A DNA stretch of 64,000 nt from Alphaproteobacteria bacterium (GTDB lineage: Bacteria > Pseudomonadota > Alphaproteobacteria > UBA828): NCBI GenBank assembly GCA_963667785.2, contig CAXXMU010000005.1, positions 96,001 through 160,000 on the forward strand, in the 5' to 3' direction. Shown here one piece after another: positions 1 through 64,000 of the stretch. The notes under the pieces were generated by a model, which saw nothing but the letters and a program-made list of their open reading frames with translations, was not told the DNA's origin and ran no database searches. A program made the position numbers and the translations under genes. Within the stretch, counting starts at the first letter, position 1. Every line of letters begins with the position of its first letter.

Positions 1-1
1 G

Positions 2-3937
<3,936 letters not shown>

Positions 3938-3963
3938 CGCCGCACCGGCACGGCCACCGGTAA

Positions 3964-8226
<4,263 letters not shown>

Positions 8227-8291
8227 CGCGCGGACCAGCCGCCAGCCGCTAGAGCATTTTCCGACCTGACGGGTTCACGGCGGTCCGAACG

Positions 8292-8405
8292 GCACCCACC
8301 TCCCCCTGTCCCCCTCCCCCAAAGGCGGAGGGGGAACGTAGGTAGCGCCGCTCTGCTCCCCCTCTCCGCCCCCGGGGGCGGAGAGGGCCGGGGTGAGGTG
8401 GGGGC
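8292..8405. repeat. Alphaproteobacterial REP-like paired hairpins between convergent genes; possible terminator function
   Basis: CCCCCTCC-cccaaaggc-GGAGGGGG stem and perfect palindrome CCCTCTCCGCCCCCGGGGGCGGAGAGGG followed by ccGGGGTGAGG. Confidence 0.7.
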
Positions 8406-8487
8406 GTCTGGGCCGTACTGCTGGCAGAAAGAGGAACGTGCGGCAACCGGGCGCGACTCCGTCCGGTCAGGGCCCGCCTCGGCCGAG

Positions 8488-9732
8488 TCAGGCGGAGGCC
8501 CGGGCCACCGGCGGGATGTAGTCCTCCAGGTCCTCCTCGCCGAAGCGCACGGTGCGGCCCAGCTCGGCGGAGCGGTAGAGCGCCATCAGGATCTCGGTCA
8601 CGGCAAGCCCGTCGCGGAAGGTCTCGGAAGGCGTCGCGCCGGTGCGGAAGCACTCCACCATGTGGCGGTTCTCGCTGGTATAGCCGTAGACGCCCGCCTC
8701 GTCCTCGAGCGCCGGCATCAGCCCCTGCTCGGCGTTCTGCTTCTCCACCAGATCCTCGCCGGCGGCACCCTTCACGGCGCGCGAGATGAAGACCTTGAGC
8801 CCGGTGCCGAGCGAGGAGAACTCCATCGAGTATTCCGGCCCCAGCAGCTCGAGCTGGATGCGGAGCCCTGCGCCCACATAGGCCCAGGAGGTGGTGGTCT
8901 CGATCATCGCCTCGTTGCCGTCGGGGTCCTCCAGCACCAGGGTGCCGCGGGCGAAATCCTCGGCGGGCCGGCGGCCGTAGTCGACCTCGCGCCCCATCTC
9001 GCGCTTGAGCCGGCGCACGTAGGCCGGCCGGGTCCACTTGAGGTTGGCGATGGTGGCGTTGGCGCTGATCACCTTCAGCGAATCGCGCGATTCGCCCGGC
9101 GCGGTCAGCAGGTGGCGGGCGACCTCGACCGAGTGGCACATCATGTCAGACAGCACGCCGCCGCCCTGCCTCTCCCCCTGCCAGAACCAGGGCATGTGCG
9201 GGCCGGAATGCTCCTCGGCCGCGCGCGCGAGGTAGGGCCGGCCGGTGAGCGGCACGGCGCGGCGCCAGATGATCTCCTTGCCGCGCTCGACCGCCGTCGA
9301 GAAGACCTGGTTCTCAAGATAGCCGGTGGCGAGCCGGGCGTCGTCCGCGAGCCGGACCATGGCACGGGCCTCGGCGAGGTTGCGGGCGAGCGGCTTCTCG
9401 CAGGCGATGCCGCGGAGCCTCTTGCCGCCCTTCACCGCCTTGTGGATCGCCTGCATGGTGGCGACGCGGGTGTCGTTGGGCGAGAGGATCCAGAGCGCGT
9501 CCACGTCCTTCGCTGCGATCAGCCCGGCGAGCGAGCGGTGGGCGGTGCAGGGGCCGAGACCGAGCTCGTCGGCGCGCGCGGCCAGCGCCGCGCGGCTCTC
9601 CCTCGACGGGCTGTAGACCCCGGTGATGGCGCAGTTGCGCACGCCGGTGAAGGATTCGAGATGGAAGCGGGCGATGAAGCCCGCGCCGATCATCCCGATA
9701 CGCAGCGTCTTCAGCGGTTTGCGCCGGGCCAT
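8488..9732 (-). CDS. Gfo/Idh/MocA family oxidoreductase
   Basis: IGMIGAGFIA Rossmann start, CEKPLA, GGGVLSDMMCH motifs. Confidence 0.9.
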   Translation of the reverse strand: MARRKPLKTLRIGMIGAGFIARFHLESFTGVRNCAITGVYSPSRESRAALAARADELGLGPCTAHRSLAGLIAAKDVDALWILSPNDTRVATMQAIHKAVKGGKRLRGIACEKPLARNLAEARAMVRLADDARLATGYLENQVFSTAVERGKEIIWRRAVPLTGRPYLARAAEEHSGPHMPWFWQGERQGGGVLSDMMCHSVEVARHLLTAPGESRDSLKVISANATIANLKWTRPAYVRRLKREMGREVDYGRRPAEDFARGTLVLEDPDGNEAMIETTTSWAYVGAGLRIQLELLGPEYSMEFSSLGTGLKVFISRAVKGAAGEDLVEKQNAEQGLMPALEDEAGVYGYTSENRHMVECFRTGATPSETFRDGLAVTEILMALYRSAELGRTVRFGEEDLEDYIPPVARASA

Positions 9733-9886
9733 GGTCTCACCCTCCCCCTGCCGCGGATACGAGCCCCATTATGGCACCTCGGCCTCGGGCGAGACATCGC
9801 GCGCCATCCGTCCCCGACGGTGGACAGGGCAGCCGGCCTTCGCCACCATGACGGCAGCATCGGCCGGACCAGGTGAGGAGGCGGTC

Positions 9887-11125
9887 ATGGTGAGGGGATG
9901 GGCCGGAGTCGTCGGCATCGCGGCGCTGGGCCTGTGCGTCCTGGCCGCAGCTCACGCGGCGGCGAAGGTGGAGGGGGACACCGTCTACCTGGGCGCCGCC
10001 GTGTCGCTGACGGGCAAGTACACCACCGCCGGCGAGCACACCCAGCGCGGCTACGACCTCGCCGTCAAGACCGTCAACGACGCGGGCGGCATCACGGTGG
10101 GCGGCAAGGCCTACCGGCTCGAGGTCATCTACTACGACGACGAATCGACGCCCGCGCGCGGCGCCCAGCTCGCCGAGCGGCTCATCAACCAGGACGGCGT
10201 CGAATTCATGCTGGGCCCCTACAGCTCGGGCCTCACCAAGGCGATCGCGCCGGTGACCGAGCAGTACGGCGTGCCGATGGTGGAGGCCAACGGCGCCTCG
10301 GTCCAGCTCTTCAACAAGGGCTACCGCTACCTCTTCGCGGTTCTCTCCACCACCGAGCAGTATCTCGCGAGCGCCGTGGCGCTCGCGGCCGAGCTCGCCG
10401 AGCGCGAGGGCCGAGACCCGGCGACGCTGAGGCTCGCGGGCGCCTTCGAGAACGACCCCTTCAGCCAGGACATCCGCGCCGGCGTGCTCGCCGATGCGGC
10501 GCGCTTCGGCATCCAGATCGTGATCGACGACCAGCTTCCGCCGGAGCTCAACGACATGGCGGCGACGCTCGCCAAGACGAAGGCGCTGAAGCCCGACATC
10601 CTCGTCGTCTCGGGCCACTCCAAGGGGGCGGCGCTGGCCGTCAGGCAGGTCGAGGAGATGCGGGTCGACGTGCCGATGCTGGCGATCACCCATTGCGACA
10701 GCGCCGACGTGATCGGCAAGTTCGGCGCGGCGGCGGAATACACGCTGTGCGCGAGCCAGTGGGCGCCGACGCTCTCCTACCGCGACGACGCCTTCGGCTC
10801 GGCGGCCGAATTCGCCGCAACGTTCGAGGCAGCCTACGGCTACGCGCCGCCCTACCAGGCCGCGGAATCGGCTGCGGCGGTGCTGGTCTTCGCCGATGCG
10901 TTCGAGCGCGCAGGCGGCTTCGACAAGGACGCCGTGCGCGATGCGCTGGCCGCCACGGAGATGCAGACCTTCTATGGCAACATCAGGTTCGACGAGACGG
11001 GCAAGAACGTCGCCAAGCCCATGGTGCTCTACCAGATCCAGGACGGCGCCTACGTGGTGGTCGCGCCGACCAAGTGGGCCGACTCCGAGGTCCGCCACCC
11101 GACGCCCGCATGGTCCGAGCGGTGA
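9887..11125 (+). CDS. ABC transporter substrate-binding protein, LivK/Leu-binding family
   Basis: Signal peptide; LGAAVSLTGKY, YYDDES, LGPYSSG; SD GAGGAGG before ATG 9887. Confidence 0.9.
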   Translation: MVRGWAGVVGIAALGLCVLAAAHAAAKVEGDTVYLGAAVSLTGKYTTAGEHTQRGYDLAVKTVNDAGGITVGGKAYRLEVIYYDDESTPARGAQLAERLINQDGVEFMLGPYSSGLTKAIAPVTEQYGVPMVEANGASVQLFNKGYRYLFAVLSTTEQYLASAVALAAELAEREGRDPATLRLAGAFENDPFSQDIRAGVLADAARFGIQIVIDDQLPPELNDMAATLAKTKALKPDILVVSGHSKGAALAVRQVEEMRVDVPMLAITHCDSADVIGKFGAAAEYTLCASQWAPTLSYRDDAFGSAAEFAATFEAAYGYAPPYQAAESAAAVLVFADAFERAGGFDKDAVRDALAATEMQTFYGNIRFDETGKNVAKPMVLYQIQDGAYVVVAPTKWADSEVRHPTPAWSER

Positions 11126-11207
11126 GCGCCGCCGGCGCGCGCTTCCGGCGGCGAGAGGCGTAGCCGTCCCCCACCGCCGCCCCGGCGACTGAGCGGGCCG
11201 GGCCGCC

Positions 11208-12110
11208 ATGGCTGCCAACGTCGCGCTGCTCGCGGACGCGCCGTTCCTCATCCTCCAGCTGCTCCTCGACGGGCTGATGATCGGCGCCATCTTCGCCGTC
11301 GCGGCCTACGGCATGGCGCTTGTCTGGGGCGTGATGAACGTCATCAACGTGGTCCAGGGCGAGCTCGTCATGCTGGGCGGGTTCCTCACCTACCAGCTCA
11401 CCCTCTGGGGCCTGAGCCCGCTCTGGGGCGTGCCGGTGGCGGCCGCGGTGCTCTTCGTAGTCGGCTATTCCCTCCACCACGCCGTGATCCGGCGGGTGGC
11501 GGATCGCGACATGTTCATCTCGCTGCTCGCGACCTTCGGCCTCTCCATCCTGCTGCAGCAGCTCATGAACCAGATCTGGGGCGGCGACGTGCGGACGGCC
11601 TCGTCGGGGCTCGGCACGTGGTTCCTCCTCGACTACACGGTGACCGTCTCCCAGATGAAGGCGGCGGCCTGCGGCGGCGCCATCGCGATCGGCGCCGTGC
11701 TGGTGCTCTTCCTGAAGAGGAGCAGGATCGGCCGGGCGATCCGCGCGACCGCCCAGAACCCGCGCGCGGCCCGTATCCTCGGCATCGACACCAACCGCGT
11801 CTTCGCCGTCACCTACGGCATCAACGCGGCCCTCTGCGGCGCCGCCGGCGCGCTGGTGGTGATGGCCTATTCGGTGCATCCCTATATCGGGCTGCCCTAC
11901 ACCGTGCGCTCCTTCATGATCGTGATCGTGGCGGGGCTCGGCAATCTGCCGGGCGTGATCGCGGCGGGGCTGGGCCTCGGCGCGGCCGAGAACTTCGCCG
12001 GCTTCATCCTCGGCGTGCAGTACCAGGTCGCCTTCGTCTTCTGCCTCCTGGTGGTGATCCTCGTCATCCGCAGCGCGCTGCTGCAGCGGCAGCGGCAGTT
12101 CCTCAAGTGA
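11208..12110 (+). CDS. Branched-chain amino acid-type ABC permease (LivH-like)
   Basis: Hydrophobic; GRAIRATAQN..AARILGID motif. Confidence 0.9.
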   Translation: MAANVALLADAPFLILQLLLDGLMIGAIFAVAAYGMALVWGVMNVINVVQGELVMLGGFLTYQLTLWGLSPLWGVPVAAAVLFVVGYSLHHAVIRRVADRDMFISLLATFGLSILLQQLMNQIWGGDVRTASSGLGTWFLLDYTVTVSQMKAAACGGAIAIGAVLVLFLKRSRIGRAIRATAQNPRAARILGIDTNRVFAVTYGINAALCGAAGALVVMAYSVHPYIGLPYTVRSFMIVIVAGLGNLPGVIAAGLGLGAAENFAGFILGVQYQVAFVFCLLVVILVIRSALLQRQRQFLK

Positions 12111-13081
12111 GCGCGCACCGCCAGCGGCTGCTCATGCTCGGCATCGCCGCGGCCGGCATCGCGCTCCCCTTCGCGATCCCCGACTACCGGGCGCAGATAG
12201 CGATGCTGTGGGCGCTCGTCATCATGGCCCAGACCTGGGACATCACCGGCGGGCAGACGGGCTACAACAGCTTCGGCAACATCCTCTTCTTCGGCGTCGG
12301 CATGTACGCCTCGGTCGTGGTGCAGCGCGACGCGGGCCTCGCCTACTTCCCCGGCCTCGTCCTCGGCATGGCGACGGGGGCGGCGATCGCGGCCACGCTC
12401 GCCGTGCTGCTGGGCTCGATGATCCTGCGCATGCGCGGCCACTACTTCGCCATCGCGACGCTGGGCTTGGGCATCGCCGCCGGCGAGATCGCGGGCGGGT
12501 GGGACTATGTGGGCGCGGGCTCCGGCCTCTCGCCGCCGCTCTTCCCGGCGCCGCCTGCGACCGCCAACCTCTTCTTCTGCTATCTCTTCTTCGCGCTCGC
12601 GGCGCTCACCTTCGCCCTGCTCGCCGCGCTCTACCGCACCCGCTTCGGGCTTGCGCTCAACGCCATCCGCGACAACGAGGACAAGGCGGAGGCGATGGGG
12701 CTCCGCACCGACCTCTGCAAGGTCACGGCATGGACCGTGGCGGCGTTCATGCTGGGCCTCGTCGGCGGCGCCATGGGCAACATGCTGGGCTTCGTGGACC
12801 CGCGCGATACCGCCTTCGCCGGCGCCACCTTCGGCGTCTGGATGGTGCTCATGGCGATCCTCGGCGGCAAGGGGACGCTGTGGGGCCCGGTGCTTGGCGC
12901 CACCATCTTCCACATCACCCAGGAGCTGCTGTGGACCCACCTGCTCGGCTGGCAGCGGGTCGCGCTCGGCGTGATCATCGTGGCGATCGTGGTGTTCTTC
13001 CCGCAAGGAATCCTGGGCTGGGCGCGGGCGCGCTGGCCCCAGCGCCACGAAGGTCGCGAGCAGGGGCGCGGGCGGGCATGA
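12107..13081 (+). CDS. Branched-chain amino acid-type ABC permease (LivM-like)
   Basis: GTGA overlap with upstream stop; GQTGYNSFG, RGHYFAIATL, FGLALNAIRDNE, AILGGKGTLWGP. Confidence 0.9.
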   Translation: MSAHRQRLLMLGIAAAGIALPFAIPDYRAQIAMLWALVIMAQTWDITGGQTGYNSFGNILFFGVGMYASVVVQRDAGLAYFPGLVLGMATGAAIAATLAVLLGSMILRMRGHYFAIATLGLGIAAGEIAGGWDYVGAGSGLSPPLFPAPPATANLFFCYLFFALAALTFALLAALYRTRFGLALNAIRDNEDKAEAMGLRTDLCKVTAWTVAAFMLGLVGGAMGNMLGFVDPRDTAFAGATFGVWMVLMAILGGKGTLWGPVLGATIFHITQELLWTHLLGWQRVALGVIIVAIVVFFPQGILGWARARWPQRHEGREQGRGRA

Positions 13082-13821
13082 GCGTGCAGCTCGCGATCCG
13101 TGGCGCGACCAAGCGCTTCGGCGGCGTCACGGCCAACGACGCCATCTCGCTCGAGGTGCCGCAGGGCCGGGTGGTGGGGCTGATCGGGCCGAACGGCTCG
13201 GGCAAGTCGACGCTCTTCAACTCCATCGTCGGCTACCACCCGGTCGACGGCGGCTCGATCCGCTTCGAGGAGCGCGAGATCACGCGCCTGCGCACGGCCG
13301 AGATCGCGCGCCTCGGGCTGATCCGGACCTTCCAGCAGACCCATGTCTTCGTGCGGATGACCTGCATGCAGAACATGGCGATCGGCGATGCGGAGGCCGG
13401 CCACGGCCTCTTCCGACTGATGCGGACGGTCTCGGCCGAAACGAGCGAACGGGCGGAGGCGCTGCTCGCCTTCTGCGGCCTCTACGGCAAGCGCCACATG
13501 GTGGCGGGCGAACTCTCCTTCGGCCAGCGCAAGCTCCTGGAGCTCGCCATGGCGCTGATGGTGCGCCCGCGCATGCTGCTGCTCGACGAGCCCACCGCCG
13601 GCATCAACCCCACGCTGATCAACGGCGTGATCGAGCGGCTGCAGCGCGCCAACCGCGAGTTCGGCGTCACGCTCTTCGTCATCGAGCACAACATGCGCGT
13701 CATCATGAACCTGGCCGAGCGCATCCACTGCCTCGCCCACGGCCGGCTGCTCGCCAGCGGCGCGCCCGACGAGGTGCGCCGCGACCAGCGCGTGATCGAC
13801 GCCTATCTGGGGGCGCGGTGA
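13078..13821 (+). CDS. ABC ATP-binding protein (LivG-like)
   Basis: GPNGSGKST, LLLDEPTAG, IEHNM, AYLG end; ATGA overlap. Confidence 0.92.
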   Translation: MSVQLAIRGATKRFGGVTANDAISLEVPQGRVVGLIGPNGSGKSTLFNSIVGYHPVDGGSIRFEEREITRLRTAEIARLGLIRTFQQTHVFVRMTCMQNMAIGDAEAGHGLFRLMRTVSAETSERAEALLAFCGLYGKRHMVAGELSFGQRKLLELAMALMVRPRMLLLDEPTAGINPTLINGVIERLQRANREFGVTLFVIEHNMRVIMNLAERIHCLAHGRLLASGAPDEVRRDQRVIDAYLGAR

Positions 13822-14681
13822 TGGCGACTGGGCGGCCCGAGGCGCCGGACATCGGCGCGCTCGACTTCGAGACCGCGCTCTCGGTGGATGCGGTGGAGGA
13901 GGCCGCGCGGGCGCTCGCCGACGAGGGGCCGGAGCGGGCGGCGCTCGAGGCGCTCTGCCGGGGCGAGCCCGCCATCGACATCGCCGGCCTGCGGGCAGGC
14001 TACGGCCGCATGGAGATCCTCCACGGCGTCGACCTCGTCGCCGGGCGCGGCCAGTCGCTCTGCCTCATCGGGCCGAACGGCGCCGGCAAGTCGACCGTGC
14101 TGCACGCCGCCTTCGGCTTCGCCGACGTCATGGCGGGCCGCATCTCCGTCGGCGCGCGCGAGGTGACGCGGCTTGCCCCCAGCCGCCGCCTGGCCGAGGC
14201 GGGCGTCGCCTACGTGCTGCAGGACAACTCGGTCTTTCCCGACATGACGGTGGAGGAGAACCTGCTCATGGGCGGCCATCTGCTCGCCGGTCGGGGCGCG
14301 GCGCGGCAGGCCACCGAGCGCGTTTTCGACCGCTACGGGAGCCTGGCCCGGCGCCGGCACCGCCGGGCGGGCGTGCTCTCCGGCGGCGAGCGCCGCCTGC
14401 TCGAGATCTCCCGCGCGCTCATCATGGAGCCCGACGTGCTGCTGGTGGACGAGCCCTCCATCGGGCTGGAGCCGCGCTTCATCGACATGGTGTTCGAGAT
14501 CCTGGGCGACCTGCAGCGCAAAGACGGCAAGACGATCGTGATGGTGGAGCAGAACGCCAAGAAGGGGCTGGAGTTCGCCGATATCGGCTACGTGCTTGTC
14601 TCGGGCCGGCTCGCCATGGCCGGGCCCGGCAGCGCGCTGCTCGAGGACCCGGAGGTCGGCCGCCTCTTCCTCGGCGCCTAG
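13818..14681 (+). CDS. ABC ATP-binding protein (LivF-like)
   Basis: GPNGAGKST, LSGGE, DEPSIGL, VEQNA; start could be 13818 or 13821. Confidence 0.92.
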   Translation: MMATGRPEAPDIGALDFETALSVDAVEEAARALADEGPERAALEALCRGEPAIDIAGLRAGYGRMEILHGVDLVAGRGQSLCLIGPNGAGKSTVLHAAFGFADVMAGRISVGAREVTRLAPSRRLAEAGVAYVLQDNSVFPDMTVEENLLMGGHLLAGRGAARQATERVFDRYGSLARRRHRRAGVLSGGERRLLEISRALIMEPDVLLVDEPSIGLEPRFIDMVFEILGDLQRKDGKTIVMVEQNAKKGLEFADIGYVLVSGRLAMAGPGSALLEDPEVGRLFLGA

Positions 14682-14756
14682 CCCCGTGCCCGTGCGGCGT
14701 GCGAGACTCCGTGCGCCGCGATCCACTCTTCCTCCCACAGCCGCAGGCCCTTCGCC

Positions 14757-15731
14757 ATGGAGTCCCTGAACCGCCAGTTCACCGCCCGCGCGGAGGATTT
14801 CGACCGGCCGGTGCTGGTGACCGGCGCCGGCGGCTGCATCGGCAGCTGGGCGCTCGCGATCCTGGTGCGCGCGGGCGTGCCCGCGGTCGCCTTCGACCTC
14901 GATGCGTCAAGCCACCGGCCGGGCCTGCTCATGGCGGCGGACGAGCTGGCGCGGGTGACCTGGGTCGAGGGCGACATCGCCGACCCCGAGGCCGTGGACC
15001 GCGCGGTGTCGGCGCACGGGATCGGCGCGATCCTCCATCTGGCCGCGCTGCAGGTGCCCTTCTGCAAGGCGGACCCGGTCGCCGGCGCCCGCGTCAACGT
15101 GGTGGGCACCGCGGCGGTCTTCGAGGCGGCCCGCCGCCACGCCCTGCGCCGCCTCGCCTATGCAAGCTCCGTCGCCGCCCACGGCGCGCCGGCCGAGAGC
15201 GCCTACCTCGCCACCCTCTACGGCGCCTACAAGGCGTGCGACGAGGCCATGGCCCGGGTCTACTGGCAGGACTGGGGGGTGCCGAGCGTCGGCATCCGTC
15301 CCGGCGTGGTCTACGGCGTCGGCCGCGACCAGGGCATGACCTCGAAGACCACGGCGGCCATCCTCGCGGCCGCCGCCGGGCGCGCCTACGAGGTGCCCTT
15401 CCGCGGACTCACCTCCTACCTTTACGCGGGCGAGATCGCCTCGGCCTTCGTCCGGGCCGTGTCGCACGAGCGGGACGGCGCGCCCGCGTTCGACTGCAAC
15501 GGGACCTGCGCCTCGGTCGAGGAGGCGCTGGAGACGCTGGTGCGCCTCGCGCCCGGCGCGCGGGTGCGTGCCGGCGGCGATGCCATGCCGTTCCCCTTCA
15601 GGGATGAGGATTCGCTCTTGCGCGCGCACATAGGCGACTACGGCACGATCTCCGTCGAGGACGGCACGGCCGAGACGCTCGACGCCTTCCGCATCCTGCT
15701 GCAGGACGGGCGGGTCTCGGCCGACGTCTGA
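14757..15731 (+). CDS. NAD-dependent epimerase/dehydratase (extended SDR)
   Basis: VLVTGAGGCIG, HLAA, ASS, YGAYK catalytic YxxxK. Confidence 0.9.
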   Translation: MESLNRQFTARAEDFDRPVLVTGAGGCIGSWALAILVRAGVPAVAFDLDASSHRPGLLMAADELARVTWVEGDIADPEAVDRAVSAHGIGAILHLAALQVPFCKADPVAGARVNVVGTAAVFEAARRHALRRLAYASSVAAHGAPAESAYLATLYGAYKACDEAMARVYWQDWGVPSVGIRPGVVYGVGRDQGMTSKTTAAILAAAAGRAYEVPFRGLTSYLYAGEIASAFVRAVSHERDGAPAFDCNGTCASVEEALETLVRLAPGARVRAGGDAMPFPFRDEDSLLRAHIGDYGTISVEDGTAETLDAFRILLQDGRVSADV

Positions 15732-15741
15732 CGCGCGCCGC

Positions 15742-15918
15742 TCATCTTCCCTCCCCGTCCGCCACGGGATCGAAGTCGCTCGTGGGCGCCCGGCAGTCGG
15801 GGCAGCACCAGTCGTCCGGCAGATCCTCGAAGCGGGTGCCCGGCGGCGTGTCGCGCTGCGCCTCGCCCCTGGCGGGATCGTAGACGTAGCCGCACCAGCG
15901 GCACTGGTAGCGCTTCAT
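15742..15918 (-). CDS. Rubredoxin
   Basis: [15 protein letters not shown]...[16 protein letters not shown]: two CxxC motifs, 58 aa. Confidence 0.93.
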
Positions 15919-15988
15919 GGCAGCCGCCGCCGAAGAATGACGACGCGCGGCCGGCCCGCCTCGGACCGGCCGCACGCCGCCGCCTCGC

Positions 15989-17158
15989 TCAGTGGATGCC
16001 GAGCTTCTCGGCCGCCATCCGCGTTCCCTGGATGCGCGAGGCGATCTTCTGGAAGGCCACGTCGCGGGCGTAGTCGGGCGAGCCGTGGTTCGGCTTCACG
16101 TCGATGCTGAAGGGCGAGAAGCCGCAGTCGTCGGTGGACGCGATCTGCTCCTTCGGCAGGTGATTGGCGGCGGCGACGAGCTGCTCGCACACCTCCTCGG
16201 GCGATTCGACCCGCGGGTTCTGCGGGTTGATGACGCCGATATAGGCCATCTGCACGACGCCGTTCGCGTCGGTCCGGATGCTCGCCGCGATGTCCTTGTA
16301 GACCTGCTCCTGGTTCCGCTCGCTCTTGAACTGGATCATGAAGTAGCCCGCGTTCAGCTCGAACATGCTCGGCAGCAGGTCGTTGTAGGGGACATCGGCG
16401 CTGTGCACGGAATCGCAGTCGCCGCCGGGGCAGGTGTGGATGCCGATGTTCGCCCGCTCGTCTGCCGTGAAGCGGTCGAGCACCCCGTTGATGAGCTCGA
16501 TGAAGTGGGGAAGCATCTGCCGGCCGGTCCAGGGGTTGCGCGAATCGTTGCGGCAGGAGAGCCGGCCTTCGGTGAAGTCGATGGAGACGCGCACGGCGCC
16601 GGCCGCGAAGGCCTCGCGCACGTCCTTCTCGCATTCGTCGATCAGGTCGGCCTCGAACGCCTCGCGCGAATAGCCCTCGATCTCCTCGTCGAGCGGGTAG
16701 AGCAGCGCCAGCATCGAGGGCGCGATCACCGCCTGCTTCATCGGCTTGGTCGCGGACTTGATCGAGAGCTTGAGCGAATCGGCGGCGAAGCTCTTGTAGC
16801 GGAAGGGGCCGCCGGTGAGCCGCGGCAACTGGCGATGGTGGCCGTCGGCGAAGATGGCGAAATACTGGCCGCCGCCCGCCAGGTGGTCGGCAAGCCCGGT
16901 GCCCGCGAGCGTATCGGTGATCGGATAGGTCGCGAAGCTCGACCAGCGCTGCTCGCCGTCGGAGACGATGGGCGAGCCGGTCGCCTCCATGCGCGAGATC
17001 GAGTCGCGCACCGCGGCCTCCTGCTCGGCCTCGAGGTCCGCCTTCGCGATCTCGCCCACGTCATAGGCGGCATAGGCGGCCTGGAGCGTGGACGGGCGCG
17101 GCAGGGAGCCCACGGGCTCCGTGGGGATACCGGTGTCGGTTCGTGGATCATAGGTCAT
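15989..17158 (-). CDS. Cobalamin-independent methionine synthase catalytic-domain family protein (MetE C-terminal-like, single barrel)
   Basis: [15 protein letters not shown] and DDCGF Zn-site motifs; SD GGGAGG before ATG 17158. Confidence 0.85.
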
Positions 17159-17257
17159 GGTGCACCTCCCTTTTGCCGCCATGGTGCCACACTTGGCCGT
17201 CGCGGCGTGACAATTCGGCAAGCGGGGCGGCGCGCGATGCGCCCGCCGCAGCCCCCG

Positions 17258-18298
17258 TCAGGCGGCCGGCACCGGCGCGTCCTCGTGCAGCAGGCGCCGG
17301 GCCTTCAGCTCCGCCCAGAACGCCGCCGGAATCGACTCCTCCAGCAGGGCCGCGTTCTGCCGCACCTCGCGCGGCGTCATGGCGCCGGGAATGACGCTCC
17401 TGACCGCGGGATGCGCCAGCACGAACTGCAGCGCCGCTGCGGGCAGCGTCACGCCGTGGCGGGTGCACACGGCCTCGAGCCGGCGCACGCGCTCCATGAC
17501 GGCGGGCGGCGCGGGCTCGTAGTTGAACTTCGCGCCGTCGACCGCGCCGGTCGCGAGGATCCCTGAGTTGAACGGCCCGCCGAGGATGATGCCCACGTCG
17601 CGCGCGAGGCAGGCGGGAAGGAAGCTCTCCAGCGGCTCCTGCTCCAGCAGGGTATAGCGGCCGGCGAGCAGGAAGCAGTCGAAGTCGCCGCGCTCGAGCA
17701 GCGCCGCGCAGGCCTGCCATTCGTTGACGCCCGCGCCGATGGCCGCGATGCGGCCCGTGGCCCTGAGCTCCTCCAGGGCGCGGTAGCCGCCGCCCTCGAA
17801 GAGCTCGCGCACCTTCTCGTCCGCCAGCGCCTGGCTGCCGTGGGTCCAGACGTCCACGTCGTGAACGAGCAGGATGTCGAGAGCCTCGATCCGCAGCCGC
17901 CGCAGGCTCGATTCCAGGCTGCGCATCACGCCGTCATAGGTGTAGTCGAACACCACCTTCTTCTGCGGCACGTCGACGAATTGCGGCGTCTCGGTCGCCT
18001 CCTCGGCCGGGCAGTCGACGATGAGCCGCCCGATCTTGCTGGAGAGCACGACCATCTCGCGCCCCATGGCGTCGAGCGCGGTGCCGAAGCGCTCCTCCGA
18101 GAGACCGAGGCCGTAGAAGGGCGCGGTATCGAAGAACCTGATGCCGCTTGCATGGGCCGCGCGGAGCGTGGCCTGGGCGTCCTCCTCCGACACGCCGCGA
18201 TAGAGATTGCCGAGCGGCGCGCCGCCGAAGCCGAGCCGCGTGAGCCCGAGGGGGCGGGAGGTGCGCGCGTTGAGCAGCGCCGTGTCGCCTGCCTTCAC
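17258..18298 (-). CDS. Aldo/keto reductase (aldose/pyridoxal dehydrogenase-like subgroup)
   Basis: LGFGGAPLGNLY, FDTAPFYG, SSKIG, LLVHD, GGPFNSGILA. Confidence 0.9.
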   Translation of the reverse strand: MKAGDTALLNARTSRPLGLTRLGFGGAPLGNLYRGVSEEDAQATLRAAHASGIRFFDTAPFYGLGLSEERFGTALDAMGREMVVLSSKIGRLIVDCPAEEATETPQFVDVPQKKVVFDYTYDGVMRSLESSLRRLRIEALDILLVHDVDVWTHGSQALADEKVRELFEGGGYRALEELRATGRIAAIGAGVNEWQACAALLERGDFDCFLLAGRYTLLEQEPLESFLPACLARDVGIILGGPFNSGILATGAVDGAKFNYEPAPPAVMERVRRLEAVCTRHGVTLPAAALQFVLAHPAVRSVIPGAMTPREVRQNAALLEESIPAAFWAELKARRLLHEDAPVPAA

Positions 18299-18326
18299 CG
18301 ATCGATTTCCCTGCCGCTGCCGCCCC

Positions 18327-18389
18327 TTAGGAGCGTGTCCGTTTCACCTGGAAACGCTCCAGACTCCTTGTCGCTCGCGGCAGCCGGCC
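18327..18389 (-). repeat. Truncated inverted copy (3' part) of the 151-bp structured repeat
   Basis: Reverse complement reads ggccggctgccgcgagcgacaaggagtctggagcgtttccaggtgaaacggacacgctcctaa, matching the 3' part of copies at 20781 and 52547. Confidence 0.85.
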
Positions 18390-18396
18390 GTCCAGC

Positions 18397-18528
18397 GATT
18401 CCGTACGCCTGCCGGCGCGACAACTCCGCGCGCCTGCCGGCTGTCATTGGATTCCGCGCGCCTGCCGGCGCGACAACTCCGCGCGCCTGCCGGCTGTCAT
18501 TGGATTCCGCGCGCCTGCCGGCGCGACA
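18397..18528 (+). repeat. Tandem repeat, 53-bp unit x ~2.5 (five copies of core tccgcgcgcctgccggc)
   Basis: Units start at 18397, 18450, 18503; unit gattccgcgcgcctgccggcgcgacaactccgcgcgcctgccggctgtcattg. Confidence 0.95.
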
Positions 18529-18944
18529 GTGAGTCCGGCGGCGGGCCATGTCAACGGCGCCGCAGGCTGTGCGGCGCGACAGCGGCGCCGTGCGTTCCGG
18601 GTGCGAACCCCGGCCGAGGGACCGGAATGGGTTCCGTCCGCACGGCTCGATCGGCTAGAAGACCCCGATGGAGCCGACCAGGGTCTCGGGGCCGGCATGC
18701 CGGCCCTGAGACGAACGAGCTTGGGTTTTCTCGCATCCGGTGGTCCATCATCGGGGGCACGTCCATCGTGGTCCGTCCTGGCTCCCGCGCCTACGGGGAC
18801 CAACCGGTGAGGGGTGGTCGACGGTGAGGAGCCCAATCGGCCACCTCACCCGAGGGTCTGGCGGAAGCCTCTATCCCCCTCGTGCAATGCAGGAGCGGGC
18901 TCCGGCTCCCTACGTGGAGCCGCGGGACGGCACAGGGTGACGCG

Positions 18945-20009
18945 ATGTCCATGTTTCGCGCCTCACCCCGGGATGTCGCCGCCTGGCTCGAGCAAAACCG
19001 GGTGGAGCATGTCGTTCTAAGGTATGGACCCCGCACGCTCGACACGCGGGTGGGGGACGTGGACCTGCTGATGGACGACCGGGCGATCGCCGCTCTCAAG
19101 ACGGCGTTCCGGGGCCGGAGATCGGGCACCAAGATCGACGTTTACGGGATCGAGGGGCTGCACGGGAGCGACTACCACGGGTTCCCCCACCTGCCGGAGC
19201 GGCTGGGCCGGCAAATCCTGGCCCGGCGGCGCCGGGTTGCAGGCGTCTGGGTGCCGCATCCGCTGGACGAGCTGAACGGCCTGCTCTACCACCTGGCCTA
19301 TCACAAGAGCGTTCAGTCCGGGGTTCACGTCAGCGATCCGGCGCGCTCCGCACCGACCCAAGGGACCGAGCGTCTCGCGGCCCTCCAGACGGAATGCGGC
19401 ATCGCCGTCACCTGCACTCTCGAGGGCTTTCACCGCCATCTCGAGTCCTGCGGCCTGACGGTCAGCGAGGCACGCCTCGTCGCCTATATCGAGCACGACT
19501 TCCGTCACGGACGAAAGTCCCTCTTCCACGCCCTGCTGCAGGACCGGCATCCGGGCGAGCTGAACCTGTTCGTGATCCGCGCAGTGGCGCTAAGATACGG
19601 CAAGAGCGAGGCGCTGATCGAGCGCCTCGGCGAGCGCTACCGGATCGTCTCCGTCAAGGCCATCGACCGGTGGACCCGGCTGACCCGGGCCGGACGCATG
19701 CGCGGCGGCAAGTGGCGCCGTGGCGGAAGGCCTCGCATCGCGGTCGTGGTGTTCGATCCCGCACCCGTCCCCACCACGGCCGAAGAGCGCGAGGTCCATC
19801 CCTTCGTGTTCAACCGCAACCAGTTCGTCAAGGTCGAGTGGCGCGACTGGTTTTGCCGTGAGACCGCAGCGCGCGCCAAGGACAACCCGATTCATTCGAC
19901 CGACAACGAGGCGGAGGCGCTGGGCCATCTGCCGCTGTTCTTCTCGGCCGAGGAGCGGGAGCAGATCAGGCGGTCCCTGCCGGCGCTGCGGGCGGAGGCT
20001 TCACGGTGA
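18945..20009 (+). CDS. Hypothetical protein: N-terminal nucleotidyltransferase-like domain plus C-terminal NDP-kinase-like domain
   Basis: VVLR...GDVDLL and KIDVY; C-terminal LFVIR..AL...IERL...RIV.VK and NPIHSTDNEAEA...LFF resemble NDK. Confidence 0.65.
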   Translation: MSMFRASPRDVAAWLEQNRVEHVVLRYGPRTLDTRVGDVDLLMDDRAIAALKTAFRGRRSGTKIDVYGIEGLHGSDYHGFPHLPERLGRQILARRRRVAGVWVPHPLDELNGLLYHLAYHKSVQSGVHVSDPARSAPTQGTERLAALQTECGIAVTCTLEGFHRHLESCGLTVSEARLVAYIEHDFRHGRKSLFHALLQDRHPGELNLFVIRAVALRYGKSEALIERLGERYRIVSVKAIDRWTRLTRAGRMRGGKWRRGGRPRIAVVVFDPAPVPTTAEEREVHPFVFNRNQFVKVEWRDWFCRETAARAKDNPIHSTDNEAEALGHLPLFFSAEEREQIRRSLPALRAEASR

Positions 20010-20815
20010 GGGCGCTATCCCGCCTCTTGCGGCGCGAGTACGCGAGCCTGCGCATCGCCCCGCGCAAGCGGCGATTGATCGGGCAGCTCTCGACACACTT
20101 CGAGCACCCGGTCTCGCTGTATCGAGCCGGGTCACGCGGGCGGGACAGCGTGTTTCTGGTGAGGGACAGCAGCGCAATCCTGGGCGCGTTGCGCCTGTGC
20201 AATCCCTATCTGCGACGGAAGCCGCTTTCTGCCGACATGCCCTTCACCACGCTGAGCGACGGCGAGCGCCTCTCGCGCGAGTGGCGCTGCTACGCCGAAG
20301 CGGGCCCCGCGGGTATCACGCCCAGCCCCCTGTGGCGCGACGAGGACGCGTTGATGTGCGCATTTGTCGCGGGGCCCCGCTTTTCCGACCGGCTGTCGCA
20401 AGACCCGTCGTCGTTCTGGGGCCTGCTGGTCCGCGCCAGCCGCGCTCTCGCCAGCCTGCATGCTCTCGGCATTACCCATATGGATGCGTCGCTCGCCAAC
20501 ATGATCGACACTGGCGACGGCTGCCGGTTGATCGATTTCGAATACGGGCCGCGGGCCGGTATCACCCTGGAACAGCAGATGGCCTACGACCACCTGCGCC
20601 TGCTGGAAAGCAGCCTCAAGTTCATGCCCGCCGGAGAGCAGACGAGGATCGACACCTGGCTCGACGCGCTGGACGCGGTGCTGCCGCAAGAGGTGCGCGG
20701 GGTCGATGTCGCACCCCTGGCTCCCGCCCTCACGCGGGTGCTGGCGTGGCGCGATCTCAGCCACCGGCTGGCGGCGATCTTTAGAGCGTATCCGTCTTTG
20801 ACGGATACGCGATAG
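20006..20815 (+). CDS. Protein-kinase-like superfamily phosphotransferase (Kdo/WaaP/RIO/APH-like)
   Basis: LHALGITHMDASLANM catalytic loop and LIDFE; GTGA overlap with upstream gene; last codons lie inside the repeat. Confidence 0.75.
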   Translation: MRALSRLLRREYASLRIAPRKRRLIGQLSTHFEHPVSLYRAGSRGRDSVFLVRDSSAILGALRLCNPYLRRKPLSADMPFTTLSDGERLSREWRCYAEAGPAGITPSPLWRDEDALMCAFVAGPRFSDRLSQDPSSFWGLLVRASRALASLHALGITHMDASLANMIDTGDGCRLIDFEYGPRAGITLEQQMAYDHLRLLESSLKFMPAGEQTRIDTWLDALDAVLPQEVRGVDVAPLAPALTRVLAWRDLSHRLAAIFRAYPSLTDTR

Positions 20816-20931
20816 GCCGCGACTGCGGCCCGCCGCTTATGCGGCGCCCTCGCGGAGGCGCCGGCCGCAGGCCGGCTGCCGTGAGCGACAAAGAGGCTGG
20901 AGCGTTTCCGTGTAAAGCGGACACGCTCTAG
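20781..20931 (+). mobile_element. 151-bp MITE-like structured repeat with terminal inverted repeats TAGAGCGT(A/G)TCCG
   Basis: Near-identical to 52547-52697; multiple internal hairpins; TTAG/CTAG ends. Confidence 0.8.
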
Positions 20932-21253
20932 ATCTATCGACGAGCGTGGCTGACGACACTCGGCGTGCCGGGGCGGCGGGGAGGAGTCCGCGCCCTCCTC
21001 CCTGCCCGCCTACCGGCGCGCCGCCGCGCACACCCGTCACTCCGCCGGGCAGCCGTGCTCCGGTGCGATCATGGGACGCCTCACGCCGTTCCGCCGCACC
21101 CCGCGGCGGTGTCCCAATGGCATAGACGACCAACCGAATAACAATAAATTATAGGATGAATCAGAATTCGGTGTTGGACCATATTCGAAGGCGCCGCCAC
21201 ATGGTGAACTGCGCGACATGCAGTTGATCCCCTGCGGGACGGGGAACGCCACT

Positions 21254-22177
21254 ATGTTCGAGAAGCGAAGAGATCTGATCAAGTTCCTCGCCGTGGTCGA
21301 GACCGGCGCCATACTCGCCGCCGCCGACAAGCTCGGCATCTCGCAGCCCGCGCTTTCCCGGGTTGTCGCGAGGATCGAGCGCCAGTTCGGCGGGCGACTG
21401 TTCGAGCGCCTGCCCACCGGCGTCCGCCTCACGCCGCTCGGCGTGGTGGTCGCCGATCTGGCGCGCCACATCCTCTCCGAGATCGAAGCCGCCGAGGAGC
21501 AGATCGGTGCGACGCTCTCCGGCCGTACCGGCTGCCTGCGCGTCACCGCGGGCCCGATGTGGATGCAGGCCATACTCCCCGTGGCCATCGCCAAATTCCA
21601 CAGGACCTATCCCGGCGTGGAATTCAGGCTGCACACCGCCACCCGGCACGAGGGCATCCGCCTCCTCACCGACGGCGAGACCGACCTCCACTGCGGCGGC
21701 ATCGAGACCGAAGAGCCCCTGCCGCAATTTCTCAGGCACGAACGACTCCTCGACATGACCTGGGGTATCGTCGCCCACAAGGACCATCCGCTCCATTCGC
21801 GAACGGTGAGCGACGACGCGCTCGTCGACTACCCGTGGATCGACTACGACGCGTCGCTGCGGGCGGTGAACGGTGCGCGGCCGGTGCTGGCCGACATCAT
21901 CGACCAGCTCCACAACAGAACGGGACGGCGGGTGAGGGTCGCCATCCGCGGCGGCTCGGCCAGCCTCTCCCTGATGGAAACGGGCCCCTACCTCTCGTGG
22001 CTCTCGCTGACCTTCCTCGAGAGACTGCCCGAGCCTGCGCTCCGACCACTGGCGGTGGCCTTCGGCACGCACCGCTACCGGGCCGGGATCGTGTCGCGGC
22101 GTTCGTCGGAGGATCGTGCCCCGTTCGGACTCTTCAAGGCGATCCTGCGGGAAGAGATCTCGGCAAACCACACGTGA
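21254..22177 (+). CDS. LysR family transcriptional regulator
   Basis: FLAVVETGAILAAADKLGISQPALSRVVARIERQFGGRLFER HTH. Confidence 0.93.
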   Translation: MFEKRRDLIKFLAVVETGAILAAADKLGISQPALSRVVARIERQFGGRLFERLPTGVRLTPLGVVVADLARHILSEIEAAEEQIGATLSGRTGCLRVTAGPMWMQAILPVAIAKFHRTYPGVEFRLHTATRHEGIRLLTDGETDLHCGGIETEEPLPQFLRHERLLDMTWGIVAHKDHPLHSRTVSDDALVDYPWIDYDASLRAVNGARPVLADIIDQLHNRTGRRVRVAIRGGSASLSLMETGPYLSWLSLTFLERLPEPALRPLAVAFGTHRYRAGIVSRRSSEDRAPFGLFKAILREEISANHT

Positions 22178-22379
22178 CCTCACATATTGAGAATGCCAAC
22201 TGCCTCGTTCTCCTTCCCGGCGCTCCCGGCCGTTCTAACCGGATCGATTCGCCGATCGTGCGGCGCTGTGTCCACCGAGGGAGAGGCATCCGAAGGCCGT
22301 CATCGGCGCGCAACAAGCGCCACCATGTGCGCCTTCTCCCCCGCTACGAAGCGGGATGAGAGCGCTCGTTAGCGGATCG

Positions 22380-22530
22380 ACATGTGAAATTGTGTCAGAA
22401 TTACTTGAACACTGACGTCTCCTTATACCCGGTGAAATAAGTGATATGCTAAAGCAGCATATTGCTTCTTATCCCTGCCATAACCAGACAGTAACCTGCT
22501 ATAAAGTGGAAATTTATTTTTTCAATCACA
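22380..22530. promoter_or_regulatory. AT-rich putative promoter region upstream of small ORF
   Basis: Strongly AT-rich stretch in a GC-rich background directly before SD GGAGG and ATG 22550. Confidence 0.5.
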
Positions 22531-22549
22531 CTCGGCGGAGGGTGCATTC

Positions 22550-22833
22550 ATGGCCACGAGATCTCCGACCCGGATCGACGAGAGCAATCTGACGAAGGCG
22601 CAGCGTCGCAAGCTCGACGCATTGCGCCGGTCGGTGGGAGACGAAATCGGCAACCGGGCGTTCGTCGCGTGGCTTTCCGCGCAACCGGCGGCGGCGGCCG
22701 AGCTGGACGAGAACGCGGTGCTGATCGCCGAGACGCTCTGGGCGCTCATCGAGGACGGCAGGCTGGCGATCCCGCGCGGCGGCTATCTCGTCAGGCGCGG
22801 CCACGGCCGGGTCGTCGTCGAGAAGGCGAGAGG

Positions 22834-22837
<4 letters not shown>
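22550..22837 (+). CDS. Small hypothetical protein (95 aa)
   Basis: SD GGAGG, AT-rich upstream, protein-like composition; stop shares CTAG with convergent msrB. Confidence 0.7.
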
Positions 22838-23244
<407 letters not shown>

Positions 23245-23316
23245 GATGCCCTCCCCCGGCAGCGCGCCGCCCCGCCCCGATCCCCCGATCGCCGGGCACG
23301 CACGGCATGTGTCGAG

Positions 23317-23392
23317 CGCCACGCGCTCGCGGAGTATGCCCAACGCCACGCGCTCGCGGAGTATGCCCAGCGCCACGCGCTCGCTGACTATG
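23317..23392 (+). repeat. Tandem repeat, 27-bp unit x ~2.8
   Basis: cgccacgcgctcgcggagtatgccca(a/g) at 23317 and 23344, degenerate copy at 23371. Confidence 0.92.
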
Positions 23393-23458
23393 GACTATAT
23401 AGTACGCCCGGCGGCACCGGCAGGCGGACGGCCCGCCGGAGAGGTCGGGGAGGCACCC

Positions 23459-24421
23459 ATGGCACGGCCCGCACCTGCGGCAGTCGACTCCATCGCATTG
23501 CTCGGCACCGGGACCATCGGCGCAAGCTGGGCGACGCACTTCCTCGCGCGCGGCCTTGCGGTCACGGCCTGGGATCCGGCGGCGGACGCCGATGCCCGGC
23601 TGCGCGCCTTCATCGACGCCGCCTGGCCGACGATGGAGCGGCTCGGGCTCGCAGACGGCGCCGATCCGGCGCAGGTCCGCGTCGTCGACGATCCGGCGAA
23701 GGCGGTGGAAGGCGCCGTCTTCGTGCAGGAGAACGCGCCGGAGGACCAGGCGCTCAAGCGCGAGCTCTACCGCCGGATCGACCCGGCGCTCGGTGCGGAC
23801 GCGGTGCTCGCGTCGAGCTCGTCGGGCCTCCTCATCAGCACCCTGCAGGAGGGCATGCGGAACGGCGCGCGCTTCGTCGTCGGCCATCCCTTCAACCCGC
23901 CCCATCTCATTCCGCTGGTCGAGGTGGTGGGCGGCAGCGGCACCGATCCCGAGGTGGTGGCGTGGACGCTCGCCTTCTACAACGCCCACGGCAAGCGGGC
24001 GATCAGGGTCGAGCGCGAGGTGCCGGGCCACATCGCCAACCGGCTGCAGGCGGCGCTGCTGCGCGAGGCCTTCCACCTGCTGCTCTCGGGTACGGCCAGC
24101 GCCGCCGACATCGACGCGGCCGTCGCCCACGGGCCGGGCCTGCGCTGGGCCTTCATGGGGCCGTTCCTCACCATGCACCTCGCCGGCGGTGAGGCCGGCT
24201 TTCGCGGCGCGCTCGGCCATTTCGGCCCTGGGCTGGAGAGCTGGTGGGCCGAGCGCGGCACGCCGCGCCTCGATGCGGATGCGATCGACGCCCTGAGCCG
24301 CGCGGTCGACGAGATGCTGCACGGCCACCCGATCGCGGCGCTCGCGGCCGAGCGCGATTCCAGGCTGCTCGCCCTGCTGGCGGCGCTGGAGGGCTCGGGC
24401 CCGCCGCCGGACACGGCCTGA
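23459..24421 (+). CDS. 3-hydroxyacyl-CoA dehydrogenase family (carnitine dehydrogenase-like)
   Basis: LLGTGTIGASW, VQENAPE, ASSSSG, GHPFNPPHLIPLVEV, GPGLRWA. Confidence 0.88.
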   Translation: MARPAPAAVDSIALLGTGTIGASWATHFLARGLAVTAWDPAADADARLRAFIDAAWPTMERLGLADGADPAQVRVVDDPAKAVEGAVFVQENAPEDQALKRELYRRIDPALGADAVLASSSSGLLISTLQEGMRNGARFVVGHPFNPPHLIPLVEVVGGSGTDPEVVAWTLAFYNAHGKRAIRVEREVPGHIANRLQAALLREAFHLLLSGTASAADIDAAVAHGPGLRWAFMGPFLTMHLAGGEAGFRGALGHFGPGLESWWAERGTPRLDADAIDALSRAVDEMLHGHPIAALAAERDSRLLALLAALEGSGPPPDTA

Positions 24422-24451
24422 CCCGGAATTCGCGCCGCGGGAGAAGCCCCG

Positions 24452-25537
24452 TCAGGAGTTCTGCCGTCGGAGGGATGCGTCTCGCCCGCCGGAAGCCCCG
24501 GCCATGCTGCCCGGCGGTCGACACGTGGAGCCGCGCACCTTGATCTCGCCGTGCAACCTGACCGAGGGGATCGGCGTTCCGTCCGTGAGGAAGTCGCAGA
24601 TCGCCTGCGCGCTCTCCTGGCCCATCGCGGCCACGGGCAGGCTGATGCAGGTCAGGCGCGGATGGCTGTGCTCGGACCAGGAGATGTGATCGAACCCCAT
24701 GACCGACATGTCGCGGGGCAGGAGGAGGCCGCTGCGCTGAAGCTCGAACATCGCGCCGAGCGCGATGAGATCGGTAACGCAAAGCAGCGCGGTCGGACGC
24801 CGGTCCAGCGCCAGGGCCTCTCTCGCAGCGGCGACGCCGCCTCTCACGCTGATCTCGGTCTCGATCTTCTGCAGCGAGCGCACGCCCTCGACCGATTCCG
24901 CGCCGCGAATCCTGAACCGGGCCCGGTCGTTCTGCGCCGTGGGCCCAGAGACGAGCGCGACATCCCTGTGGCCGAGGTCGAGCAGATGCCGCATGGCCTG
25001 GCGTCCGAGCGCGGTGTTGTCGTAGCCGATGGTCGGCAGCGGGGCGGAGGCCTCGTAGATCGAGGTTGCGACCACGGGCGCTCCGAACCGCTTGGCCATG
25101 CCGGTGAGCTCGGGCTCGTGATCCAGCCCGGTGACGATCAGCGCCCTCGCGCCCATCTCGAGCAGCGAGCGGGCGCGCTCGAGCTCCACGCGGCGGTCCA
25201 TGCCGGTCGTGGCGATGAGCAGGCAGTAGCCGTTGGCGTCCAGCCTGGCCTCCAGGGCTTCCAGAAACGCCGCGAAGATCGCGTGGTTGATGCTGGGGAT
25301 CACGGCGCCGACGGTGTTGGTGCCGCCTGCGTTGAGAGCACGCGCGAGAGGGTCGGGCGCGAATTCGAGGCGGGCGAAGACCCGCAGCACGTCCTCGCGA
25401 GTTGCCGGGGAGACCGACGGCGAGCCGTTCAGGACCCGCGATGCGGTGGCGATCGAGACCCCGGCCTCGCGCGCGACATCCCGCAGGGTGATCCGTCCCG
25501 AGGATTGCTTGCTCCGCAGTGGTCTGCGTTCGGGCAT
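24452..25537 (-). CDS. LacI family transcriptional regulator
   Basis: ITLRDVAREAGVSIATASRVLN HTH; MSVMGFD, LTCI motifs. Confidence 0.95.
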   Translation of the reverse strand: MPERRPLRSKQSSGRITLRDVAREAGVSIATASRVLNGSPSVSPATREDVLRVFARLEFAPDPLARALNAGGTNTVGAVIPSINHAIFAAFLEALEARLDANGYCLLIATTGMDRRVELERARSLLEMGARALIVTGLDHEPELTGMAKRFGAPVVATSIYEASAPLPTIGYDNTALGRQAMRHLLDLGHRDVALVSGPTAQNDRARFRIRGAESVEGVRSLQKIETEISVRGGVAAAREALALDRRPTALLCVTDLIALGAMFELQRSGLLLPRDMSVMGFDHISWSEHSHPRLTCISLPVAAMGQESAQAICDFLTDGTPIPSVRLHGEIKVRGSTCRPPGSMAGASGGRDASLRRQNS

Positions 25538-25897
25538 TCCGACTCCGGTGCGAGTTATGCCGCGGGCGCCATGCGCCCCTTTGCCGAGGGCACCCTGCGG
25601 GGGGCTGCACGGCCTAAGGCGCGACGAGCCGGGCCTCGCCTCCTGCGATCAGGACGCCCGGGACGACGCCGGGCCCGGCGGAGCCCCGCATGCACCCGCA
25701 GTGTATCCCTAGGCATCGAAATTCTGTCGTTCGGAGGCTGATCGGTCAAGCATTGGCGCACTGAGCGGATTTCCCGCCCCCGACACGGTCCACACGGCCC
25801 ACGCCCAGCGCAGGCACGCCCGCGTTAGCGAACGGGCGCGGGACATCGCGGGGCGCCCGTGCCCCTCTTCGCCGTGGAACCGTGCAACGGGCTTCCC

Positions 25898-25962
25898 TGT
25901 AACCGGTCACAAGTGCTACAGTTCGCATATGTAACCGGTACCATCAATTGTAACCGGTTGCA
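25898..25962. promoter_or_regulatory. Three LacI-type operators around an extended -10 promoter of tauA
   Basis: TGTAACCGGTCACA 25898-25911, TGTAACCGGTACCA 25930-25943, TGTAACCGGTTGCA 25949-25962; TGcTACAGT at 25914-25922. Confidence 0.8.
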
Positions 25963-26117
25963 TGGGTCGAAGGAACCGGTCCGCGTGCGCCCCGAATTGG
26001 GGCCCCGACGTGATGGCGAGATGTCGCTATGACCGCATCGGTAGACAATCCCGGACGCAGCGCGGAAACCCCAATCGCACAAATCGTGCACATTGCGCAT
26101 CGAAAGGAGTGCTCGAC

Positions 26118-27092
26118 ATGAAACGCACCGGCTTCATGGCGGTCGTCGCTGCGGGGGTGGCGATGCTGTTCGCTTCGTCGGCATCCGCCCTCGACAAGAT
26201 CACGGTGGCCTACTTCCTCGAATGGCCGACCGCGAACCAGGTTGCGCAACTCGAGAAGACCTATGACGAGGCGATGGGCGTCGAGGTGGAGTGGCGCGCC
26301 TTCGGCAACGGCAACGAGATGAGCCAGGCGATGGTCTCGGGCGACGTGCAGATCGCCTATTCCCAGGGGCTGGTTCCCTGGGTGGTCGCGGTCACCAACG
26401 GGCTCCCGCTCAAGCTCGTCGGCGTCGCGGTGAGCTACGCCGAGGCCGACAACTGCGTCGTCCACGCCGACACCGGCATCACGCAGGCGAACGCGGCCGA
26501 GCTGGAGGGCATGCAGATCGCGACCCCGATCGGCAACGTCACCCACTACAAGCTGCTGCGCACGCTGGATCATCTCGGCGTCGATGCGTCGAAGGTCGAC
26601 ATGGTGCAGATGAACGGCGCCGACGCGTCGGTCGCGCTCGCGCGCGGGGACGTGGCTGCGGCCTGCGCCTTCGGCGGCCCGCTCCAGCGGATGAAGGAGT
26701 ATGGCGACGAGCTGATGACCCCGGCAGAGCAGGAGGCGATCGGCATTCGCGTCTTCGACGTCGTCTCGGTGACAGAGAGCTTCGCCAACGAGCATCCCGA
26801 CCTGCTGAAGAAGTTCATGGCGGTGACCGACCAGGCGAACGCGGCCTACAACGCGGATTCGGCGCCGTTCGTGGAGACCATCTCCAAGGCCGCCGGCATG
26901 GACCTCGCCGCGACGGAAGACATGCTCGGCATGTTCTCCTTCCCCTCGGCGGCCGACCAGAAGTCGGAAGCGTGGATGGGCGGCACCGTGCAGGCCTTCA
27001 CCAAGGAAGTGGCGGACTTCTTCGTCCAGCAGGGCCAGCTCGACAGCGCTCTCGACAGCTACGACTTCGCGATCGACGACAGCTACCTGTAG
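26118..27092 (+). CDS. tauA: Taurine/sulfonate ABC transporter substrate-binding protein
   Basis: Signal peptide, ITVAYFLEWPT, IATPIGNVTHYKL; in operon with xsc; SD AAGGAG. Confidence 0.85.
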   Translation: MKRTGFMAVVAAGVAMLFASSASALDKITVAYFLEWPTANQVAQLEKTYDEAMGVEVEWRAFGNGNEMSQAMVSGDVQIAYSQGLVPWVVAVTNGLPLKLVGVAVSYAEADNCVVHADTGITQANAAELEGMQIATPIGNVTHYKLLRTLDHLGVDASKVDMVQMNGADASVALARGDVAAACAFGGPLQRMKEYGDELMTPAEQEAIGIRVFDVVSVTESFANEHPDLLKKFMAVTDQANAAYNADSAPFVETISKAAGMDLAATEDMLGMFSFPSAADQKSEAWMGGTVQAFTKEVADFFVQQGQLDSALDSYDFAIDDSYL

Positions 27093-27296
27093 GCACTGTC
27101 GCTCGCGGCCGGAAGGCCGAGACGGGGCCTGATCTCCCCGCCTCGCCGCATCCTTGAGGAGCGGCAGGGCGGGGAGCACCGGCCGCCGACACCCTGCCTT
27201 CGCGCACGGTGAGCGGCGGCGCGGCGCGCGTGTGGCGCGGGGCACTTGCCGCTGTTAGGGTCCGGACTGTGCCGGATCCCGGATGAGGAAGGCGCA

Positions 27297-28100
27297 TTGG
27301 ACGGGCTCGTCATCGACAATGTCTCGATGGTCTTCACCTTGCCGAACGGCGGCCAGGTCCATGCCCTCGAAGACGTCTCGCTGCACCTGAAGCCCGGCGA
27401 ACTGATGGCCGTGCTGGGCCCTTCCGGGTGCGGCAAGACCACGCTGCTCAACATCGTCGGCGGATTCCTGGCGCCCACAGCAGGCCAGGCGCTCCTCAAC
27501 GGCCATCAGGTGACGGGCCCGCACAAGGAGCGCGGCGTCGTGTTCCAGCAGGGTGCGCTGTTCGAATGGATGACGGTCGCCCAGAACGTGAGCTTCGGCC
27601 CCCGCATGTGCGGGGTGCCGCGCGCCGAGATCAAGCAGACGGTCCGGCGCCTGCTCGACACCGTGGCGCTGCGGGACTTCGCCGACAAGCCGGTCTACCA
27701 GCTCTCGGGCGGCATGCAGCAGCGCGTGGCGCTGGCGCGGTGCCTCGCGAACGATCCGGACGTGATCCTGATGGACGAGCCGCTCGGCGCGCTCGACGCG
27801 CTGACCCGCGAGAAGATGCAAGGGCTCGTGCTCAAGCTGTGGAAGGAGACCGGCAAGACCATCATCCTGATCACCCATTCCGTCGAGGAGGCCCTCTTCC
27901 TCGGCGAGCGCCTGGTGGTCATGGCGCCGCGCCCGGGGCGCATCCACAAGGAGTACGCCCTCCCCTTCGCCGAGCAGGGGGTCAAGGGGGACGCACGCTC
28001 GATCAAGGCCCAGCCCGACTTCATCGCCGCCCGCGAAGAGATCCTCTCCATGATCTGGGAGATGGAGGAGGAGATCATGAGCGGCGCGGACGTGGGCTGA
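27297..28100 (+). CDS. tauB: Taurine ABC transporter ATP-binding protein
   Basis: GPSGCGKTT, LSGGMQQR, MDEPLGALDALTRE; TTG start inferred. Confidence 0.88.
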   Translation: MDGLVIDNVSMVFTLPNGGQVHALEDVSLHLKPGELMAVLGPSGCGKTTLLNIVGGFLAPTAGQALLNGHQVTGPHKERGVVFQQGALFEWMTVAQNVSFGPRMCGVPRAEIKQTVRRLLDTVALRDFADKPVYQLSGGMQQRVALARCLANDPDVILMDEPLGALDALTREKMQGLVLKLWKETGKTIILITHSVEEALFLGERLVVMAPRPGRIHKEYALPFAEQGVKGDARSIKAQPDFIAAREEILSMIWEMEEEIMSGADVG

Positions 28101-28110
28101 CGGGCGGGAC

Positions 28111-29019
28111 ATGGCGAAGCGCAAGCAACCCCCGCGCTGGGGCGTCTGGCTCGGCATCGCGGACAACAGCTTCACCCGGCAGAAGACCGTCAAATTCGGC
28201 GACGCGTCCGCGGTGAACTCGGGCCGCCTGTGGTCGGTGCTCACCCTGATCATCCTGATCCTGGCGTGGTGGATCGCGACCATCGGCGGGATCATCGATC
28301 CCCTCTTCTGGCCGCCGCTGGAAGGCAGCCTCTATCCCTGGGACAACCCCAACCGGGCCAGGCCCGGCGTCGTCGACCGCTTCGTCAGCCTCTTCGTCGA
28401 CGGCTACCGCAACATCTCGCTCTGGGAGCATGTCGGCACCTCGGTCAAACGGGTGCTCCTCGGCGTGGTCATCGGCGCGCTGGTGGGCATCCCGCTTGGC
28501 TTCGCCATGGGCCTGAACTCGGTGGCGCGCGGGCTATTCGACCCGATCGTCGAGTTCATCCGCCCCATTCCGCCGCTCGCGCTCATCCCGCTGGTGATCC
28601 TGTGGCTGGGGATCGACGAGGTGGCCAAGATCTTCCTGCTCTTCCTGGCGGCGCTCTTCATCATGCTGATCGCCGCCCGCGCGGGCGTGAACTCGGTGCA
28701 GATCTCCAAGGTCCACGCGGCCTATTCGCTGGGCGCCTCCAAGTTCCAGGTGCTGCGCTACGTCATCCTGCCGAACGCGCTGCCGGAAATCTTCACGGGC
28801 CTGCGCACCTCCATGGGCGTCTGCTGGGGAACGCTGGTCGCCGCCGAGCTGGTGGCGGCGGACCAGGGTGTCGGCTCGATGATGATGATCGCCAAGAACT
28901 TCCTGCAGACCGACGTGGTGGTGATCGGGATCATCATCATCGGCGCGATCGGCTTCGCCATCGAGATCTTCATGCGCATGCTCGAGGCATGGCTGATCCC
29001 CTGGAAGGGGAAGGGGTGA
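28111..29019 (+). CDS. tauC: Taurine ABC transporter permease
   Basis: RPIPPLALIPL, AAYSLGAS, WGTLVAAELVAA, WKGKG end. Confidence 0.88.
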   Translation: MAKRKQPPRWGVWLGIADNSFTRQKTVKFGDASAVNSGRLWSVLTLIILILAWWIATIGGIIDPLFWPPLEGSLYPWDNPNRARPGVVDRFVSLFVDGYRNISLWEHVGTSVKRVLLGVVIGALVGIPLGFAMGLNSVARGLFDPIVEFIRPIPPLALIPLVILWLGIDEVAKIFLLFLAALFIMLIAARAGVNSVQISKVHAAYSLGASKFQVLRYVILPNALPEIFTGLRTSMGVCWGTLVAAELVAADQGVGSMMMIAKNFLQTDVVVIGIIIIGAIGFAIEIFMRMLEAWLIPWKGKG

Positions 29020-29092
29020 TGTCCGGGAACCAGGCAGCCCCCGTGCGGCCGCAGCGCGGGACCGAAACGAACAGGAACAGGAACGTATCGCC

Positions 29093-30859
29093 ATGAGAAT
29101 GACGACCGAAGAGGCCTTCGTGAAGGTCCTGCAGCGACACGGAATCGAGCACGTGTTCGGCATCATCGGCTCCGCCTTCATGCCGATATCGGACCTGTTC
29201 CCGAAGGCCGGGATTACCTTCTGGGACGTGGCGCACGAGAGCAACGCGGGCTTCATGTGCGACGGCTACACCCGCGCCAGCGGCAAGATCGCCATGTGCA
29301 TCGGCCAGAACGGCCCCGGCATCACCAACCTCGTGACCCCGGTGAAGACCGCCTACTGGAACCACACGCCGCTGCTGCTGGTGACGCCCCAGGCGGCCAA
29401 CAAGACCATCGGCCAGGGCGGCTTCCAGGAAGTGCCGCAGATGGCGCTGTTCGAGGAGATGGTCTGCTACCAGGAGGAGGTGCGCGATGCCTCCCGCATG
29501 GCCGAGGTCCTCAACCGGGTGATCGAGAATGCGGTGCGCCAGTCGGCGCCGGCGCAGATCAACGTGCCGCGCGATCTCTGGACCCAGGAGGTCGATATCG
29601 CGCTGCCGCCGATCGTGCACCTGGAGCGCGCCGCGGGCGGCGAGGAGTCGGTCGCGGAGGCCGCGCGGCTGCTCTCGGAAGCCCGCTTCCCGGTGATCCT
29701 CTCCGGCGGCGGCGTGGTGATCGGAGACGCGATCGACGAATGCCGGGCGCTCGCCGAGCGCCTCGACGCCCCGGTCTGCTCCGGCTACCAGCACAACGAC
29801 AGCTTCCCCGGCTCGCACCCGCTCGCCGCAGGCCCACTCGGCTACAACGGCTCCAAGGCGGCGATGGAGCTGATCGCGCAGGCCGACGTGGTGCTGGCGC
29901 TGGGCACGCGCCTCAACCCGTTCTCGACGCTGCCGGGCTACGGCATCGACTACTGGCCGAGGGACGCGGCGGTCATCCAGGTGGACATGAACCCGGACCG
30001 CATCGGCCTGACCAAGATGGTCACGGTCGGCATCTGCGGCGACGCGAAGAAGGTGGCGGGGCAGCTTCTCCAACAACTCTCCCGCAGCGCAGGCGATGCC
30101 GGCCGCGAAGAGCGCCGGGCCGCGATCCACCGCACCCGCTCCGCCTGGCTCCAGACCCTTGCCGGCATGGACCACGAGGACGACGATCCGGGCACCACCT
30201 GGAACGTGGACGCGCGGACGCGGGAGCCGGACCGGATGTCGGCACGGATGGCGTGGCGCGCGATCCAGGACGGCCTGCCGAAGGACGCCATCATCTCGTC
30301 CGACATCGGCAACAACTGCGCCATCGGCAACGCCTATCCGACCTTCGAGGAGGGGCGCAAGTACCTGGCGCCCGGCCTCTTCGGCCCCTGCGGCTACGGC
30401 TTTCCCGCCATCCTCGGGGCCAAGATCGGCTGCCCGGACGTGCCGGTCGTCGGTTTCGCCGGCGACGGCGCCTTCGGCATCTCCATGAACGAGATGACCT
30501 CCTGCGGGCGCGAGGGATGGCCCGCGATCACCATGGTGGTCTTCCGGAACTATCAGTGGGGCGCGGAGAAGCGGAACTCGATCCTCTGGTACGACAACAA
30601 CTTCGTCGGCACCGAGCTCAACCCCGACCTGAGCTACGCCAGGGTCGCGGACGCCTGCGGGCTGAAGGGCGTGGCGGTGAGCACCATGGAGGAGCTGACG
30701 ACGGCACTCCGCGAGTCGTGCGCGGCGCAGGCAGACGGCGTCACCACCTTCATCGAGGTCATCCTCAATCAGGAGCTGGGCGAGCCCTTCCGCCGCGATG
30801 CCATGAAGAAGCCCAACGTCGTGGCCGGCATCGAGGGCGGCGACATGCACCCCCAGTAG
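29093..30859 (+). CDS. xsc: Sulfoacetaldehyde acetyltransferase (ThDP-dependent)
   Basis: MTTEEAFVKVL..HGI..FGIIGSAFM, QNGPGITN, NYQWGAEKRN, ELGEPFRRDAM characteristic of Xsc. Confidence 0.96.
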   Translation: MRMTTEEAFVKVLQRHGIEHVFGIIGSAFMPISDLFPKAGITFWDVAHESNAGFMCDGYTRASGKIAMCIGQNGPGITNLVTPVKTAYWNHTPLLLVTPQAANKTIGQGGFQEVPQMALFEEMVCYQEEVRDASRMAEVLNRVIENAVRQSAPAQINVPRDLWTQEVDIALPPIVHLERAAGGEESVAEAARLLSEARFPVILSGGGVVIGDAIDECRALAERLDAPVCSGYQHNDSFPGSHPLAAGPLGYNGSKAAMELIAQADVVLALGTRLNPFSTLPGYGIDYWPRDAAVIQVDMNPDRIGLTKMVTVGICGDAKKVAGQLLQQLSRSAGDAGREERRAAIHRTRSAWLQTLAGMDHEDDDPGTTWNVDARTREPDRMSARMAWRAIQDGLPKDAIISSDIGNNCAIGNAYPTFEEGRKYLAPGLFGPCGYGFPAILGAKIGCPDVPVVGFAGDGAFGISMNEMTSCGREGWPAITMVVFRNYQWGAEKRNSILWYDNNFVGTELNPDLSYARVADACGLKGVAVSTMEELTTALRESCAAQADGVTTFIEVILNQELGEPFRRDAMKKPNVVAGIEGGDMHPQ

Positions 30860-31833
30860 TGGACATCGTCGAGCGCCTCGTCGCGCAGGCGAAACAGCGT
30901 CGGCGCACCGTCGTCCTGCCGGAGGGCGACGATGCGAGGATCGTCGAAGCGGCGAGGCGCCTGCACGAGGGCGGCATCGCCCGCCCCATCCTGATCGGCG
31001 AGCACACGGCGCTGGAAGACGCCGCCGCATCGGCCGGCGTATCGCTCGACGCCATCGAGAGCGTGGCGCCGGCCGAGAGCGGGGCACTCGATGCCTACGC
31101 GACGCTCTACCTGGAAGGCCGACCGAAGGCGCGCGACGGGGTGGCGCGGCGCCTGCTGGCGAAGCCGCTCTTCTACGCGGCAATGGCGGTGAAGGCGGGC
31201 GATGCCGATGCGCTGGTGGCCGGCGCGACCCAGCCGACGGCGCGCATCATCGAGGCCGGGCTGATGTCGGTGGGGCTCGCGGACGGCATCGCAACGCCGT
31301 CCAGCTTCTTCATCATGGTGCCCCGCGCAGACGGCGAGCCCCTCGTCTTCGCCGACTGCGCGGTCAACGTCGAGCCGGACGCGGATGCGCTCGCGGACAT
31401 CGCCATCGCGTCCGCCGGGAGCGCCAAGCGCCTGCTCGGGACGCCCGCACGGGTGGCGATGCTCTCGTTCTCCACCCATGGCAGCGCCAGGCACGCGCGG
31501 GTCGAGAGGGTCCGCCGCGCCGTGGAGATCGTGCGCGAACGGGCGCCGGACATCGCGATCGACGGCGAGCTCCAGGCGGATGCGGCGCTCGTGCCGCGCG
31601 TGGCTGCGCTCAAGACCACCGGCCAGAACGACGTGGCGGGCAGGGCCAACGTCCTCGTCTTCCCGGATCTCGACTCCGGCAATATCGGCTACAAGCTCTG
31701 CGAGCATCTGGGCCAGATGCGTGCGATCGGCCCCTTCCTGCAGGGCTTCGCGCGGCCGGTGTGCGACCTCTCGCGCGGGGCGACGGTGGACGACATCGTG
31801 GCCGCCGCGGCGATCACCGCGGCGATGGCGTGA
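30859..31833 (+). CDS. pta: Phosphate acetyltransferase
   Basis: VVLPEGDD, FADCAVN, AMLSFST, DGELQADAA, FPDLDSGNIGYK; GTG overlaps xsc stop. Confidence 0.93.
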   Translation: MDIVERLVAQAKQRRRTVVLPEGDDARIVEAARRLHEGGIARPILIGEHTALEDAAASAGVSLDAIESVAPAESGALDAYATLYLEGRPKARDGVARRLLAKPLFYAAMAVKAGDADALVAGATQPTARIIEAGLMSVGLADGIATPSSFFIMVPRADGEPLVFADCAVNVEPDADALADIAIASAGSAKRLLGTPARVAMLSFSTHGSARHARVERVRRAVEIVRERAPDIAIDGELQADAALVPRVAALKTTGQNDVAGRANVLVFPDLDSGNIGYKLCEHLGQMRAIGPFLQGFARPVCDLSRGATVDDIVAAAAITAAMA

Positions 31834-31837
31834 GGGT

Positions 31838-32980
31838 TTATCCCCGCTCCTCGATGGGGACGTAGTCGCGGGCCTCGGGCCCGGTGTAGAGCAGGCGCGG
31901 GCGGATCAGGATGTTGTTCTCGAGCTGCTCCATCGCCTGCACCGTCCACCCAGGAATCCGGCCGATGGCGAAGATCGGCACGAACAGATCCTCCGGGATC
32001 CCGTGCAGGTAGTAGACGACGCCCGCATAAAAATCGACGTTCACGTTGACGCCGTGGCGCGCATAGGGGCGCATCGCCTCCACCAGCGCTTCGAGGATCG
32101 CGTGCCAGTGGGGCTCTCCCATCTCCTCGGAAAGCCGCCTGACCCCTTCGCGCATGTGCCTGGCGCGGGGGTCCTCGGCCCGGTAGACGCGGTGGCCGAA
32201 GCCCATGATCGGCTCGCGCGCCTTCCGCTTCGCCTTGACGTAGGCCGCCGCCTCCGCCGGATCGCCGATCTCCTTGGCCATCCGCATCACGTTCTCCGCC
32301 GCACCGCCGTGGGCAGGGCCGGAGAGCGCAGCCACCGCCGCGGTGATGCCCGCGTGCAGGTTCGCATCGGTGCTGACGACGACCCGCGCGGTGAACGACG
32401 ATGCGTTGGAGCCATGCTCGGCGTGCAGCACCATGTCGGTGTCCATCAGCCCGCTGGCATCCTCGCTCGGCGCCTCGCCCTTGAGCATGTGGAGGAAGTT
32501 CGCGGCATGACCGAGCTCCGCGCTCGCCGGCACCGGCTCCCGGCCCTGGCGGATGTGGTGGTGCGCGGTGACGATCATCGGCACCTGCGAGGTGAGTCGG
32601 ATGCCCTTGCGGCGCGTCGCCTCCAGCGAGTTGTCGCCGGTCTCTGGATCGAACGCCGCGAGCGCGGAGACGGCGGTGCGCAGCACGTCCATGGGGTGCG
32701 ACTCCTTCACCGCGCCGATCACGTCCAGGACCGCGCCGGGCAGCGTGCGCGCCTCCTTCATGGCGCGGTCGAAGGCGCCGAGCTCGGCTCGCGTCGGAAG
32801 CTCTCCATGCAGCAGGAGGTAAGCGGTCTCCTCGAAGGAGGAGTGCGCGGCGAGATCGTGGATGGAATAGCCGCGATAGCGGAGCTCGCCGGCCCGGCCG
32901 TCGATCAGCGTGGTCGGCGAGCGGTCGAAGCAAAGATCCTTCAGGCCGCGATGAACCTCGGGCTGGTTCGCATCCGTCAT
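31838..32980 (-). CDS. Citrate synthase / 2-methylcitrate synthase family (short type)
   Basis: HAEHGSNAS, GPAHGGA, GFGHRVY..EDPR, NVDFY. Confidence 0.92.
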   Translation of the reverse strand: MTDANQPEVHRGLKDLCFDRSPTTLIDGRAGELRYRGYSIHDLAAHSSFEETAYLLLHGELPTRAELGAFDRAMKEARTLPGAVLDVIGAVKESHPMDVLRTAVSALAAFDPETGDNSLEATRRKGIRLTSQVPMIVTAHHHIRQGREPVPASAELGHAANFLHMLKGEAPSEDASGLMDTDMVLHAEHGSNASSFTARVVVSTDANLHAGITAAVAALSGPAHGGAAENVMRMAKEIGDPAEAAAYVKAKRKAREPIMGFGHRVYRAEDPRARHMREGVRRLSEEMGEPHWHAILEALVEAMRPYARHGVNVNVDFYAGVVYYLHGIPEDLFVPIFAIGRIPGWTVQAMEQLENNILIRPRLLYTGPEARDYVPIEERG

Positions 32981-33038
32981 GAGCGTCTCGCCTTCCGCCG
33001 GTTGGGAGAGCGAAGCGTAACCGACGGGGCCGGACCCG

Positions 33039-33908
33039 TCAGCCGAGCCTCGCCTGAAGCGCGCGCCCGACCTCGGAAGGCGTGTCCAGCACCTCGACGC
33101 CCGCCGCCTCGAGCGCCGTGCGCTTCGATGCGTAGGTGCCCCTGTCGCCCATCACGATCGCGCCGGCATGGCCCATCTTCTTGCCTGGCGGCGAGGCGCT
33201 GCCCGCGATGAAGGCCACCACGGGCTTGGCCATCTCTCGTGCGTAGGCGGCCGCGTCCTCCTCCATCGTCCCGCCGATCTCGCCGACCACCACGACCGCA
33301 TCGGTGCGCGCGTCGGCATCCAGCGCCTCCAGCGCGTCGCACGTGGTCGTTCCGACGATCGGGTCGCCGCCGATGCCGATGAAGGCCGACTGCCCGAAGC
33401 CGGCCTGCACCAGGTTGAGACAGACCAGGGTGCCGAGACTTCCGCTGCGGGAAATCACCCCCACCCGGCCGGGCCGGAAGACGTCGGCCTCGAACGCCGG
33501 CATGAAACCGACGAAGCACGCGCCCGGCGTCACCAGGCCGGCGGTATTCGGGCCGACGACGGCGGCGCCGTTTGCGCGGGCCATCGCCAGCATCTCCATC
33601 ACGTCCTGTACCGGAATGTGCTCGGTGAGCACGACGAGGCGGGCGCAGCCGGCCTCGATCGCGTCCTGCGCCGCCGCCTTCACCCCGAGCGGCGGAATGA
33701 ACAGGACGGAGAGGTCGAAGCCCGTCTCGCGCATTGCCTCGCCTGCGGTCGCGAAGACCGGCACGCCGCAATGCCGGGTGCCGGCCTTCTTCGGGTTCAC
33801 GCCCGCCACGACGCAGGTGCCGTAGGCCTGCATGCGCTCGGTCCAGTAGGTGCCCTGCCGCCCGGTGATCCCCTGGACGAGCACCCGGTCTCCGCCGCGC
33901 ACGATCAT
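33039..33908 (-). CDS. ADP-forming acyl-CoA ligase alpha subunit (SucD-like; probable sulfoacetate-CoA ligase)
   Basis: VQGITG, GPNTAG, SRSG, GIGGDP, GEIGG, MGHAGA; cotranscribed with sauS. Confidence 0.85.
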
Positions 33909-35050
33909 GGGGGACCGCCCGCATCGCGGGCCGCGGCGACGGCGGCGACGATCGCCTCATCCATCGTCCCGTAGGGTGTCACGCCGAGCCGTTCGCGGAG
34001 CATCTCCCGCGCTTGCGCCGAGCCCGTGCCGCGCACGCTGAAGAAGACCGGCATGGCGGGCGTGAACGCCTCCCAGGCATCGAGCACGCCCGCGGTCATC
34101 ACGTCGGTCCGCGCGAAGGCGCCGCAGAAGTTCACCACGAGGCTCCGCACCCTGGGATTGGCGAGAACGATCTCCAGCGCCGGCGCTCCCCTGGTGTAGG
34201 CGTCGCCGCCGATTTCCAGGAAATTCGCCGCCCGCCCCCCGTGGTGCGCGATCACGTCCATGGTGGTCATGGTGAGCCCGGCGCCGTTGGCGAGCACGCC
34301 GATGTCCCCGTCGAGCTCGATGTATCTCAGCCCCAGCGCCTGCGCGCGCGCCTCCAGCGCGGTGAGCGGTTCGGGGCTCCCTCCGCGCGCGAGCTCCTCC
34401 CGGCGCCGGATCCCGGAATCGTCGAGGGTGAACTTGCAATCGAGCGCGACCAGGCGCCCGTCATCGAGCCGGGCGAGGGGATTGACCTCGAGAAGCTCGG
34501 CGTCGTTGTCGCGGTAGGCGCGATAGAGCGCCATGAGGGTCTCGGCGACCGGCCCTTCGTCGGCGTCGAGGCCGAGGCCCTCCAGCATCGCGCGTGCGGT
34601 CTCGAGGTCCAACCCGTGCAGGATGTCCACGCTTGCCCGCCGCAGCCGCTCCGGCATCGACGCCGCGATCTCCTCCACGTCCATGCCGCCCTCGGAGGAG
34701 AAAATCACCAGCGGCGCCTGCGACGCCGCGTCGCCCAGGATCGCCGCGTAGTACTCCGCCGCGACCGGCGCGCGCTCCTCGACCAGCACCGAGGCGACGC
34801 GATGCCCCGCGATCTCCATGCCGAGGATCGCGCCGGCCGCTCCGCGCGCGGCTGCGGGATCGTCCGCGACACGGATGCCGCCGGCCTTGCCGCGCTTGCC
34901 TTGCGGAACCTGGGCCTTGACCACCACCGGTGCCGCGAGTTCCGCCGCGACGGCTTCCGCCTCGGCGGCGCTCCGCGCGAGCCTGCCGCGCGGGATCGCG
35001 ATGCCTGCCGCCCGCAGCAGCGGCTTCGCCGCATGCTCCTCGAAGTCCAC
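33905..35050 (-). CDS. ADP-forming acyl-CoA ligase beta subunit (SucC-like; probable sulfoacetate-CoA ligase)
   Basis: VVKAQV..GKRGKAGG, EVNPL, NGAGLTMTTMD, NFLEIGG; diverged from housekeeping SucC. Confidence 0.85.
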   Translation of the reverse strand: MDFEEHAAKPLLRAAGIAIPRGRLARSAAEAEAVAAELAAPVVVKAQVPQGKRGKAGGIRVADDPAAARGAAGAILGMEIAGHRVASVLVEERAPVAAEYYAAILGDAASQAPLVIFSSEGGMDVEEIAASMPERLRRASVDILHGLDLETARAMLEGLGLDADEGPVAETLMALYRAYRDNDAELLEVNPLARLDDGRLVALDCKFTLDDSGIRRREELARGGSPEPLTALEARAQALGLRYIELDGDIGVLANGAGLTMTTMDVIAHHGGRAANFLEIGGDAYTRGAPALEIVLANPRVRSLVVNFCGAFARTDVMTAGVLDAWEAFTPAMPVFFSVRGTGSAQAREMLRERLGVTPYGTMDEAIVAAVAAARDAGGPP

Positions 35051-35089
35051 GATGTCCGGTTCCCTGTCGCGCGACGGGCGCCGCGTCGC

Positions 35090-36517
35090 CTACGTCCCGT
35101 ACTTGTCCCAGTAGTCGCCGAACAGCGCCTCCTCGCTGGGCTTGTCTTCGGGAATCGGGACGGCGAGATGGGTGATGTTGAGGAAGTGCCGGTAGTTGAG
35201 GTTCTCGCTGATGCTGTTGCCCTGCCAGGTCCCGCACCCCATGGAGAGGGTGAAGTTGAGGCCGCTGTCGAAGCCGCCTCCGTTGCCGAAGGTGTGCGCC
35301 ATGTTCACGAGGACCCGCGCGGTATCGAGCTCCTCGGCGAGACGGCGGGCATGCGCTGTCTCCTCGGTGTGAATGCCGACGGAGTGGCCCCGGCCCTTGA
35401 CGCCCATGATCGCGCGCACCTTGCCCACGGCATCGTCGAAGCTCCTGGCACGATAGACGGTGAGCACCAGAGCGAGCTTCTCGTCGGAGAACGGATGCTC
35501 AGGCCCGATCCCGGTCTCCTCGACCATGACGAAGCGGGCGCCGGGCGCCGGGCCTTCGAGACCGCACTCGGCCGCGAAGACCCCAAAATCCTTCGCGATG
35601 ACTCGCCGGTTGAGCCCTCCGTCGACCCAGAGGGTACGCCGGATCGCCTCCTTCTCCGCCGCGTCCGCCAGGTAGCCGCCGGCGCGCTGCAGCGCGGCGA
35701 GCGCGGCGTCGTACACGTCGTCGAGAATGATCAGCGCGTTCTCCGAGGAGCACGAGGTCGCGTTGTCGAAGCACTTGGAGGCGGCGATCTTCGCCGCCGC
35801 CTCGTCGAGCTTCGCGCTGGAATCGACGATGACCGGGACGTTGCCGGCACCCACCCCGATCGCGGGCGTGCCGCTGCGGTAGGCGGCCCGCACGTTGCTC
35901 TGCGAGCCGGTGACGACCACCAGGTCGCAGGCCGCCATCAGCGCCTGAGTGATCGCCTTGTCCACGGGCGCAGGCAGCACCTGCACCAGGTCCGCAGGCG
36001 CGCCGATCTTCTCCAGCTCCGCCCGCATCAGCGCCACGGCCCTCGTGGTGGTCGCGAGGCCGGCGGGAGAGGGCGCGATGACGATCGCGTTGCGCCCCTT
36101 GAGCGCCATCATCGTCTTGTTCACGGGTGTCGCCGCGGGGTTGGTCGACGGCGTCACCGCGCCGACCACACCGACCGGCTTCGCGTACTTCACCAGCCCG
36201 AGCGCCGGCAGCTCCTCGACGATGCCGACGCTCTTCACCCGCATCAGGTCGCGCAGGGTGCCGAAGGTCTTGCGCCGGTTCTTGACGACCTTGTCGGCCG
36301 CGTTGCCGAGGCCGGTGTCGTCCACCGCCATCCTGGCGAGCGCCTCGGCGTGTTCGGGCTTGTAGAGCGACCAGGCGATCGCGGTCACCGCCTCGTCCAC
36401 CCGCGCCTGATCGGAATCGGCGAAGGCCGCCATGGCCGTGCGGGCGCGGCGGACCAGCGCGGCGACGATCGCAACCGGGTCGCGCTCGAAGACTTGGGCC
36501 TTGGCAGGCTGGCTCAT
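35090..36517 (-). CDS. sauS: CoA-acylating aldehyde dehydrogenase, probable sulfoacetaldehyde dehydrogenase
   Basis: PSTNPAATP, GVGAGN, FDNATSCSSEN, GGFDSGLNFTLSMGCGTW; adjacent to xsc cluster; SD GAGGAG. Confidence 0.8.
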   Translation of the reverse strand: MSQPAKAQVFERDPVAIVAALVRRARTAMAAFADSDQARVDEAVTAIAWSLYKPEHAEALARMAVDDTGLGNAADKVVKNRRKTFGTLRDLMRVKSVGIVEELPALGLVKYAKPVGVVGAVTPSTNPAATPVNKTMMALKGRNAIVIAPSPAGLATTTRAVALMRAELEKIGAPADLVQVLPAPVDKAITQALMAACDLVVVTGSQSNVRAAYRSGTPAIGVGAGNVPVIVDSSAKLDEAAAKIAASKCFDNATSCSSENALIILDDVYDAALAALQRAGGYLADAAEKEAIRRTLWVDGGLNRRVIAKDFGVFAAECGLEGPAPGARFVMVEETGIGPEHPFSDEKLALVLTVYRARSFDDAVGKVRAIMGVKGRGHSVGIHTEETAHARRLAEELDTARVLVNMAHTFGNGGGFDSGLNFTLSMGCGTWQGNSISENLNYRHFLNITHLAVPIPEDKPSEEALFGDYWDKYGT

Positions 36518-36849
36518 CGTCCGTGTCGCTCCTCGGGCTGCGCGCCGGCGTGCCCGATGCGGCCGTCGCGCCGGTGGCGGAGCTTGGTGCAGGCTCCGGC
36601 CTCGAATCAAGCATCTTACGCAGCGCGCGGGACGCGTGCAGCAGGGGAAAAGCCGGGACACGATGGATCGGGCGCAAGCGCTGCCGCTCCGCATCTCCTT
36701 CTGGCCTTGCCGCTTCGAATCGACCGTGCGCTCCGCGAGGGTGCCCGGTATCGTCGCGGGCGCCGTCAGCCGCCTCGACCTGGCCTCGCGGCGGCCCCGG
36801 ACACTGTTCACCTGAATGCACCGAACGGACGCCGGCCACCCCCGCAGCG

Positions 36850-37542
36850 ATGAGCGCCCGCCATGCCATCTACTTCGCGCCCGACGCGGGCACGCCGCTC
36901 GCGCGCTTCGGCGCCGCCTGGCTCGGGCGCGATGCCGAATCGGGCGAGCGGCTGGCGCGGCCGGCAGTCGAGGGCTTCGGCGACGAGCGGCTGGAGCGCA
37001 TCACAGAGAAGCCGCGCGGCTACGGTTTTCACGCGACCCTGGCGCCGCCCTTCCGGCTCTCTCAGGCGTGCACGCGCGCGATGCTCGACGAGGCGCTCGC
37101 CGCCTTCGCCGCCACGCGCAGGCCCTTTCACACGCCGCCGCTGACGCTTGCGGTGCTCGACGACTTCCTCGCCCTGATGCTCTCCGACGAGAGCGAGGCC
37201 ATGCAGGCGCTGGAGGACGACATCATCCACGCCTTCGAGCGCTTTCGCGCGCCGCCCGCTCCGGCCGAGCACATTCGCCGGCAGGCGGTGGCGCACACGC
37301 CGCGCCAGGAGGAATTGCTCCGGCAATGGGGCTATCCCTTCGTGCTGGACGAGTTCCGCTTCCACATGACGCTCACGTGCGAGCTCGACCAGCCCGAGCG
37401 GGGCGCGCTCCGACGGGCGCTGGCACGGCTCACCGCTCCCCTTTGCGCCTCGCCGCTCGCGGTCGCCGGCATCGCGCTGTTCGAGCAGGCGGAGCGCGGC
37501 GGCCCGTTCATGCTCACCCGCCGCTACCCGTTCCCGGCGTGA
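36850..37542 (+). CDS. DUF1045 family 2H phosphoesterase-like protein
   Basis: AIYFAP, YGFHATL, WGYPFV..EFRFHMTLT (two HxT motifs). Confidence 0.85.
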   Translation: MSARHAIYFAPDAGTPLARFGAAWLGRDAESGERLARPAVEGFGDERLERITEKPRGYGFHATLAPPFRLSQACTRAMLDEALAAFAATRRPFHTPPLTLAVLDDFLALMLSDESEAMQALEDDIIHAFERFRAPPAPAEHIRRQAVAHTPRQEELLRQWGYPFVLDEFRFHMTLTCELDQPERGALRRALARLTAPLCASPLAVAGIALFEQAERGGPFMLTRRYPFPA

Positions 37543-37654
37543 GCGGGGAGGCAGTCGACGACGACGCCCCGGCAGCCTCGCCCTGCGGCGCTGGCGCCGG
37601 GGGCCGGCATCGGCCATCATCCCGCCGCCTGACCGCCGCACACGGGGAGCGCCG

Positions 37655-38050
37655 ATGATCACGAAGGGAATCAAGCAGCTCGTGGCCGAGGCCGAAGCCG
37701 AGATCGAGACCATCACGGCCGAGGACGCCATCGCGCTGATGGACGACGAGAGCGTCGAGCTCGTCGACATCCGCGACATCAGGGAGCTCTGGCGCGAAGG
37801 CGCCGTCCCCGGCGCGCGCCACGTGCCGCGCGGCATGATCGAGTTCTGGATCGACCCCGAGAGCCCCTATCACAAGCCCTTCTTCGCCAGCGGCAGGAAG
37901 TTCGTGTTCTTCTGCGCCGGGGGATTACGCTCGGCGCTGGCGACGCAGGCGGCGCAGAACATGGGGCTCGGCCCCGTCGCCCATATCGCCGGCGGCTTCG
38001 GCGCCTGGAAGGAGGCCGGCGGCCCGACCGAGGAGAAGCCGCGTCCCTAA
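37655..38050 (+). CDS. Rhodanese-like domain protein
   Basis: VDIRD, HVPRGMIEF, FCAGGLRS, GGFGAW. Confidence 0.9.
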   Translation: MITKGIKQLVAEAEAEIETITAEDAIALMDDESVELVDIRDIRELWREGAVPGARHVPRGMIEFWIDPESPYHKPFFASGRKFVFFCAGGLRSALATQAAQNMGLGPVAHIAGGFGAWKEAGGPTEEKPRP

Positions 38051-38138
38051 CTCCCCGCCGGCCGGTCCGCCGGGCCGGGCCAGGCCGCTCGCACCGCTTC
38101 TCGCCGCCTATTTCGCCCTGCCGCCGCCCGCCCGCGGC

Positions 38139-39011
38139 ATGCTGCTGCTGCTGGGCGCCACCATCGGCTTCGCCTCCATGCACGCGGTCATCCGCATCGC
38201 GTCGAGCGAGCAGCACCCGTTCGAGGTGGCCTTCTTCCGCAACTTCTTCGGGCTGATCTTCATCGCGCCGTTCCTGCTGCGCCACGGCTTCGGCGCGCTC
38301 AGGACCCGGCGGCTCCCGCTCCACGCCGCGCGCGGCGCAGTGCACGTCTCGGCCATGCTGATGTTCTTCTTCGCGGTGCCGATCACGCCGCTCGGCACCG
38401 TCGCGGCGCTGAGCTTCACGGCGCCGCTCTTCGTCACCGTGGGCGCGGTGCTGCTGCTGGGCGAGGTGGTGCGCATCCGGCGCATCGCAGCCCTCGTCGC
38501 GGGCTTCGCCGGCGCGCTGGTGATCATCCGGCCGGGCATGGTGGCGCTCGATCCGGGCTCGCTGCTGGTACTCGGCTCGTCGGCCGTCTGGGCCGGCGCG
38601 ATGATCCTGATCAAGCTGCTGTCGCGCACGGAATCGAGCCTGACCATGGCCGCCTACATGGCGGTGTTCCTGACGCCGCTGTCGTCCATCGCGGCGGCCT
38701 TCTTCTGGCAGTGGCCGAGCCTGGAGGAACTCGGCTGGTTCGCGCTGATGGGCGGGTTCGGCACGCTTGCGCACCTCTGCCTCGGCCAGGCCTTCCGCGA
38801 GGCGGACGCGACCGTCGTGCTGCCGGTGGACTTCCTCCGCCTGATCTGGTCGTCGCTCTACGGCTACCTGCTGTTCAACGAGGTGCCGGTGCTCTACGTC
38901 TGGATCGGCGGCACCATCATCTTCGCGAGCACGCTCTATCTCGCCTACCGCGAGGCCAAGGTGGCGCGGGCCACAGTCGCCGCCAGGGCGGGCGCGCCGC
39001 CGCCGAGCTAG
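38139..39011 (+). CDS. DMT/EamA family transporter (start uncertain)
   Basis: Multi-TM pattern, FFRNFFG, LLLGE, IIRPG, LLFNEVP. Confidence 0.85.
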   Translation: MLLLLGATIGFASMHAVIRIASSEQHPFEVAFFRNFFGLIFIAPFLLRHGFGALRTRRLPLHAARGAVHVSAMLMFFFAVPITPLGTVAALSFTAPLFVTVGAVLLLGEVVRIRRIAALVAGFAGALVIIRPGMVALDPGSLLVLGSSAVWAGAMILIKLLSRTESSLTMAAYMAVFLTPLSSIAAAFFWQWPSLEELGWFALMGGFGTLAHLCLGQAFREADATVVLPVDFLRLIWSSLYGYLLFNEVPVLYVWIGGTIIFASTLYLAYREAKVARATVAARAGAPPPS

Positions 39012-39084
39012 CCCGGCTTGGTCGGGACGCGACAACCCCGGTATTCTGGATCCATCGGCAAGCCCCACCGCTGGAGACGGTTCG

Positions 39085-40164
39085 ATGCAACTCGGTCTCT
39101 TCACCATGCCGCTGCACCCACCGGGCGCGAATTTCACCGAGACGCTCAAGGCGGACCTGGATCAGATCGTGAAGCTCGACGAGCTCGGCTATGCCGAGGC
39201 CTGGATCGGCGAGCACTTCACGTCGGAGTGGGAGAACATCCCCGCGCCGGACCTGCTCATCGCGCAGGCGATCCCACTGACCAGGCAGATCAGGCTGGGT
39301 ACGGGCGTGAGCTGCATCCCGAACCACGACCCCTTCGTCCTCGCTCACCGCATCGCGCAGCTGGACCACATGGCGGAGGGCCGCTTCAACTGGGGCGTGG
39401 GCACCGGCAGCTTCCCCGGCGACATGCAGGTCTTCGGCTACTGGGGCGACAACCCGGCCATCAACAACCAGAGCTACACGCGGGCGGCGCTCGACACCAT
39501 CCTCAAGCTCTGGACCGATCCCGAGCCCGGCGTCTACGAGAGCGACGGATTCCGCTTCACCATCCCCGAGACCGAGACCGACGTCGGGCTCCGGGCGCAT
39601 GTCCGCCCCTATCAGCAGCCGCATCCGCCGATCGGCGTCGCCGGCGTCTCGCCGCGCTCGTCCACGCTGAAGATGGCTGCGGCCAGGGGCTGGATGCCCA
39701 TGTCGATCAACCTCGTGCCGCCTGTCCTCCTCAAGACCCACTGGGACGCGATCGAGGAGGGCGCGAACGAGGCGGGCCGCGCGCCCGATGCGAGCGTCTG
39801 GCGCGTCGCGCGCGAGATCGTGGTGGCGGAAACCGGCGCCGAAGCGCGCAGGATCGCGCTGGACGGGGTCATCGCGCGCGATTTCACCGACTACTTCCTC
39901 CGGCTCCTGCCCAAGGTCGGCATGCTTCGGCTGCTGAAGAAGGACCAGGACATGGCCGATTCGGACGTGACCCTCGAGTATCTCGTGGACAACGTGTTCA
40001 TCGTGGGCTCCGTCGACGAGGTCACCCAGAAGCTGAACGACCTGCGCGGCGAGATCGGCCCGTTCGGCACCCTGCTCGCCATGGGCCACGACTGGGAGCC
40101 CTACGACGCCTGGTACGCCTCCATGGCGATGCTCAAGAACGAGGTGCTGCCCAAGGTCAGCTAG
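39085..40164 (+). CDS. LLM-class (luciferase-like) flavin-dependent oxidoreductase
   Basis: LGLFTMPLHP, AWIGEH, IRLGTGV, LDHMAEGR, PYQQPHPP. Confidence 0.9.
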   Translation: MQLGLFTMPLHPPGANFTETLKADLDQIVKLDELGYAEAWIGEHFTSEWENIPAPDLLIAQAIPLTRQIRLGTGVSCIPNHDPFVLAHRIAQLDHMAEGRFNWGVGTGSFPGDMQVFGYWGDNPAINNQSYTRAALDTILKLWTDPEPGVYESDGFRFTIPETETDVGLRAHVRPYQQPHPPIGVAGVSPRSSTLKMAAARGWMPMSINLVPPVLLKTHWDAIEEGANEAGRAPDASVWRVAREIVVAETGAEARRIALDGVIARDFTDYFLRLLPKVGMLRLLKKDQDMADSDVTLEYLVDNVFIVGSVDEVTQKLNDLRGEIGPFGTLLAMGHDWEPYDAWYASMAMLKNEVLPKVS

Positions 40165-41158
40165 CCGGCAGGAGAGCGCTCGCGTCCACGAAGGGGGCGA
40201 TGTCGGCCTCGGGCCGGGCGCCCGCATGGCCGATGATCTCGCCGGCCGCGAGCGCCGCGAGCCGGCCGCAGCGGGCGAGATCGAAGCCGCGCGCGAGCCC
40301 CGCGAGGAAGCCCGCGGCATAGAGATCGCCCGCGCCGGTGGTATCCACGACCCGGGCGACCGGCGCGGCCGCGATGGTGTGGGCCTCGCCCTGCCCGGCG
40401 ACCACCGAGCCCTTCTCGCTCCGCGTGAGGGCGCAGATCGCGCAGTCGGCACGCGCCGCCGCCAGCGCGGCCTCGAAGCTCCCCACCTCGTAGAGCGCCA
40501 TCGCCTCGTCCTCGTTCGCGAAGAGCACGTCGATCTCGTCCGCCACCAGCGCGCGGAGCTCCGCCCGGTGGCGCTCGACGCAGAAGCTGTCCGAAAGCGA
40601 GAGGCAGACCCGGCCGCCTGCGCCGTGCGCGATGCCGAGCGCCTTGCGGAAGGCCTCCTTGGCCGCCGGCGGGTCCCACAGATAGCCCTCCAGATAGAGG
40701 AGCGGGGCGCGCGCGATAAAGGCCGGGTCGATGTCGCCGGGGCCGAGCTCGACGCAGGCGCCGAGATGCGTGCCCATGGTGCGCTGGGCGTCGGGGGTGA
40801 CGAAGACGATGCAGCGCGCGGTCGCAGCGCCGCCCTGTGCTGCCGGGGTCGGGAAGCGGACACCGGCGGCCTCGATGTCGCGGCGGAACGCCGCACCCGC
40901 CGCATCGTCGCGCACCTTGCCGACATAGCCGGCGGCACTCCCGAGCCGGGCCGCGCCCACCATGGTGTTGGCGGCGGACCCGCCGGAGACCTCGACCGCC
41001 GCCTTGGTGTGTGCGCGCAGCGCGTCGGCGCGGGCCGCGTCGATCAGCGTCATCGAGCCCTTGGCGAGACCCACCTCGGCCAGCAGCGCGTCCGGCGCAC
41101 GGGCGACGACGTCGACGATCGCATTGCCGATCCCGATGACATCCAGCCGCGAGCCCAT
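40157..41158 (-). CDS. PfkB family carbohydrate kinase (adenosine kinase-like)
   Basis: GIGNAIVD, SGGSAAN, RTMGTHLGA, DTTGAGDLYAAG. Confidence 0.9.
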   Translation of the reverse strand: MGSRLDVIGIGNAIVDVVARAPDALLAEVGLAKGSMTLIDAARADALRAHTKAAVEVSGGSAANTMVGAARLGSAAGYVGKVRDDAAGAAFRRDIEAAGVRFPTPAAQGGAATARCIVFVTPDAQRTMGTHLGACVELGPGDIDPAFIARAPLLYLEGYLWDPPAAKEAFRKALGIAHGAGGRVCLSLSDSFCVERHRAELRALVADEIDVLFANEDEAMALYEVGSFEAALAAARADCAICALTRSEKGSVVAGQGEAHTIAAAPVARVVDTTGAGDLYAAGFLAGLARGFDLARCGRLAALAAGEIIGHAGARPEADIAPFVDASALLPAS

Positions 41159-41503
41159 ACGCATCCTCCCGTCTGCAGGGTTGCCGCCGGCGCAGCGGCG
41201 GCGGGACTATAGCCCGCATTTCTCACCAGGGTCATGGTCTGCGCAGCGCTCTCCGACCGACCGAGAACGACCTCGACGCGATCGATGACAGTGGCGCCGT
41301 CGCCCTGCAGGCTAGGCGCAAGGGCGGTCGAGATCGGCTCGCCCGTACACCTCGAAAAGAGACCGCACTCGTCGAAGGGAGTGCTCTGACGCGCGGCCGC
41401 CGGTCCCGCGGCCGCCTGGCTGCACGTGGCCCGCATCGTGTCCCGCCCGTCGACGCCGGTCGTCTGCAATCCGTGCCGCCGTGACGGCCGGGGCGCGGTC
41501 CCG

Positions 41504-43267
41504 CTATTCCTGCGCGCTTGCAGTCGGGAGTTTCACTCGAACGGTGACGATATCCAGGTCATGGTACTGCTGATGGCGCACCGAAGACGCGAGGTGCCGC
41601 AGCAGCCGCAGTGAGGCCTCGTGCTCCGTCCCCGTCTCGTCTCCCTCGTCTCCGAGCAGCGCGAGCCTGTCCTCGATGTTCTCTCCCCCCGGTGCGACCG
41701 CGAACTCCAGAACCGCACCGCCCTCGGCCCGCGCGGCGACCAGCCGCAGGCGGCGCCTGCGACCGGGCTCCCCTCCGCGCTCCTCCGGCCGGACGAGGCT
41801 CAGCAGCGCCTCCTCGCCGACCGCTTCGAGACGGTCGGCCATGCCGGCGTCCCATCCGTTGCGCGAGGCGAACGCGCGCAGGAACTCCCGGATCTTCGTG
41901 AGCGTGGCCGGATCGAGCTCGGCCTCGATCCGGCTGCGGCGGGATCCGCTCAACTCCGTGAACATGGTCATGAGAATGGCCGCGAGGCCGCCGGAGATCA
42001 TGCCGTTGGCGAACAGGCCGCCCGCGAATTCCGAGACCTGCGCCGGAAACACCATGCCGTTCTGGAAGCCGATGCCGACCCAGAAGGCGATGCCGGCGAT
42101 CAGGCCCTTGCGGTAGTCGAGGCCGTCCTGAAGCAGAACCCTGAGGCCGAGGAGGAAGAGCATCGCCAGCAACACGGTGAGAAAGCCTCCGCTGACGGCG
42201 CCCGGCATGGCCAGGACCACCGCGAGTGCCTTGGGCAGGAACGCCAGTATGACGAAGAGTGCGCCTGCGACGATGCCTACGCTGCGGGCCGCGACGCCGG
42301 TAAGCTCGGTGAGCGATGCGCCGATCGCATAGCTGTTATTGGGCACCGTACCCGCGAGACCGCACAGGACGTTGCTCACGCCGTCGACGTTCACCGCGCC
42401 CTGCACCGCCCGGTAATCCACGGCTCTCCGCTTGCGCCACGATACGCTCTGCACAGCGACGCAACTGCTGATCGTGCGCAGCGTCACGATCGGGGTGATC
42501 AGCAGGAACACGGGAAGCAGCGACCAGAACGCCGGCCCGAACTCGAGGTCGACCCCCGGCCACGCGACGCTGGGAACGCCGATCCACGGGGCGTCGACAA
42601 CACGGCCCACGTCGTAGAGCCCGACGATGCCCGCCACTGCCGAGCCGCAGATCACCCCGATGACCGGCGCCCAGAGGCGTAGGCTCCGGGTCGACTTGAG
42701 CGCGATACCGGCGATGACCACCACCGTGACGGCGGCGCACAGCGGCGCGGCGTAGTCGGGCTTGCCCTCCGGCACCTCGGTCAGAAGGCCGAAGACGGCC
42801 GGCATGGCGCTGACCGGCACCAGCATCAGCACCGTGCCCGAAACGGCCGGTGTCAGGATGCGGCGAAACCAGACGATCCGCGCGGACAGCACGAACTGCA
42901 GCAATGCCGAAATGACGACCAGGGTCACGAGCAGTCCTGCGCCGCCCCGCTCGATCGCCGCAATGCAGGGCCAGATGAAGGCAGCCGAGCTGCTCATCAC
43001 CAGCACGTGGCCCGAGCCGATCCGCCCGAAACGGACCGCCTGCAGCGCGGTGGCCCCTCCGCACACCGCAACCGCCGCGAAGACCGCCCAGGACAGATAG
43101 GAGTCGGTCGTGCCCGCGGCCCGCATCACCACGGTCGGAATCAGTATGGGGACCGCCACGATCAGAAGCGCGAGCTGCGCGCCCATGCCGATGGCAAGCG
43201 CGGGAGGAACCCTGTCGTCGGCCTGGTAGCGGAGCTTCGGGCCGCGCGGTGAGGAACCCTCGGTCAT
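41504..43267 (-). CDS. NCS2 (xanthine/uracil permease) family protein fused to degenerate RsbW-like HATPase domain
   Basis: ATALQAVRFGRIGSG, ELTGVAARSVG, AFLPK NCS2 motifs; soluble C-terminal ~145 aa with EEAL...SLRLLRHL pattern. Confidence 0.8.
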   Translation of the reverse strand: MTEGSSPRGPKLRYQADDRVPPALAIGMGAQLALLIVAVPILIPTVVMRAAGTTDSYLSWAVFAAVAVCGGATALQAVRFGRIGSGHVLVMSSSAAFIWPCIAAIERGGAGLLVTLVVISALLQFVLSARIVWFRRILTPAVSGTVLMLVPVSAMPAVFGLLTEVPEGKPDYAAPLCAAVTVVVIAGIALKSTRSLRLWAPVIGVICGSAVAGIVGLYDVGRVVDAPWIGVPSVAWPGVDLEFGPAFWSLLPVFLLITPIVTLRTISSCVAVQSVSWRKRRAVDYRAVQGAVNVDGVSNVLCGLAGTVPNNSYAIGASLTELTGVAARSVGIVAGALFVILAFLPKALAVVLAMPGAVSGGFLTVLLAMLFLLGLRVLLQDGLDYRKGLIAGIAFWVGIGFQNGMVFPAQVSEFAGGLFANGMISGGLAAILMTMFTELSGSRRSRIEAELDPATLTKIREFLRAFASRNGWDAGMADRLEAVGEEALLSLVRPEERGGEPGRRRRLRLVAARAEGGAVLEFAVAPGGENIEDRLALLGDEGDETGTEHEASLRLLRHLASSVRHQQYHDLDIVTVRVKLPTASAQE

Positions 43268-43569
43268 GCGGTTGCGTGTGCCGAGCGCTTCGGCAGCATC
43301 GGCCCGCCGCCGACCGGCCGCGGACCCGCTCGTACGAGCTCTGCGGGTGCCTTTGTGAAGGTGCCGGTGCCGGGCGAACGGACCACGTGTGAGTCTACTC
43401 TGTGAACTGGAGAGGAGGATAAGCGAATTTTCGCAAACGGAATATGCCCGGCCAGCCTCTTTCGTGGATCCTGCGCGCTCGTCTGACCCCCGAGAGTGCT
43501 ACCCTCGCCCCCGCTCCTATCCGTCAGGATTGCACACGCCGAACAACAGACAAGAAACGCGAGTCAGCC

Positions 43570-44463
43570 ATGCATCGTACTAGCCGCGCCCGACTTGGGG
43601 TGGCGGTCCTGACTCTCCTCGTGCTGGCGGGGAGCCTGGCGGTCCATGATCGCCCCGCCGCGGCTTCGGATCAGTCTCCAGAATCCGCGCCCGTTCTCGC
43701 CCCGGCCGATGCGAACGCCGTCGTGAACGCCCCATACCTGAGCGTAGGCGTGGCCCTGATCCGCTCGCAGAACGCCCGCTTCGCCGATGGCGAGGACGCC
43801 GGTCACGCCGCGCTCTACGGAAACGAGAAACTCTTCGATGCCGGAGCGGTCGGCAATGGTCTGCAGTTCCAACTGGCGGCAGGCGTCCGGCTGCCATACC
43901 AACTACGCGCTCAATTGGAATTCGGGCTGGCCCGTGACCTCGACTGGCGCGGCAACACGAACTACCGGGCCTCGGGCGAACGTCAGCCCTCCGAGGCAAG
44001 GCTCGACGCCCGGCAGCTCCTCCTTGCCGGGTTCCATGATTTCCCGGGATGGGAGATCGCTCCGGGTCGCCGGGCGCGGCCCTTTCTGGGCGCGGGGTTC
44101 GGGATCACCGACTACCGCCTGAGCGGCTACGTTCAGCGCTTTCCCGAACCGGACGATCCGCAAGGCCCCCTGCGCCGGGGTCCGGGCGACGAGATCCCTT
44201 TCACCGCTCTCCCCAGGGGAAGCGGGCGGAACGTCACCTGGATGCTGACGGCCGGCGTGGCGATCCCGATGGGCGGCAGTACCCACCTCGAGCTGAGCTA
44301 CCGCTATACCGATGCGGGGGAGATCCGGACCGACGTCGGCGACATCGCCATCGTGCGCTACCGCGAGAACGGCACCCGGAGAGAAATCCCGGTCCAAATC
44401 AACGAGACCCTTGCCGACCACCGAACCCACTCGTTGCTCGCGGCGCTCCGGTTCGAATTCTAG
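43570..44463 (+). CDS. Outer-membrane beta-barrel protein (opacity porin/OmpA-like)
   Basis: Signal peptide, PYLSVG, RPFLGAGFG, LELSYRYTDAG, terminal LRFEF. Confidence 0.8.
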   Translation: MHRTSRARLGVAVLTLLVLAGSLAVHDRPAAASDQSPESAPVLAPADANAVVNAPYLSVGVALIRSQNARFADGEDAGHAALYGNEKLFDAGAVGNGLQFQLAAGVRLPYQLRAQLEFGLARDLDWRGNTNYRASGERQPSEARLDARQLLLAGFHDFPGWEIAPGRRARPFLGAGFGITDYRLSGYVQRFPEPDDPQGPLRRGPGDEIPFTALPRGSGRNVTWMLTAGVAIPMGGSTHLELSYRYTDAGEIRTDVGDIAIVRYRENGTRREIPVQINETLADHRTHSLLAALRFEF

Positions 44464-44696
44464 CTTCCGAGTCCCCCGAAGCGAGGCGCGCGGGAGGCGA
44501 TCGGCGACTCATCGCTCTTCGAGCCCGCCCTGGATTTCGGCGACCTGGACGACGGTGCGGCATGGGCGCCATTCCCTGAATACCTGAGGTGAGATGTGGG
44601 CTAGGGCTCAGGCGACCGGCGGCAAAGCGAACCCGCTGCCGGGCTGGCACGGGCCGGCGGCTTCCGCGATAGTTCGGGCAGCGGGGGAGGGCGCCC

Positions 44697-45359
44697 ATGA
44701 CGGAACGCGGCAGGGTGAACGGAGGCGCGGCGCAAGCTCCATCGCCCGTGCTGCGTGCCGGCCCCGAAGCGATGGCCGCCGCCCTCGAGCACACCGCGCG
44801 GGAGAACGCGGCGGTGCTGCCGCTGCTGGAGCCGGCCGCGTGCCAAGAGCTTATCGCCTCGGGCGCGGACCTCTCCTTCCGCGCCGCGAAGCCCGTGATG
44901 GGCGAGGGCGAGCGCGCGGTCTACCAGGACTTCGACATCTGCCTCCAGATCCCCCGCCCGCACCGGCTCTGGCGGCTGACGGAGGCCGTGGAGCGCCTCG
45001 TCGCCGCGGCGCTTTCCGCCATGGACGCGCCGCCGCTGGACGAGCTTTCGCTCAACGACCTGGTGCTGCAGCGCTACCCGCCGGGTGCGCGCGGCATCAC
45101 GCCCCACCGCGACCATGTGCGCTATGTCGGGCTGGTGGCGATCGTGCAGCTCAGCGGGGACGGGCGCTTCGGGCTTTGCGCGGACCGCGCAGGCGCCGGC
45201 GCGCGCACGCTCGCCGCCGGACCGGGCGATGCCATCCTGATGCGGGCACCCGGCTTCGCCGGCGCCAGGCATCGGCCCTTCCACTTCCTGGACGGCATCA
45301 CCGTCGAGCGCTACAGCCTCGGCATGCGCTGCGATCGCACGACCGCGGCCGCGGCCTAG
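44697..45359 (+). CDS. 2OG-Fe(II) oxygenase, AlkB-like
   Basis: RYPPG.GITPHRD (HxD), distal H in RPFH, RYSLGMR. Confidence 0.75.
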   Translation: MTERGRVNGGAAQAPSPVLRAGPEAMAAALEHTARENAAVLPLLEPAACQELIASGADLSFRAAKPVMGEGERAVYQDFDICLQIPRPHRLWRLTEAVERLVAAALSAMDAPPLDELSLNDLVLQRYPPGARGITPHRDHVRYVGLVAIVQLSGDGRFGLCADRAGAGARTLAAGPGDAILMRAPGFAGARHRPFHFLDGITVERYSLGMRCDRTTAAAA

Positions 45360-45552
45360 TGGAGCAATCTCCGCCCGCCTCCCTTCCCCCGCTTTTCCAA
45401 ATCCCTCGGTCGCCGGGCGCTCGCTCCGCTCGATCGTGCGCCCCGCGCGCGTGGACGCGCGACGCTTCGCGCCTCCGGCGCATCGTGCGCCTGCGCACGT
45501 GGACGTGCGACGCGCAGTCGCGCCGTCCGGGCCTAAAGGCCCGGTCCACTTG

Positions 45553-45582
45553 TTGACTCGCTTCCGGCTCCGGGGCTAAACC
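45553..45582 (+). promoter_or_regulatory. Putative sigma70 promoter of sdhCDAB
   Basis: TTGACT at 45553 followed by GCTAAAC, matching the alphaproteobacterial TTGAC...GCTANA pattern. Confidence 0.45.
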
Positions 45583-45641
45583 GGACGCACCGGCACGGTC
45601 CGCCACGGGGCCGGATCGCGCCGGATCGCAGGGGTGAATTC

Positions 45642-46058
45642 GTGGCAGAGCAATCCAGCGGCAACGGCGCGCCAGCGCGGCCCGTCTCGCCCCACCTCTC
45701 CATCTACCGGCCGCAGCTCACCTCGGTGCTGTCGATCCTGCACCGGATGACCGGCGTGATTCTGGCGTCCGGCGCAGCGATGCTCTGCGCCTGGCTGCTG
45801 ACCGCCGCCGCAGGCGAGCGCTACTACGCCTGGACCGAGTGGTTCCTCACCTCCTGGCTCGGCTACGCGCTGCTGGCGGCGTGGTCCTGGTGCCTCTTCT
45901 ATCACCTCTGCAACGGCATCCGGCATCTCTTCTGGGACGCCGGCCTCGGCTTCTCGCTGAAGCAGACCTACGCCTCGGGCGCCGCCGTGGTGGTGGCCTC
46001 CTTCGTGCTCACCGGGCTCTCCTGGGGCCTGGGGCTCGCCTGCAACCTCGCGGGCTGA
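45642..46058 (+). CDS. sdhC: Succinate dehydrogenase cytochrome b556 subunit
   Basis: RPVSPHLSIYRPQLTS..SILHRMTG, HLCNGIRHLFWD. Confidence 0.96.
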   Translation: MAEQSSGNGAPARPVSPHLSIYRPQLTSVLSILHRMTGVILASGAAMLCAWLLTAAAGERYYAWTEWFLTSWLGYALLAAWSWCLFYHLCNGIRHLFWDAGLGFSLKQTYASGAAVVVASFVLTGLSWGLGLACNLAG

Positions 46059-46066
46059 GGCGCGCC

Positions 46067-46450
46067 GTGTCGCTGCAGTCGCCGCTTGCCAGGGTGCGCC
46101 ATCTGGGCGCCGCCAAGGAGGGGGTGAGCCACTGGTGGGGGCAGCGGCTCACGGCGCTGCTGCTGGTGCCGCTCGCGCTCTGGTTCGTCGGCTCGCTCTG
46201 GTCGCTCGTGGTGGGCGGTGCGGACCGCGCGGCGCTGGTCGACTGGCTCTCCGGCCCGGTGGCGGCGGTGCTGATGCTGCTCTTCCTCGGCGCCACCTTC
46301 TATCACCTGAAGCTCGGCCTGCAGGTGGTGATCGAGGACTACGTGCACGGCTACTGCAAGTGGGTGCTGCTGGTCCTCAACACGCTGCTCTGCCTCGTGC
46401 TCGGCCTCGCCGCGCTCTATGCGGTGATCGTGCTCGCGGTGGGGGGCTGA
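46067..46450 (+). CDS. sdhD: Succinate dehydrogenase membrane anchor
   Basis: [31 protein letters not shown]. Confidence 0.95.
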
Positions 46451-46454
46451 GCGC

Positions 46455-48248
46455 ATGACCGCCTACCCGCTCACCGAGCACCGCGACGACGTGGTGGTGG
46501 TGGGCGCCGGCGGCGCCGGGCTCCGGGCGACGCTCGGCCTCGCCGAGGCGGGGCTCAAGACCGCGTGCGTCAGCAAGCTCTTCCCCACCCGCAGTCACAC
46601 GGTGGCGGCCCAGGGCGGCATCTCGGCGGCGCTCGGCAACATGGAGGAGGACGACTGGCGCTGGCACATGTACGACACCGTCAAGGGGTCCGACTGGCTC
46701 GGCGACCAGGACGCCATCGAGTATCTCTGCAAGGAAGGCCCGCGCGCTGTCATCGAGCTCGAGCACTACGGCGTCCCCTTCTCGCGCACGCCCGACGGCA
46801 AGATCTACCAGCGCGCCTTCGGCGGCATGTCGCTGAACTACGGCGAGAAGCAGGCGCACCGCACCTGCGCCGCCGCCGACCGCACCGGCCACGCCATCCT
46901 GCACACGCTCTACCAGCAGTCGCTGCGCCACCAGGCGGCGTTCTTCATCGAGTATTTCGCCCTCGACCTGGTGATGGACGAGGACGGCGCCTGCCGCGGC
47001 GTGCTCGCCTGGAACCTCGACGACGGCACGCTCCACCTCTTCCGCGCCCACATGGTGATCCTCGCCACCGGCGGCTACGGGCGGGCCTACTTCTCGGCGA
47101 CCTCGGCCCACACCTGCACCGGCGACGGCAACGCCATGGTGCTGCGCGCCGGCCTGCCGCTGCAGGACATGGAGTTCGTGCAGTTCCACCCCACCGGCAT
47201 CTACGGCTCCGGCTGCCTGATGAGCGAGGGCGCGCGCGGCGAGGGCGGCTACCTGGTCAACTCCGAGGGCGAGCGCTTCATGGAGCGCTACGCGCCCAAC
47301 GCCAAGGACCTCGCCTCGCGCGACGTGGTGAGCCGCGCCATCACCATGGAGATCCGCGAAGGCCGCGGCTGCGGCCCCGAGAAGGACCACATGCACCTGA
47401 AGATGGACCATCTCGGCGCCGACGTGCTGAACGAGCGGCTCCCCGGCATCACCGAGACGGCGCGCATCTTCGCCGGCGTCGAGCCGCTGGTGGAGCCGGT
47501 CCCGGTGATCCCCACCGTCCACTACAACATGGGCGGCATTCCCTGCATCTATACCGGCGAGACGGTGACGGTGAGGGACGGCGATCCGGATTCCGTGGTC
47601 CCGGGCCTGATGTCGGTGGGGGAGGCGGCCTGCGTCTCCGTGCACGGCGCCAACCGGCTGGGCTCGAACTCGCTGCTCGACCTCGTGGTGTTCGGCCGCG
47701 CGGCGGCGCAGCGTTGCGCCGAGACCGTCGAGGCCGGCGCGGCGCACAAGCCGCTCGTGAACGGCGCGCTCGACAGGAGCCTCGCCTGGTTCGACCGGCT
47801 GCGCCACGCCAAGGGGGCGACGCCGACGGCCGCGATCCGCCTCGACATGCAGCGCACCATGCAGGAGCACGCCGGCGTCTTCCGCACCCGCGAGATCATG
47901 GAGGAAGGCGCGCGCGAGCTCGACCGCGTCTGGGACGGCTTCCGCAACGATATCGGCGTCGCCGACCGCTCGCTGATCTGGAACTCGGACCTGGCGGAGA
48001 CCATCGAGCTCGACAACCTGATGCGCCAGGCGAGCGTCACCCTGCACTCGGCGCTCAATCGGGAGGAAAGCCGCGGCGGCCATGCGCGCGAGGACTTTCC
48101 CGACCGCGACGACGAGGCCTGGCTCAAGCACACCGTCGCCTGGCTCGACGGCGATGGCGGCACGCCCCGGCTCGACTACCGGCCGGTGCACATGCAGACG
48201 CTCAGCAACGAGGTCGAGACCATTCCTCTCAAGGCGCGGGTCTACTAG
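46455..48248 (+). CDS. sdhA: Succinate dehydrogenase flavoprotein
   Basis: [28 protein letters not shown]. Confidence 0.98.
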
Positions 48249-48271
48249 GGCCCGGCCGGCAAGGTCGATCC

Positions 48272-49051
48272 ATGGCGCAGCTCACGCTCCCGCAGAACTC
48301 CAAGGTCCGGAAAGGCAGGCACTTCCCCGCCGAGGGCGGCGCCGGCAAGACCCGGCGCTTCAGGATCTACCGCCACGATCCGGAGAGCGGCGAGAACCCG
48401 CGCACCGATACCTACGACCTCGACCCCGAGCGTTGCGGGCCGATGGTTCTCGACGCCCTCATCAAGATCAAGAACGAGGTCGATTCCACGCTCACCTTCC
48501 GCCGCAGCTGCCGCGAGGGGATCTGCGGCTCGTGCGCCATGAACGTCGACGGCACCAACACGCTCGCCTGCATCAAGCCGATCGACGAGGTGAAGGGCGA
48601 GGTGCGCATCTACCCGCTGCCGCACATGCCGGTGGTGAAGGACCTGGTGCCCGACATGGCGGATTTCTATGCCCAGTACGCCTCGATCGAGCCGTGGATG
48701 AAGACGGATACCGCAGCGCCGGCGACGCAGGAGCGGCTGCAGGCGCCGGAGGACCGGGAGAAGCTCGACGGCCTCTACGAGTGCATCCTCTGCGCCTGCT
48801 GCTCGACGAGCTGCCCGAGCTACTGGTGGAACGGCGATCGCTACCTCGGGCCCGCGACCCTGCTGCAGGCCTACCGCTGGCTCGCCGACAGCCGCGACGA
48901 GGCGACCGGCGAGCGGCTCGACGAGCTGGAGGACCCCTTCCGGCTCTACCGCTGTCACACCATCATGAACTGCACCCGCACCTGCCCGAAGCATCTGAAC
49001 CCGGCCAAGGCGATCGCCGAGATCAAGAAGATGATGGTCGCCCGCCGTTAG
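48272..49051 (+). CDS. sdhB: Succinate dehydrogenase iron-sulfur subunit
   Basis: [34 protein letters not shown]. Confidence 0.98.
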
Positions 49052-49094
49052 CGCCGTGTTTCGGAAGAACGCATGAAAGTCATTCGCCTCCTGC

Positions 49095-49190
49095 CGTCAT
49101 GCCCGGACTTGTTCCGGGCATCCATTTGCCGCGCGCACGACCGTGCTGGCGGGCACGACGTGGATGGCCGGGACAAGCCCGGCCATGACG
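49095..49190. repeat. Inverted pair of CGTC-type REP elements
   Basis: cgtcatgcccggacttgttccgggcatcca ... tggatggccgggacaagcccggccatgacg. Confidence 0.85.
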
Positions 49191-49240
49191 TGAGGGGGTT
49201 CCGGGTAACGCCTGTCTTCGGTTTCGGGGCAGGACGCTAG

Positions 49241-50227
<987 letters not shown>

Positions 50228-50236
50228 TCCCGCGGT

Positions 50237-51145
50237 CTACCCCGCCACCTCCAGCCAGTGGCGGGCGATTTCCTCCCGCGTCGCGAACCAGACGCCCTCG
50301 TGGGCTTGCGCGTGCTCGATGAAGCGGGAGAGCGCGGCGATCCGGCCGGGGCGGCCGATCATGCGGGCGTGCAGCCCGATCGACATCATCTTCGGGCAGG
50401 TCGCCGATTCCGCGTAGAGCGTGTCGAAGCTGTCCCGCATGTACTGGTAGAAGTGATCGGCGGTGAGGAAGCCCGGCGCCGTCCAGAAGCAGAAGTCGTT
50501 GATGTCGGGCGTGTAGGGCACGACCAGGTGGCGCGTGCCGCCGACGTCCACGAAATAGGGCAGGTCGTCGTTGTAGGCGTCGGAATCGTAGAGGAAGCCG
50601 CCTTCGTCCACCACCAGCTCGCGGGTGTGGACCGAAGGGCCGAAGCGGCAGTACCAGCCCACCGGCCGCTTGCCGCAGGTGCGCTCGAAGGACTCGACCG
50701 CGAGACGGATGTGCTCGCGCTCCTCCTTCCGGCTGAGGCGGAACACCTCCTCCCAGCGCCAGCCGTGGCTGCACACCTCGTGCCCCCCGGCGACGACGGC
50801 GCGGGCGACCTCCGGGTTCTGCTCGAAGGCCACGGCGCAGGCGTAGAAGGTCGACGCGATCCCGGTTTCCTCGAAGAGCCTGAGGATGCGCCAGACACCG
50901 GCGCGGGAGCCGTACTCGAACATCGATTCCATGGCGAGGTTGCGATAGCCCTCGGGCAGCGGGTAGTTGCCGAACTCCGTCAGCCCTTCCTGGTGCGCAT
51001 CGCCCATGGCCTCGGAATACTCCGAGCCCTCCTCATAGTTGACCACGACCGAGACCGCGAGCCGCGCCCCGTTCGGCCAGGGAACGGCCGGCGGGTTGGC
51101 GCCGTAGCCCACCAGATCGCGTCCGCCTGAAGATACCTCCGCCAT
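50237..51145 (-). CDS. Polysaccharide deacetylase family protein (PuuE allantoinase-like)
   Basis: RDLVGYG, WPNGARLAVSVVVNYEEG, EYGSRAG, SHGWRW, MSIGLH.RMIGRPGR. Confidence 0.85.
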   Translation of the reverse strand: MAEVSSGGRDLVGYGANPPAVPWPNGARLAVSVVVNYEEGSEYSEAMGDAHQEGLTEFGNYPLPEGYRNLAMESMFEYGSRAGVWRILRLFEETGIASTFYACAVAFEQNPEVARAVVAGGHEVCSHGWRWEEVFRLSRKEEREHIRLAVESFERTCGKRPVGWYCRFGPSVHTRELVVDEGGFLYDSDAYNDDLPYFVDVGGTRHLVVPYTPDINDFCFWTAPGFLTADHFYQYMRDSFDTLYAESATCPKMMSIGLHARMIGRPGRIAALSRFIEHAQAHEGVWFATREEIARHWLEVAG

Positions 51146-51227
51146 GATGCGCCTCCCCTTCTTGAACCGCGGTCGCGGCCTGAGCCGAGTCCGTCAAGGA
51201 CGGTCTCGCGTCAGTCATCATAGAGCG

Positions 51228-52487
51228 TCACGGGGTGCGGTCGTAATAGGCCCGGAGGATGGCGAGCACGCCGTCTCGGCTGTACTCGGGCGGAATCGCC
51301 TCGGCGTTCGCGAACATCGCGCGCAGCCGAGTGCCCGAGATGCGGAGCTTTCCGCCGTCGCCCCGGCGGCAGGGCCGGCCGGGGGCGGCGCCCGTCGCCA
51401 CCGCCGCCACCGCCCGATGGCGCTCCTCCTCGCCTGCACGCTCCTCGCCGCCGTCGGCCGCAAAGCAGACGTTCCCCGTCGCCATGCCCGCGCAGTCGAA
51501 GCAATGGAAGGTGTCGTCGACCTTCAGCGGCCGGATGGCGAGGCTGTCCGCTCCGATCTCGTCGAAGATGCGCTGTGCGTCGTAGGGCCCGTAATAGTCG
51601 CCGAGCCCGGCATGGTCGCGCCCCACCACCAGGTGCGAGCAGCCGAAGTTCTGGCGGAAGAGGGCGTGCAGCAGCGCCTCCCGCGGGCCGGCGTAGCGCA
51701 TCTCGATGGGATAGCCGGCCTGGATCACCCGCCCTTCCGGGAAGTGGTTGGCGACCAGCCAGTCGATGGCGCGCACCCGGACCTCGGCCGGGATGTCGCC
51801 TGCCTTGAGAGCGCCGAGGACCTGGTGAATCAGCACCCCGTCGCACACCGCGAGGCCGACCTTGGCGAGAAACTCGTGGCTGCGGTGCATGGGGTTGCGG
51901 GTCTGGAAGGCGGCGACCGTCGACCAGCCCTTCCCGGCGAAGAGCGCCCGGGTTTCGGCGGGGCGCAGGTAGAGCCCCCGGTAGGTCGCGGGAAAGTGAC
52001 CCTCGGAGAGGACCGAGACCGGGCCCGCCAGGTTGACCGCGCCCTGCGCCATGACCTTGGCGACGCCGGGATGGGCCTCGTCGGTGGTGCGGTAGACCTC
52101 GCGGCACTCGAGAGCCTTGTCGATGGCGTAGGCCTCGCTGACCGCGAGGATGCCGAGGATCTCTCCGCCCGCGTCCGTCAACGCCACCTCGTCGCCGGCG
52201 GCGACGGCGGCGTCCTCATCGCAGGAGAGGGTGACCGGCAGCGGCCAGAAGAGCCCGCTCTCCAGCCGCATCTCGAGGCACGCGCCGCGCCAGTCGGCCG
52301 CGCCCATGAAGCCCGCGAGCGGCGTGTAGGCGCCCATGGCGAGCATGAAGAGGTCCGAGACCTCGCGCGTCGACAGCGGCAGCCTCTTCAGGGTGCGCGC
52401 TTTCTTCAGCGCCTCCTCACGCTGGTCCGCCGGCAGCAACAGGGGCCGCAAGGTGGTGCCGCCGTGTGGGGCGATCAGGGTCGGCAC
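51228..52487 (-). CDS. sat: Sulfate adenylyltransferase (ATP sulfurylase)
   Basis: AFQTRNPMHRSHE, MRYAGPREA, VGRDHAG, ISGT; GTG start. Confidence 0.96.
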   Translation of the reverse strand: MPTLIAPHGGTTLRPLLLPADQREEALKKARTLKRLPLSTREVSDLFMLAMGAYTPLAGFMGAADWRGACLEMRLESGLFWPLPVTLSCDEDAAVAAGDEVALTDAGGEILGILAVSEAYAIDKALECREVYRTTDEAHPGVAKVMAQGAVNLAGPVSVLSEGHFPATYRGLYLRPAETRALFAGKGWSTVAAFQTRNPMHRSHEFLAKVGLAVCDGVLIHQVLGALKAGDIPAEVRVRAIDWLVANHFPEGRVIQAGYPIEMRYAGPREALLHALFRQNFGCSHLVVGRDHAGLGDYYGPYDAQRIFDEIGADSLAIRPLKVDDTFHCFDCAGMATGNVCFAADGGEERAGEEERHRAVAAVATGAAPGRPCRRGDGGKLRISGTRLRAMFANAEAIPPEYSRDGVLAILRAYYDRTP

Positions 52488-52546
52488 GGACCGTCACCGT
52501 CGCTGGAGAGCGTCGCGCGGACCATGACCGTGGCGCGAAGGCCCGG

Positions 52547-52697
52547 CTAGAGTGTATCCGTCTTTGACGGATACACGACAGGCCGCGACTGCGGCCCGCC
52601 GCTAATGCGGCGTGCCCGCGCAGGCGCCGGCTGCAAGCCGGCTGCCGTGAGCGATAAAGAGGCTGGAGCGTTTCCGTGTAGAGCGGACACGCTCTAG
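52547..52697 (+). mobile_element. 151-bp MITE-like structured repeat, CTAG-bounded, between aprA and sat
   Basis: Second full copy of 20781-20931; right-hand CTAG contains the aprA stop codon. Confidence 0.8.
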
Positions 52698-54538
52698 TCC
52701 ACGATGTGGTAGACGGGGGCCTTCTCCATAGCCCATTCCCCGGACTCGCGATCGTAGCGGGAGAGGGTGAAGCAGTGCCATTCGGCGTCGTCCAGCTTCG
52801 GATGATCGCCCCGATAGTAGTATCCGGGCCAGCGCGTCTCCGTCCTGAACATCGTGTGATGGGTCACGGACTCCGAGGCGAGCACCCGGTGGTGAAGCTC
52901 CCACGCCCGCTGAAGCTGGTGCAGGTCTTCGGCCCCCAGATGGTCGAGGTCTTCCCTTAGCATGGCCAGCAACTCCAGCCCGCGCGTGAGCATGGGTTCG
53001 TTCGTCGTGTAGGCGGCGCTGATGCCGCCCACATACTCGTCCATGATCTTCTCGAGGCGCTGGAGGCCGTGAAGCGGCAGCATGTAGCTCGGCGAGACCG
53101 TGCCCGCGACGATCTCGTTGCGGCCCACCCTGTAGGTCTCGAGCGGCTGGAAGACGGTCTTCCTGAGGTCCTCGTACTCCTGCTCGCTGACCTGGGGCTG
53201 CTCGCCCTTGAGGTCGATGACGTAGTTGACCGCCGCCTTGCCGGCGATCCGGCCTTCCGTGAACGAGCCCGACGAGAACTTGTGGGCGGAGCCGCCGATG
53301 GTGTCGCCGGCGCCGAACAGCCCGTCGACGGTCATCATCCGGTTGTAGCCCCACTGGTAGTCCGCCGGCGCGCAGTCCTCCGGGCCGCTCGCCCAGGCGC
53401 CCGAGCAGGTGGCGTGCGAGCCCATGACGTAGGGCTCGGACGTGGTCAGCTCCGGGTTGGTGTGCTTGGGATCGATGTTCTGGGAGGCCCAGACGACCGC
53501 CTGCCCGATGGTCATGCCCAGGAAATTCTCCCAGCCGACCTGCTCCTTGTGCGGGTCGGCGAAGGCCTCGGTCGTCACCATGCGGATGGGCCCCCGGCCG
53601 GCCTTGATCTCCTCCAGCAGCGCGTGGTTGCGCAGGCAGGTCGGCACCGGATGCATGTCGATGTAGTCACCGACCAGCGCCTTGGTATGGTCGTACCACC
53701 TGGACTCGTACTCCTCGCCGTAGGCGTTCTCGGTGTAGGTCTTGAGGTGGAGGAAGTAGGCGCCGACCGGGCCGTAGCCGTCCTTGAAGCGGGTCAGGAC
53801 GATCCGGTTCTCCATCTGGGTCATCTTGGCGCCGACGAGGATCGGCAGCGCGTAGGCCGACGCGCTGCTCCAGGGCGCATACCAGGTGCGCCCCATCCCC
53901 TCGCCCACCGCACGGGGCTTGAAGATGTGCGACGCGCCGCCGGCCGCAACGATGACGGCCCTGGCGCGGAAGACGTGGAAATCCCCGGTGCGGACGTTGA
54001 AGCCGACGGCGCCGGCGACGCGGCCCGGCTTCGTCCGGTCCGTCAGCAGGTGGGTCACCATGATCCGGTTGTAGACTTCGGCCGCGGCCTTGCGGGCGGC
54101 CTCGGCGACGATCGGCTTGTAGCTCTCGCCGTGGATCATGATCTGCCACTTGCCTTCGCGCTGATAGCGCCCGGTCTCCGGGTCCCGCATGATGGGAAGG
54201 CCCCACTCCTCGAACTTGTGCACGGTGGAGTCGACGTGGCGGGCGATGTCGTAGCCCAGATCCTCCCGCACCAGGCCCATGAGGTCGTTCCGGGCATAGC
54301 GGACATGGTCCTCGGGCTGGTTCTCGTCCCACTGCATGCCCATGTAGCAGTTGATCGCGTAGAGGCCCTGGGCTACGGCGCCGCTGCGCTCGATGTTCGC
54401 CTTCTCGACGCAAACCACCTTCAGGTCGCGCCCCCAGTAGCCGGCCTCGTAGGTCGCCCCGCAGCCGGCCATGCCGCCGCCGACCACCAGGATGTCCGCA
54501 TCCACGAAGACCGTCTTCCGACGCGAGAAGAGACCCAC
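52694..54538 (-). CDS. aprA: Adenylylsulfate reductase alpha subunit (AprM-associated, oxidative type)
   Basis: RSGAVAQGLYAIN, WQIMIHGESYK, RFKDGYGPVGA, HKFSSGS; GTG start overlapping aprB stop inferred. Confidence 0.95.
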   Translation of the reverse strand: MGLFSRRKTVFVDADILVVGGGMAGCGATYEAGYWGRDLKVVCVEKANIERSGAVAQGLYAINCYMGMQWDENQPEDHVRYARNDLMGLVREDLGYDIARHVDSTVHKFEEWGLPIMRDPETGRYQREGKWQIMIHGESYKPIVAEAARKAAAEVYNRIMVTHLLTDRTKPGRVAGAVGFNVRTGDFHVFRARAVIVAAGGASHIFKPRAVGEGMGRTWYAPWSSASAYALPILVGAKMTQMENRIVLTRFKDGYGPVGAYFLHLKTYTENAYGEEYESRWYDHTKALVGDYIDMHPVPTCLRNHALLEEIKAGRGPIRMVTTEAFADPHKEQVGWENFLGMTIGQAVVWASQNIDPKHTNPELTTSEPYVMGSHATCSGAWASGPEDCAPADYQWGYNRMMTVDGLFGAGDTIGGSAHKFSSGSFTEGRIAGKAAVNYVIDLKGEQPQVSEQEYEDLRKTVFQPLETYRVGRNEIVAGTVSPSYMLPLHGLQRLEKIMDEYVGGISAAYTTNEPMLTRGLELLAMLREDLDHLGAEDLHQLQRAWELHHRVLASESVTHHTMFRTETRWPGYYYRGDHPKLDDAEWHCFTLSRYDRESGEWAMEKAPVYHIVD

Positions 54539-54999
54539 TAGAGGAGGCCCTCCCTGAAACGATCCGGCGTCAGCGCGGGCAGCGCGTCGACGTGGAGCGC
54601 GTCCGGCTCGTGCGCGAGCTCCTGGGACTTCATCGCCTCCGCGCTTGGGGCCTCGTAGTCGGCAGGCGGCTTGATCGATCCCCAGGGCGTGGTGCGGATC
54701 GGGGAGACAAAGTCCTTCTCCCTGCCGTCCCGGAACTTGATCTTCCAGGAGATGGTGCCCTTCGCCTCCTCTCTCAGCGTCCGGACGCTGTGGCCCAGCG
54801 GAGCGAAGTCGGCGTAGCCGCGGCAGTCGATGGCGTTCTGCGGACACGCCTTCACGCAGGAGTAGCACTCCCAGCACATGTTGGGCTCGATGTTGTAGGC
54901 ACGCCGGTAGGTCTTATCGATGTGCATGATGTCGGAGGGGCAGATATCGACGCAGTAGCCGCAGCCGTCGCAGCGGGTCATGTAGACGAAGGTCGGCAT
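54538..54999 (-). CDS. aprB: Adenylylsulfate reductase beta subunit
   Basis: MPTFVYMTRCDGCGYCVDICPSDIM, CWECYSCVKACP. Confidence 0.97.
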   Translation of the reverse strand: MPTFVYMTRCDGCGYCVDICPSDIMHIDKTYRRAYNIEPNMCWECYSCVKACPQNAIDCRGYADFAPLGHSVRTLREEAKGTISWKIKFRDGREKDFVSPIRTTPWGSIKPPADYEAPSAEAMKSQELAHEPDALHVDALPALTPDRFREGLL

Positions 55000-55042
55000 G
55001 GGGGTCGGTTAGCTCCTCTTTCCGAGAGCGATGGTGGGCCGA

Positions 55043-55828
55043 TCAGTAATGACTTGGCCTCTCGCGGGCGCTGCCGAAGGTTTCGGGCTCGTCGGCCGGC
55101 GCCGGCAGGTTGCTCCTGGAGCCGGCCGCTTCGGACACCCGCTTCTCGAAGGCCGCCGCGGGCTTGAAGAACATGTGCGAGAACTTGGACCACGGAACGG
55201 AGCCGAACAGCACCGTCGTGGCGACGAGGTAGAGGCCGAGGAGCACGTTCGTCCCGGCGCTCTCGATCGACTGCAGGCCGGCCCAGATCAGCCCGAGCGT
55301 CGCGCTGGCGAGAAGCGAGAGGATGAACAGGTCCGCGCGCATGATGCGGAACGGCGTGTGGCCCTCCGCCGCGACGTCGACCCGAATGAAGAACCAGAAC
55401 CAGTAGCCGCCGACCATGACCAGCAGGGCGCCTGCGACCCAGAGCTGGGGCAGCACGGCGGGCGTCGGCGTGGCGGCCGTCGGGTAGCAGAACACCATGA
55501 CGACGGTGGTCGCGACGTGGAGCAGGAAACCGTACATCGTCAGCAGGTGGGCGACCCGGCGACGGCCGAGGCCGAATTCGGCCGAGGTCAGGACCTCCAC
55601 CAACGCGGTCCGGACCGCGAGCCCCGCGATCGTCCCGCCGGCGACCCGCCGCGTCCCCCTGGCCTGCGCGTTGCGCCAGCTTGCGAAGAAGTAGGCGGCG
55701 CTCCTCTTGTGCCAGACGTCGAACAGGGTGCCGCCCACGACCAGGGCGATCATGACGATGACGTAGGTCTGTATGGCGGTGGGCGAGATGGAATCCGAAA
55801 GCGCGGCGAAGGGATTACTCGTGAACAC
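55043..55828 (-). CDS. aprM: Adenylylsulfate reductase membrane anchor
   Basis: Multi-TM, RRRVAHLLTMYGF, WFWFFIRVDV, WSKFSHMFFKP; directly upstream of aprB. Confidence 0.9.
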   Translation of the reverse strand: MFTSNPFAALSDSISPTAIQTYVIVMIALVVGGTLFDVWHKRSAAYFFASWRNAQARGTRRVAGGTIAGLAVRTALVEVLTSAEFGLGRRRVAHLLTMYGFLLHVATTVVMVFCYPTAATPTPAVLPQLWVAGALLVMVGGYWFWFFIRVDVAAEGHTPFRIMRADLFILSLLASATLGLIWAGLQSIESAGTNVLLGLYLVATTVLFGSVPWSKFSHMFFKPAAAFEKRVSEAAGSRSNLPAPADEPETFGSARERPSHY

Positions 55829-55914
55829 GCAATTCTCTCCGATCTCGGCCCGTTCCGCTCAGCGCCCGGAGCGACAGTATCGATCTGCCGGCGGGAAGGA
55901 TAACATTTTCTGGA

Positions 55915-55928
55915 TGTAACCGGTTACT
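55915..55928. promoter_or_regulatory. LacI-type operator upstream of aprM, same motif as tauA operators
   Basis: TGTAACCGGTTACT with perfect 12-bp palindrome GTAACCGGTTAC, 87 bp upstream of aprM start. Confidence 0.75.
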
Positions 55929-55944
55929 TAAGACCGTACGTCGC

Positions 55945-57381
55945 TCAATTTCCGGCGACGAGCGCGGGCACGGGCAGGCCGCTCGGCACGCTTTCGGGCA
56001 CGATCAAGGGCCGGCGCCCGGCCTGGGCGTCCTCCAGGCTCTCGAGGAAGGCGAGGAGGCTCGCGCGCTCGTCCTCGCTGAGCGCCACGCCGCGCCTGAG
56101 CATGGGCGAAAAGCTCTCGCGGCGCAGCGCCTCGATCGCCGGGTCCGGCGCTTCCTCGCCGGCGGTTTCGACACCGGCCCCGGCGACCGCCGGCGGCGCG
56201 AGGTGGTGGTCGATGGCGTCGGCCAGTCTCGCGACGGCGCCGCTGTGGAAGTAGGGCGCGGTGAGCGTGACGTTGCGGAGCGGCGGCGTGCGGAACTGGT
56301 AGAGGTGCCGGGGGATGCGCGTCGCCTCGAAGCGGCCGCGATCGTCGCCGCTTTCGTCGATGCCGGGGCCGATCTGGGGCGCAGCGAGGGAATGGAACTG
56401 GAAGTCGCTGAAGAGCGGGCCGCTGTGGCAGGCGGCGCAGCGGGCCTTGCCGTAGAAGAGCAGCGCGCCCCGCTTCGCCGCCTCGCCGATCGCGCCCGCA
56501 TCGCCCGCGAGGTAGCGGTCCCACGGCGTGTCGCGCGTGACGAAGGCGAGCGCCTGGAAGTGGCCGATGGCGTTGGCGAGGTCGCCCATGGCGATGTCGC
56601 CGAGCATCCGCTCGGGGTAGGCCCGGCCGACGAGCCGGCGGTAGGCGATCTGCCAGTCGGCGAGCGGCGTGCCGGCCCGGCCGAGAAGCCGGCGCATGAG
56701 CGCGTCGTGGACCGCGACGAAGAGCTGCGGCTCGTCCTCGTCCAGGCCGAGCGCCGCGAGCGCGATCTCGTTCGGCCTGTCGCCGTGGCCGCCGGGGAGA
56801 TCCGGCGCCGAGCGGTCGTGCGCGAGCCCCAGCATCTCCTCCTCGCCGGCGAGGGGGAAGAGCGCCTGCGCGGCGAGCACGCTCTCGAGCCCGTCGGGCA
56901 GATAGTCCCCCATCGGGGTGCGGAAGCGGCTGACCGGCGCCTCGATCTCGCTCACCCGTCCGTCCCAGAACATGTTGCGCACGCTCTCGTGGCCGCGGTT
57001 CCAGATGTCCATCGAATTGCGCGGGTGCACCCGCGGCGCACCCAGCGGCTGGCGCTCCTCCGCGAGCCCGGCTGCGTCCACGCCCACCGAGAGCGCGACC
57101 GCATCGGAGGTGCCGCGGCCCAGCAGGTGGCAGGTGGCGCAGGCCACGTCGCGGGTGCCGCTGAGGATGGGGTCGAAGAACAGCATCTGGCCCAGCCGGA
57201 ACTTGGGCGAGGGCACCAGCGGCGGCAGCTCCAGGGGCTCGAGCCCGCGCGAGGCGATGACGCGGGCGAGCGCGCGGTCGAGGTCCTCGTCGGCCGCCTG
57301 TGCCGGCACCGCAGCCGCGCCCGTGACGCAGAGCCAGAGCCAGAGGCACAGCAGCGCTGTGACAGGCCGACGCGGCCGCAT
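55945..57381 (-). CDS. Di-heme cytochrome c peroxidase/MauG family protein
   Basis: Signal peptide, LFFDPILSG, CATCH, FWDGR, CAACH, FRTPPLRNV..TAPYFHSG. Confidence 0.92.
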   Translation of the reverse strand: MRPRRPVTALLCLWLWLCVTGAAAVPAQAADEDLDRALARVIASRGLEPLELPPLVPSPKFRLGQMLFFDPILSGTRDVACATCHLLGRGTSDAVALSVGVDAAGLAEERQPLGAPRVHPRNSMDIWNRGHESVRNMFWDGRVSEIEAPVSRFRTPMGDYLPDGLESVLAAQALFPLAGEEEMLGLAHDRSAPDLPGGHGDRPNEIALAALGLDEDEPQLFVAVHDALMRRLLGRAGTPLADWQIAYRRLVGRAYPERMLGDIAMGDLANAIGHFQALAFVTRDTPWDRYLAGDAGAIGEAAKRGALLFYGKARCAACHSGPLFSDFQFHSLAAPQIGPGIDESGDDRGRFEATRIPRHLYQFRTPPLRNVTLTAPYFHSGAVARLADAIDHHLAPPAVAGAGVETAGEEAPDPAIEALRRESFSPMLRRGVALSEDERASLLAFLESLEDAQAGRRPLIVPESVPSGLPVPALVAGN

Positions 57382-57465
57382 GACGGCAGTCCCTCAACCC
57401 CGTGGTTCGGTCTCGCCGGGGAGCTTAGCCCGGAACTCCGGGCACGGTCATGGTCCGCAGCCGGC

Positions 57466-58860
57466 TCACCCGGCCGGGGGCGCGCTCCCCATGGCGAGCG
57501 AGCTGGAGGCGCGGAAATCCACGTCCCTCGGGTGGCCGTCGAGAGCCAGCCGGACGGCGCGGTCGAGCCTCTCCGTGAAGGCCGCGATCTCGTCTTCGGT
57601 CACGGTGAGCGGCGGGCAGATGCGCAGGAAGTTCTTCACGCAGATGACGATCACGCCCGAGAGCGCGGCGTTGAGGCGGATGCGCTCGGCCATGGCGGGG
57701 TCCGGCTCCCTGCCCTCGCGCTCGCTCACGATGTCGAGCATCTGGTAGAGGCCACGGCCACGGACGTCGCCGATCACGGCGTGGCTCTCGCGCAGGCGCT
57801 CCAGCGCGGCCCTCAGCACGTCGCCCATGGCGGCCGCGCGGTCCTCCAGCCCGTCGCGCAGCACGATCTCGAGCTGCTTGTCGGCGACCGCCGCCGGCAG
57901 CGGGTCGCCGGAATAGGTGCCGGCCCAGGGGAGCCCGGCCTTGCCGCGCGCCTCCTCGGCGATCTCGCGCGTGGTCACCGCGCCGCAGATCGCGAGCCCC
58001 GCGCTCATGCCCTTGGCGAAGGTGACGATGTCGGGCGTCACGTCGTAGTGCTGGAAGCCCCACATCCTGCCCGTGCGCGCCGGCGCGAGCTGCGCCTCGT
58101 CCAGCACCAGCAGCGCGCCTTCGGCTTGCGCGAGCTTCTGGAGCCGGGGTAGCCATTCCGGCGGCGGCACCACCATGCCGCCCGCGACCAGCATGGTCTC
58201 CGCCAGCACCGCGGCGATGTCGCCGCTGGTGACGTGGTCGATCAGCTCGCGCGAGCTGGTGAGGCAGGCCACGTCGCAGGCCGGGTATTCCAGATTGATC
58301 GGGCAGCGGTAGCAGAAGGGCGCGTAGATCGCGGGCGCGTTGGCCGGCGCCAGCAGCGGCCCGAGATGGCGCCGCCTGGCGCCGCCGATCGTGGTCACGG
58401 ATTCGACCGCGAGGCTGCCGCCGTGGAGGCCGCGGATCACCGAGAGAATGTCGTGCTTGCCGCTCACCGCGAGCGCCATGCGCATGGCGACCTCGTTGGC
58501 CTCCGAGCCGGTGACGGCGAAGTTCACCACCTCGAGCCCGTCGGGCAGGGTGCCGGCGATGCGCTCGGCGAAGCGCACGAGGTGGGGGTTCGAGTACCAG
58601 GAGTTCTCGTGCCAGAGCCGGCCGGCCTCGGCGCGCATGACCTCCACCAGCTCGGGGTGGCAGTGGCCGAGCACGTTGCACATCATGCCGGCGGTGAGGT
58701 CGTAGTAGCGCTTGCCGTCAACGTCGAAGAGCCAGATCCCCTCGCCGCGCTCGAACTGGATCGCCGGCTGGTAGCGCCAGCCGTAGACGCGGGCCGCGTC
58801 CCGCGCCATCAGGTCGGCGTGGGCGTTCGACGGCGCGTGGGAGGGGGCGGAATCAGCCAT
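57466..58860 (-). CDS. Class III (omega) aminotransferase
   Basis: GEGIWLFDVDGKRYYD, TGSEANE, LDEAQ, PDIVTFAKG. Confidence 0.92.
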   Translation of the reverse strand: MADSAPSHAPSNAHADLMARDAARVYGWRYQPAIQFERGEGIWLFDVDGKRYYDLTAGMMCNVLGHCHPELVEVMRAEAGRLWHENSWYSNPHLVRFAERIAGTLPDGLEVVNFAVTGSEANEVAMRMALAVSGKHDILSVIRGLHGGSLAVESVTTIGGARRRHLGPLLAPANAPAIYAPFCYRCPINLEYPACDVACLTSSRELIDHVTSGDIAAVLAETMLVAGGMVVPPPEWLPRLQKLAQAEGALLVLDEAQLAPARTGRMWGFQHYDVTPDIVTFAKGMSAGLAICGAVTTREIAEEARGKAGLPWAGTYSGDPLPAAVADKQLEIVLRDGLEDRAAAMGDVLRAALERLRESHAVIGDVRGRGLYQMLDIVSEREGREPDPAMAERIRLNAALSGVIVICVKNFLRICPPLTVTEDEIAAFTERLDRAVRLALDGHPRDVDFRASSSLAMGSAPPAG

Positions 58861-61192
58861 CGGACGCGACCGGAAGCGCAACGGAGATATCGCGCAGGAT
58901 CGGGTCGGTGGCGACGGCGATCTCGTTCTCGATCTGGGCGCCGCAGCCGGGGCAGCAGAAGAGCCGGAATTCCACCGGATCGTCCACGAAGAGGGCGGGG
59001 TCGCCGATCAGCGGATTGGACTCCGAGACCGGCCGCACGTCCTGCAGGCAGGCGTCCTTGTAGTTGGCATCGAGCGGGCCGAGGGACGCCCCGCACGCGC
59101 CGCAGGCCCAGTAGGCGCCGGCCGCATCCTCGCGCACGTCGAGCGCATCGGTCGCGTGGAGGCGGAGGCTGCCCTCGCGCCCGGGCGGCGGCGATGCGCC
59201 GTTGCCGAGCCGGGCGAGGCGGTCGGCGTGAACGGCGGCGCGGTTGCGCGCGGTCGCGTCCGCGTCCACCGTCACCTCGTCCTCGCCCAGTACGGCCCCA
59301 AAAATCGTCCGCGCGGCGTCCGGCGTGACGTTGCGGTGCAGGAGGTCGTGCTGGATCTTGGCAGGATCGCGCCGCAGGGGATCGCCGAAGCCGCCGCCGC
59401 CGGACCAGCGCACCGCGTAGACGTCCGCCGGGTGCTGGTCGAAGTTCTCCTGCCTGAGCTCCAGATGCTCGGGCCGGCCGGTGACTTCCGAATGGTCCTC
59501 CACCATGCGGCTCGAGGCCATGCGCTCCAGGATGTCGCTCTCGCGGATGAACTGGTAGGCGTTGGTGGTGGACGGGAAGCCACCCATCATGCCGGTCGAC
59601 GTCGGCGTGGCATTGCCCGACGACAGCGTGTCCTGGGTGATGCGGTCGGTGTTGTGGGGGATGAAGCAGGTCTCGGCCGAGAGCCCGCCGCGATACCTGC
59701 CGGCACCGCCGGAATCCGGCAGCTCCTTGCGGTAGAGCACGAGCAGCGGGAAGTTCTGCTCGTTGTGCTCCACGTTGGGGAGCTGGCAGATCGGCGTGCG
59801 CGCCTGGCCGCCGGTGTTGATGCCGTCGGCATGCGCAAAGGCGCCGATGGAGCCACCGATGGGGTCGATCAGAAGGTAGCCGTAGCGCTCGCCCCACTGG
59901 TCGATGCCGCGGAAGAGGGTGGCCGGCCACTGGCTGGTGCCGCCGATGCCCATGATGTCGCCGCGCAGGGTCTCGTCCGAGTAGAGCATCTTGGAGATCG
60001 CGTTGTAGGCGGGGTAGAGCGATATCTCCATCGACTGGGTGGGCGCGGTCGAGACGCTGGCCGGGAAGTCGGCGCAGTTGAGCGTGCCGGCGGTGGGGTC
60101 GAAGTCGATGTGGCGCAGCGCGCCGCCCACCGCGAAAAACTGGTCCCACGCCAGCAGCTCGTTGATCGCCACCATGACCGAGCCGCGCCAGCCGGAATAG
60201 GTGGCGTTCATGGCGCCGTCCTGGGGCGCGGTGCCGTCATTGTCGAAGATCAGCCGGTTGCCCTTCTTGGTGACGGTGATCTGGACCCGGTGGGTGCGCC
60301 GGTCTCCCGGCCGGCAGGCCTCGACATAGGTGCGGTCGCTCCAGGCGCCGTCAGGCAGGCGCTCGAGCTTGGCGAGGAAGGCGGTCTCCGCATTGTCGAT
60401 GATGCGCTTCATCACGCCCTTGACCGTGCGCGGCCCGTAGCGGCGGACGAGCTGCAGCAGGCGCTCGCGCGCGCTCATGTTGCCGGCGAGCTGGGCGCGG
60501 AAATCGAGCGCCACCATTTCCGGCTTGCGCGACGAGCGCAGGTAGAGCTCCTCGATGTCTCGGCGGACCACGTCATTCTCGACGATCTTCACCGGCGGAA
60601 TCAGAATCCCCTCGTCGAAGGCGCTCTCGGCGGCGGGGCAGAAGCTGCCGGGCGTGATGCCGCCGATGTCGTACTGGTGCAGGCAGTTGGTGATCCAGCA
60701 GAAGAGCTCACCCTCCCAGAACACCGGGCAGATCACCATCACGTCCATCTGGTGCGCAGCACCCACCCAGGGGTCGTTGGCGAGGAACATGTCGCCCTCG
60801 CGGATGCCGGGATTGTCGCTGCGGTTCTCCAGGATCCACTTCACCTGCGTGTCGGTGACGCCCGACATGTACTGCATGTAGGGGCCGAAATAGACGAACT
60901 CGGCGTCCTCGGTGAGGATCGAGGGATTGAGGTCCAGCGCGTAGATGGCGACCGGCGAGCCGGAGATGCGCTGGATGGTGGCGCCGTGCTCCTCGTTGAT
61001 GTTCCAGAGGTTGTGGCGGATCACCTCGTAGGTGACCGGGTCGATATCGGTCTCCCAGTCACGATGGAGGGTGAGGGACTCCGAGATGGAGAGCTCGCGC
61101 GGCGGCACGTAGGGATGGGTCACGCCATCGAAACGGGTCTCGGTCATCTCGCTGATGCGCCGCATCGTCGCAACCTGTGGTCCGGTGTTCAT
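58853..61192 (-). CDS. Hydantoinase B/oxoprolinase family protein with C-terminal acetone-carboxylase-gamma-like domain (start uncertain)
   Basis: DPVTYEVI, NDPWVGAAHQMD, HQYDIGG, DSGGAGRYRGG, GGGGFGDP; C-terminal CGAC and CPGC. Confidence 0.85.
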   Translation of the reverse strand: MNTGPQVATMRRISEMTETRFDGVTHPYVPPRELSISESLTLHRDWETDIDPVTYEVIRHNLWNINEEHGATIQRISGSPVAIYALDLNPSILTEDAEFVYFGPYMQYMSGVTDTQVKWILENRSDNPGIREGDMFLANDPWVGAAHQMDVMVICPVFWEGELFCWITNCLHQYDIGGITPGSFCPAAESAFDEGILIPPVKIVENDVVRRDIEELYLRSSRKPEMVALDFRAQLAGNMSARERLLQLVRRYGPRTVKGVMKRIIDNAETAFLAKLERLPDGAWSDRTYVEACRPGDRRTHRVQITVTKKGNRLIFDNDGTAPQDGAMNATYSGWRGSVMVAINELLAWDQFFAVGGALRHIDFDPTAGTLNCADFPASVSTAPTQSMEISLYPAYNAISKMLYSDETLRGDIMGIGGTSQWPATLFRGIDQWGERYGYLLIDPIGGSIGAFAHADGINTGGQARTPICQLPNVEHNEQNFPLLVLYRKELPDSGGAGRYRGGLSAETCFIPHNTDRITQDTLSSGNATPTSTGMMGGFPSTTNAYQFIRESDILERMASSRMVEDHSEVTGRPEHLELRQENFDQHPADVYAVRWSGGGGFGDPLRRDPAKIQHDLLHRNVTPDAARTIFGAVLGEDEVTVDADATARNRAAVHADRLARLGNGASPPPGREGSLRLHATDALDVREDAAGAYWACGACGASLGPLDANYKDACLQDVRPVSESNPLIGDPALFVDDPVEFRLFCCPGCGAQIENEIAVATDPILRDISVALPVASDG

Positions 61193-61226
61193 GGTTGCGC
61201 CTCTCCTGTTGCCGCTTCGCCCCAGC

Positions 61227-62630
61227 CTAGACGTGGATCGCGCGGCCCGCCACCGCCAGCGCCGCCTCCTTGACCGCCTCGTTGAGCGAGGGATGGGCGT
61301 GGCAGGTGCGCGCGATGTCCTCGGCCGAGCCGCCGAACTCCATCACGGCCACGGCCTCGGCGATCAGCGTGCCGGCATCGTGGCCGATGATGTGGACGCC
61401 GAGCACGCGGTCGGTCTCGGCATCCGCCAGCACCTTGACGAAGCCGTCGGTCGCCGACATCGCACGTGCGCGCCCGTTGGCGGCGAAGGGGAAGCGGCCG
61501 ACCGTGTAGTCGATGTCCGCCTCCTCGAGCGCCTCCTCGGTCCGGCCCACGGATGCGACCTCGGGCGCGGTGTAGACGACGCCGGGGATGAGGGCGCGGT
61601 TCACGTGCGCAGCGCCGCCCGCGATGATCTCGGCGACCGCGATCCCCTCCTCCTCCGCCTTGTGGGCGAGCATCGGGCCCGCGATCACGTCGCCGATGGC
61701 ATAGACCCCCGGCAGGCTGGTCTCGAAGCGCTCGTCGACCTCGATGCGGCCCTGGCCGTCCGCCGCGATGCCGACGCCGTCCAGCCCGAGTCCTTCCGTA
61801 TTGGGCCGACGGCCGACCGCCACCAGCACCACGTCCGTGTCGAGCGTCGTGCTCTCGCCGCCGCCCACCGGCTCCATGGTGAGCCGCACGCCCTCGTTGG
61901 TGCGCTCGGCGGCCGTCACCCTGGTGCCGAGCTTGAAGGCGATCTTCTGGCGCCTGAGCAGCCGGTGCATCTGGGTCGCGACCTCCGCGTCCATGCCCGG
62001 CAGCACGCGGTCGAGGAATTCGATCACCGTGACCTTGGCGCCGAGCCGGCTCCACACCGAGCCCATCTCGAGGCCGATGTAGCCGGCGCCGATCACCGCC
62101 ATGCGCTCGGGCACCCGGGGCAGCGCGAGCGCGCCGGTCGACGTGACGATGCGCTCCTCGTCCACACCGACGCCGGCAAGCGGAGCCGAGACGCTGCCGG
62201 TGGCGATCACGATGGCCGCGGCGGTGACGGTGCGGGGCTCAGGCCCTTCGATCGCGACCGCGCCGGGGCCGGTGAGCCGGGCGTGGCCCTCGATGTGGGT
62301 CACGTCGTTCTTCTTCAGCAGCCCGGCGATACCCTTGGTGAGATCGCCGACCACCTTGTCCTTGTGCGCCATCATCGCGTCGAGATCGAGCTCGACGCCG
62401 GAGACCTTGACGCCGTGGCGGGAGAGCTTCGCCCTGGCGTGGGCGTATTCCTCCGAGGTGTGCAGCAGCGCCTTGGACGGGATGCAGCCCACATTGAGGC
62501 AGGTGCCGCCGAGGGTGGGCATCCGCTCGACACACGCCGTGCGCAGGCCGAGCTGGGCCGCGCGGATGGCGGCGACGTAGCCGCCGGGCCCGGCGCCTAC
62601 GACGAGGACGTCGAAATCATGCTCGCTCAT
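61227..62630 (-). CDS. lpdA: Dihydrolipoyl dehydrogenase
   Basis: GGTCLNVGCIPSK, HAHPSLNE. Confidence 0.97.
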   Translation of the reverse strand: MSEHDFDVLVVGAGPGGYVAAIRAAQLGLRTACVERMPTLGGTCLNVGCIPSKALLHTSEEYAHARAKLSRHGVKVSGVELDLDAMMAHKDKVVGDLTKGIAGLLKKNDVTHIEGHARLTGPGAVAIEGPEPRTVTAAAIVIATGSVSAPLAGVGVDEERIVTSTGALALPRVPERMAVIGAGYIGLEMGSVWSRLGAKVTVIEFLDRVLPGMDAEVATQMHRLLRRQKIAFKLGTRVTAAERTNEGVRLTMEPVGGGESTTLDTDVVLVAVGRRPNTEGLGLDGVGIAADGQGRIEVDERFETSLPGVYAIGDVIAGPMLAHKAEEEGIAVAEIIAGGAAHVNRALIPGVVYTAPEVASVGRTEEALEEADIDYTVGRFPFAANGRARAMSATDGFVKVLADAETDRVLGVHIIGHDAGTLIAEAVAVMEFGGSAEDIARTCHAHPSLNEAVKEAALAVAGRAIHV

Positions 62631-62656
62631 GGCGGCTCCCGCCGGCCGTGCCGGCG

Positions 62657-63939
<1,283 letters not shown>

Positions 63940-63943
<4 letters not shown>

Positions 63944-64000
63944 GGCCCGGCCTCGCCGTCGAGGGCCGCGTCGATCAGCGCCTGTTGCTCGCGCTGGTGC
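63940..64000 (-). CDS. sucA: 3' end of 2-oxoglutarate dehydrogenase E1 (partial)
   Basis: Reads [19 protein letters not shown]-stop, with GTGA overlap into sucB. Confidence 0.75.

Follow-up and report, generated by a model that had tools for sequence, protein, structure and literature searches.

The locus at 18945..20815 of the window, by which we mean the whole 64,000-nt stretch of alphaproteobacterial DNA analysed here, raises the question of what two overlapping genes might do together when neither product reaches any curated family threshold. A first-pass annotation had read the first gene as a nucleotidyltransferase (NTase)-like domain joined to a nucleoside diphosphate kinase (NDK)-like domain and the second as a protein-kinase-like (PKL) kinase, and it had suggested surface-glycan modification, unusual nucleotide synthesis or a toxin/defence pair as possible roles.

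The gene pair and its immediate surroundings

ORF1 (18945..20009) encodes the two-domain NTase-like and NDK-like protein, which counts 354 aa from its ATG in the ORF list. A longer reading from a GTG at 18882 is available, but the homologues begin at the ATG, which was therefore taken as the start. ORF2 (20006..20815) encodes the minimal PKL kinase of 269 aa. The two genes overlap in the sequence GTGA at 20006..20009, as previously noted, where GTG is the start of ORF2 and TGA the stop of ORF1, and the spacing of the ORFs indicates a similarly tight junction in most related loci. Both genes, and all features described within them, are on the forward strand.

Genes for an aldo/keto reductase, a MetE-like protein and a LysR regulator directly neighbour the pair in the window. 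The closest gene with a link to sugars, an NAD-dependent epimerase/dehydratase, lies 3.2 kb upstream of the pair; no glycan genes were seen directly beside the pair in the window, nor was an O-antigen ABC transporter seen near it there. A scan of 18250-21250 for promoters and terminators returned none. The cassette is flanked by two copies of a 59-nt dispersed repeat, an upstream one at 18331..18389 and a downstream inverted one at 20870..20928, which are 88% complementary and are not a functional part of it. Such inverted repeats could mark a composite mobile element; this was rejected as specific evidence since the repeat has 40 matches genome-wide, the query copy included.

The N-terminal domain of ORF1

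The AF2 model of ORF1 has a pLDDT of 94.5 and a pTM of 0.91. According to structure matches obtained with VIA-align, residues 5-178 (18957..19478) form a Pol-beta-type NTase-fold domain, in agreement with the first-pass reading of the motifs VVLR, GDVDLL and IDVY, all of which are present. The best match is the MenT1 toxin (8an4_A; Z 8.3, rmsd 3.5, 124 aligned residues), a Z near 8 exceeding the background given for the tool only moderately. It is followed by the antibiotic NTases ANT(2'') (4xje_A, Z 7.3) and LnuA (4wh5_A, Z 6.7) and by TM1012 (2ewr_A, Z 6.4), and TglT (Z 5.2) and MenT4 (Z 4.6) are listed as well.

Conservation in relatives points to D38-x-D40 (19056..19064) as a putative metal-binding pair and to D65 (19137..19139), in the IDVY strand, as a putative third acidic residue. 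D38 is kept in 103/120 close and 116/124 distant relatives, D40 in 113/120 and 117/124, and D65 in 112/120 and 115/124, so that each residue of this DxD..D triad, like His317 in the second domain, is conserved in about 90% or more of the 244 relatives (120 close and 124 distant) used for ORF1 conservation. ORF1 has both the minimal NTase fold and the acidic triad of a DxD plus an Asp on a later strand, while a Pfam or NCBIfam family match for the domain, such as PF08843 (AbiEii), was not obtained at E<=1.

The C-terminal domain of ORF1

Residues 202-354 (19548..20006) are NDK-like by their structure matches, which include 3q83_A (Z 10.2, rmsd 3.5, 126/149 aligned, model residues 204-354), 1xqi_A (Z 10.2) and 2b8p_A (Z 9.9), and the top Foldseek rows for this domain are all NDKs (best E 2.2e-3). 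The NDK fold that had been proposed by eye is thereby recovered in the model, and the motifs on which the proposal was built, ELNLFVIR, RIVSVK, PRIAVVVF and NPIHSTDNEAEA...LFF, are all in the protein. Profile comparisons are less telling. ORF1 has no match to PF00334 (gathering threshold 27 bits) at E<=1, and 3/52 distant relatives match it below threshold, at 20.6-22.2 bits. A PDB profile search with a 37-sequence ORF1 alignment reaching down to 36% identity (alignment A1) aligned the NDK His motif at E 0.87, and hhalign of A1 against the ordinary NDK encoded by a separate ndk gene in the same genome gave a probability of 1.4%, neither of which is significant. The sequence register is therefore suggestive but not significant, and the NDK assignment rests on the predicted fold.

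By alignment and conservation, His317 (codon 19893-19895) in the motif HSTDNEAEA (19893..19919) is the counterpart of the NDK phospho-His, as had been predicted. All nine residues of the motif (H317, S318, T319, D320, N321, E322, A323, E324 and A325) are invariant in A1, which is more than a chance resemblance would give, and H317 and D320 are each retained by all 120 close relatives and by 118/124 distant ones. The NDK catalytic-His pattern NxxH(G)SD is found here as N314-P-I-H317-S-T-D320. Four basic residues are kept in all 120 close relatives and, among the 124 distant ones, in 116 (R212), 118 (R253), 117 (K296) and 119 (R300). R253 is in the loop RGGKWRRGG (19701..19727), whose location follows from the order of the predicted secondary structure and in which R253, W257, G260 and G261 are invariant in the 120 close relatives and kept in 111-118/124 distant ones. 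Judged by NDK topology, this loop presumably occupies the place of the NDK nucleotide-binding helix hairpin.

The NDK active site has a Lys on strand 1 and a Glu that partners the catalytic His. ORF1 has Arg212 at the Lys position and His328 at the Glu position, a mapping that comes from sequence register and predicted secondary structure rather than from superposed coordinates, and the position of His328 is a Tyr in 97/124 distant relatives. Given these replacements, NDK chemistry is not to be assumed. The domain appears to be a divergent NDK-like one in which the catalytic His has been retained and the substrate pocket rebuilt, and it would extend phospho-His chemistry of the NDK type beyond nucleotides.

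The kinase encoded by ORF2

The first-pass reading of ORF2 as a PKL-fold kinase is supported by its AF2 model (pLDDT 95.5), which has this fold and finds its best structural matches in PRPK/Bud32 (Foldseek E 2.5e-9), RIO1 (Z 14.3) and Bud32 (Z 13.9), with APH(3') at Z 12.8 and WaaP at Z 12.3. Fusions of Bud32 with Kae1, the enzyme that it partners, also occur, and the matches include the fusion protein 3en9. Bud32 and RIO proteins are often ATPases or protein kinases, not sugar kinases.

The HMD...N and DFE motifs are present as described. The first is the catalytic loop H158-M-D160-A-S-L-A-N165 (20477..20500), in which H158, D160 and N165 are invariant in a 33-sequence alignment, and the second is D177-F-E179 (20534..20542), the invariant counterpart of the metal-binding DFG, which aligns with an IDFEF motif of the fused relatives described below. 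G42, G45, D47, R63 and E92 are likewise invariant in the 33 sequences. ORF2 has the fold, the HxDxxxxN loop and the metal-binding Asp of the DFG type that define PKL kinases, and it meets the curated cut-off of no named PKL subfamily: the Bud32 model TIGR03724 matches at E 2.2e-9 but with 37.1 bits against a cut-off of 125, the NCBIfam models for KdkA (Kdo kinase) and ThiK match at E 0.016 and with 23 bits against 299, respectively, and Pfam gave no match. Its predicted structure makes ORF2 a minimal kinase of the protein-kinase-like type that most resembles Bud32/RIO.

Split and fused forms of one enzyme family

Rather than being a one-off, the cassette represents a large family in its split form. 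All 131 ORF1 homologues are annotated "hypothetical", as are the 30 nearest ESM Atlas clusters, which are unnamed "hypothetical protein" entries. ORF1-type proteins span several phyla at 40-55% identity, and a scan of a single metagenome yielded 243 relatives. A word-index search returned no longer, fused homologues, but an exhaustive search did find them, with 597 representative clusters (50% identity) matching ORF1, many of them 400-1800 aa long. When family alignments were compared by hhalign, A1 fell on positions 182-545 of the fused-form alignment A3 (probability 100%, E 8e-61, 352 columns) and the ORF2 alignment A2 on positions 577-673 (probability 93.6%, E 2e-7, 92 columns). ORF1 and ORF2 are consecutive parts of the fused proteins, in the same order and with the catalytic residues kept. 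Pkinase or APH matches lie C-terminal of the module in 10/52 long relatives, and in the fused-family profile the kinase segment matches solved Hanks-type kinases at E 2e-9. Further fusions join the module to GT4/GT1 (P0233), to GT1 (P0028) and to GT41 with TPR repeats (P0272 and P0323), P0323 additionally carrying an FkbM methyltransferase.

Among the split forms, an ORF2 homologue adjoins the ORF1 homologue in 39/50 genome loci, as well as in the window; four of the 11 kinase-less loci end at or just after ORF1, which leaves 39/46 informative. In the kinase-less Kiritimatiellia loci a 267-aa neighbour (L023:7813-8613) was considered as a divergent ORF2 and rejected, with an hhalign probability of 0.2%. 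We read ORF1 and ORF2 as the translationally coupled halves of a widespread, uncharacterised NTase/NDK-like/kinase enzyme, here in its split form.

The pair belongs to the rare accessory genes of this genome. It occurs in 1/20 other species of the same genus and in 0/20 further relatives, and the sole other copy in the genus is disrupted by insertion elements. The A3 model, run against 400 sampled genomes of the phylum with two candidates scored per genome, returned only the window's own match. The first-pass remark that this architecture matches no described system holds in so far as Pfam, NCBIfam and PADLOC assign ORF1 to no family and a literature search (NDK-like/NTase/polysaccharide, LPS, capsule) found no paper describing one, but it has to be qualified by the size of the family to which the cassette belongs.

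Genomic context

Context of the fused form was examined by hand in 15 of 80 metagenome loci scanned with Pfam, only some ORFs being scanned in the GC-rich loci L087 and L097. At least two glycan-assembly families, counted among GT1/2/4, Wzx, Wzy, Wza/Wzc, Bac_transf, NeuB with CMP-sugar synthetase, deacetylase and TagF-like proteins, occur in 9/15 of these loci. A gene for a Wzx flippase is directly downstream on the same strand in 4/15, and beta-propeller phytase-like proteins are near the fused form in 3/15. Four of the 15 (L057, L067, L070 and L097) are without a glycan-assembly gene; L057 is a flagellar context, and L067 and L070 have a common SPOR/GlmS layout.

Among the split-form loci, 7/50 have a GT9 heptosyltransferase gene within 2.6 kb, and an eighth, L047, has one on the same locus. 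In Sneathiella glossodoripedis JCM 23214 (L040) a GT9 gene adjoins the pair, the ORF1 match there spanning residues 89-341 only. Some glycosyltransferase is found within approximately 4.5 kb in 9/20 scanned split-form loci, and none near the pair in the other 11/20. The neighbourhood survey of homologues that had been proposed as a check leads mostly to polysaccharide clusters for the fused form, and to no defence islands in the loci examined.

Proposed function and alternatives

In LPS, capsules and exopolysaccharides, phosphate-based decorations govern charge, recognition by phages and by the immune system, chain length and export, and to our knowledge few types of enzyme are known to install them. 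Since its relatives sit inside gene clusters for surface sugar polymers, the family probably decorates a surface glycan with a phosphate-based group, and we put the probability of such a glycan-directed, phosphate-based decoration at roughly 55%. Of the roles suggested at first pass, surface-glycan modification is the one that the genomic context favours. The enzyme would be cytoplasmic and would act on a cell-surface glycan or on its lipid-linked or nucleotide-linked precursor. The kinase may transfer a phosphate from ATP onto a sugar hydroxyl; the NDK-like domain may then accept a phosphoryl group on His317 and hand it to a phosphate acceptor, which would either turn the sugar phosphate into a diphosphate or recharge a nucleotide for the neighbouring domain; and the NTase domain may use an NTP for capping or activating the phosphorylated group. 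This particular order, from kinase through NDK-like domain to NTase, is rather doubtful, and the first-pass scheme of phosphorylation followed by nucleotidylation is likewise hypothetical. We suggest only tentatively that the three domains jointly carry out a glycan chemistry that has not been described, placing a sugar-linked diphosphate or nucleotide-capped phosphate on the repeat unit or making a new phospho-donor on site (PAPS- or CDP-phosphoramidate-like). If true, such chemistry would define a class of surface-polysaccharide decoration that is both new and widespread, occurring in hundreds of uncultured lineages. The split two-gene form is small, soluble and readily expressed, and thus a convenient entry point to the reaction.

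Other products are conceivable for the same three domains. If kinase, NDK-like domain and NTase were successive steps of a short pathway, the pair could make or modify a soluble small molecule, be it an unusual nucleotide, a PAPS- or CDP-phosphoramidate-like donor or an inactivated antibiotic. The likeness of the NTase domain to ANT(2'') (Z 7.3) and LnuA (Z 6.7) and of ORF2 to APH enzymes (Z 12.6-12.8) and to amicoumacin and corramycin kinases would suit this, as would the cassettes without glycan genes in the window and in 11/20 scanned split-form loci, the aldo/keto reductase that adjoins the pair here and in L007 and L014, and the sulfotransferase, sulfatase or APS-kinase genes near the fused form in L084, L126, L093 and L097. 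Fusion to glycosyltransferases and siting between GT, Wzx and Wzy genes nevertheless fit a glycan or a dedicated precursor better, and we regard a small-molecule product as improbable, although donor synthesis would itself count as glycan decoration and the two readings overlap to that extent. The substrate could also be a protein, for example flagellin, a different surface protein or a regulatory one, that would be phosphorylated or nucleotidylylated, with ORF2 acting as a true protein kinase or as a Bud32-like ATPase that controls ORF1. PRPK/Bud32 and RIO kinases are the best structural matches of ORF2, the fused-family kinase part resembles Hanks-type kinases (E 2e-9), some relatives carry fused TPR repeats and GT41, the family of O-GlcNAc transferases, and flagellar genes recur, with flhA directly adjoining the Caulobacter locus L011, the same gene cluster in L013 and L046, and flhA and fliA downstream of the fused gene in L057. 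However, the fold cannot separate protein from sugar kinases, WaaP (Z 12.3) and APH scoring nearly as high, and most informative contexts are polysaccharide assembly clusters and not flagellar or signalling ones. Moreover, WbdD and ORF6-O7 are reported to be PKL kinases that phosphorylate glycans (PMC3482155 and PMC11231755, respectively), and a protein substrate seems quite improbable to us.

The toxin/defence role also suggested at first pass would make ORF1 a MenT/AbiEii-like NTase toxin that ORF2 neutralises by phosphorylation, for which the phosphorylation that is reported to regulate MenT toxins (PMC11375011) would be a precedent. MenT1 is the best match of the NTase domain (Z 8.3), with TglT (Z 5.2) and MenT4 (Z 4.6) also listed, and an overlapping two-gene operon of patchy distribution (1/20 species in the genus, 0/20 further relatives), whose only other copy in the genus is broken by insertion elements, would be in keeping with such a pair. 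PADLOC, however, gave nothing for ORF1 and only a chance-level MkoA match for ORF2 (E 0.0037), there is no DUF1814/AbiEii match in Pfam, and the neighbours are metabolic, glycan or flagellar genes and do not form defence islands or belong to mobile elements. A conserved NDK-like domain always accompanies the NTase, which is often fused to the kinase and to glycosyltransferases as well, and a toxin fused to its own antitoxin plus a glycosyltransferase makes little sense. Conservation across several phyla at 40-55% identity also argues against a toxin, and the toxin-antitoxin reading is unlikely, to the point that we give it very little weight beside glycan decoration.

Comparison with known systems

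Like MenT/AbiEii (DUF1814), ANT(2'') and LnuA, the N-terminal domain of ORF1 is a minimal NTase fold of the Pol-beta type, extended by helices, in which the DxD and a third Asp are conserved. Pol-beta-type NTases usually carry a glycine-serine motif ahead of the DxD; unlike in those NTases, this motif is not evident in ORF1, which has an invariant Leu-Arg (R26) there instead. The ORF1-family NTase differs from MenT/AbiEii, ANT(2'') and LnuA also in being always joined to an NDK-like domain and in its family context, which is glycan biosynthesis and not toxin-antitoxin or resistance. With NDKs (PF00334) the C-terminal domain shares the fold, the N-x-x-H-(S/G)-(T/S)-D motif on the equivalent strand followed by a helix ending in FF, and a basic residue that closes strand 1. 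Unlike in NDKs, it is fused to an NTase domain, and the helix hairpin that holds the base is presumably replaced by the invariant RGGxW..GG loop.

ORF2 shares with Bud32/PRPK, RIO and WaaP/KdkA the minimal kinase fold, the HxDxxxxN loop and a DFG-like DFE. It departs from Bud32, RIO and WaaP at the strand-3 Lys, which is the invariant Arg63 in the split form and a Lys in the fused form, and its partner is an NTase-NDK-like protein, not Kae1 or the ribosome.

Parallels are also offered by WbdD of E. coli O9a and K. pneumoniae O3 and by ORF6-O7 of K. pneumoniae O7, which are reported (PMC3482155 and PMC11231755, respectively) as O-antigen chain terminators with a PKL kinase that phosphorylates the glycan. 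The combination that characterises a WbdD-type terminator (a kinase with a methyltransferase, a coiled-coil ruler and an ABC-transporter O-antigen locus) was not found here: the window's pair has the kinase only, with no methyltransferase family by Pfam or NCBIfam, the ORF1 and ORF2 models show no long coiled coil, and the contexts examined are mostly of the Wzx/Wzy type rather than the ABC-transporter type. Unlike this family, WbdD and ORF6-O7 are not reported to carry an NTase or NDK-like domain, and the words "nucleotidyltransferase" and "NDK" have 0 occurrences in the main text of PMC11231755. What the family has in common with WbdD and ORF6-O7 is a cytoplasmic PKL kinase encoded in a polysaccharide cluster, often as one of several modules together with glycosyltransferases and methyltransferases, as in the relative P0323 with its FkbM methyltransferase and GT41.

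The cassette in the window

ORF1 (18945-20009, +; 354 aa counted from ATG) and ORF2 (20006-20815, +; 269 aa) overlap by GTGA at 20006-20009 (+), where the start of ORF2 and the stop of ORF1 lie within the same four bases. All motifs quoted in the first-pass annotation were found in the two sequences, and the codon position it gave for the histidine, His317 (19893-19895), is correct. In the window, which has a G+C content of ~69%, the pair is flanked by long non-coding stretches (18299-18944 and 20816-21217), beyond which lie an aldo/keto reductase gene (17258-18298, -) on one side and a LysR regulator gene (21218-22177, +) on the other; further neighbors encode a MetE-like protein and, farther upstream, an NAD-dependent epimerase/dehydratase. 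The divergent aldo/keto reductase gene, the immediate neighbor here, also adjoins the cassette in two Caulobacter-type loci, downstream and on the same strand (L007:11893-12891 and L014:10414-11358).

An inverted 59-nt pair surrounds the cassette (18331-18389 and 20870-20928, 88% complementary). The sequence is repeated at dispersed intergenic sites, with 40 matches in a genome search, one of them upstream of ndk (L051), and probably represents a REP- or MITE-like element. Directly after its upstream copy, within the 650-bp gap before ORF1, a 53-nt unit occurs three times in tandem (18376-18534; 72-100% identity to the reference copy). Elsewhere in the window, a 77-aa ORF (15742-15975, -) has two CxxC pairs and by eye looks like a rubredoxin.

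Domains and conserved residues

No Pfam, NCBIfam, or PADLOC family matched ORF1, even at E<=1. A word-index search found 131 homologs of 320-470 aa, those with names being hypothetical proteins, and only one, the GT1 fusion P0028, carries a Pfam domain. In an alignment of 37 sequences with identity down to 36%, 29 columns are invariant, 25 of them in the C-terminal part from residue 191 onward, including the run H317-S-T-D-N-E-A-E-A325.

The AlphaFold2 model built on this alignment (pLDDT 94.5, pTM 0.91) was divided by fold search into two domains, and both folds that had been proposed from the sequence by eye were recovered. Residues 5-178 form a minimal Pol-beta nucleotidyltransferase (NTase) domain (MenT1 Z 8.3; ANT(2'') Z 7.3; LnuA Z 6.7; TM1012 Z 6.4), and residues 202-354 resemble nucleoside diphosphate kinase (NDK; 3q83_A Z 10.2, rmsd 3.5, 126/149 aligned; 1xqi Z 10.2; mimivirus NDK Z 9.9). 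The top Foldseek rows were all NDKs, the best E being 2.2e-3, short of 0.001. A PDB profile search also placed an NDK first, in exact register at the His motif (E 0.87), hhalign aligned the His motif with that of the genome's own ndk product at a probability of 1.4%, and 3 of 52 distant relatives gave sub-threshold PF00334 matches on the first strand. As this sequence-level link is only suggestive, we call the domain NDK-like rather than NDK.

Both putative active sites look alive when 120 close and 124 distant relatives are aligned to the ORF1 family model (counts given as close/distant). The NTase domain keeps R26 (107/118), D38 (103/116), D40 (113/117), D65 (112/115), and K121 (111/120), and the NDK-like domain keeps R212 (120/116), R253 (120/118), W257 (120/116), K296 (120/117), and R300 (120/119), together with the motif residues N314 (118/114) and D320 (120/118). 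H317, on whose conservation the phosphohistidine proposal turned, is present in 120/120 close and 118/124 distant relatives. The NDK active site contains a strand-1 Lys, a Glu partner of the catalytic His, and a base-binding helix hairpin. By motif register, ORF1 instead has Arg212 at the Lys position and His328 (Tyr in distant members) in place of the Glu, and an invariant RGGxW..GG loop replaces the hairpin. The pocket thus appears rebuilt, and the acceptor is therefore probably not an ordinary NDP.

ORF2 gave weak, far sub-threshold NCBIfam matches to Bud32 (E 2.2e-9, 37 bits vs 125), thiamine kinase, and Kdo kinase. Invariant among 33 sequences are G42, G45, D47, R63, and E92 as well as the kinase motifs H158-x-D160-xxxx-N165 and D177-F-E179. 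Its model (pLDDT 95.5) matches PRPK/Bud32 (Foldseek E 2.5e-9), RIO1 (Z 14.3), APH enzymes (Z ~12.7), and WaaP (Z 12.3), which supports the earlier call of a protein-kinase-like (PKL) fold. As modeled, ORF2 is a minimal PKL kinase, a fold from which the substrate cannot be read.

The split pair across genomes

ORF1 relatives are encoded at 50 genome loci, in uncultured Alphaproteobacteria (82-85% identity), Caulobacter, Ectothiorhodospiraceae, Verrucomicrobiota, Kiritimatiellia, Lentisphaeraceae, Micavibrio, and Sneathiella. ORF1 and ORF2 belong together: an ORF2 relative adjoins the ORF1 homolog in 39 loci, mostly directly downstream on the same strand and in four on the opposite strand (L033, L034, L035, and L049). 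Four of the 11 loci lacking one end at or just past ORF1, and the remaining seven are all from the PVC group (Planctomycetota-Verrucomicrobiota-Chlamydiota). At the kinase-less Kiritimatiellia loci L023, L024, L027, and L041, which may represent a variant system, ORF1 has a GFO/IDH/MocA oxidoreductase on one side and, on the other, a conserved protein of 1128 aa that matches no Pfam family.

The pair is an accessory trait: of 40 relatives checked, it occurs in a single other species of the genus and in none of the 20 more distant ones, and sampling 400 genomes of the phylum yielded no additional match. In that same-genus homolog (L136, G020:C5:751500-762500, about 1754-8884), ORF1 is in two pieces ~6 kb apart. 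The insertion between them holds a single transposase gene of the IS256 type (Mutator family) along with a Mu-like rve integrase, and a second transposase copy (398 aa) lies outside it, at the expected position of ORF2.

The fused form and its glycan context

An exhaustive search with ORF1 returned 597 representative clusters (319 at E<=1e-10), many of them proteins of 400-1800 aa containing the entire ORF1 module. Of 52 long proteins scanned, 10 have a Pkinase or APH match C-terminal to this module and 35 have no family match at all. Fifteen aligned proteins of ~770 aa share the order ~170-aa N-terminal extension, NTase, NDK-like domain, and kinase. Because the ORF1 and ORF2 profiles map onto this family at positions 182-545 (E 8e-61) and 577-673 (E 2e-7), respectively, the cassette is, on profile evidence, a split version of a three-domain enzyme. 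Other fusion partners of the module are GT4/GT1 (P0233), GT41 with TPR (P0272 and P0323, the latter also with an FkbM methyltransferase), GT1 (P0028), and TPR alone (P0251, P0261, and P0290).

A metagenome scan for the fused form gave 243 relatives and 80 retained loci, 15 of which were examined by hand with Pfam; the GC-rich loci L087 and L097 were scanned for part of their ORFs. Nine lie inside polysaccharide clusters (L060, L074, L084, L085, L102, L115, L118, L120, and L126), with neighbors including GT1, GT2, GT4, Wzy, Wza/Wzc, the initiating transferase Bac_transf, NeuB with CMP-sugar synthetase, deacetylases, and a TagF-like transferase. In four (L102, L115, L118, and L126) a Wzx flippase gene directly follows the fused gene on the same strand. 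A lone glycan-assembly gene is present at L093 and at L087, and none was found in L057, L067, L070, or the partly scanned L097; of these, L057 has flhA and fliA after the fused gene, a SPOR/GlmS layout is common to L067 and L070, and L097 carries an APS kinase gene. Glycan context is weaker for the split form: a GT9 heptosyltransferase lies within 2.6 kb in 7/50 loci from three phyla, and an eighth locus, L047, also holds one. Of 20 loci scanned, nine have some glycosyltransferase within ~4.5 kb and 11 have unrelated neighbors.

Beta-propeller phytase-like proteins (PF02333) at three of the 15 fused-form loci (L074:10969-12021, L115:1274-2341, and L118:16468-17805) hint that a phosphate ester tied to the product of this family is turned over. 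At four of the 15 (L084:3107-4111, L126:1862-2788, L093:4620-6260, and L097:1475-2899) the fused gene lies near a gene for a sulfotransferase, a sulfatase, or an APS kinase, a possible tie between the family and PAPS-like donor chemistry.

In one Caulobacter group the flagellar gene flhA sits directly beside the split pair (L011:10479-12572; L013 and L046 by clustering), and it also adjoins a fused 865-aa homolog on a metagenome contig unrelated to these, which carries fliA as well (L057:8788-10998). This shared arrangement reflects either coincidence or some connection with flagellar glycosylation.

Proposed function

From the folds, conserved residues, gene coupling, fusions, and glycan context observed here, we infer a cytoplasmic system that would decorate a surface glycan, or the precursor of one, with a phosphate-based group. 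In what we consider the most likely sequence, although the order itself is a guess, the kinase would phosphorylate a sugar hydroxyl, the NDK-like domain would relay a phosphoryl group via His317 to a phosphate acceptor, and the NTase would cap or activate the product using an NTP.

A rival reading, in which the pair makes a small molecule or donor, would draw support from the folds resembling ANT and APH, from the loci where the cassette stands alone, and from the neighbors related to sulfation. A second rival, modification of a protein, would draw support from the kinase matches to Bud32/RIO and Hanks-like kinases, the GT41/TPR fusions, and the flagellar neighbors. That a MenT-like toxin is paired with a kinase antitoxin is unlikely given the fusions of family members, their genomic contexts, and the lack of PADLOC matches.

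For the glycan-modifying system we propose, the nearest characterized precedents are two PKL kinases acting on glycans, WbdD (PMC3482155) and ORF6-O7 (PMC11231755). Unlike the ORF1/ORF2 pair, neither is described as having an NTase or an NDK-like part.

Follow-up and report, generated by a model that had tools for sequence, protein, structure and literature searches.

A LacI-type regulator that probably links a sulfonate transporter-xsc-pta operon to the aprMBA genes in an alphaproteobacterium

The window, the whole 64,000-nucleotide stretch analysed here (Alphaproteobacteria bacterium, GCA_963667785.2 CAXXMU010000005.1:96001-160000), carries a gene for a LacI-family regulator that diverges from a sulfonate transporter-xsc-pta operon and, 30 kb away, the genes aprM, aprB and aprA followed by sat (Table 1). 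The first-pass annotation had named LacI, xsc, pta, aprB, aprA and sat, and domain or curated-model scores confirm these calls. In the regulator, the LacI HTH (PF00356, 58.9 bits against 27) spans residues 17-62, and the effector domain matches Peripla_BP_1 (PF00532, 87.5 bits) and Peripla_BP_3 (PF13377, 84.4 bits). CcpA structures are its best solved relatives (E 7e-43). All 17 NCBIfam matches to named LacI equivalogs (RbsR, GntR-Pae, CytR, CcpA, PurR, GalR/S and others) fell below cut-off, the highest being RbsR with 176.5 bits against 382; therefore the protein belongs to an unnamed subfamily. Its orthologue clade is narrow (51-91% identity, with the next protein at 41%), and the recognition-helix region, RDVAREAGVS.ATASRVLN, is invariant in 5 LacI orthologues.

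Table 1. Genes, operator sites and putative promoter elements, in window coordinates.
Feature	Position	Strand	Remarks
LacI-family regulator gene, 361 aa	24452..25537	-	N-terminal HTH and periplasmic-binding-protein-like effector domain
Operator O1, TGTAACCGGTCACA	25898..25911		23.5 bits (PWM); immediately upstream of putative -10
Putative extended -10 TGcTACAGT, transporter-xsc-pta operon	25914..25922	+	Prediction, read from sequence
Operator O2, TGTAACCGGTACCA	25930..25943		21.2 bits (PWM); about at predicted transcription start
Operator O3, TGTAACCGGTTGCA	25949..25962		23.5 bits (PWM); early leader
TauA-like sulfonate ABC substrate-binding protein	26118..27092	+	TIGR01729, 151.8 bits against cut-off 304
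TauB-like ABC ATPase	27246..28100	+	NF008421, 296.9 bits against cut-off 357
TauC-like ABC permease	28111..29019	+	NF007545, 232.9 bits against cut-off 342
xsc, sulfoacetaldehyde acetyltransferase (sulfite-releasing)	29093..30859	+	NF005713, 1017 bits against 620; TIGR03457, 959 against 676
pta, phosphate acetyltransferase	30859..31833	+	NF007233, 344 bits against 310 (translation of 30871-31833)
sat, ATP sulfurylase	51228..52487	-	NF003166, 454.7 bits against 387
aprA	52694..54505	-	TIGR02061, 965 bits against 641.75
aprB	54538..54999	-	TIGR02060, 196.4 bits against 135.65
aprM, APS reductase membrane anchor (candidate)	55043..55828	-	Directly upstream of aprB and aprA
Putative extended -10 TGtTATCCT, aprMBA	55897..55905	-	Prediction; matches relatives' TATC(G/T/C)(T/C) box
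apr operator, TGTAACCGGTTACT	55915..55928		24.5 bits (PWM); 87-100 nt before aprM GTG, over upstream promoter box

In the sulfonate operon a ribosome-binding site, GAAAGGAG, stands ahead of the tauA-like ATG, and the GTG start of pta shares one base with the xsc stop codon. This operon had been read as tauABC-xsc-pta. The xsc and pta assignments stand and the transporter is TauABC-like, but TauA, TauB and TauC all score below the equivalog cut-offs even though taurine models are the best for each of them. The nearest solved structure to the TauA-like protein is E. coli TauA (96.5 bits), and its close homologues carry the JGI label 'taurine transport system substrate-binding protein'. No taurine-deaminating gene (tpa or tauXY) and no MocR-type regulator gene were found among the window ORFs scanned; the former could lie elsewhere in the genome. 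A class III aminotransferase near apr (57466-58881) resembles dialkylglycine decarboxylase, its closest match with 269 bits, more than taurine:2-oxoglutarate aminotransferase, which scores only 155. Additionally, a sulfoacetate module (sauS and a CoA-ligase gene) adjoins the operon. Because the window holds no taurine-deaminating gene and sauS is nearby, 'taurine' is an unproven substrate label.

At the second locus, the identity of AprM is that of a candidate, suggested by its position, by highly conserved homologues found next to aprBA wherever loci were inspected, and by the names given in source databases. The protein shows weak similarity to QmoC/TcuB, and Pfam gave no match in the copy searched; it has very many homologues at 66-98% identity, some of which carry the NCBI name adenylyl-sulfate reductase. 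The likely start of aprA is the GTG at 54505, which gives the N-terminus MDADILVVGGG. The first-pass annotation had treated aprM-aprB-aprA-sat as one regulated unit, and this view is supported for aprMBA but not for sat: the sat-aprA spacer in the window measures 206 bp and contains several hairpins, and in three relatives (L002, L005 and L006) an opposite-strand cassette of 4.4 kb separates the two genes. Co-transcription of sat with aprA, and thus its place in the regulon, is uncertain. AprM-type anchors are associated with sulfur oxidisers, and the anchor together with the link to Xsc suggests that the Apr-Sat pathway would run oxidatively, from sulfite to sulfate.

Four copies of TGTAACCGGTnnnn are present in the window, at the positions first reported: three beside the lacI gene, inside a 65-bp stretch of the divergent lacI/tauA-like spacer, and one at aprM. 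The motif is palindromic, 14 bp long and centred on CG, and the apr copy departs from it by one mismatch. Matches to TGTAACCGGTTACA with up to three mismatches number 4 against 0.22 expected by chance, a count reached in 0/100 shuffles, and the 10-mer TGTAACCGGT, common to the apr site and all three tau-side sites, has 4 exact occurrences in the window. A symmetrised PWM made from these four sites gave them 21.2-24.5 bits. The claim that the window holds no other intergenic copy is borne out by the same scan, which returned no further copy, intergenic or otherwise, in the 64 kb, because the next-best position reaches only 10.5 bits, 14 bits below the best site; none was seen near the neighbouring sauS/CoA-ligase operon, which weighs against the explanation favoured below. 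Even palindromes with a central CG were recorded for 1173/1303 LacI-family regulators in the part of a family survey available to us (PMC4052901), in agreement with the operator form assumed at the outset, and the window sites have this form and lie near the promoters that they would regulate.

A putative extended -10 element lies between O1 and O2, and a second is found 12 nt downstream of the apr operator. Both sequences are present where the first-pass annotation had placed them, but a consensus promoter scan called neither, because a -35 hexamer is absent at both; they are predictions drawn from sequence resemblance. Close relatives that lack the operator (L003, L007, L009 and L046) have TTGACA followed, after 21 nt, by TATC(G/T/C)(T/C) upstream of aprM. 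The left half-site of the operator stands at the position of the relatives' TTGACA, at the same 21-nt distance, and members of the operator clade have TTGTAA, CTGTAA or AAGTAA there, degraded forms of the -35-like box. A 21-nt gap between promoter boxes is unusual for sigma-70 and, like the missing promoter calls, counts against the explanation that we favour below.

Conservation of the apr site in relatives had been set beforehand as a test. Among 80 aprM loci from other species, examined with 10-kb flanks, a perfect TGTAACCGGTTACA lies upstream of aprM in five, at -97 to -99 in L004, L005, L006 and L029 and at -208 in L002. When synteny was inspected in 15 loci, the window arrangement, with a MauG-like gene upstream, was found in exactly those five, so that the perfect palindrome is kept in 5/5 syntenic relatives. 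Within the site 13/14 columns are invariant, compared with 52/102 elsewhere in the spacer, and outside the site the window spacer is 62-66% identical to those of the relatives. The five are GTDB representatives of separate species; L004 and L006 share 96% spacer identity, and L005 and L029 share 91%, and the footprint corresponds to about four independent lineages. In L002 the orthologous position is degenerate (TGCATCCGATTGCG) and the perfect site lies 110 bp further upstream; therefore the operator in that species does not overlap the promoter. The motif also proved rare, which had been the subject of another test, with no other PWM match of at least 20 bits in 1,083,167 bases of related DNA (next best, 17.1).

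These data bear on the idea that the motif stands at apr by chance or without a function. That the window has a single site there, with one mismatch, would fit such a view, but the palindrome is perfect in all five syntenic species despite diverging flanks and the background of matches of at least 20 bits in 1.08 Mb is zero, which makes chance extremely improbable. The position of the site also speaks to a second alternative, that LacI binds both promoters but activates aprMBA, replacing a -35 box whose sequence has given way to the operator. The degraded -35-like box of the operator clade could indeed make the promoter depend on a bound factor. A site centred near -31, as this one is, nevertheless occupies the classical occlusion position, and the L002 site is displaced 110 bp upstream; we therefore regard activation as very unlikely.

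We also compared the distribution of LacI with that of AprM, taking equal contig size in bases as an indirect sign of a shared contig. The contig of one LacI orthologue (P0306) measures 4,170,122 bases, as does that of the operator-bearing locus L006, and further LacI/AprM pairs occur on equal-sized contigs of 814,701, 5,621,980, 4,781,976 and 5,457,807 bases. Thus at least five pairings, one of them an operator-bearing locus, were found among the members listed (81 of 289 for LacI and 106 of 327 for AprM). The co-occurring proteins are 87-90% (LacI) and 82-87% (AprM) identical to those of the window. At least 120 homologues each were found for the TauA-like protein and AprM, those listed all having at least 59% identity, while the LacI clade is far smaller; this fits a lineage-specific regulator placed over two older operons.

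Paralogues 38-44% identical to the window's LacI have similar palindromes in their own divergent spacers: TGTAACTAGTTACA and TGAAACCAGTTACA in L001, and TGTAAGCGCTTACA and TGCAAGCGCTTACA in L082. Of the two, the L001 paralogue was aligned with the window's LacI, and their HTHs are closely similar. Since these TGTAA....TTACA palindromes are very similar, cross-specificity within the subfamily is plausible, and another protein, for instance a paralogue of the same specificity encoded elsewhere in the genome, might bind the apr site, with the two operons answering different signals. The paralogue operators, however, have the cores CTAG, CCAG and GCGC, whereas the apr site shares with all tau-side sites both the CCGG core and the 10-mer. 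Furthermore, apart from a GntR/FCD gene carried by the inserted cassette, apr has no adjacent regulator gene either in the window or at the syntenic loci, and LacI orthologues and AprM occur on common contigs. We consider a different binder quite unlikely.

A further reading is that LacI is a broad carbon/sulfur regulator comparable to CcpA, PckR or GapR, and that the two operons are simply two of many targets with no special coupling. Our view covers 64 kb of the genome and the 10-kb flanks of relatives, and global LacI-family regulators are known in Alphaproteobacteria from the same survey (PMC4052901). Against this, the window's citrate synthase, sdh, mdh and sugar-kinase genes have no site nearby, no further match of at least 20 bits appeared in 1.08 Mb of relatives, lacI adjoins one of the target operons as is typical of local regulators, and its orthologue clade is narrow. 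This reading is unlikely.

Because the same operator stands at both operons and the apr site is kept in relatives, a single LacI repressor probably couples the formation of sulfite to its oxidation in this uncultured, Rhodospirillales-like host. The explanation that we favour, and hold with moderate confidence as a whole, is that LacI is a local repressor of transporter-xsc-pta and aprMBA that responds to an inducer of the C2-sulfonate type. Its operator would be the 14-bp palindrome. Without inducer, LacI would occupy the three operators that bracket the transporter-xsc-pta promoter, at about -24, +8 and +27 from the predicted start, and also the operator over the -35-like box of the aprM-aprB-aprA promoter, blocking RNA polymerase at both. 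A C2 sulfonate or its product (taurine, sulfoacetate, isethionate or sulfoacetaldehyde) would probably bind the effector domain and release both operons. Xsc would then form sulfite in concert with AprMBA, and AprMBA and Sat together would oxidise it via APS to sulfate. We infer that LacI binds the motif and that it represses rather than activates, and the effector is likewise deduced. The earlier proposal that one LacI controls both operons thus describes a predicted regulon with good support from aprM-site conservation, rarity of the motif and shared LacI/AprM contigs, while its taurine label and the membership of sat are not supported.

In E. coli, LacI binds O1, O2 and O3 around one promoter and comes off the DNA in response to a small-molecule inducer. 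Here, too, several operators surround one promoter and an inducer-released repressor is proposed, but three sites lie within 65 bp and the fourth is at a second operon 30 kb away. By its operator alone, the system can also be likened to Pseudomonas PtxS, a LacI-family protein with 2-ketogluconate as effector whose operator, TGAAACCGGTTTCA, occludes promoters at several operons in the account available to us (PMC5902321); in each half-site this operator departs from the one described here at a single base. PtxS differs in its effector and in its regulon, which consists of sugar-acid genes.

Among sulfonate regulators, TauR, a GntR/MocR-type protein of Alpha- and Betaproteobacteria, is likewise a local regulator of sulfonate transporter, xsc, pta and sulfite-handling genes. 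Its regulons, in the sections of the source at hand, comprise tauABC, xsc, pta, tauE and tauZ, and in some Rhodobacterales also bisC-dmsC-hybA (PMC5320631). TauR is, however, a MocR activator that recognises direct repeats (CTGGACYTAA), whereas here a LacI-type protein would recognise a 14-bp palindrome, and the sulfite-related targets of TauR are exporters or a molybdoenzyme rather than an APS reductase. HpsR (SPO0590) of Ruegeria pomeroyi is a LacI-family regulator of DHPS sulfonate genes (PMC4334477, as partly available) and shares the location beside sulfonate uptake and catabolic genes. The plasmid paralogue in L082, which has the TGTAAGCGCTTACA operators, appears HpsR-like from its gene context (TRAP transporter, hisD-like, SDR and ADH genes, with xsc nearby). 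It is only 38% identical to the window's LacI, whose orthologue clade ends at about 51%, and is not an orthologue; HpsR also differs in transporter type and operator core and has no known apr link.

The metabolic route itself has been published: in SAR11 and 'Ca. Taurinisymbion ianthellae', taurine was proposed to yield sulfite through Xsc that is oxidised by AprBA and Sat with ATP gain (PMC10356861), as Xsc sulfite would be here through APS reductase and ATP sulfurylase. The portions of these reports available to us draw on gene content and proteomics without naming a regulator, whereas here a shared operator joins the operons; the membrane link in 'Ca. Taurinisymbion ianthellae' is described as QmoAB, with qmoC replaced, rather than AprM. 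LacI-type sulfonate regulators, namely HpsR, are also already published. We found no description of a sulfonate-apr regulatory link in the literature, in line with the first-pass annotation.

The window comes from the chromosome; rpoB and rpoC mark its left end, and its G+C content is about 70%. It carries four palindromic sites, O1, O2 and O3 in the spacer between lacI and the TauA-like gene and a fourth, the apr site, upstream of aprM, all of which were found where the first-pass annotation had placed them. The same 10-mer, TGTAACCGGT, is present in each. From O1 to O2 the spacing is 32 bp, and from O2 to O3 it is 19 bp. A search of the 64-kb window with TGTAACCGGTTACA at up to 3 mismatches gave exactly 4 matches against 0.22 expected, a number reached in none of 100 shuffles. 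With a symmetrised weight matrix built from the four sites, these score 21.2-24.5 bits and the next-best window position 10.5, which upholds the earlier statement that there is no other intergenic copy in the window. A generic LacI pattern, TGNAANCGNTTNCA, at up to 1 mismatch recovered the same four sites and nothing further. By eye, a weak, half-conserved additional copy in the lacI/tauA-like spacer, aGgAACCGGTccgc, can be seen at 25970-25983, 21 bp centre to centre 3' of O3; it keeps the core AACCGGT, has 6 mismatches overall and falls below every threshold used.

Coordinates of genes and palindromic sites in the window
Feature	Window position	Strand or orientation	Sequence or basis
LacI-family protein, complete	24452-25537	-	domain profiles
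O1	25898-25911		TGTAACCGGTCACA, sequence read
O2	25930-25943		TGTAACCGGTACCA, sequence read
O3	25949-25962		TGTAACCGGTTGCA, sequence read
TauA-like binding protein	26118-27092	divergent from lacI	profile match
xsc	29093-30859	divergent from lacI	passes curated cut-off
pta	GTG start 30859, overlapping xsc stop codon	divergent from lacI	passes curated cut-off
sauS, acylating sulfoacetaldehyde dehydrogenase	35090-36517	-	767 bits vs 600
sat	51228-52487	-	3' of fourth site
aprA	52694-54505	-	3' of fourth site
aprB	between aprM and aprA	-	3' of fourth site
aprM	55043-55828	-	3' of fourth site
apr site (fourth site)	55915-55928		TGTAACCGGTTACT, sequence read

The window LacI scores below every named NCBIfam equivalog. 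Divergent from its gene run five genes, encoding TauA-like, TauB-like and TauC-like transporter parts, Xsc and Pta. The first-pass annotation had described them as taurine genes, a label that is insecure. Taurine models are the best matches of the three transporter parts, all of which fall below the equivalog cut-offs, and tpa and tauXY are absent among the window ORFs scanned. A class III aminotransferase upstream of apr was considered as Tpa and not taken as such because its closest solved relative is dialkylglycine decarboxylase. The window also holds a sulfoacetate-type module (33039-36517, minus strand), convergent with pta, in which sauS precedes a succinyl-CoA-ligase-like beta/alpha pair and a type II citrate synthase. 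We place this sauS/CoA-ligase operon outside the regulon because 36440-36900 holds neither a matrix match nor a matching palindrome; the operator-less module would feed sulfoacetaldehyde to Xsc. Next to it, on the plus strand (36523-38050), a DUF1045 (2H-phosphoesterase-like) ORF and a rhodanese-domain ORF lie 5' of an EamA transporter and a luciferase-like monooxygenase.

Four lines of inference point to the motif as the putative operator of the window LacI, the first being that three copies lie in the spacer adjoining lacI. The motif shares the hallmark of the family, an even palindrome with a central CG, which the main text of a LacI-family regulon survey gives for 1173 of 1303 regulators (PMC4052901). 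The tabulated operator of Pseudomonas PtxS, TGAAACCGGTTTCA, differs from it by one base per half-site (PMC5902321). Furthermore, plasmid-borne LacI paralogues have sister palindromes within their own divergent spacers. A Paracoccus seriniphilus paralogue (44% identical), with a recognition helix nearly identical to that of the window LacI, has TGTAACTAGTTACA and TGAAACCAGTTACA there, and a paralogue on a Rhodobacteraceae plasmid (38% identical) carries TGTAAGCGCTTACA and TGCAAGCGCTTACA. The latter is surrounded by TRAP transporter, hisD-like, SDR and ADH genes with xsc nearby, a context resembling that of hpsR in Ruegeria pomeroyi as described in PMC4334477.

Paired TGTAA....TTACA palindromes occur on Rhodobacterales plasmids at L082 5904-5940 (CP081100.1) and L001 8874-8908 (NZ_CP067130.1), the two plasmid LacI loci, and one of the two paralogues belongs to an hps-like DHPS cluster that has xsc in its vicinity. 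The operators of these plasmid-borne paralogues seem to be undescribed so far. In the plasmid collection, tblastn with LacI returned paralogues only, at no more than 44% identity and with no orthologous loci, and tblastn with AprM returned no match.

The -10-like strings proposed earlier as extended -10 elements are present (25914-25922, and 55905-55897 on the minus strand), but a consensus promoter and terminator scan called neither predicted promoter, on the tauA-like or the apr side, because neither has a -35 hexamer. Comparison with relatives bears on the apr side. Four site-less close relatives (L003, L007, L009 and L046; AprM 78-81% identical) have TTGACA, 21 nt and then TATC(G/T/C)(T/C). 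In the clade that carries the operator, the left half-site falls exactly at the position of that TTGACA, reads TTGTAA, CTGTAA or AAGTAA, and keeps that spacing to T(T)A(T/C)CCT. Thus, a protein bound there would cover the upstream promoter box.

We also considered an RNA element in the 197-nt tauA-like leader; compared with shuffles, its folding is no better (z -1.76; 12 of 200 shuffles fold as well), and we therefore claim none. Rfam gave no match in the window at gathering score and none within 25500-26200 at E values up to 1, and the 580-bp lacI/tauA-like spacer contains no convincing small ORF. On the apr side, the aprM leader carries a block, ATCGATA(C/T)nGTC ... GCGTTnAACGGAACAGGC (55832-55880, minus strand), that recurs in L002-L007, L029 and L046 and is kept even in operator-less relatives. 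This block has no Rfam match and may represent a further regulatory site or an RNA element.

An AprM-based genome scan yielded 80 loci at 62-82% identity, all from metagenome-assembled genomes. Five of them (L002, L004, L005, L006 and L029) have a perfect TGTAACCGGTTACA 5' of aprM, which begins at -208 in L002 and at -97 to -99 in the other four loci, and among 15 gene orders inspected exactly these five also share the window's MauG-like gene upstream of aprM. The apr site is thus kept in the syntenic relatives, as the regulon proposal had called for. The motif is also rare: 74 of 81 loci (the 80 apr loci and L001) have no match at up to 2 mismatches, and in the 1,083,167 bases of the 80 loci only the five aprM sites score at least 20 bits, the next best reaching 17.1. 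In the collinear spacers (window, L004, L005, L006 and L029), 13 of the 14 columns within the site are invariant, compared with 52 of 102 in the rest of the spacer, and outside the site the window spacer is only 62-66% identical to the other four. Since L004/L006 and L005/L029 are close pairs, the footprint amounts to about three lineages plus L002. In L002, where the aprM spacer is twice as long (250 nt vs 113-116 nt), the orthologous position now reads TGCATCCGATTGCG, a decayed form, and the perfect palindrome is found 112 bp farther 5'; positions 2963-2976 and about 3075-3088 of this locus record operator site turnover. Betaproteobacterial loci (e.g., L020, L028, L035, L039, L057, L076 and L079) have a different conserved element 5' of aprM, of the TTTTTTCTATGGnnGCATAnCC or CTCTATAAGCGCATAGCGAA type, which suggests that apr operons may have clade-specific regulators.

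The membership of sat, which the first-pass annotation had included in the shared regulon, is doubtful. In the window, aprA and sat are separated by 206 bp (52488-52693) with several hairpins, one of them a perfect 11-bp stem at 52552-52576; this spacer may serve for processing or attenuation, or as a terminator that lacks a T-run. About 4.4 kb separates the two genes in L002 (6304-10745), L005 (4855-9319) and L006 (13127-17513), three syntenic relatives; therefore the aprMBA-sat operon of the window is not conserved. The L006 stretch, the sole one scanned, is a cassette whose recognisable genes (PEP-mutase-like, pantoate-hydroxymethyltransferase-like, fatty-acid-hydroxylase-like and a GntR/FCD regulator) mostly run opposite to apr; the apr strand holds a DUF6166 ORF. 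All three relatives have a short ORF, about 60 codons long, 5' of sat.

LacI orthologues form a narrow clade, at 51-91% identity before a drop to 41%. LacI and AprM were taken to share a contig where contig sizes in bases were identical. Among the members listed (81 of 289 for LacI and 106 of 327 for AprM), this was the case at 814,701, 5,621,980, 4,781,976 and 5,457,807, with co-occurring members 87-90% (LacI) and 82-87% (AprM) identical to the window proteins. The contig that holds the LacI member P0306 measures 4,170,122 bases, the same size as that of L006, which has a perfect operator. The contig sizes of L003 and L046, two close relatives lacking the operator, occur in none of the LacI or AprM lists, where these assemblies seem to be unrepresented. 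At the level of representatives, LacI and the TauA-like protein gave one match at equal contig size among the members listed (164,240), too few to claim a conserved adjacency across relatives. AprM and the TauA-like protein each have far more close homologues than the LacI clade has members, and in other clades different palindromes are conserved upstream of aprM, a pattern that shows regulator replacement.

Together, the central proposal that one LacI serves both operons survives the checks run, with the substrate label and the role of sat softened, and the shared regulon is a well-supported computational prediction. In the proposed mechanism, LacI would be a local repressor released by a sulfonate-derived inducer. 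Three operators, centred about -24, +8 and +27 from the predicted start, would let it block the promoter of transporter-xsc-pta, and a single operator covering the upstream box would let it block that of aprMBA; upon induction, a sulfite source (Xsc) and the oxidising system (AprMBA) would be made together. Here we infer repression rather than activation, a sulfonate-derived effector and an Apr working in the oxidative direction.

A pathway from Xsc-derived sulfite to AprBA/Sat has been proposed for SAR11 and a sponge symbiont, and the accessible text of the same source gives sulfate excretion from taurine by SAR11 in culture as not demonstrated (PMC10356861). The usual regulator of taurine genes is TauR, whose reconstructed regulons, in the text available, include sulfite exporters and, in some Rhodobacterales, bisC-dmsC-hybA (PMC5320631). 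In the predicted regulon, by contrast, a lineage-specific regulator of the LacI type takes that place, and the sulfite sink regulated along with the sulfonate genes is APS reductase. HpsR, which regulates sulfonate genes and belongs to the LacI family, is already on record (PMC4334477). The main text of the LacI-family regulon survey contains neither "taurine" nor "sulfo" (PMC4052901), and we found no description of a LacI link between a sulfonate operon and apr in the open-access library searched.

Arguments about the role of APS reductase in aerobic heterotrophs still rely on gene content. An operator that is both shared and conserved adds evidence of another type, as it shows the cell treating sulfonate cleavage and Apr as a single unit. 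The lineage is uncultured and Rhodospirillales-like. The prediction offers a handle for testing, with one repressor, two promoters and few candidate inducers; its practical yield, a candidate repressor/operator pair that responds to sulfonates, is modest. We regard it as a real, if somewhat doubtful, possibility that a lineage-specific LacI-type repressor overwrote the -35 box of aprMBA, so that APS reductase is expressed only during organosulfonate cleavage. On that reading, sulfite or the common intermediate sulfoacetaldehyde may be the effector, instead of one particular substrate. If true, no earlier transcription factor would have been assigned to an apr operon of the oxidative type, and there would be independent genomic evidence that Apr in heterotrophic Alphaproteobacteria is a dedicated, energy-conserving end module of organosulfonate catabolism rather than a part of lithotrophy.
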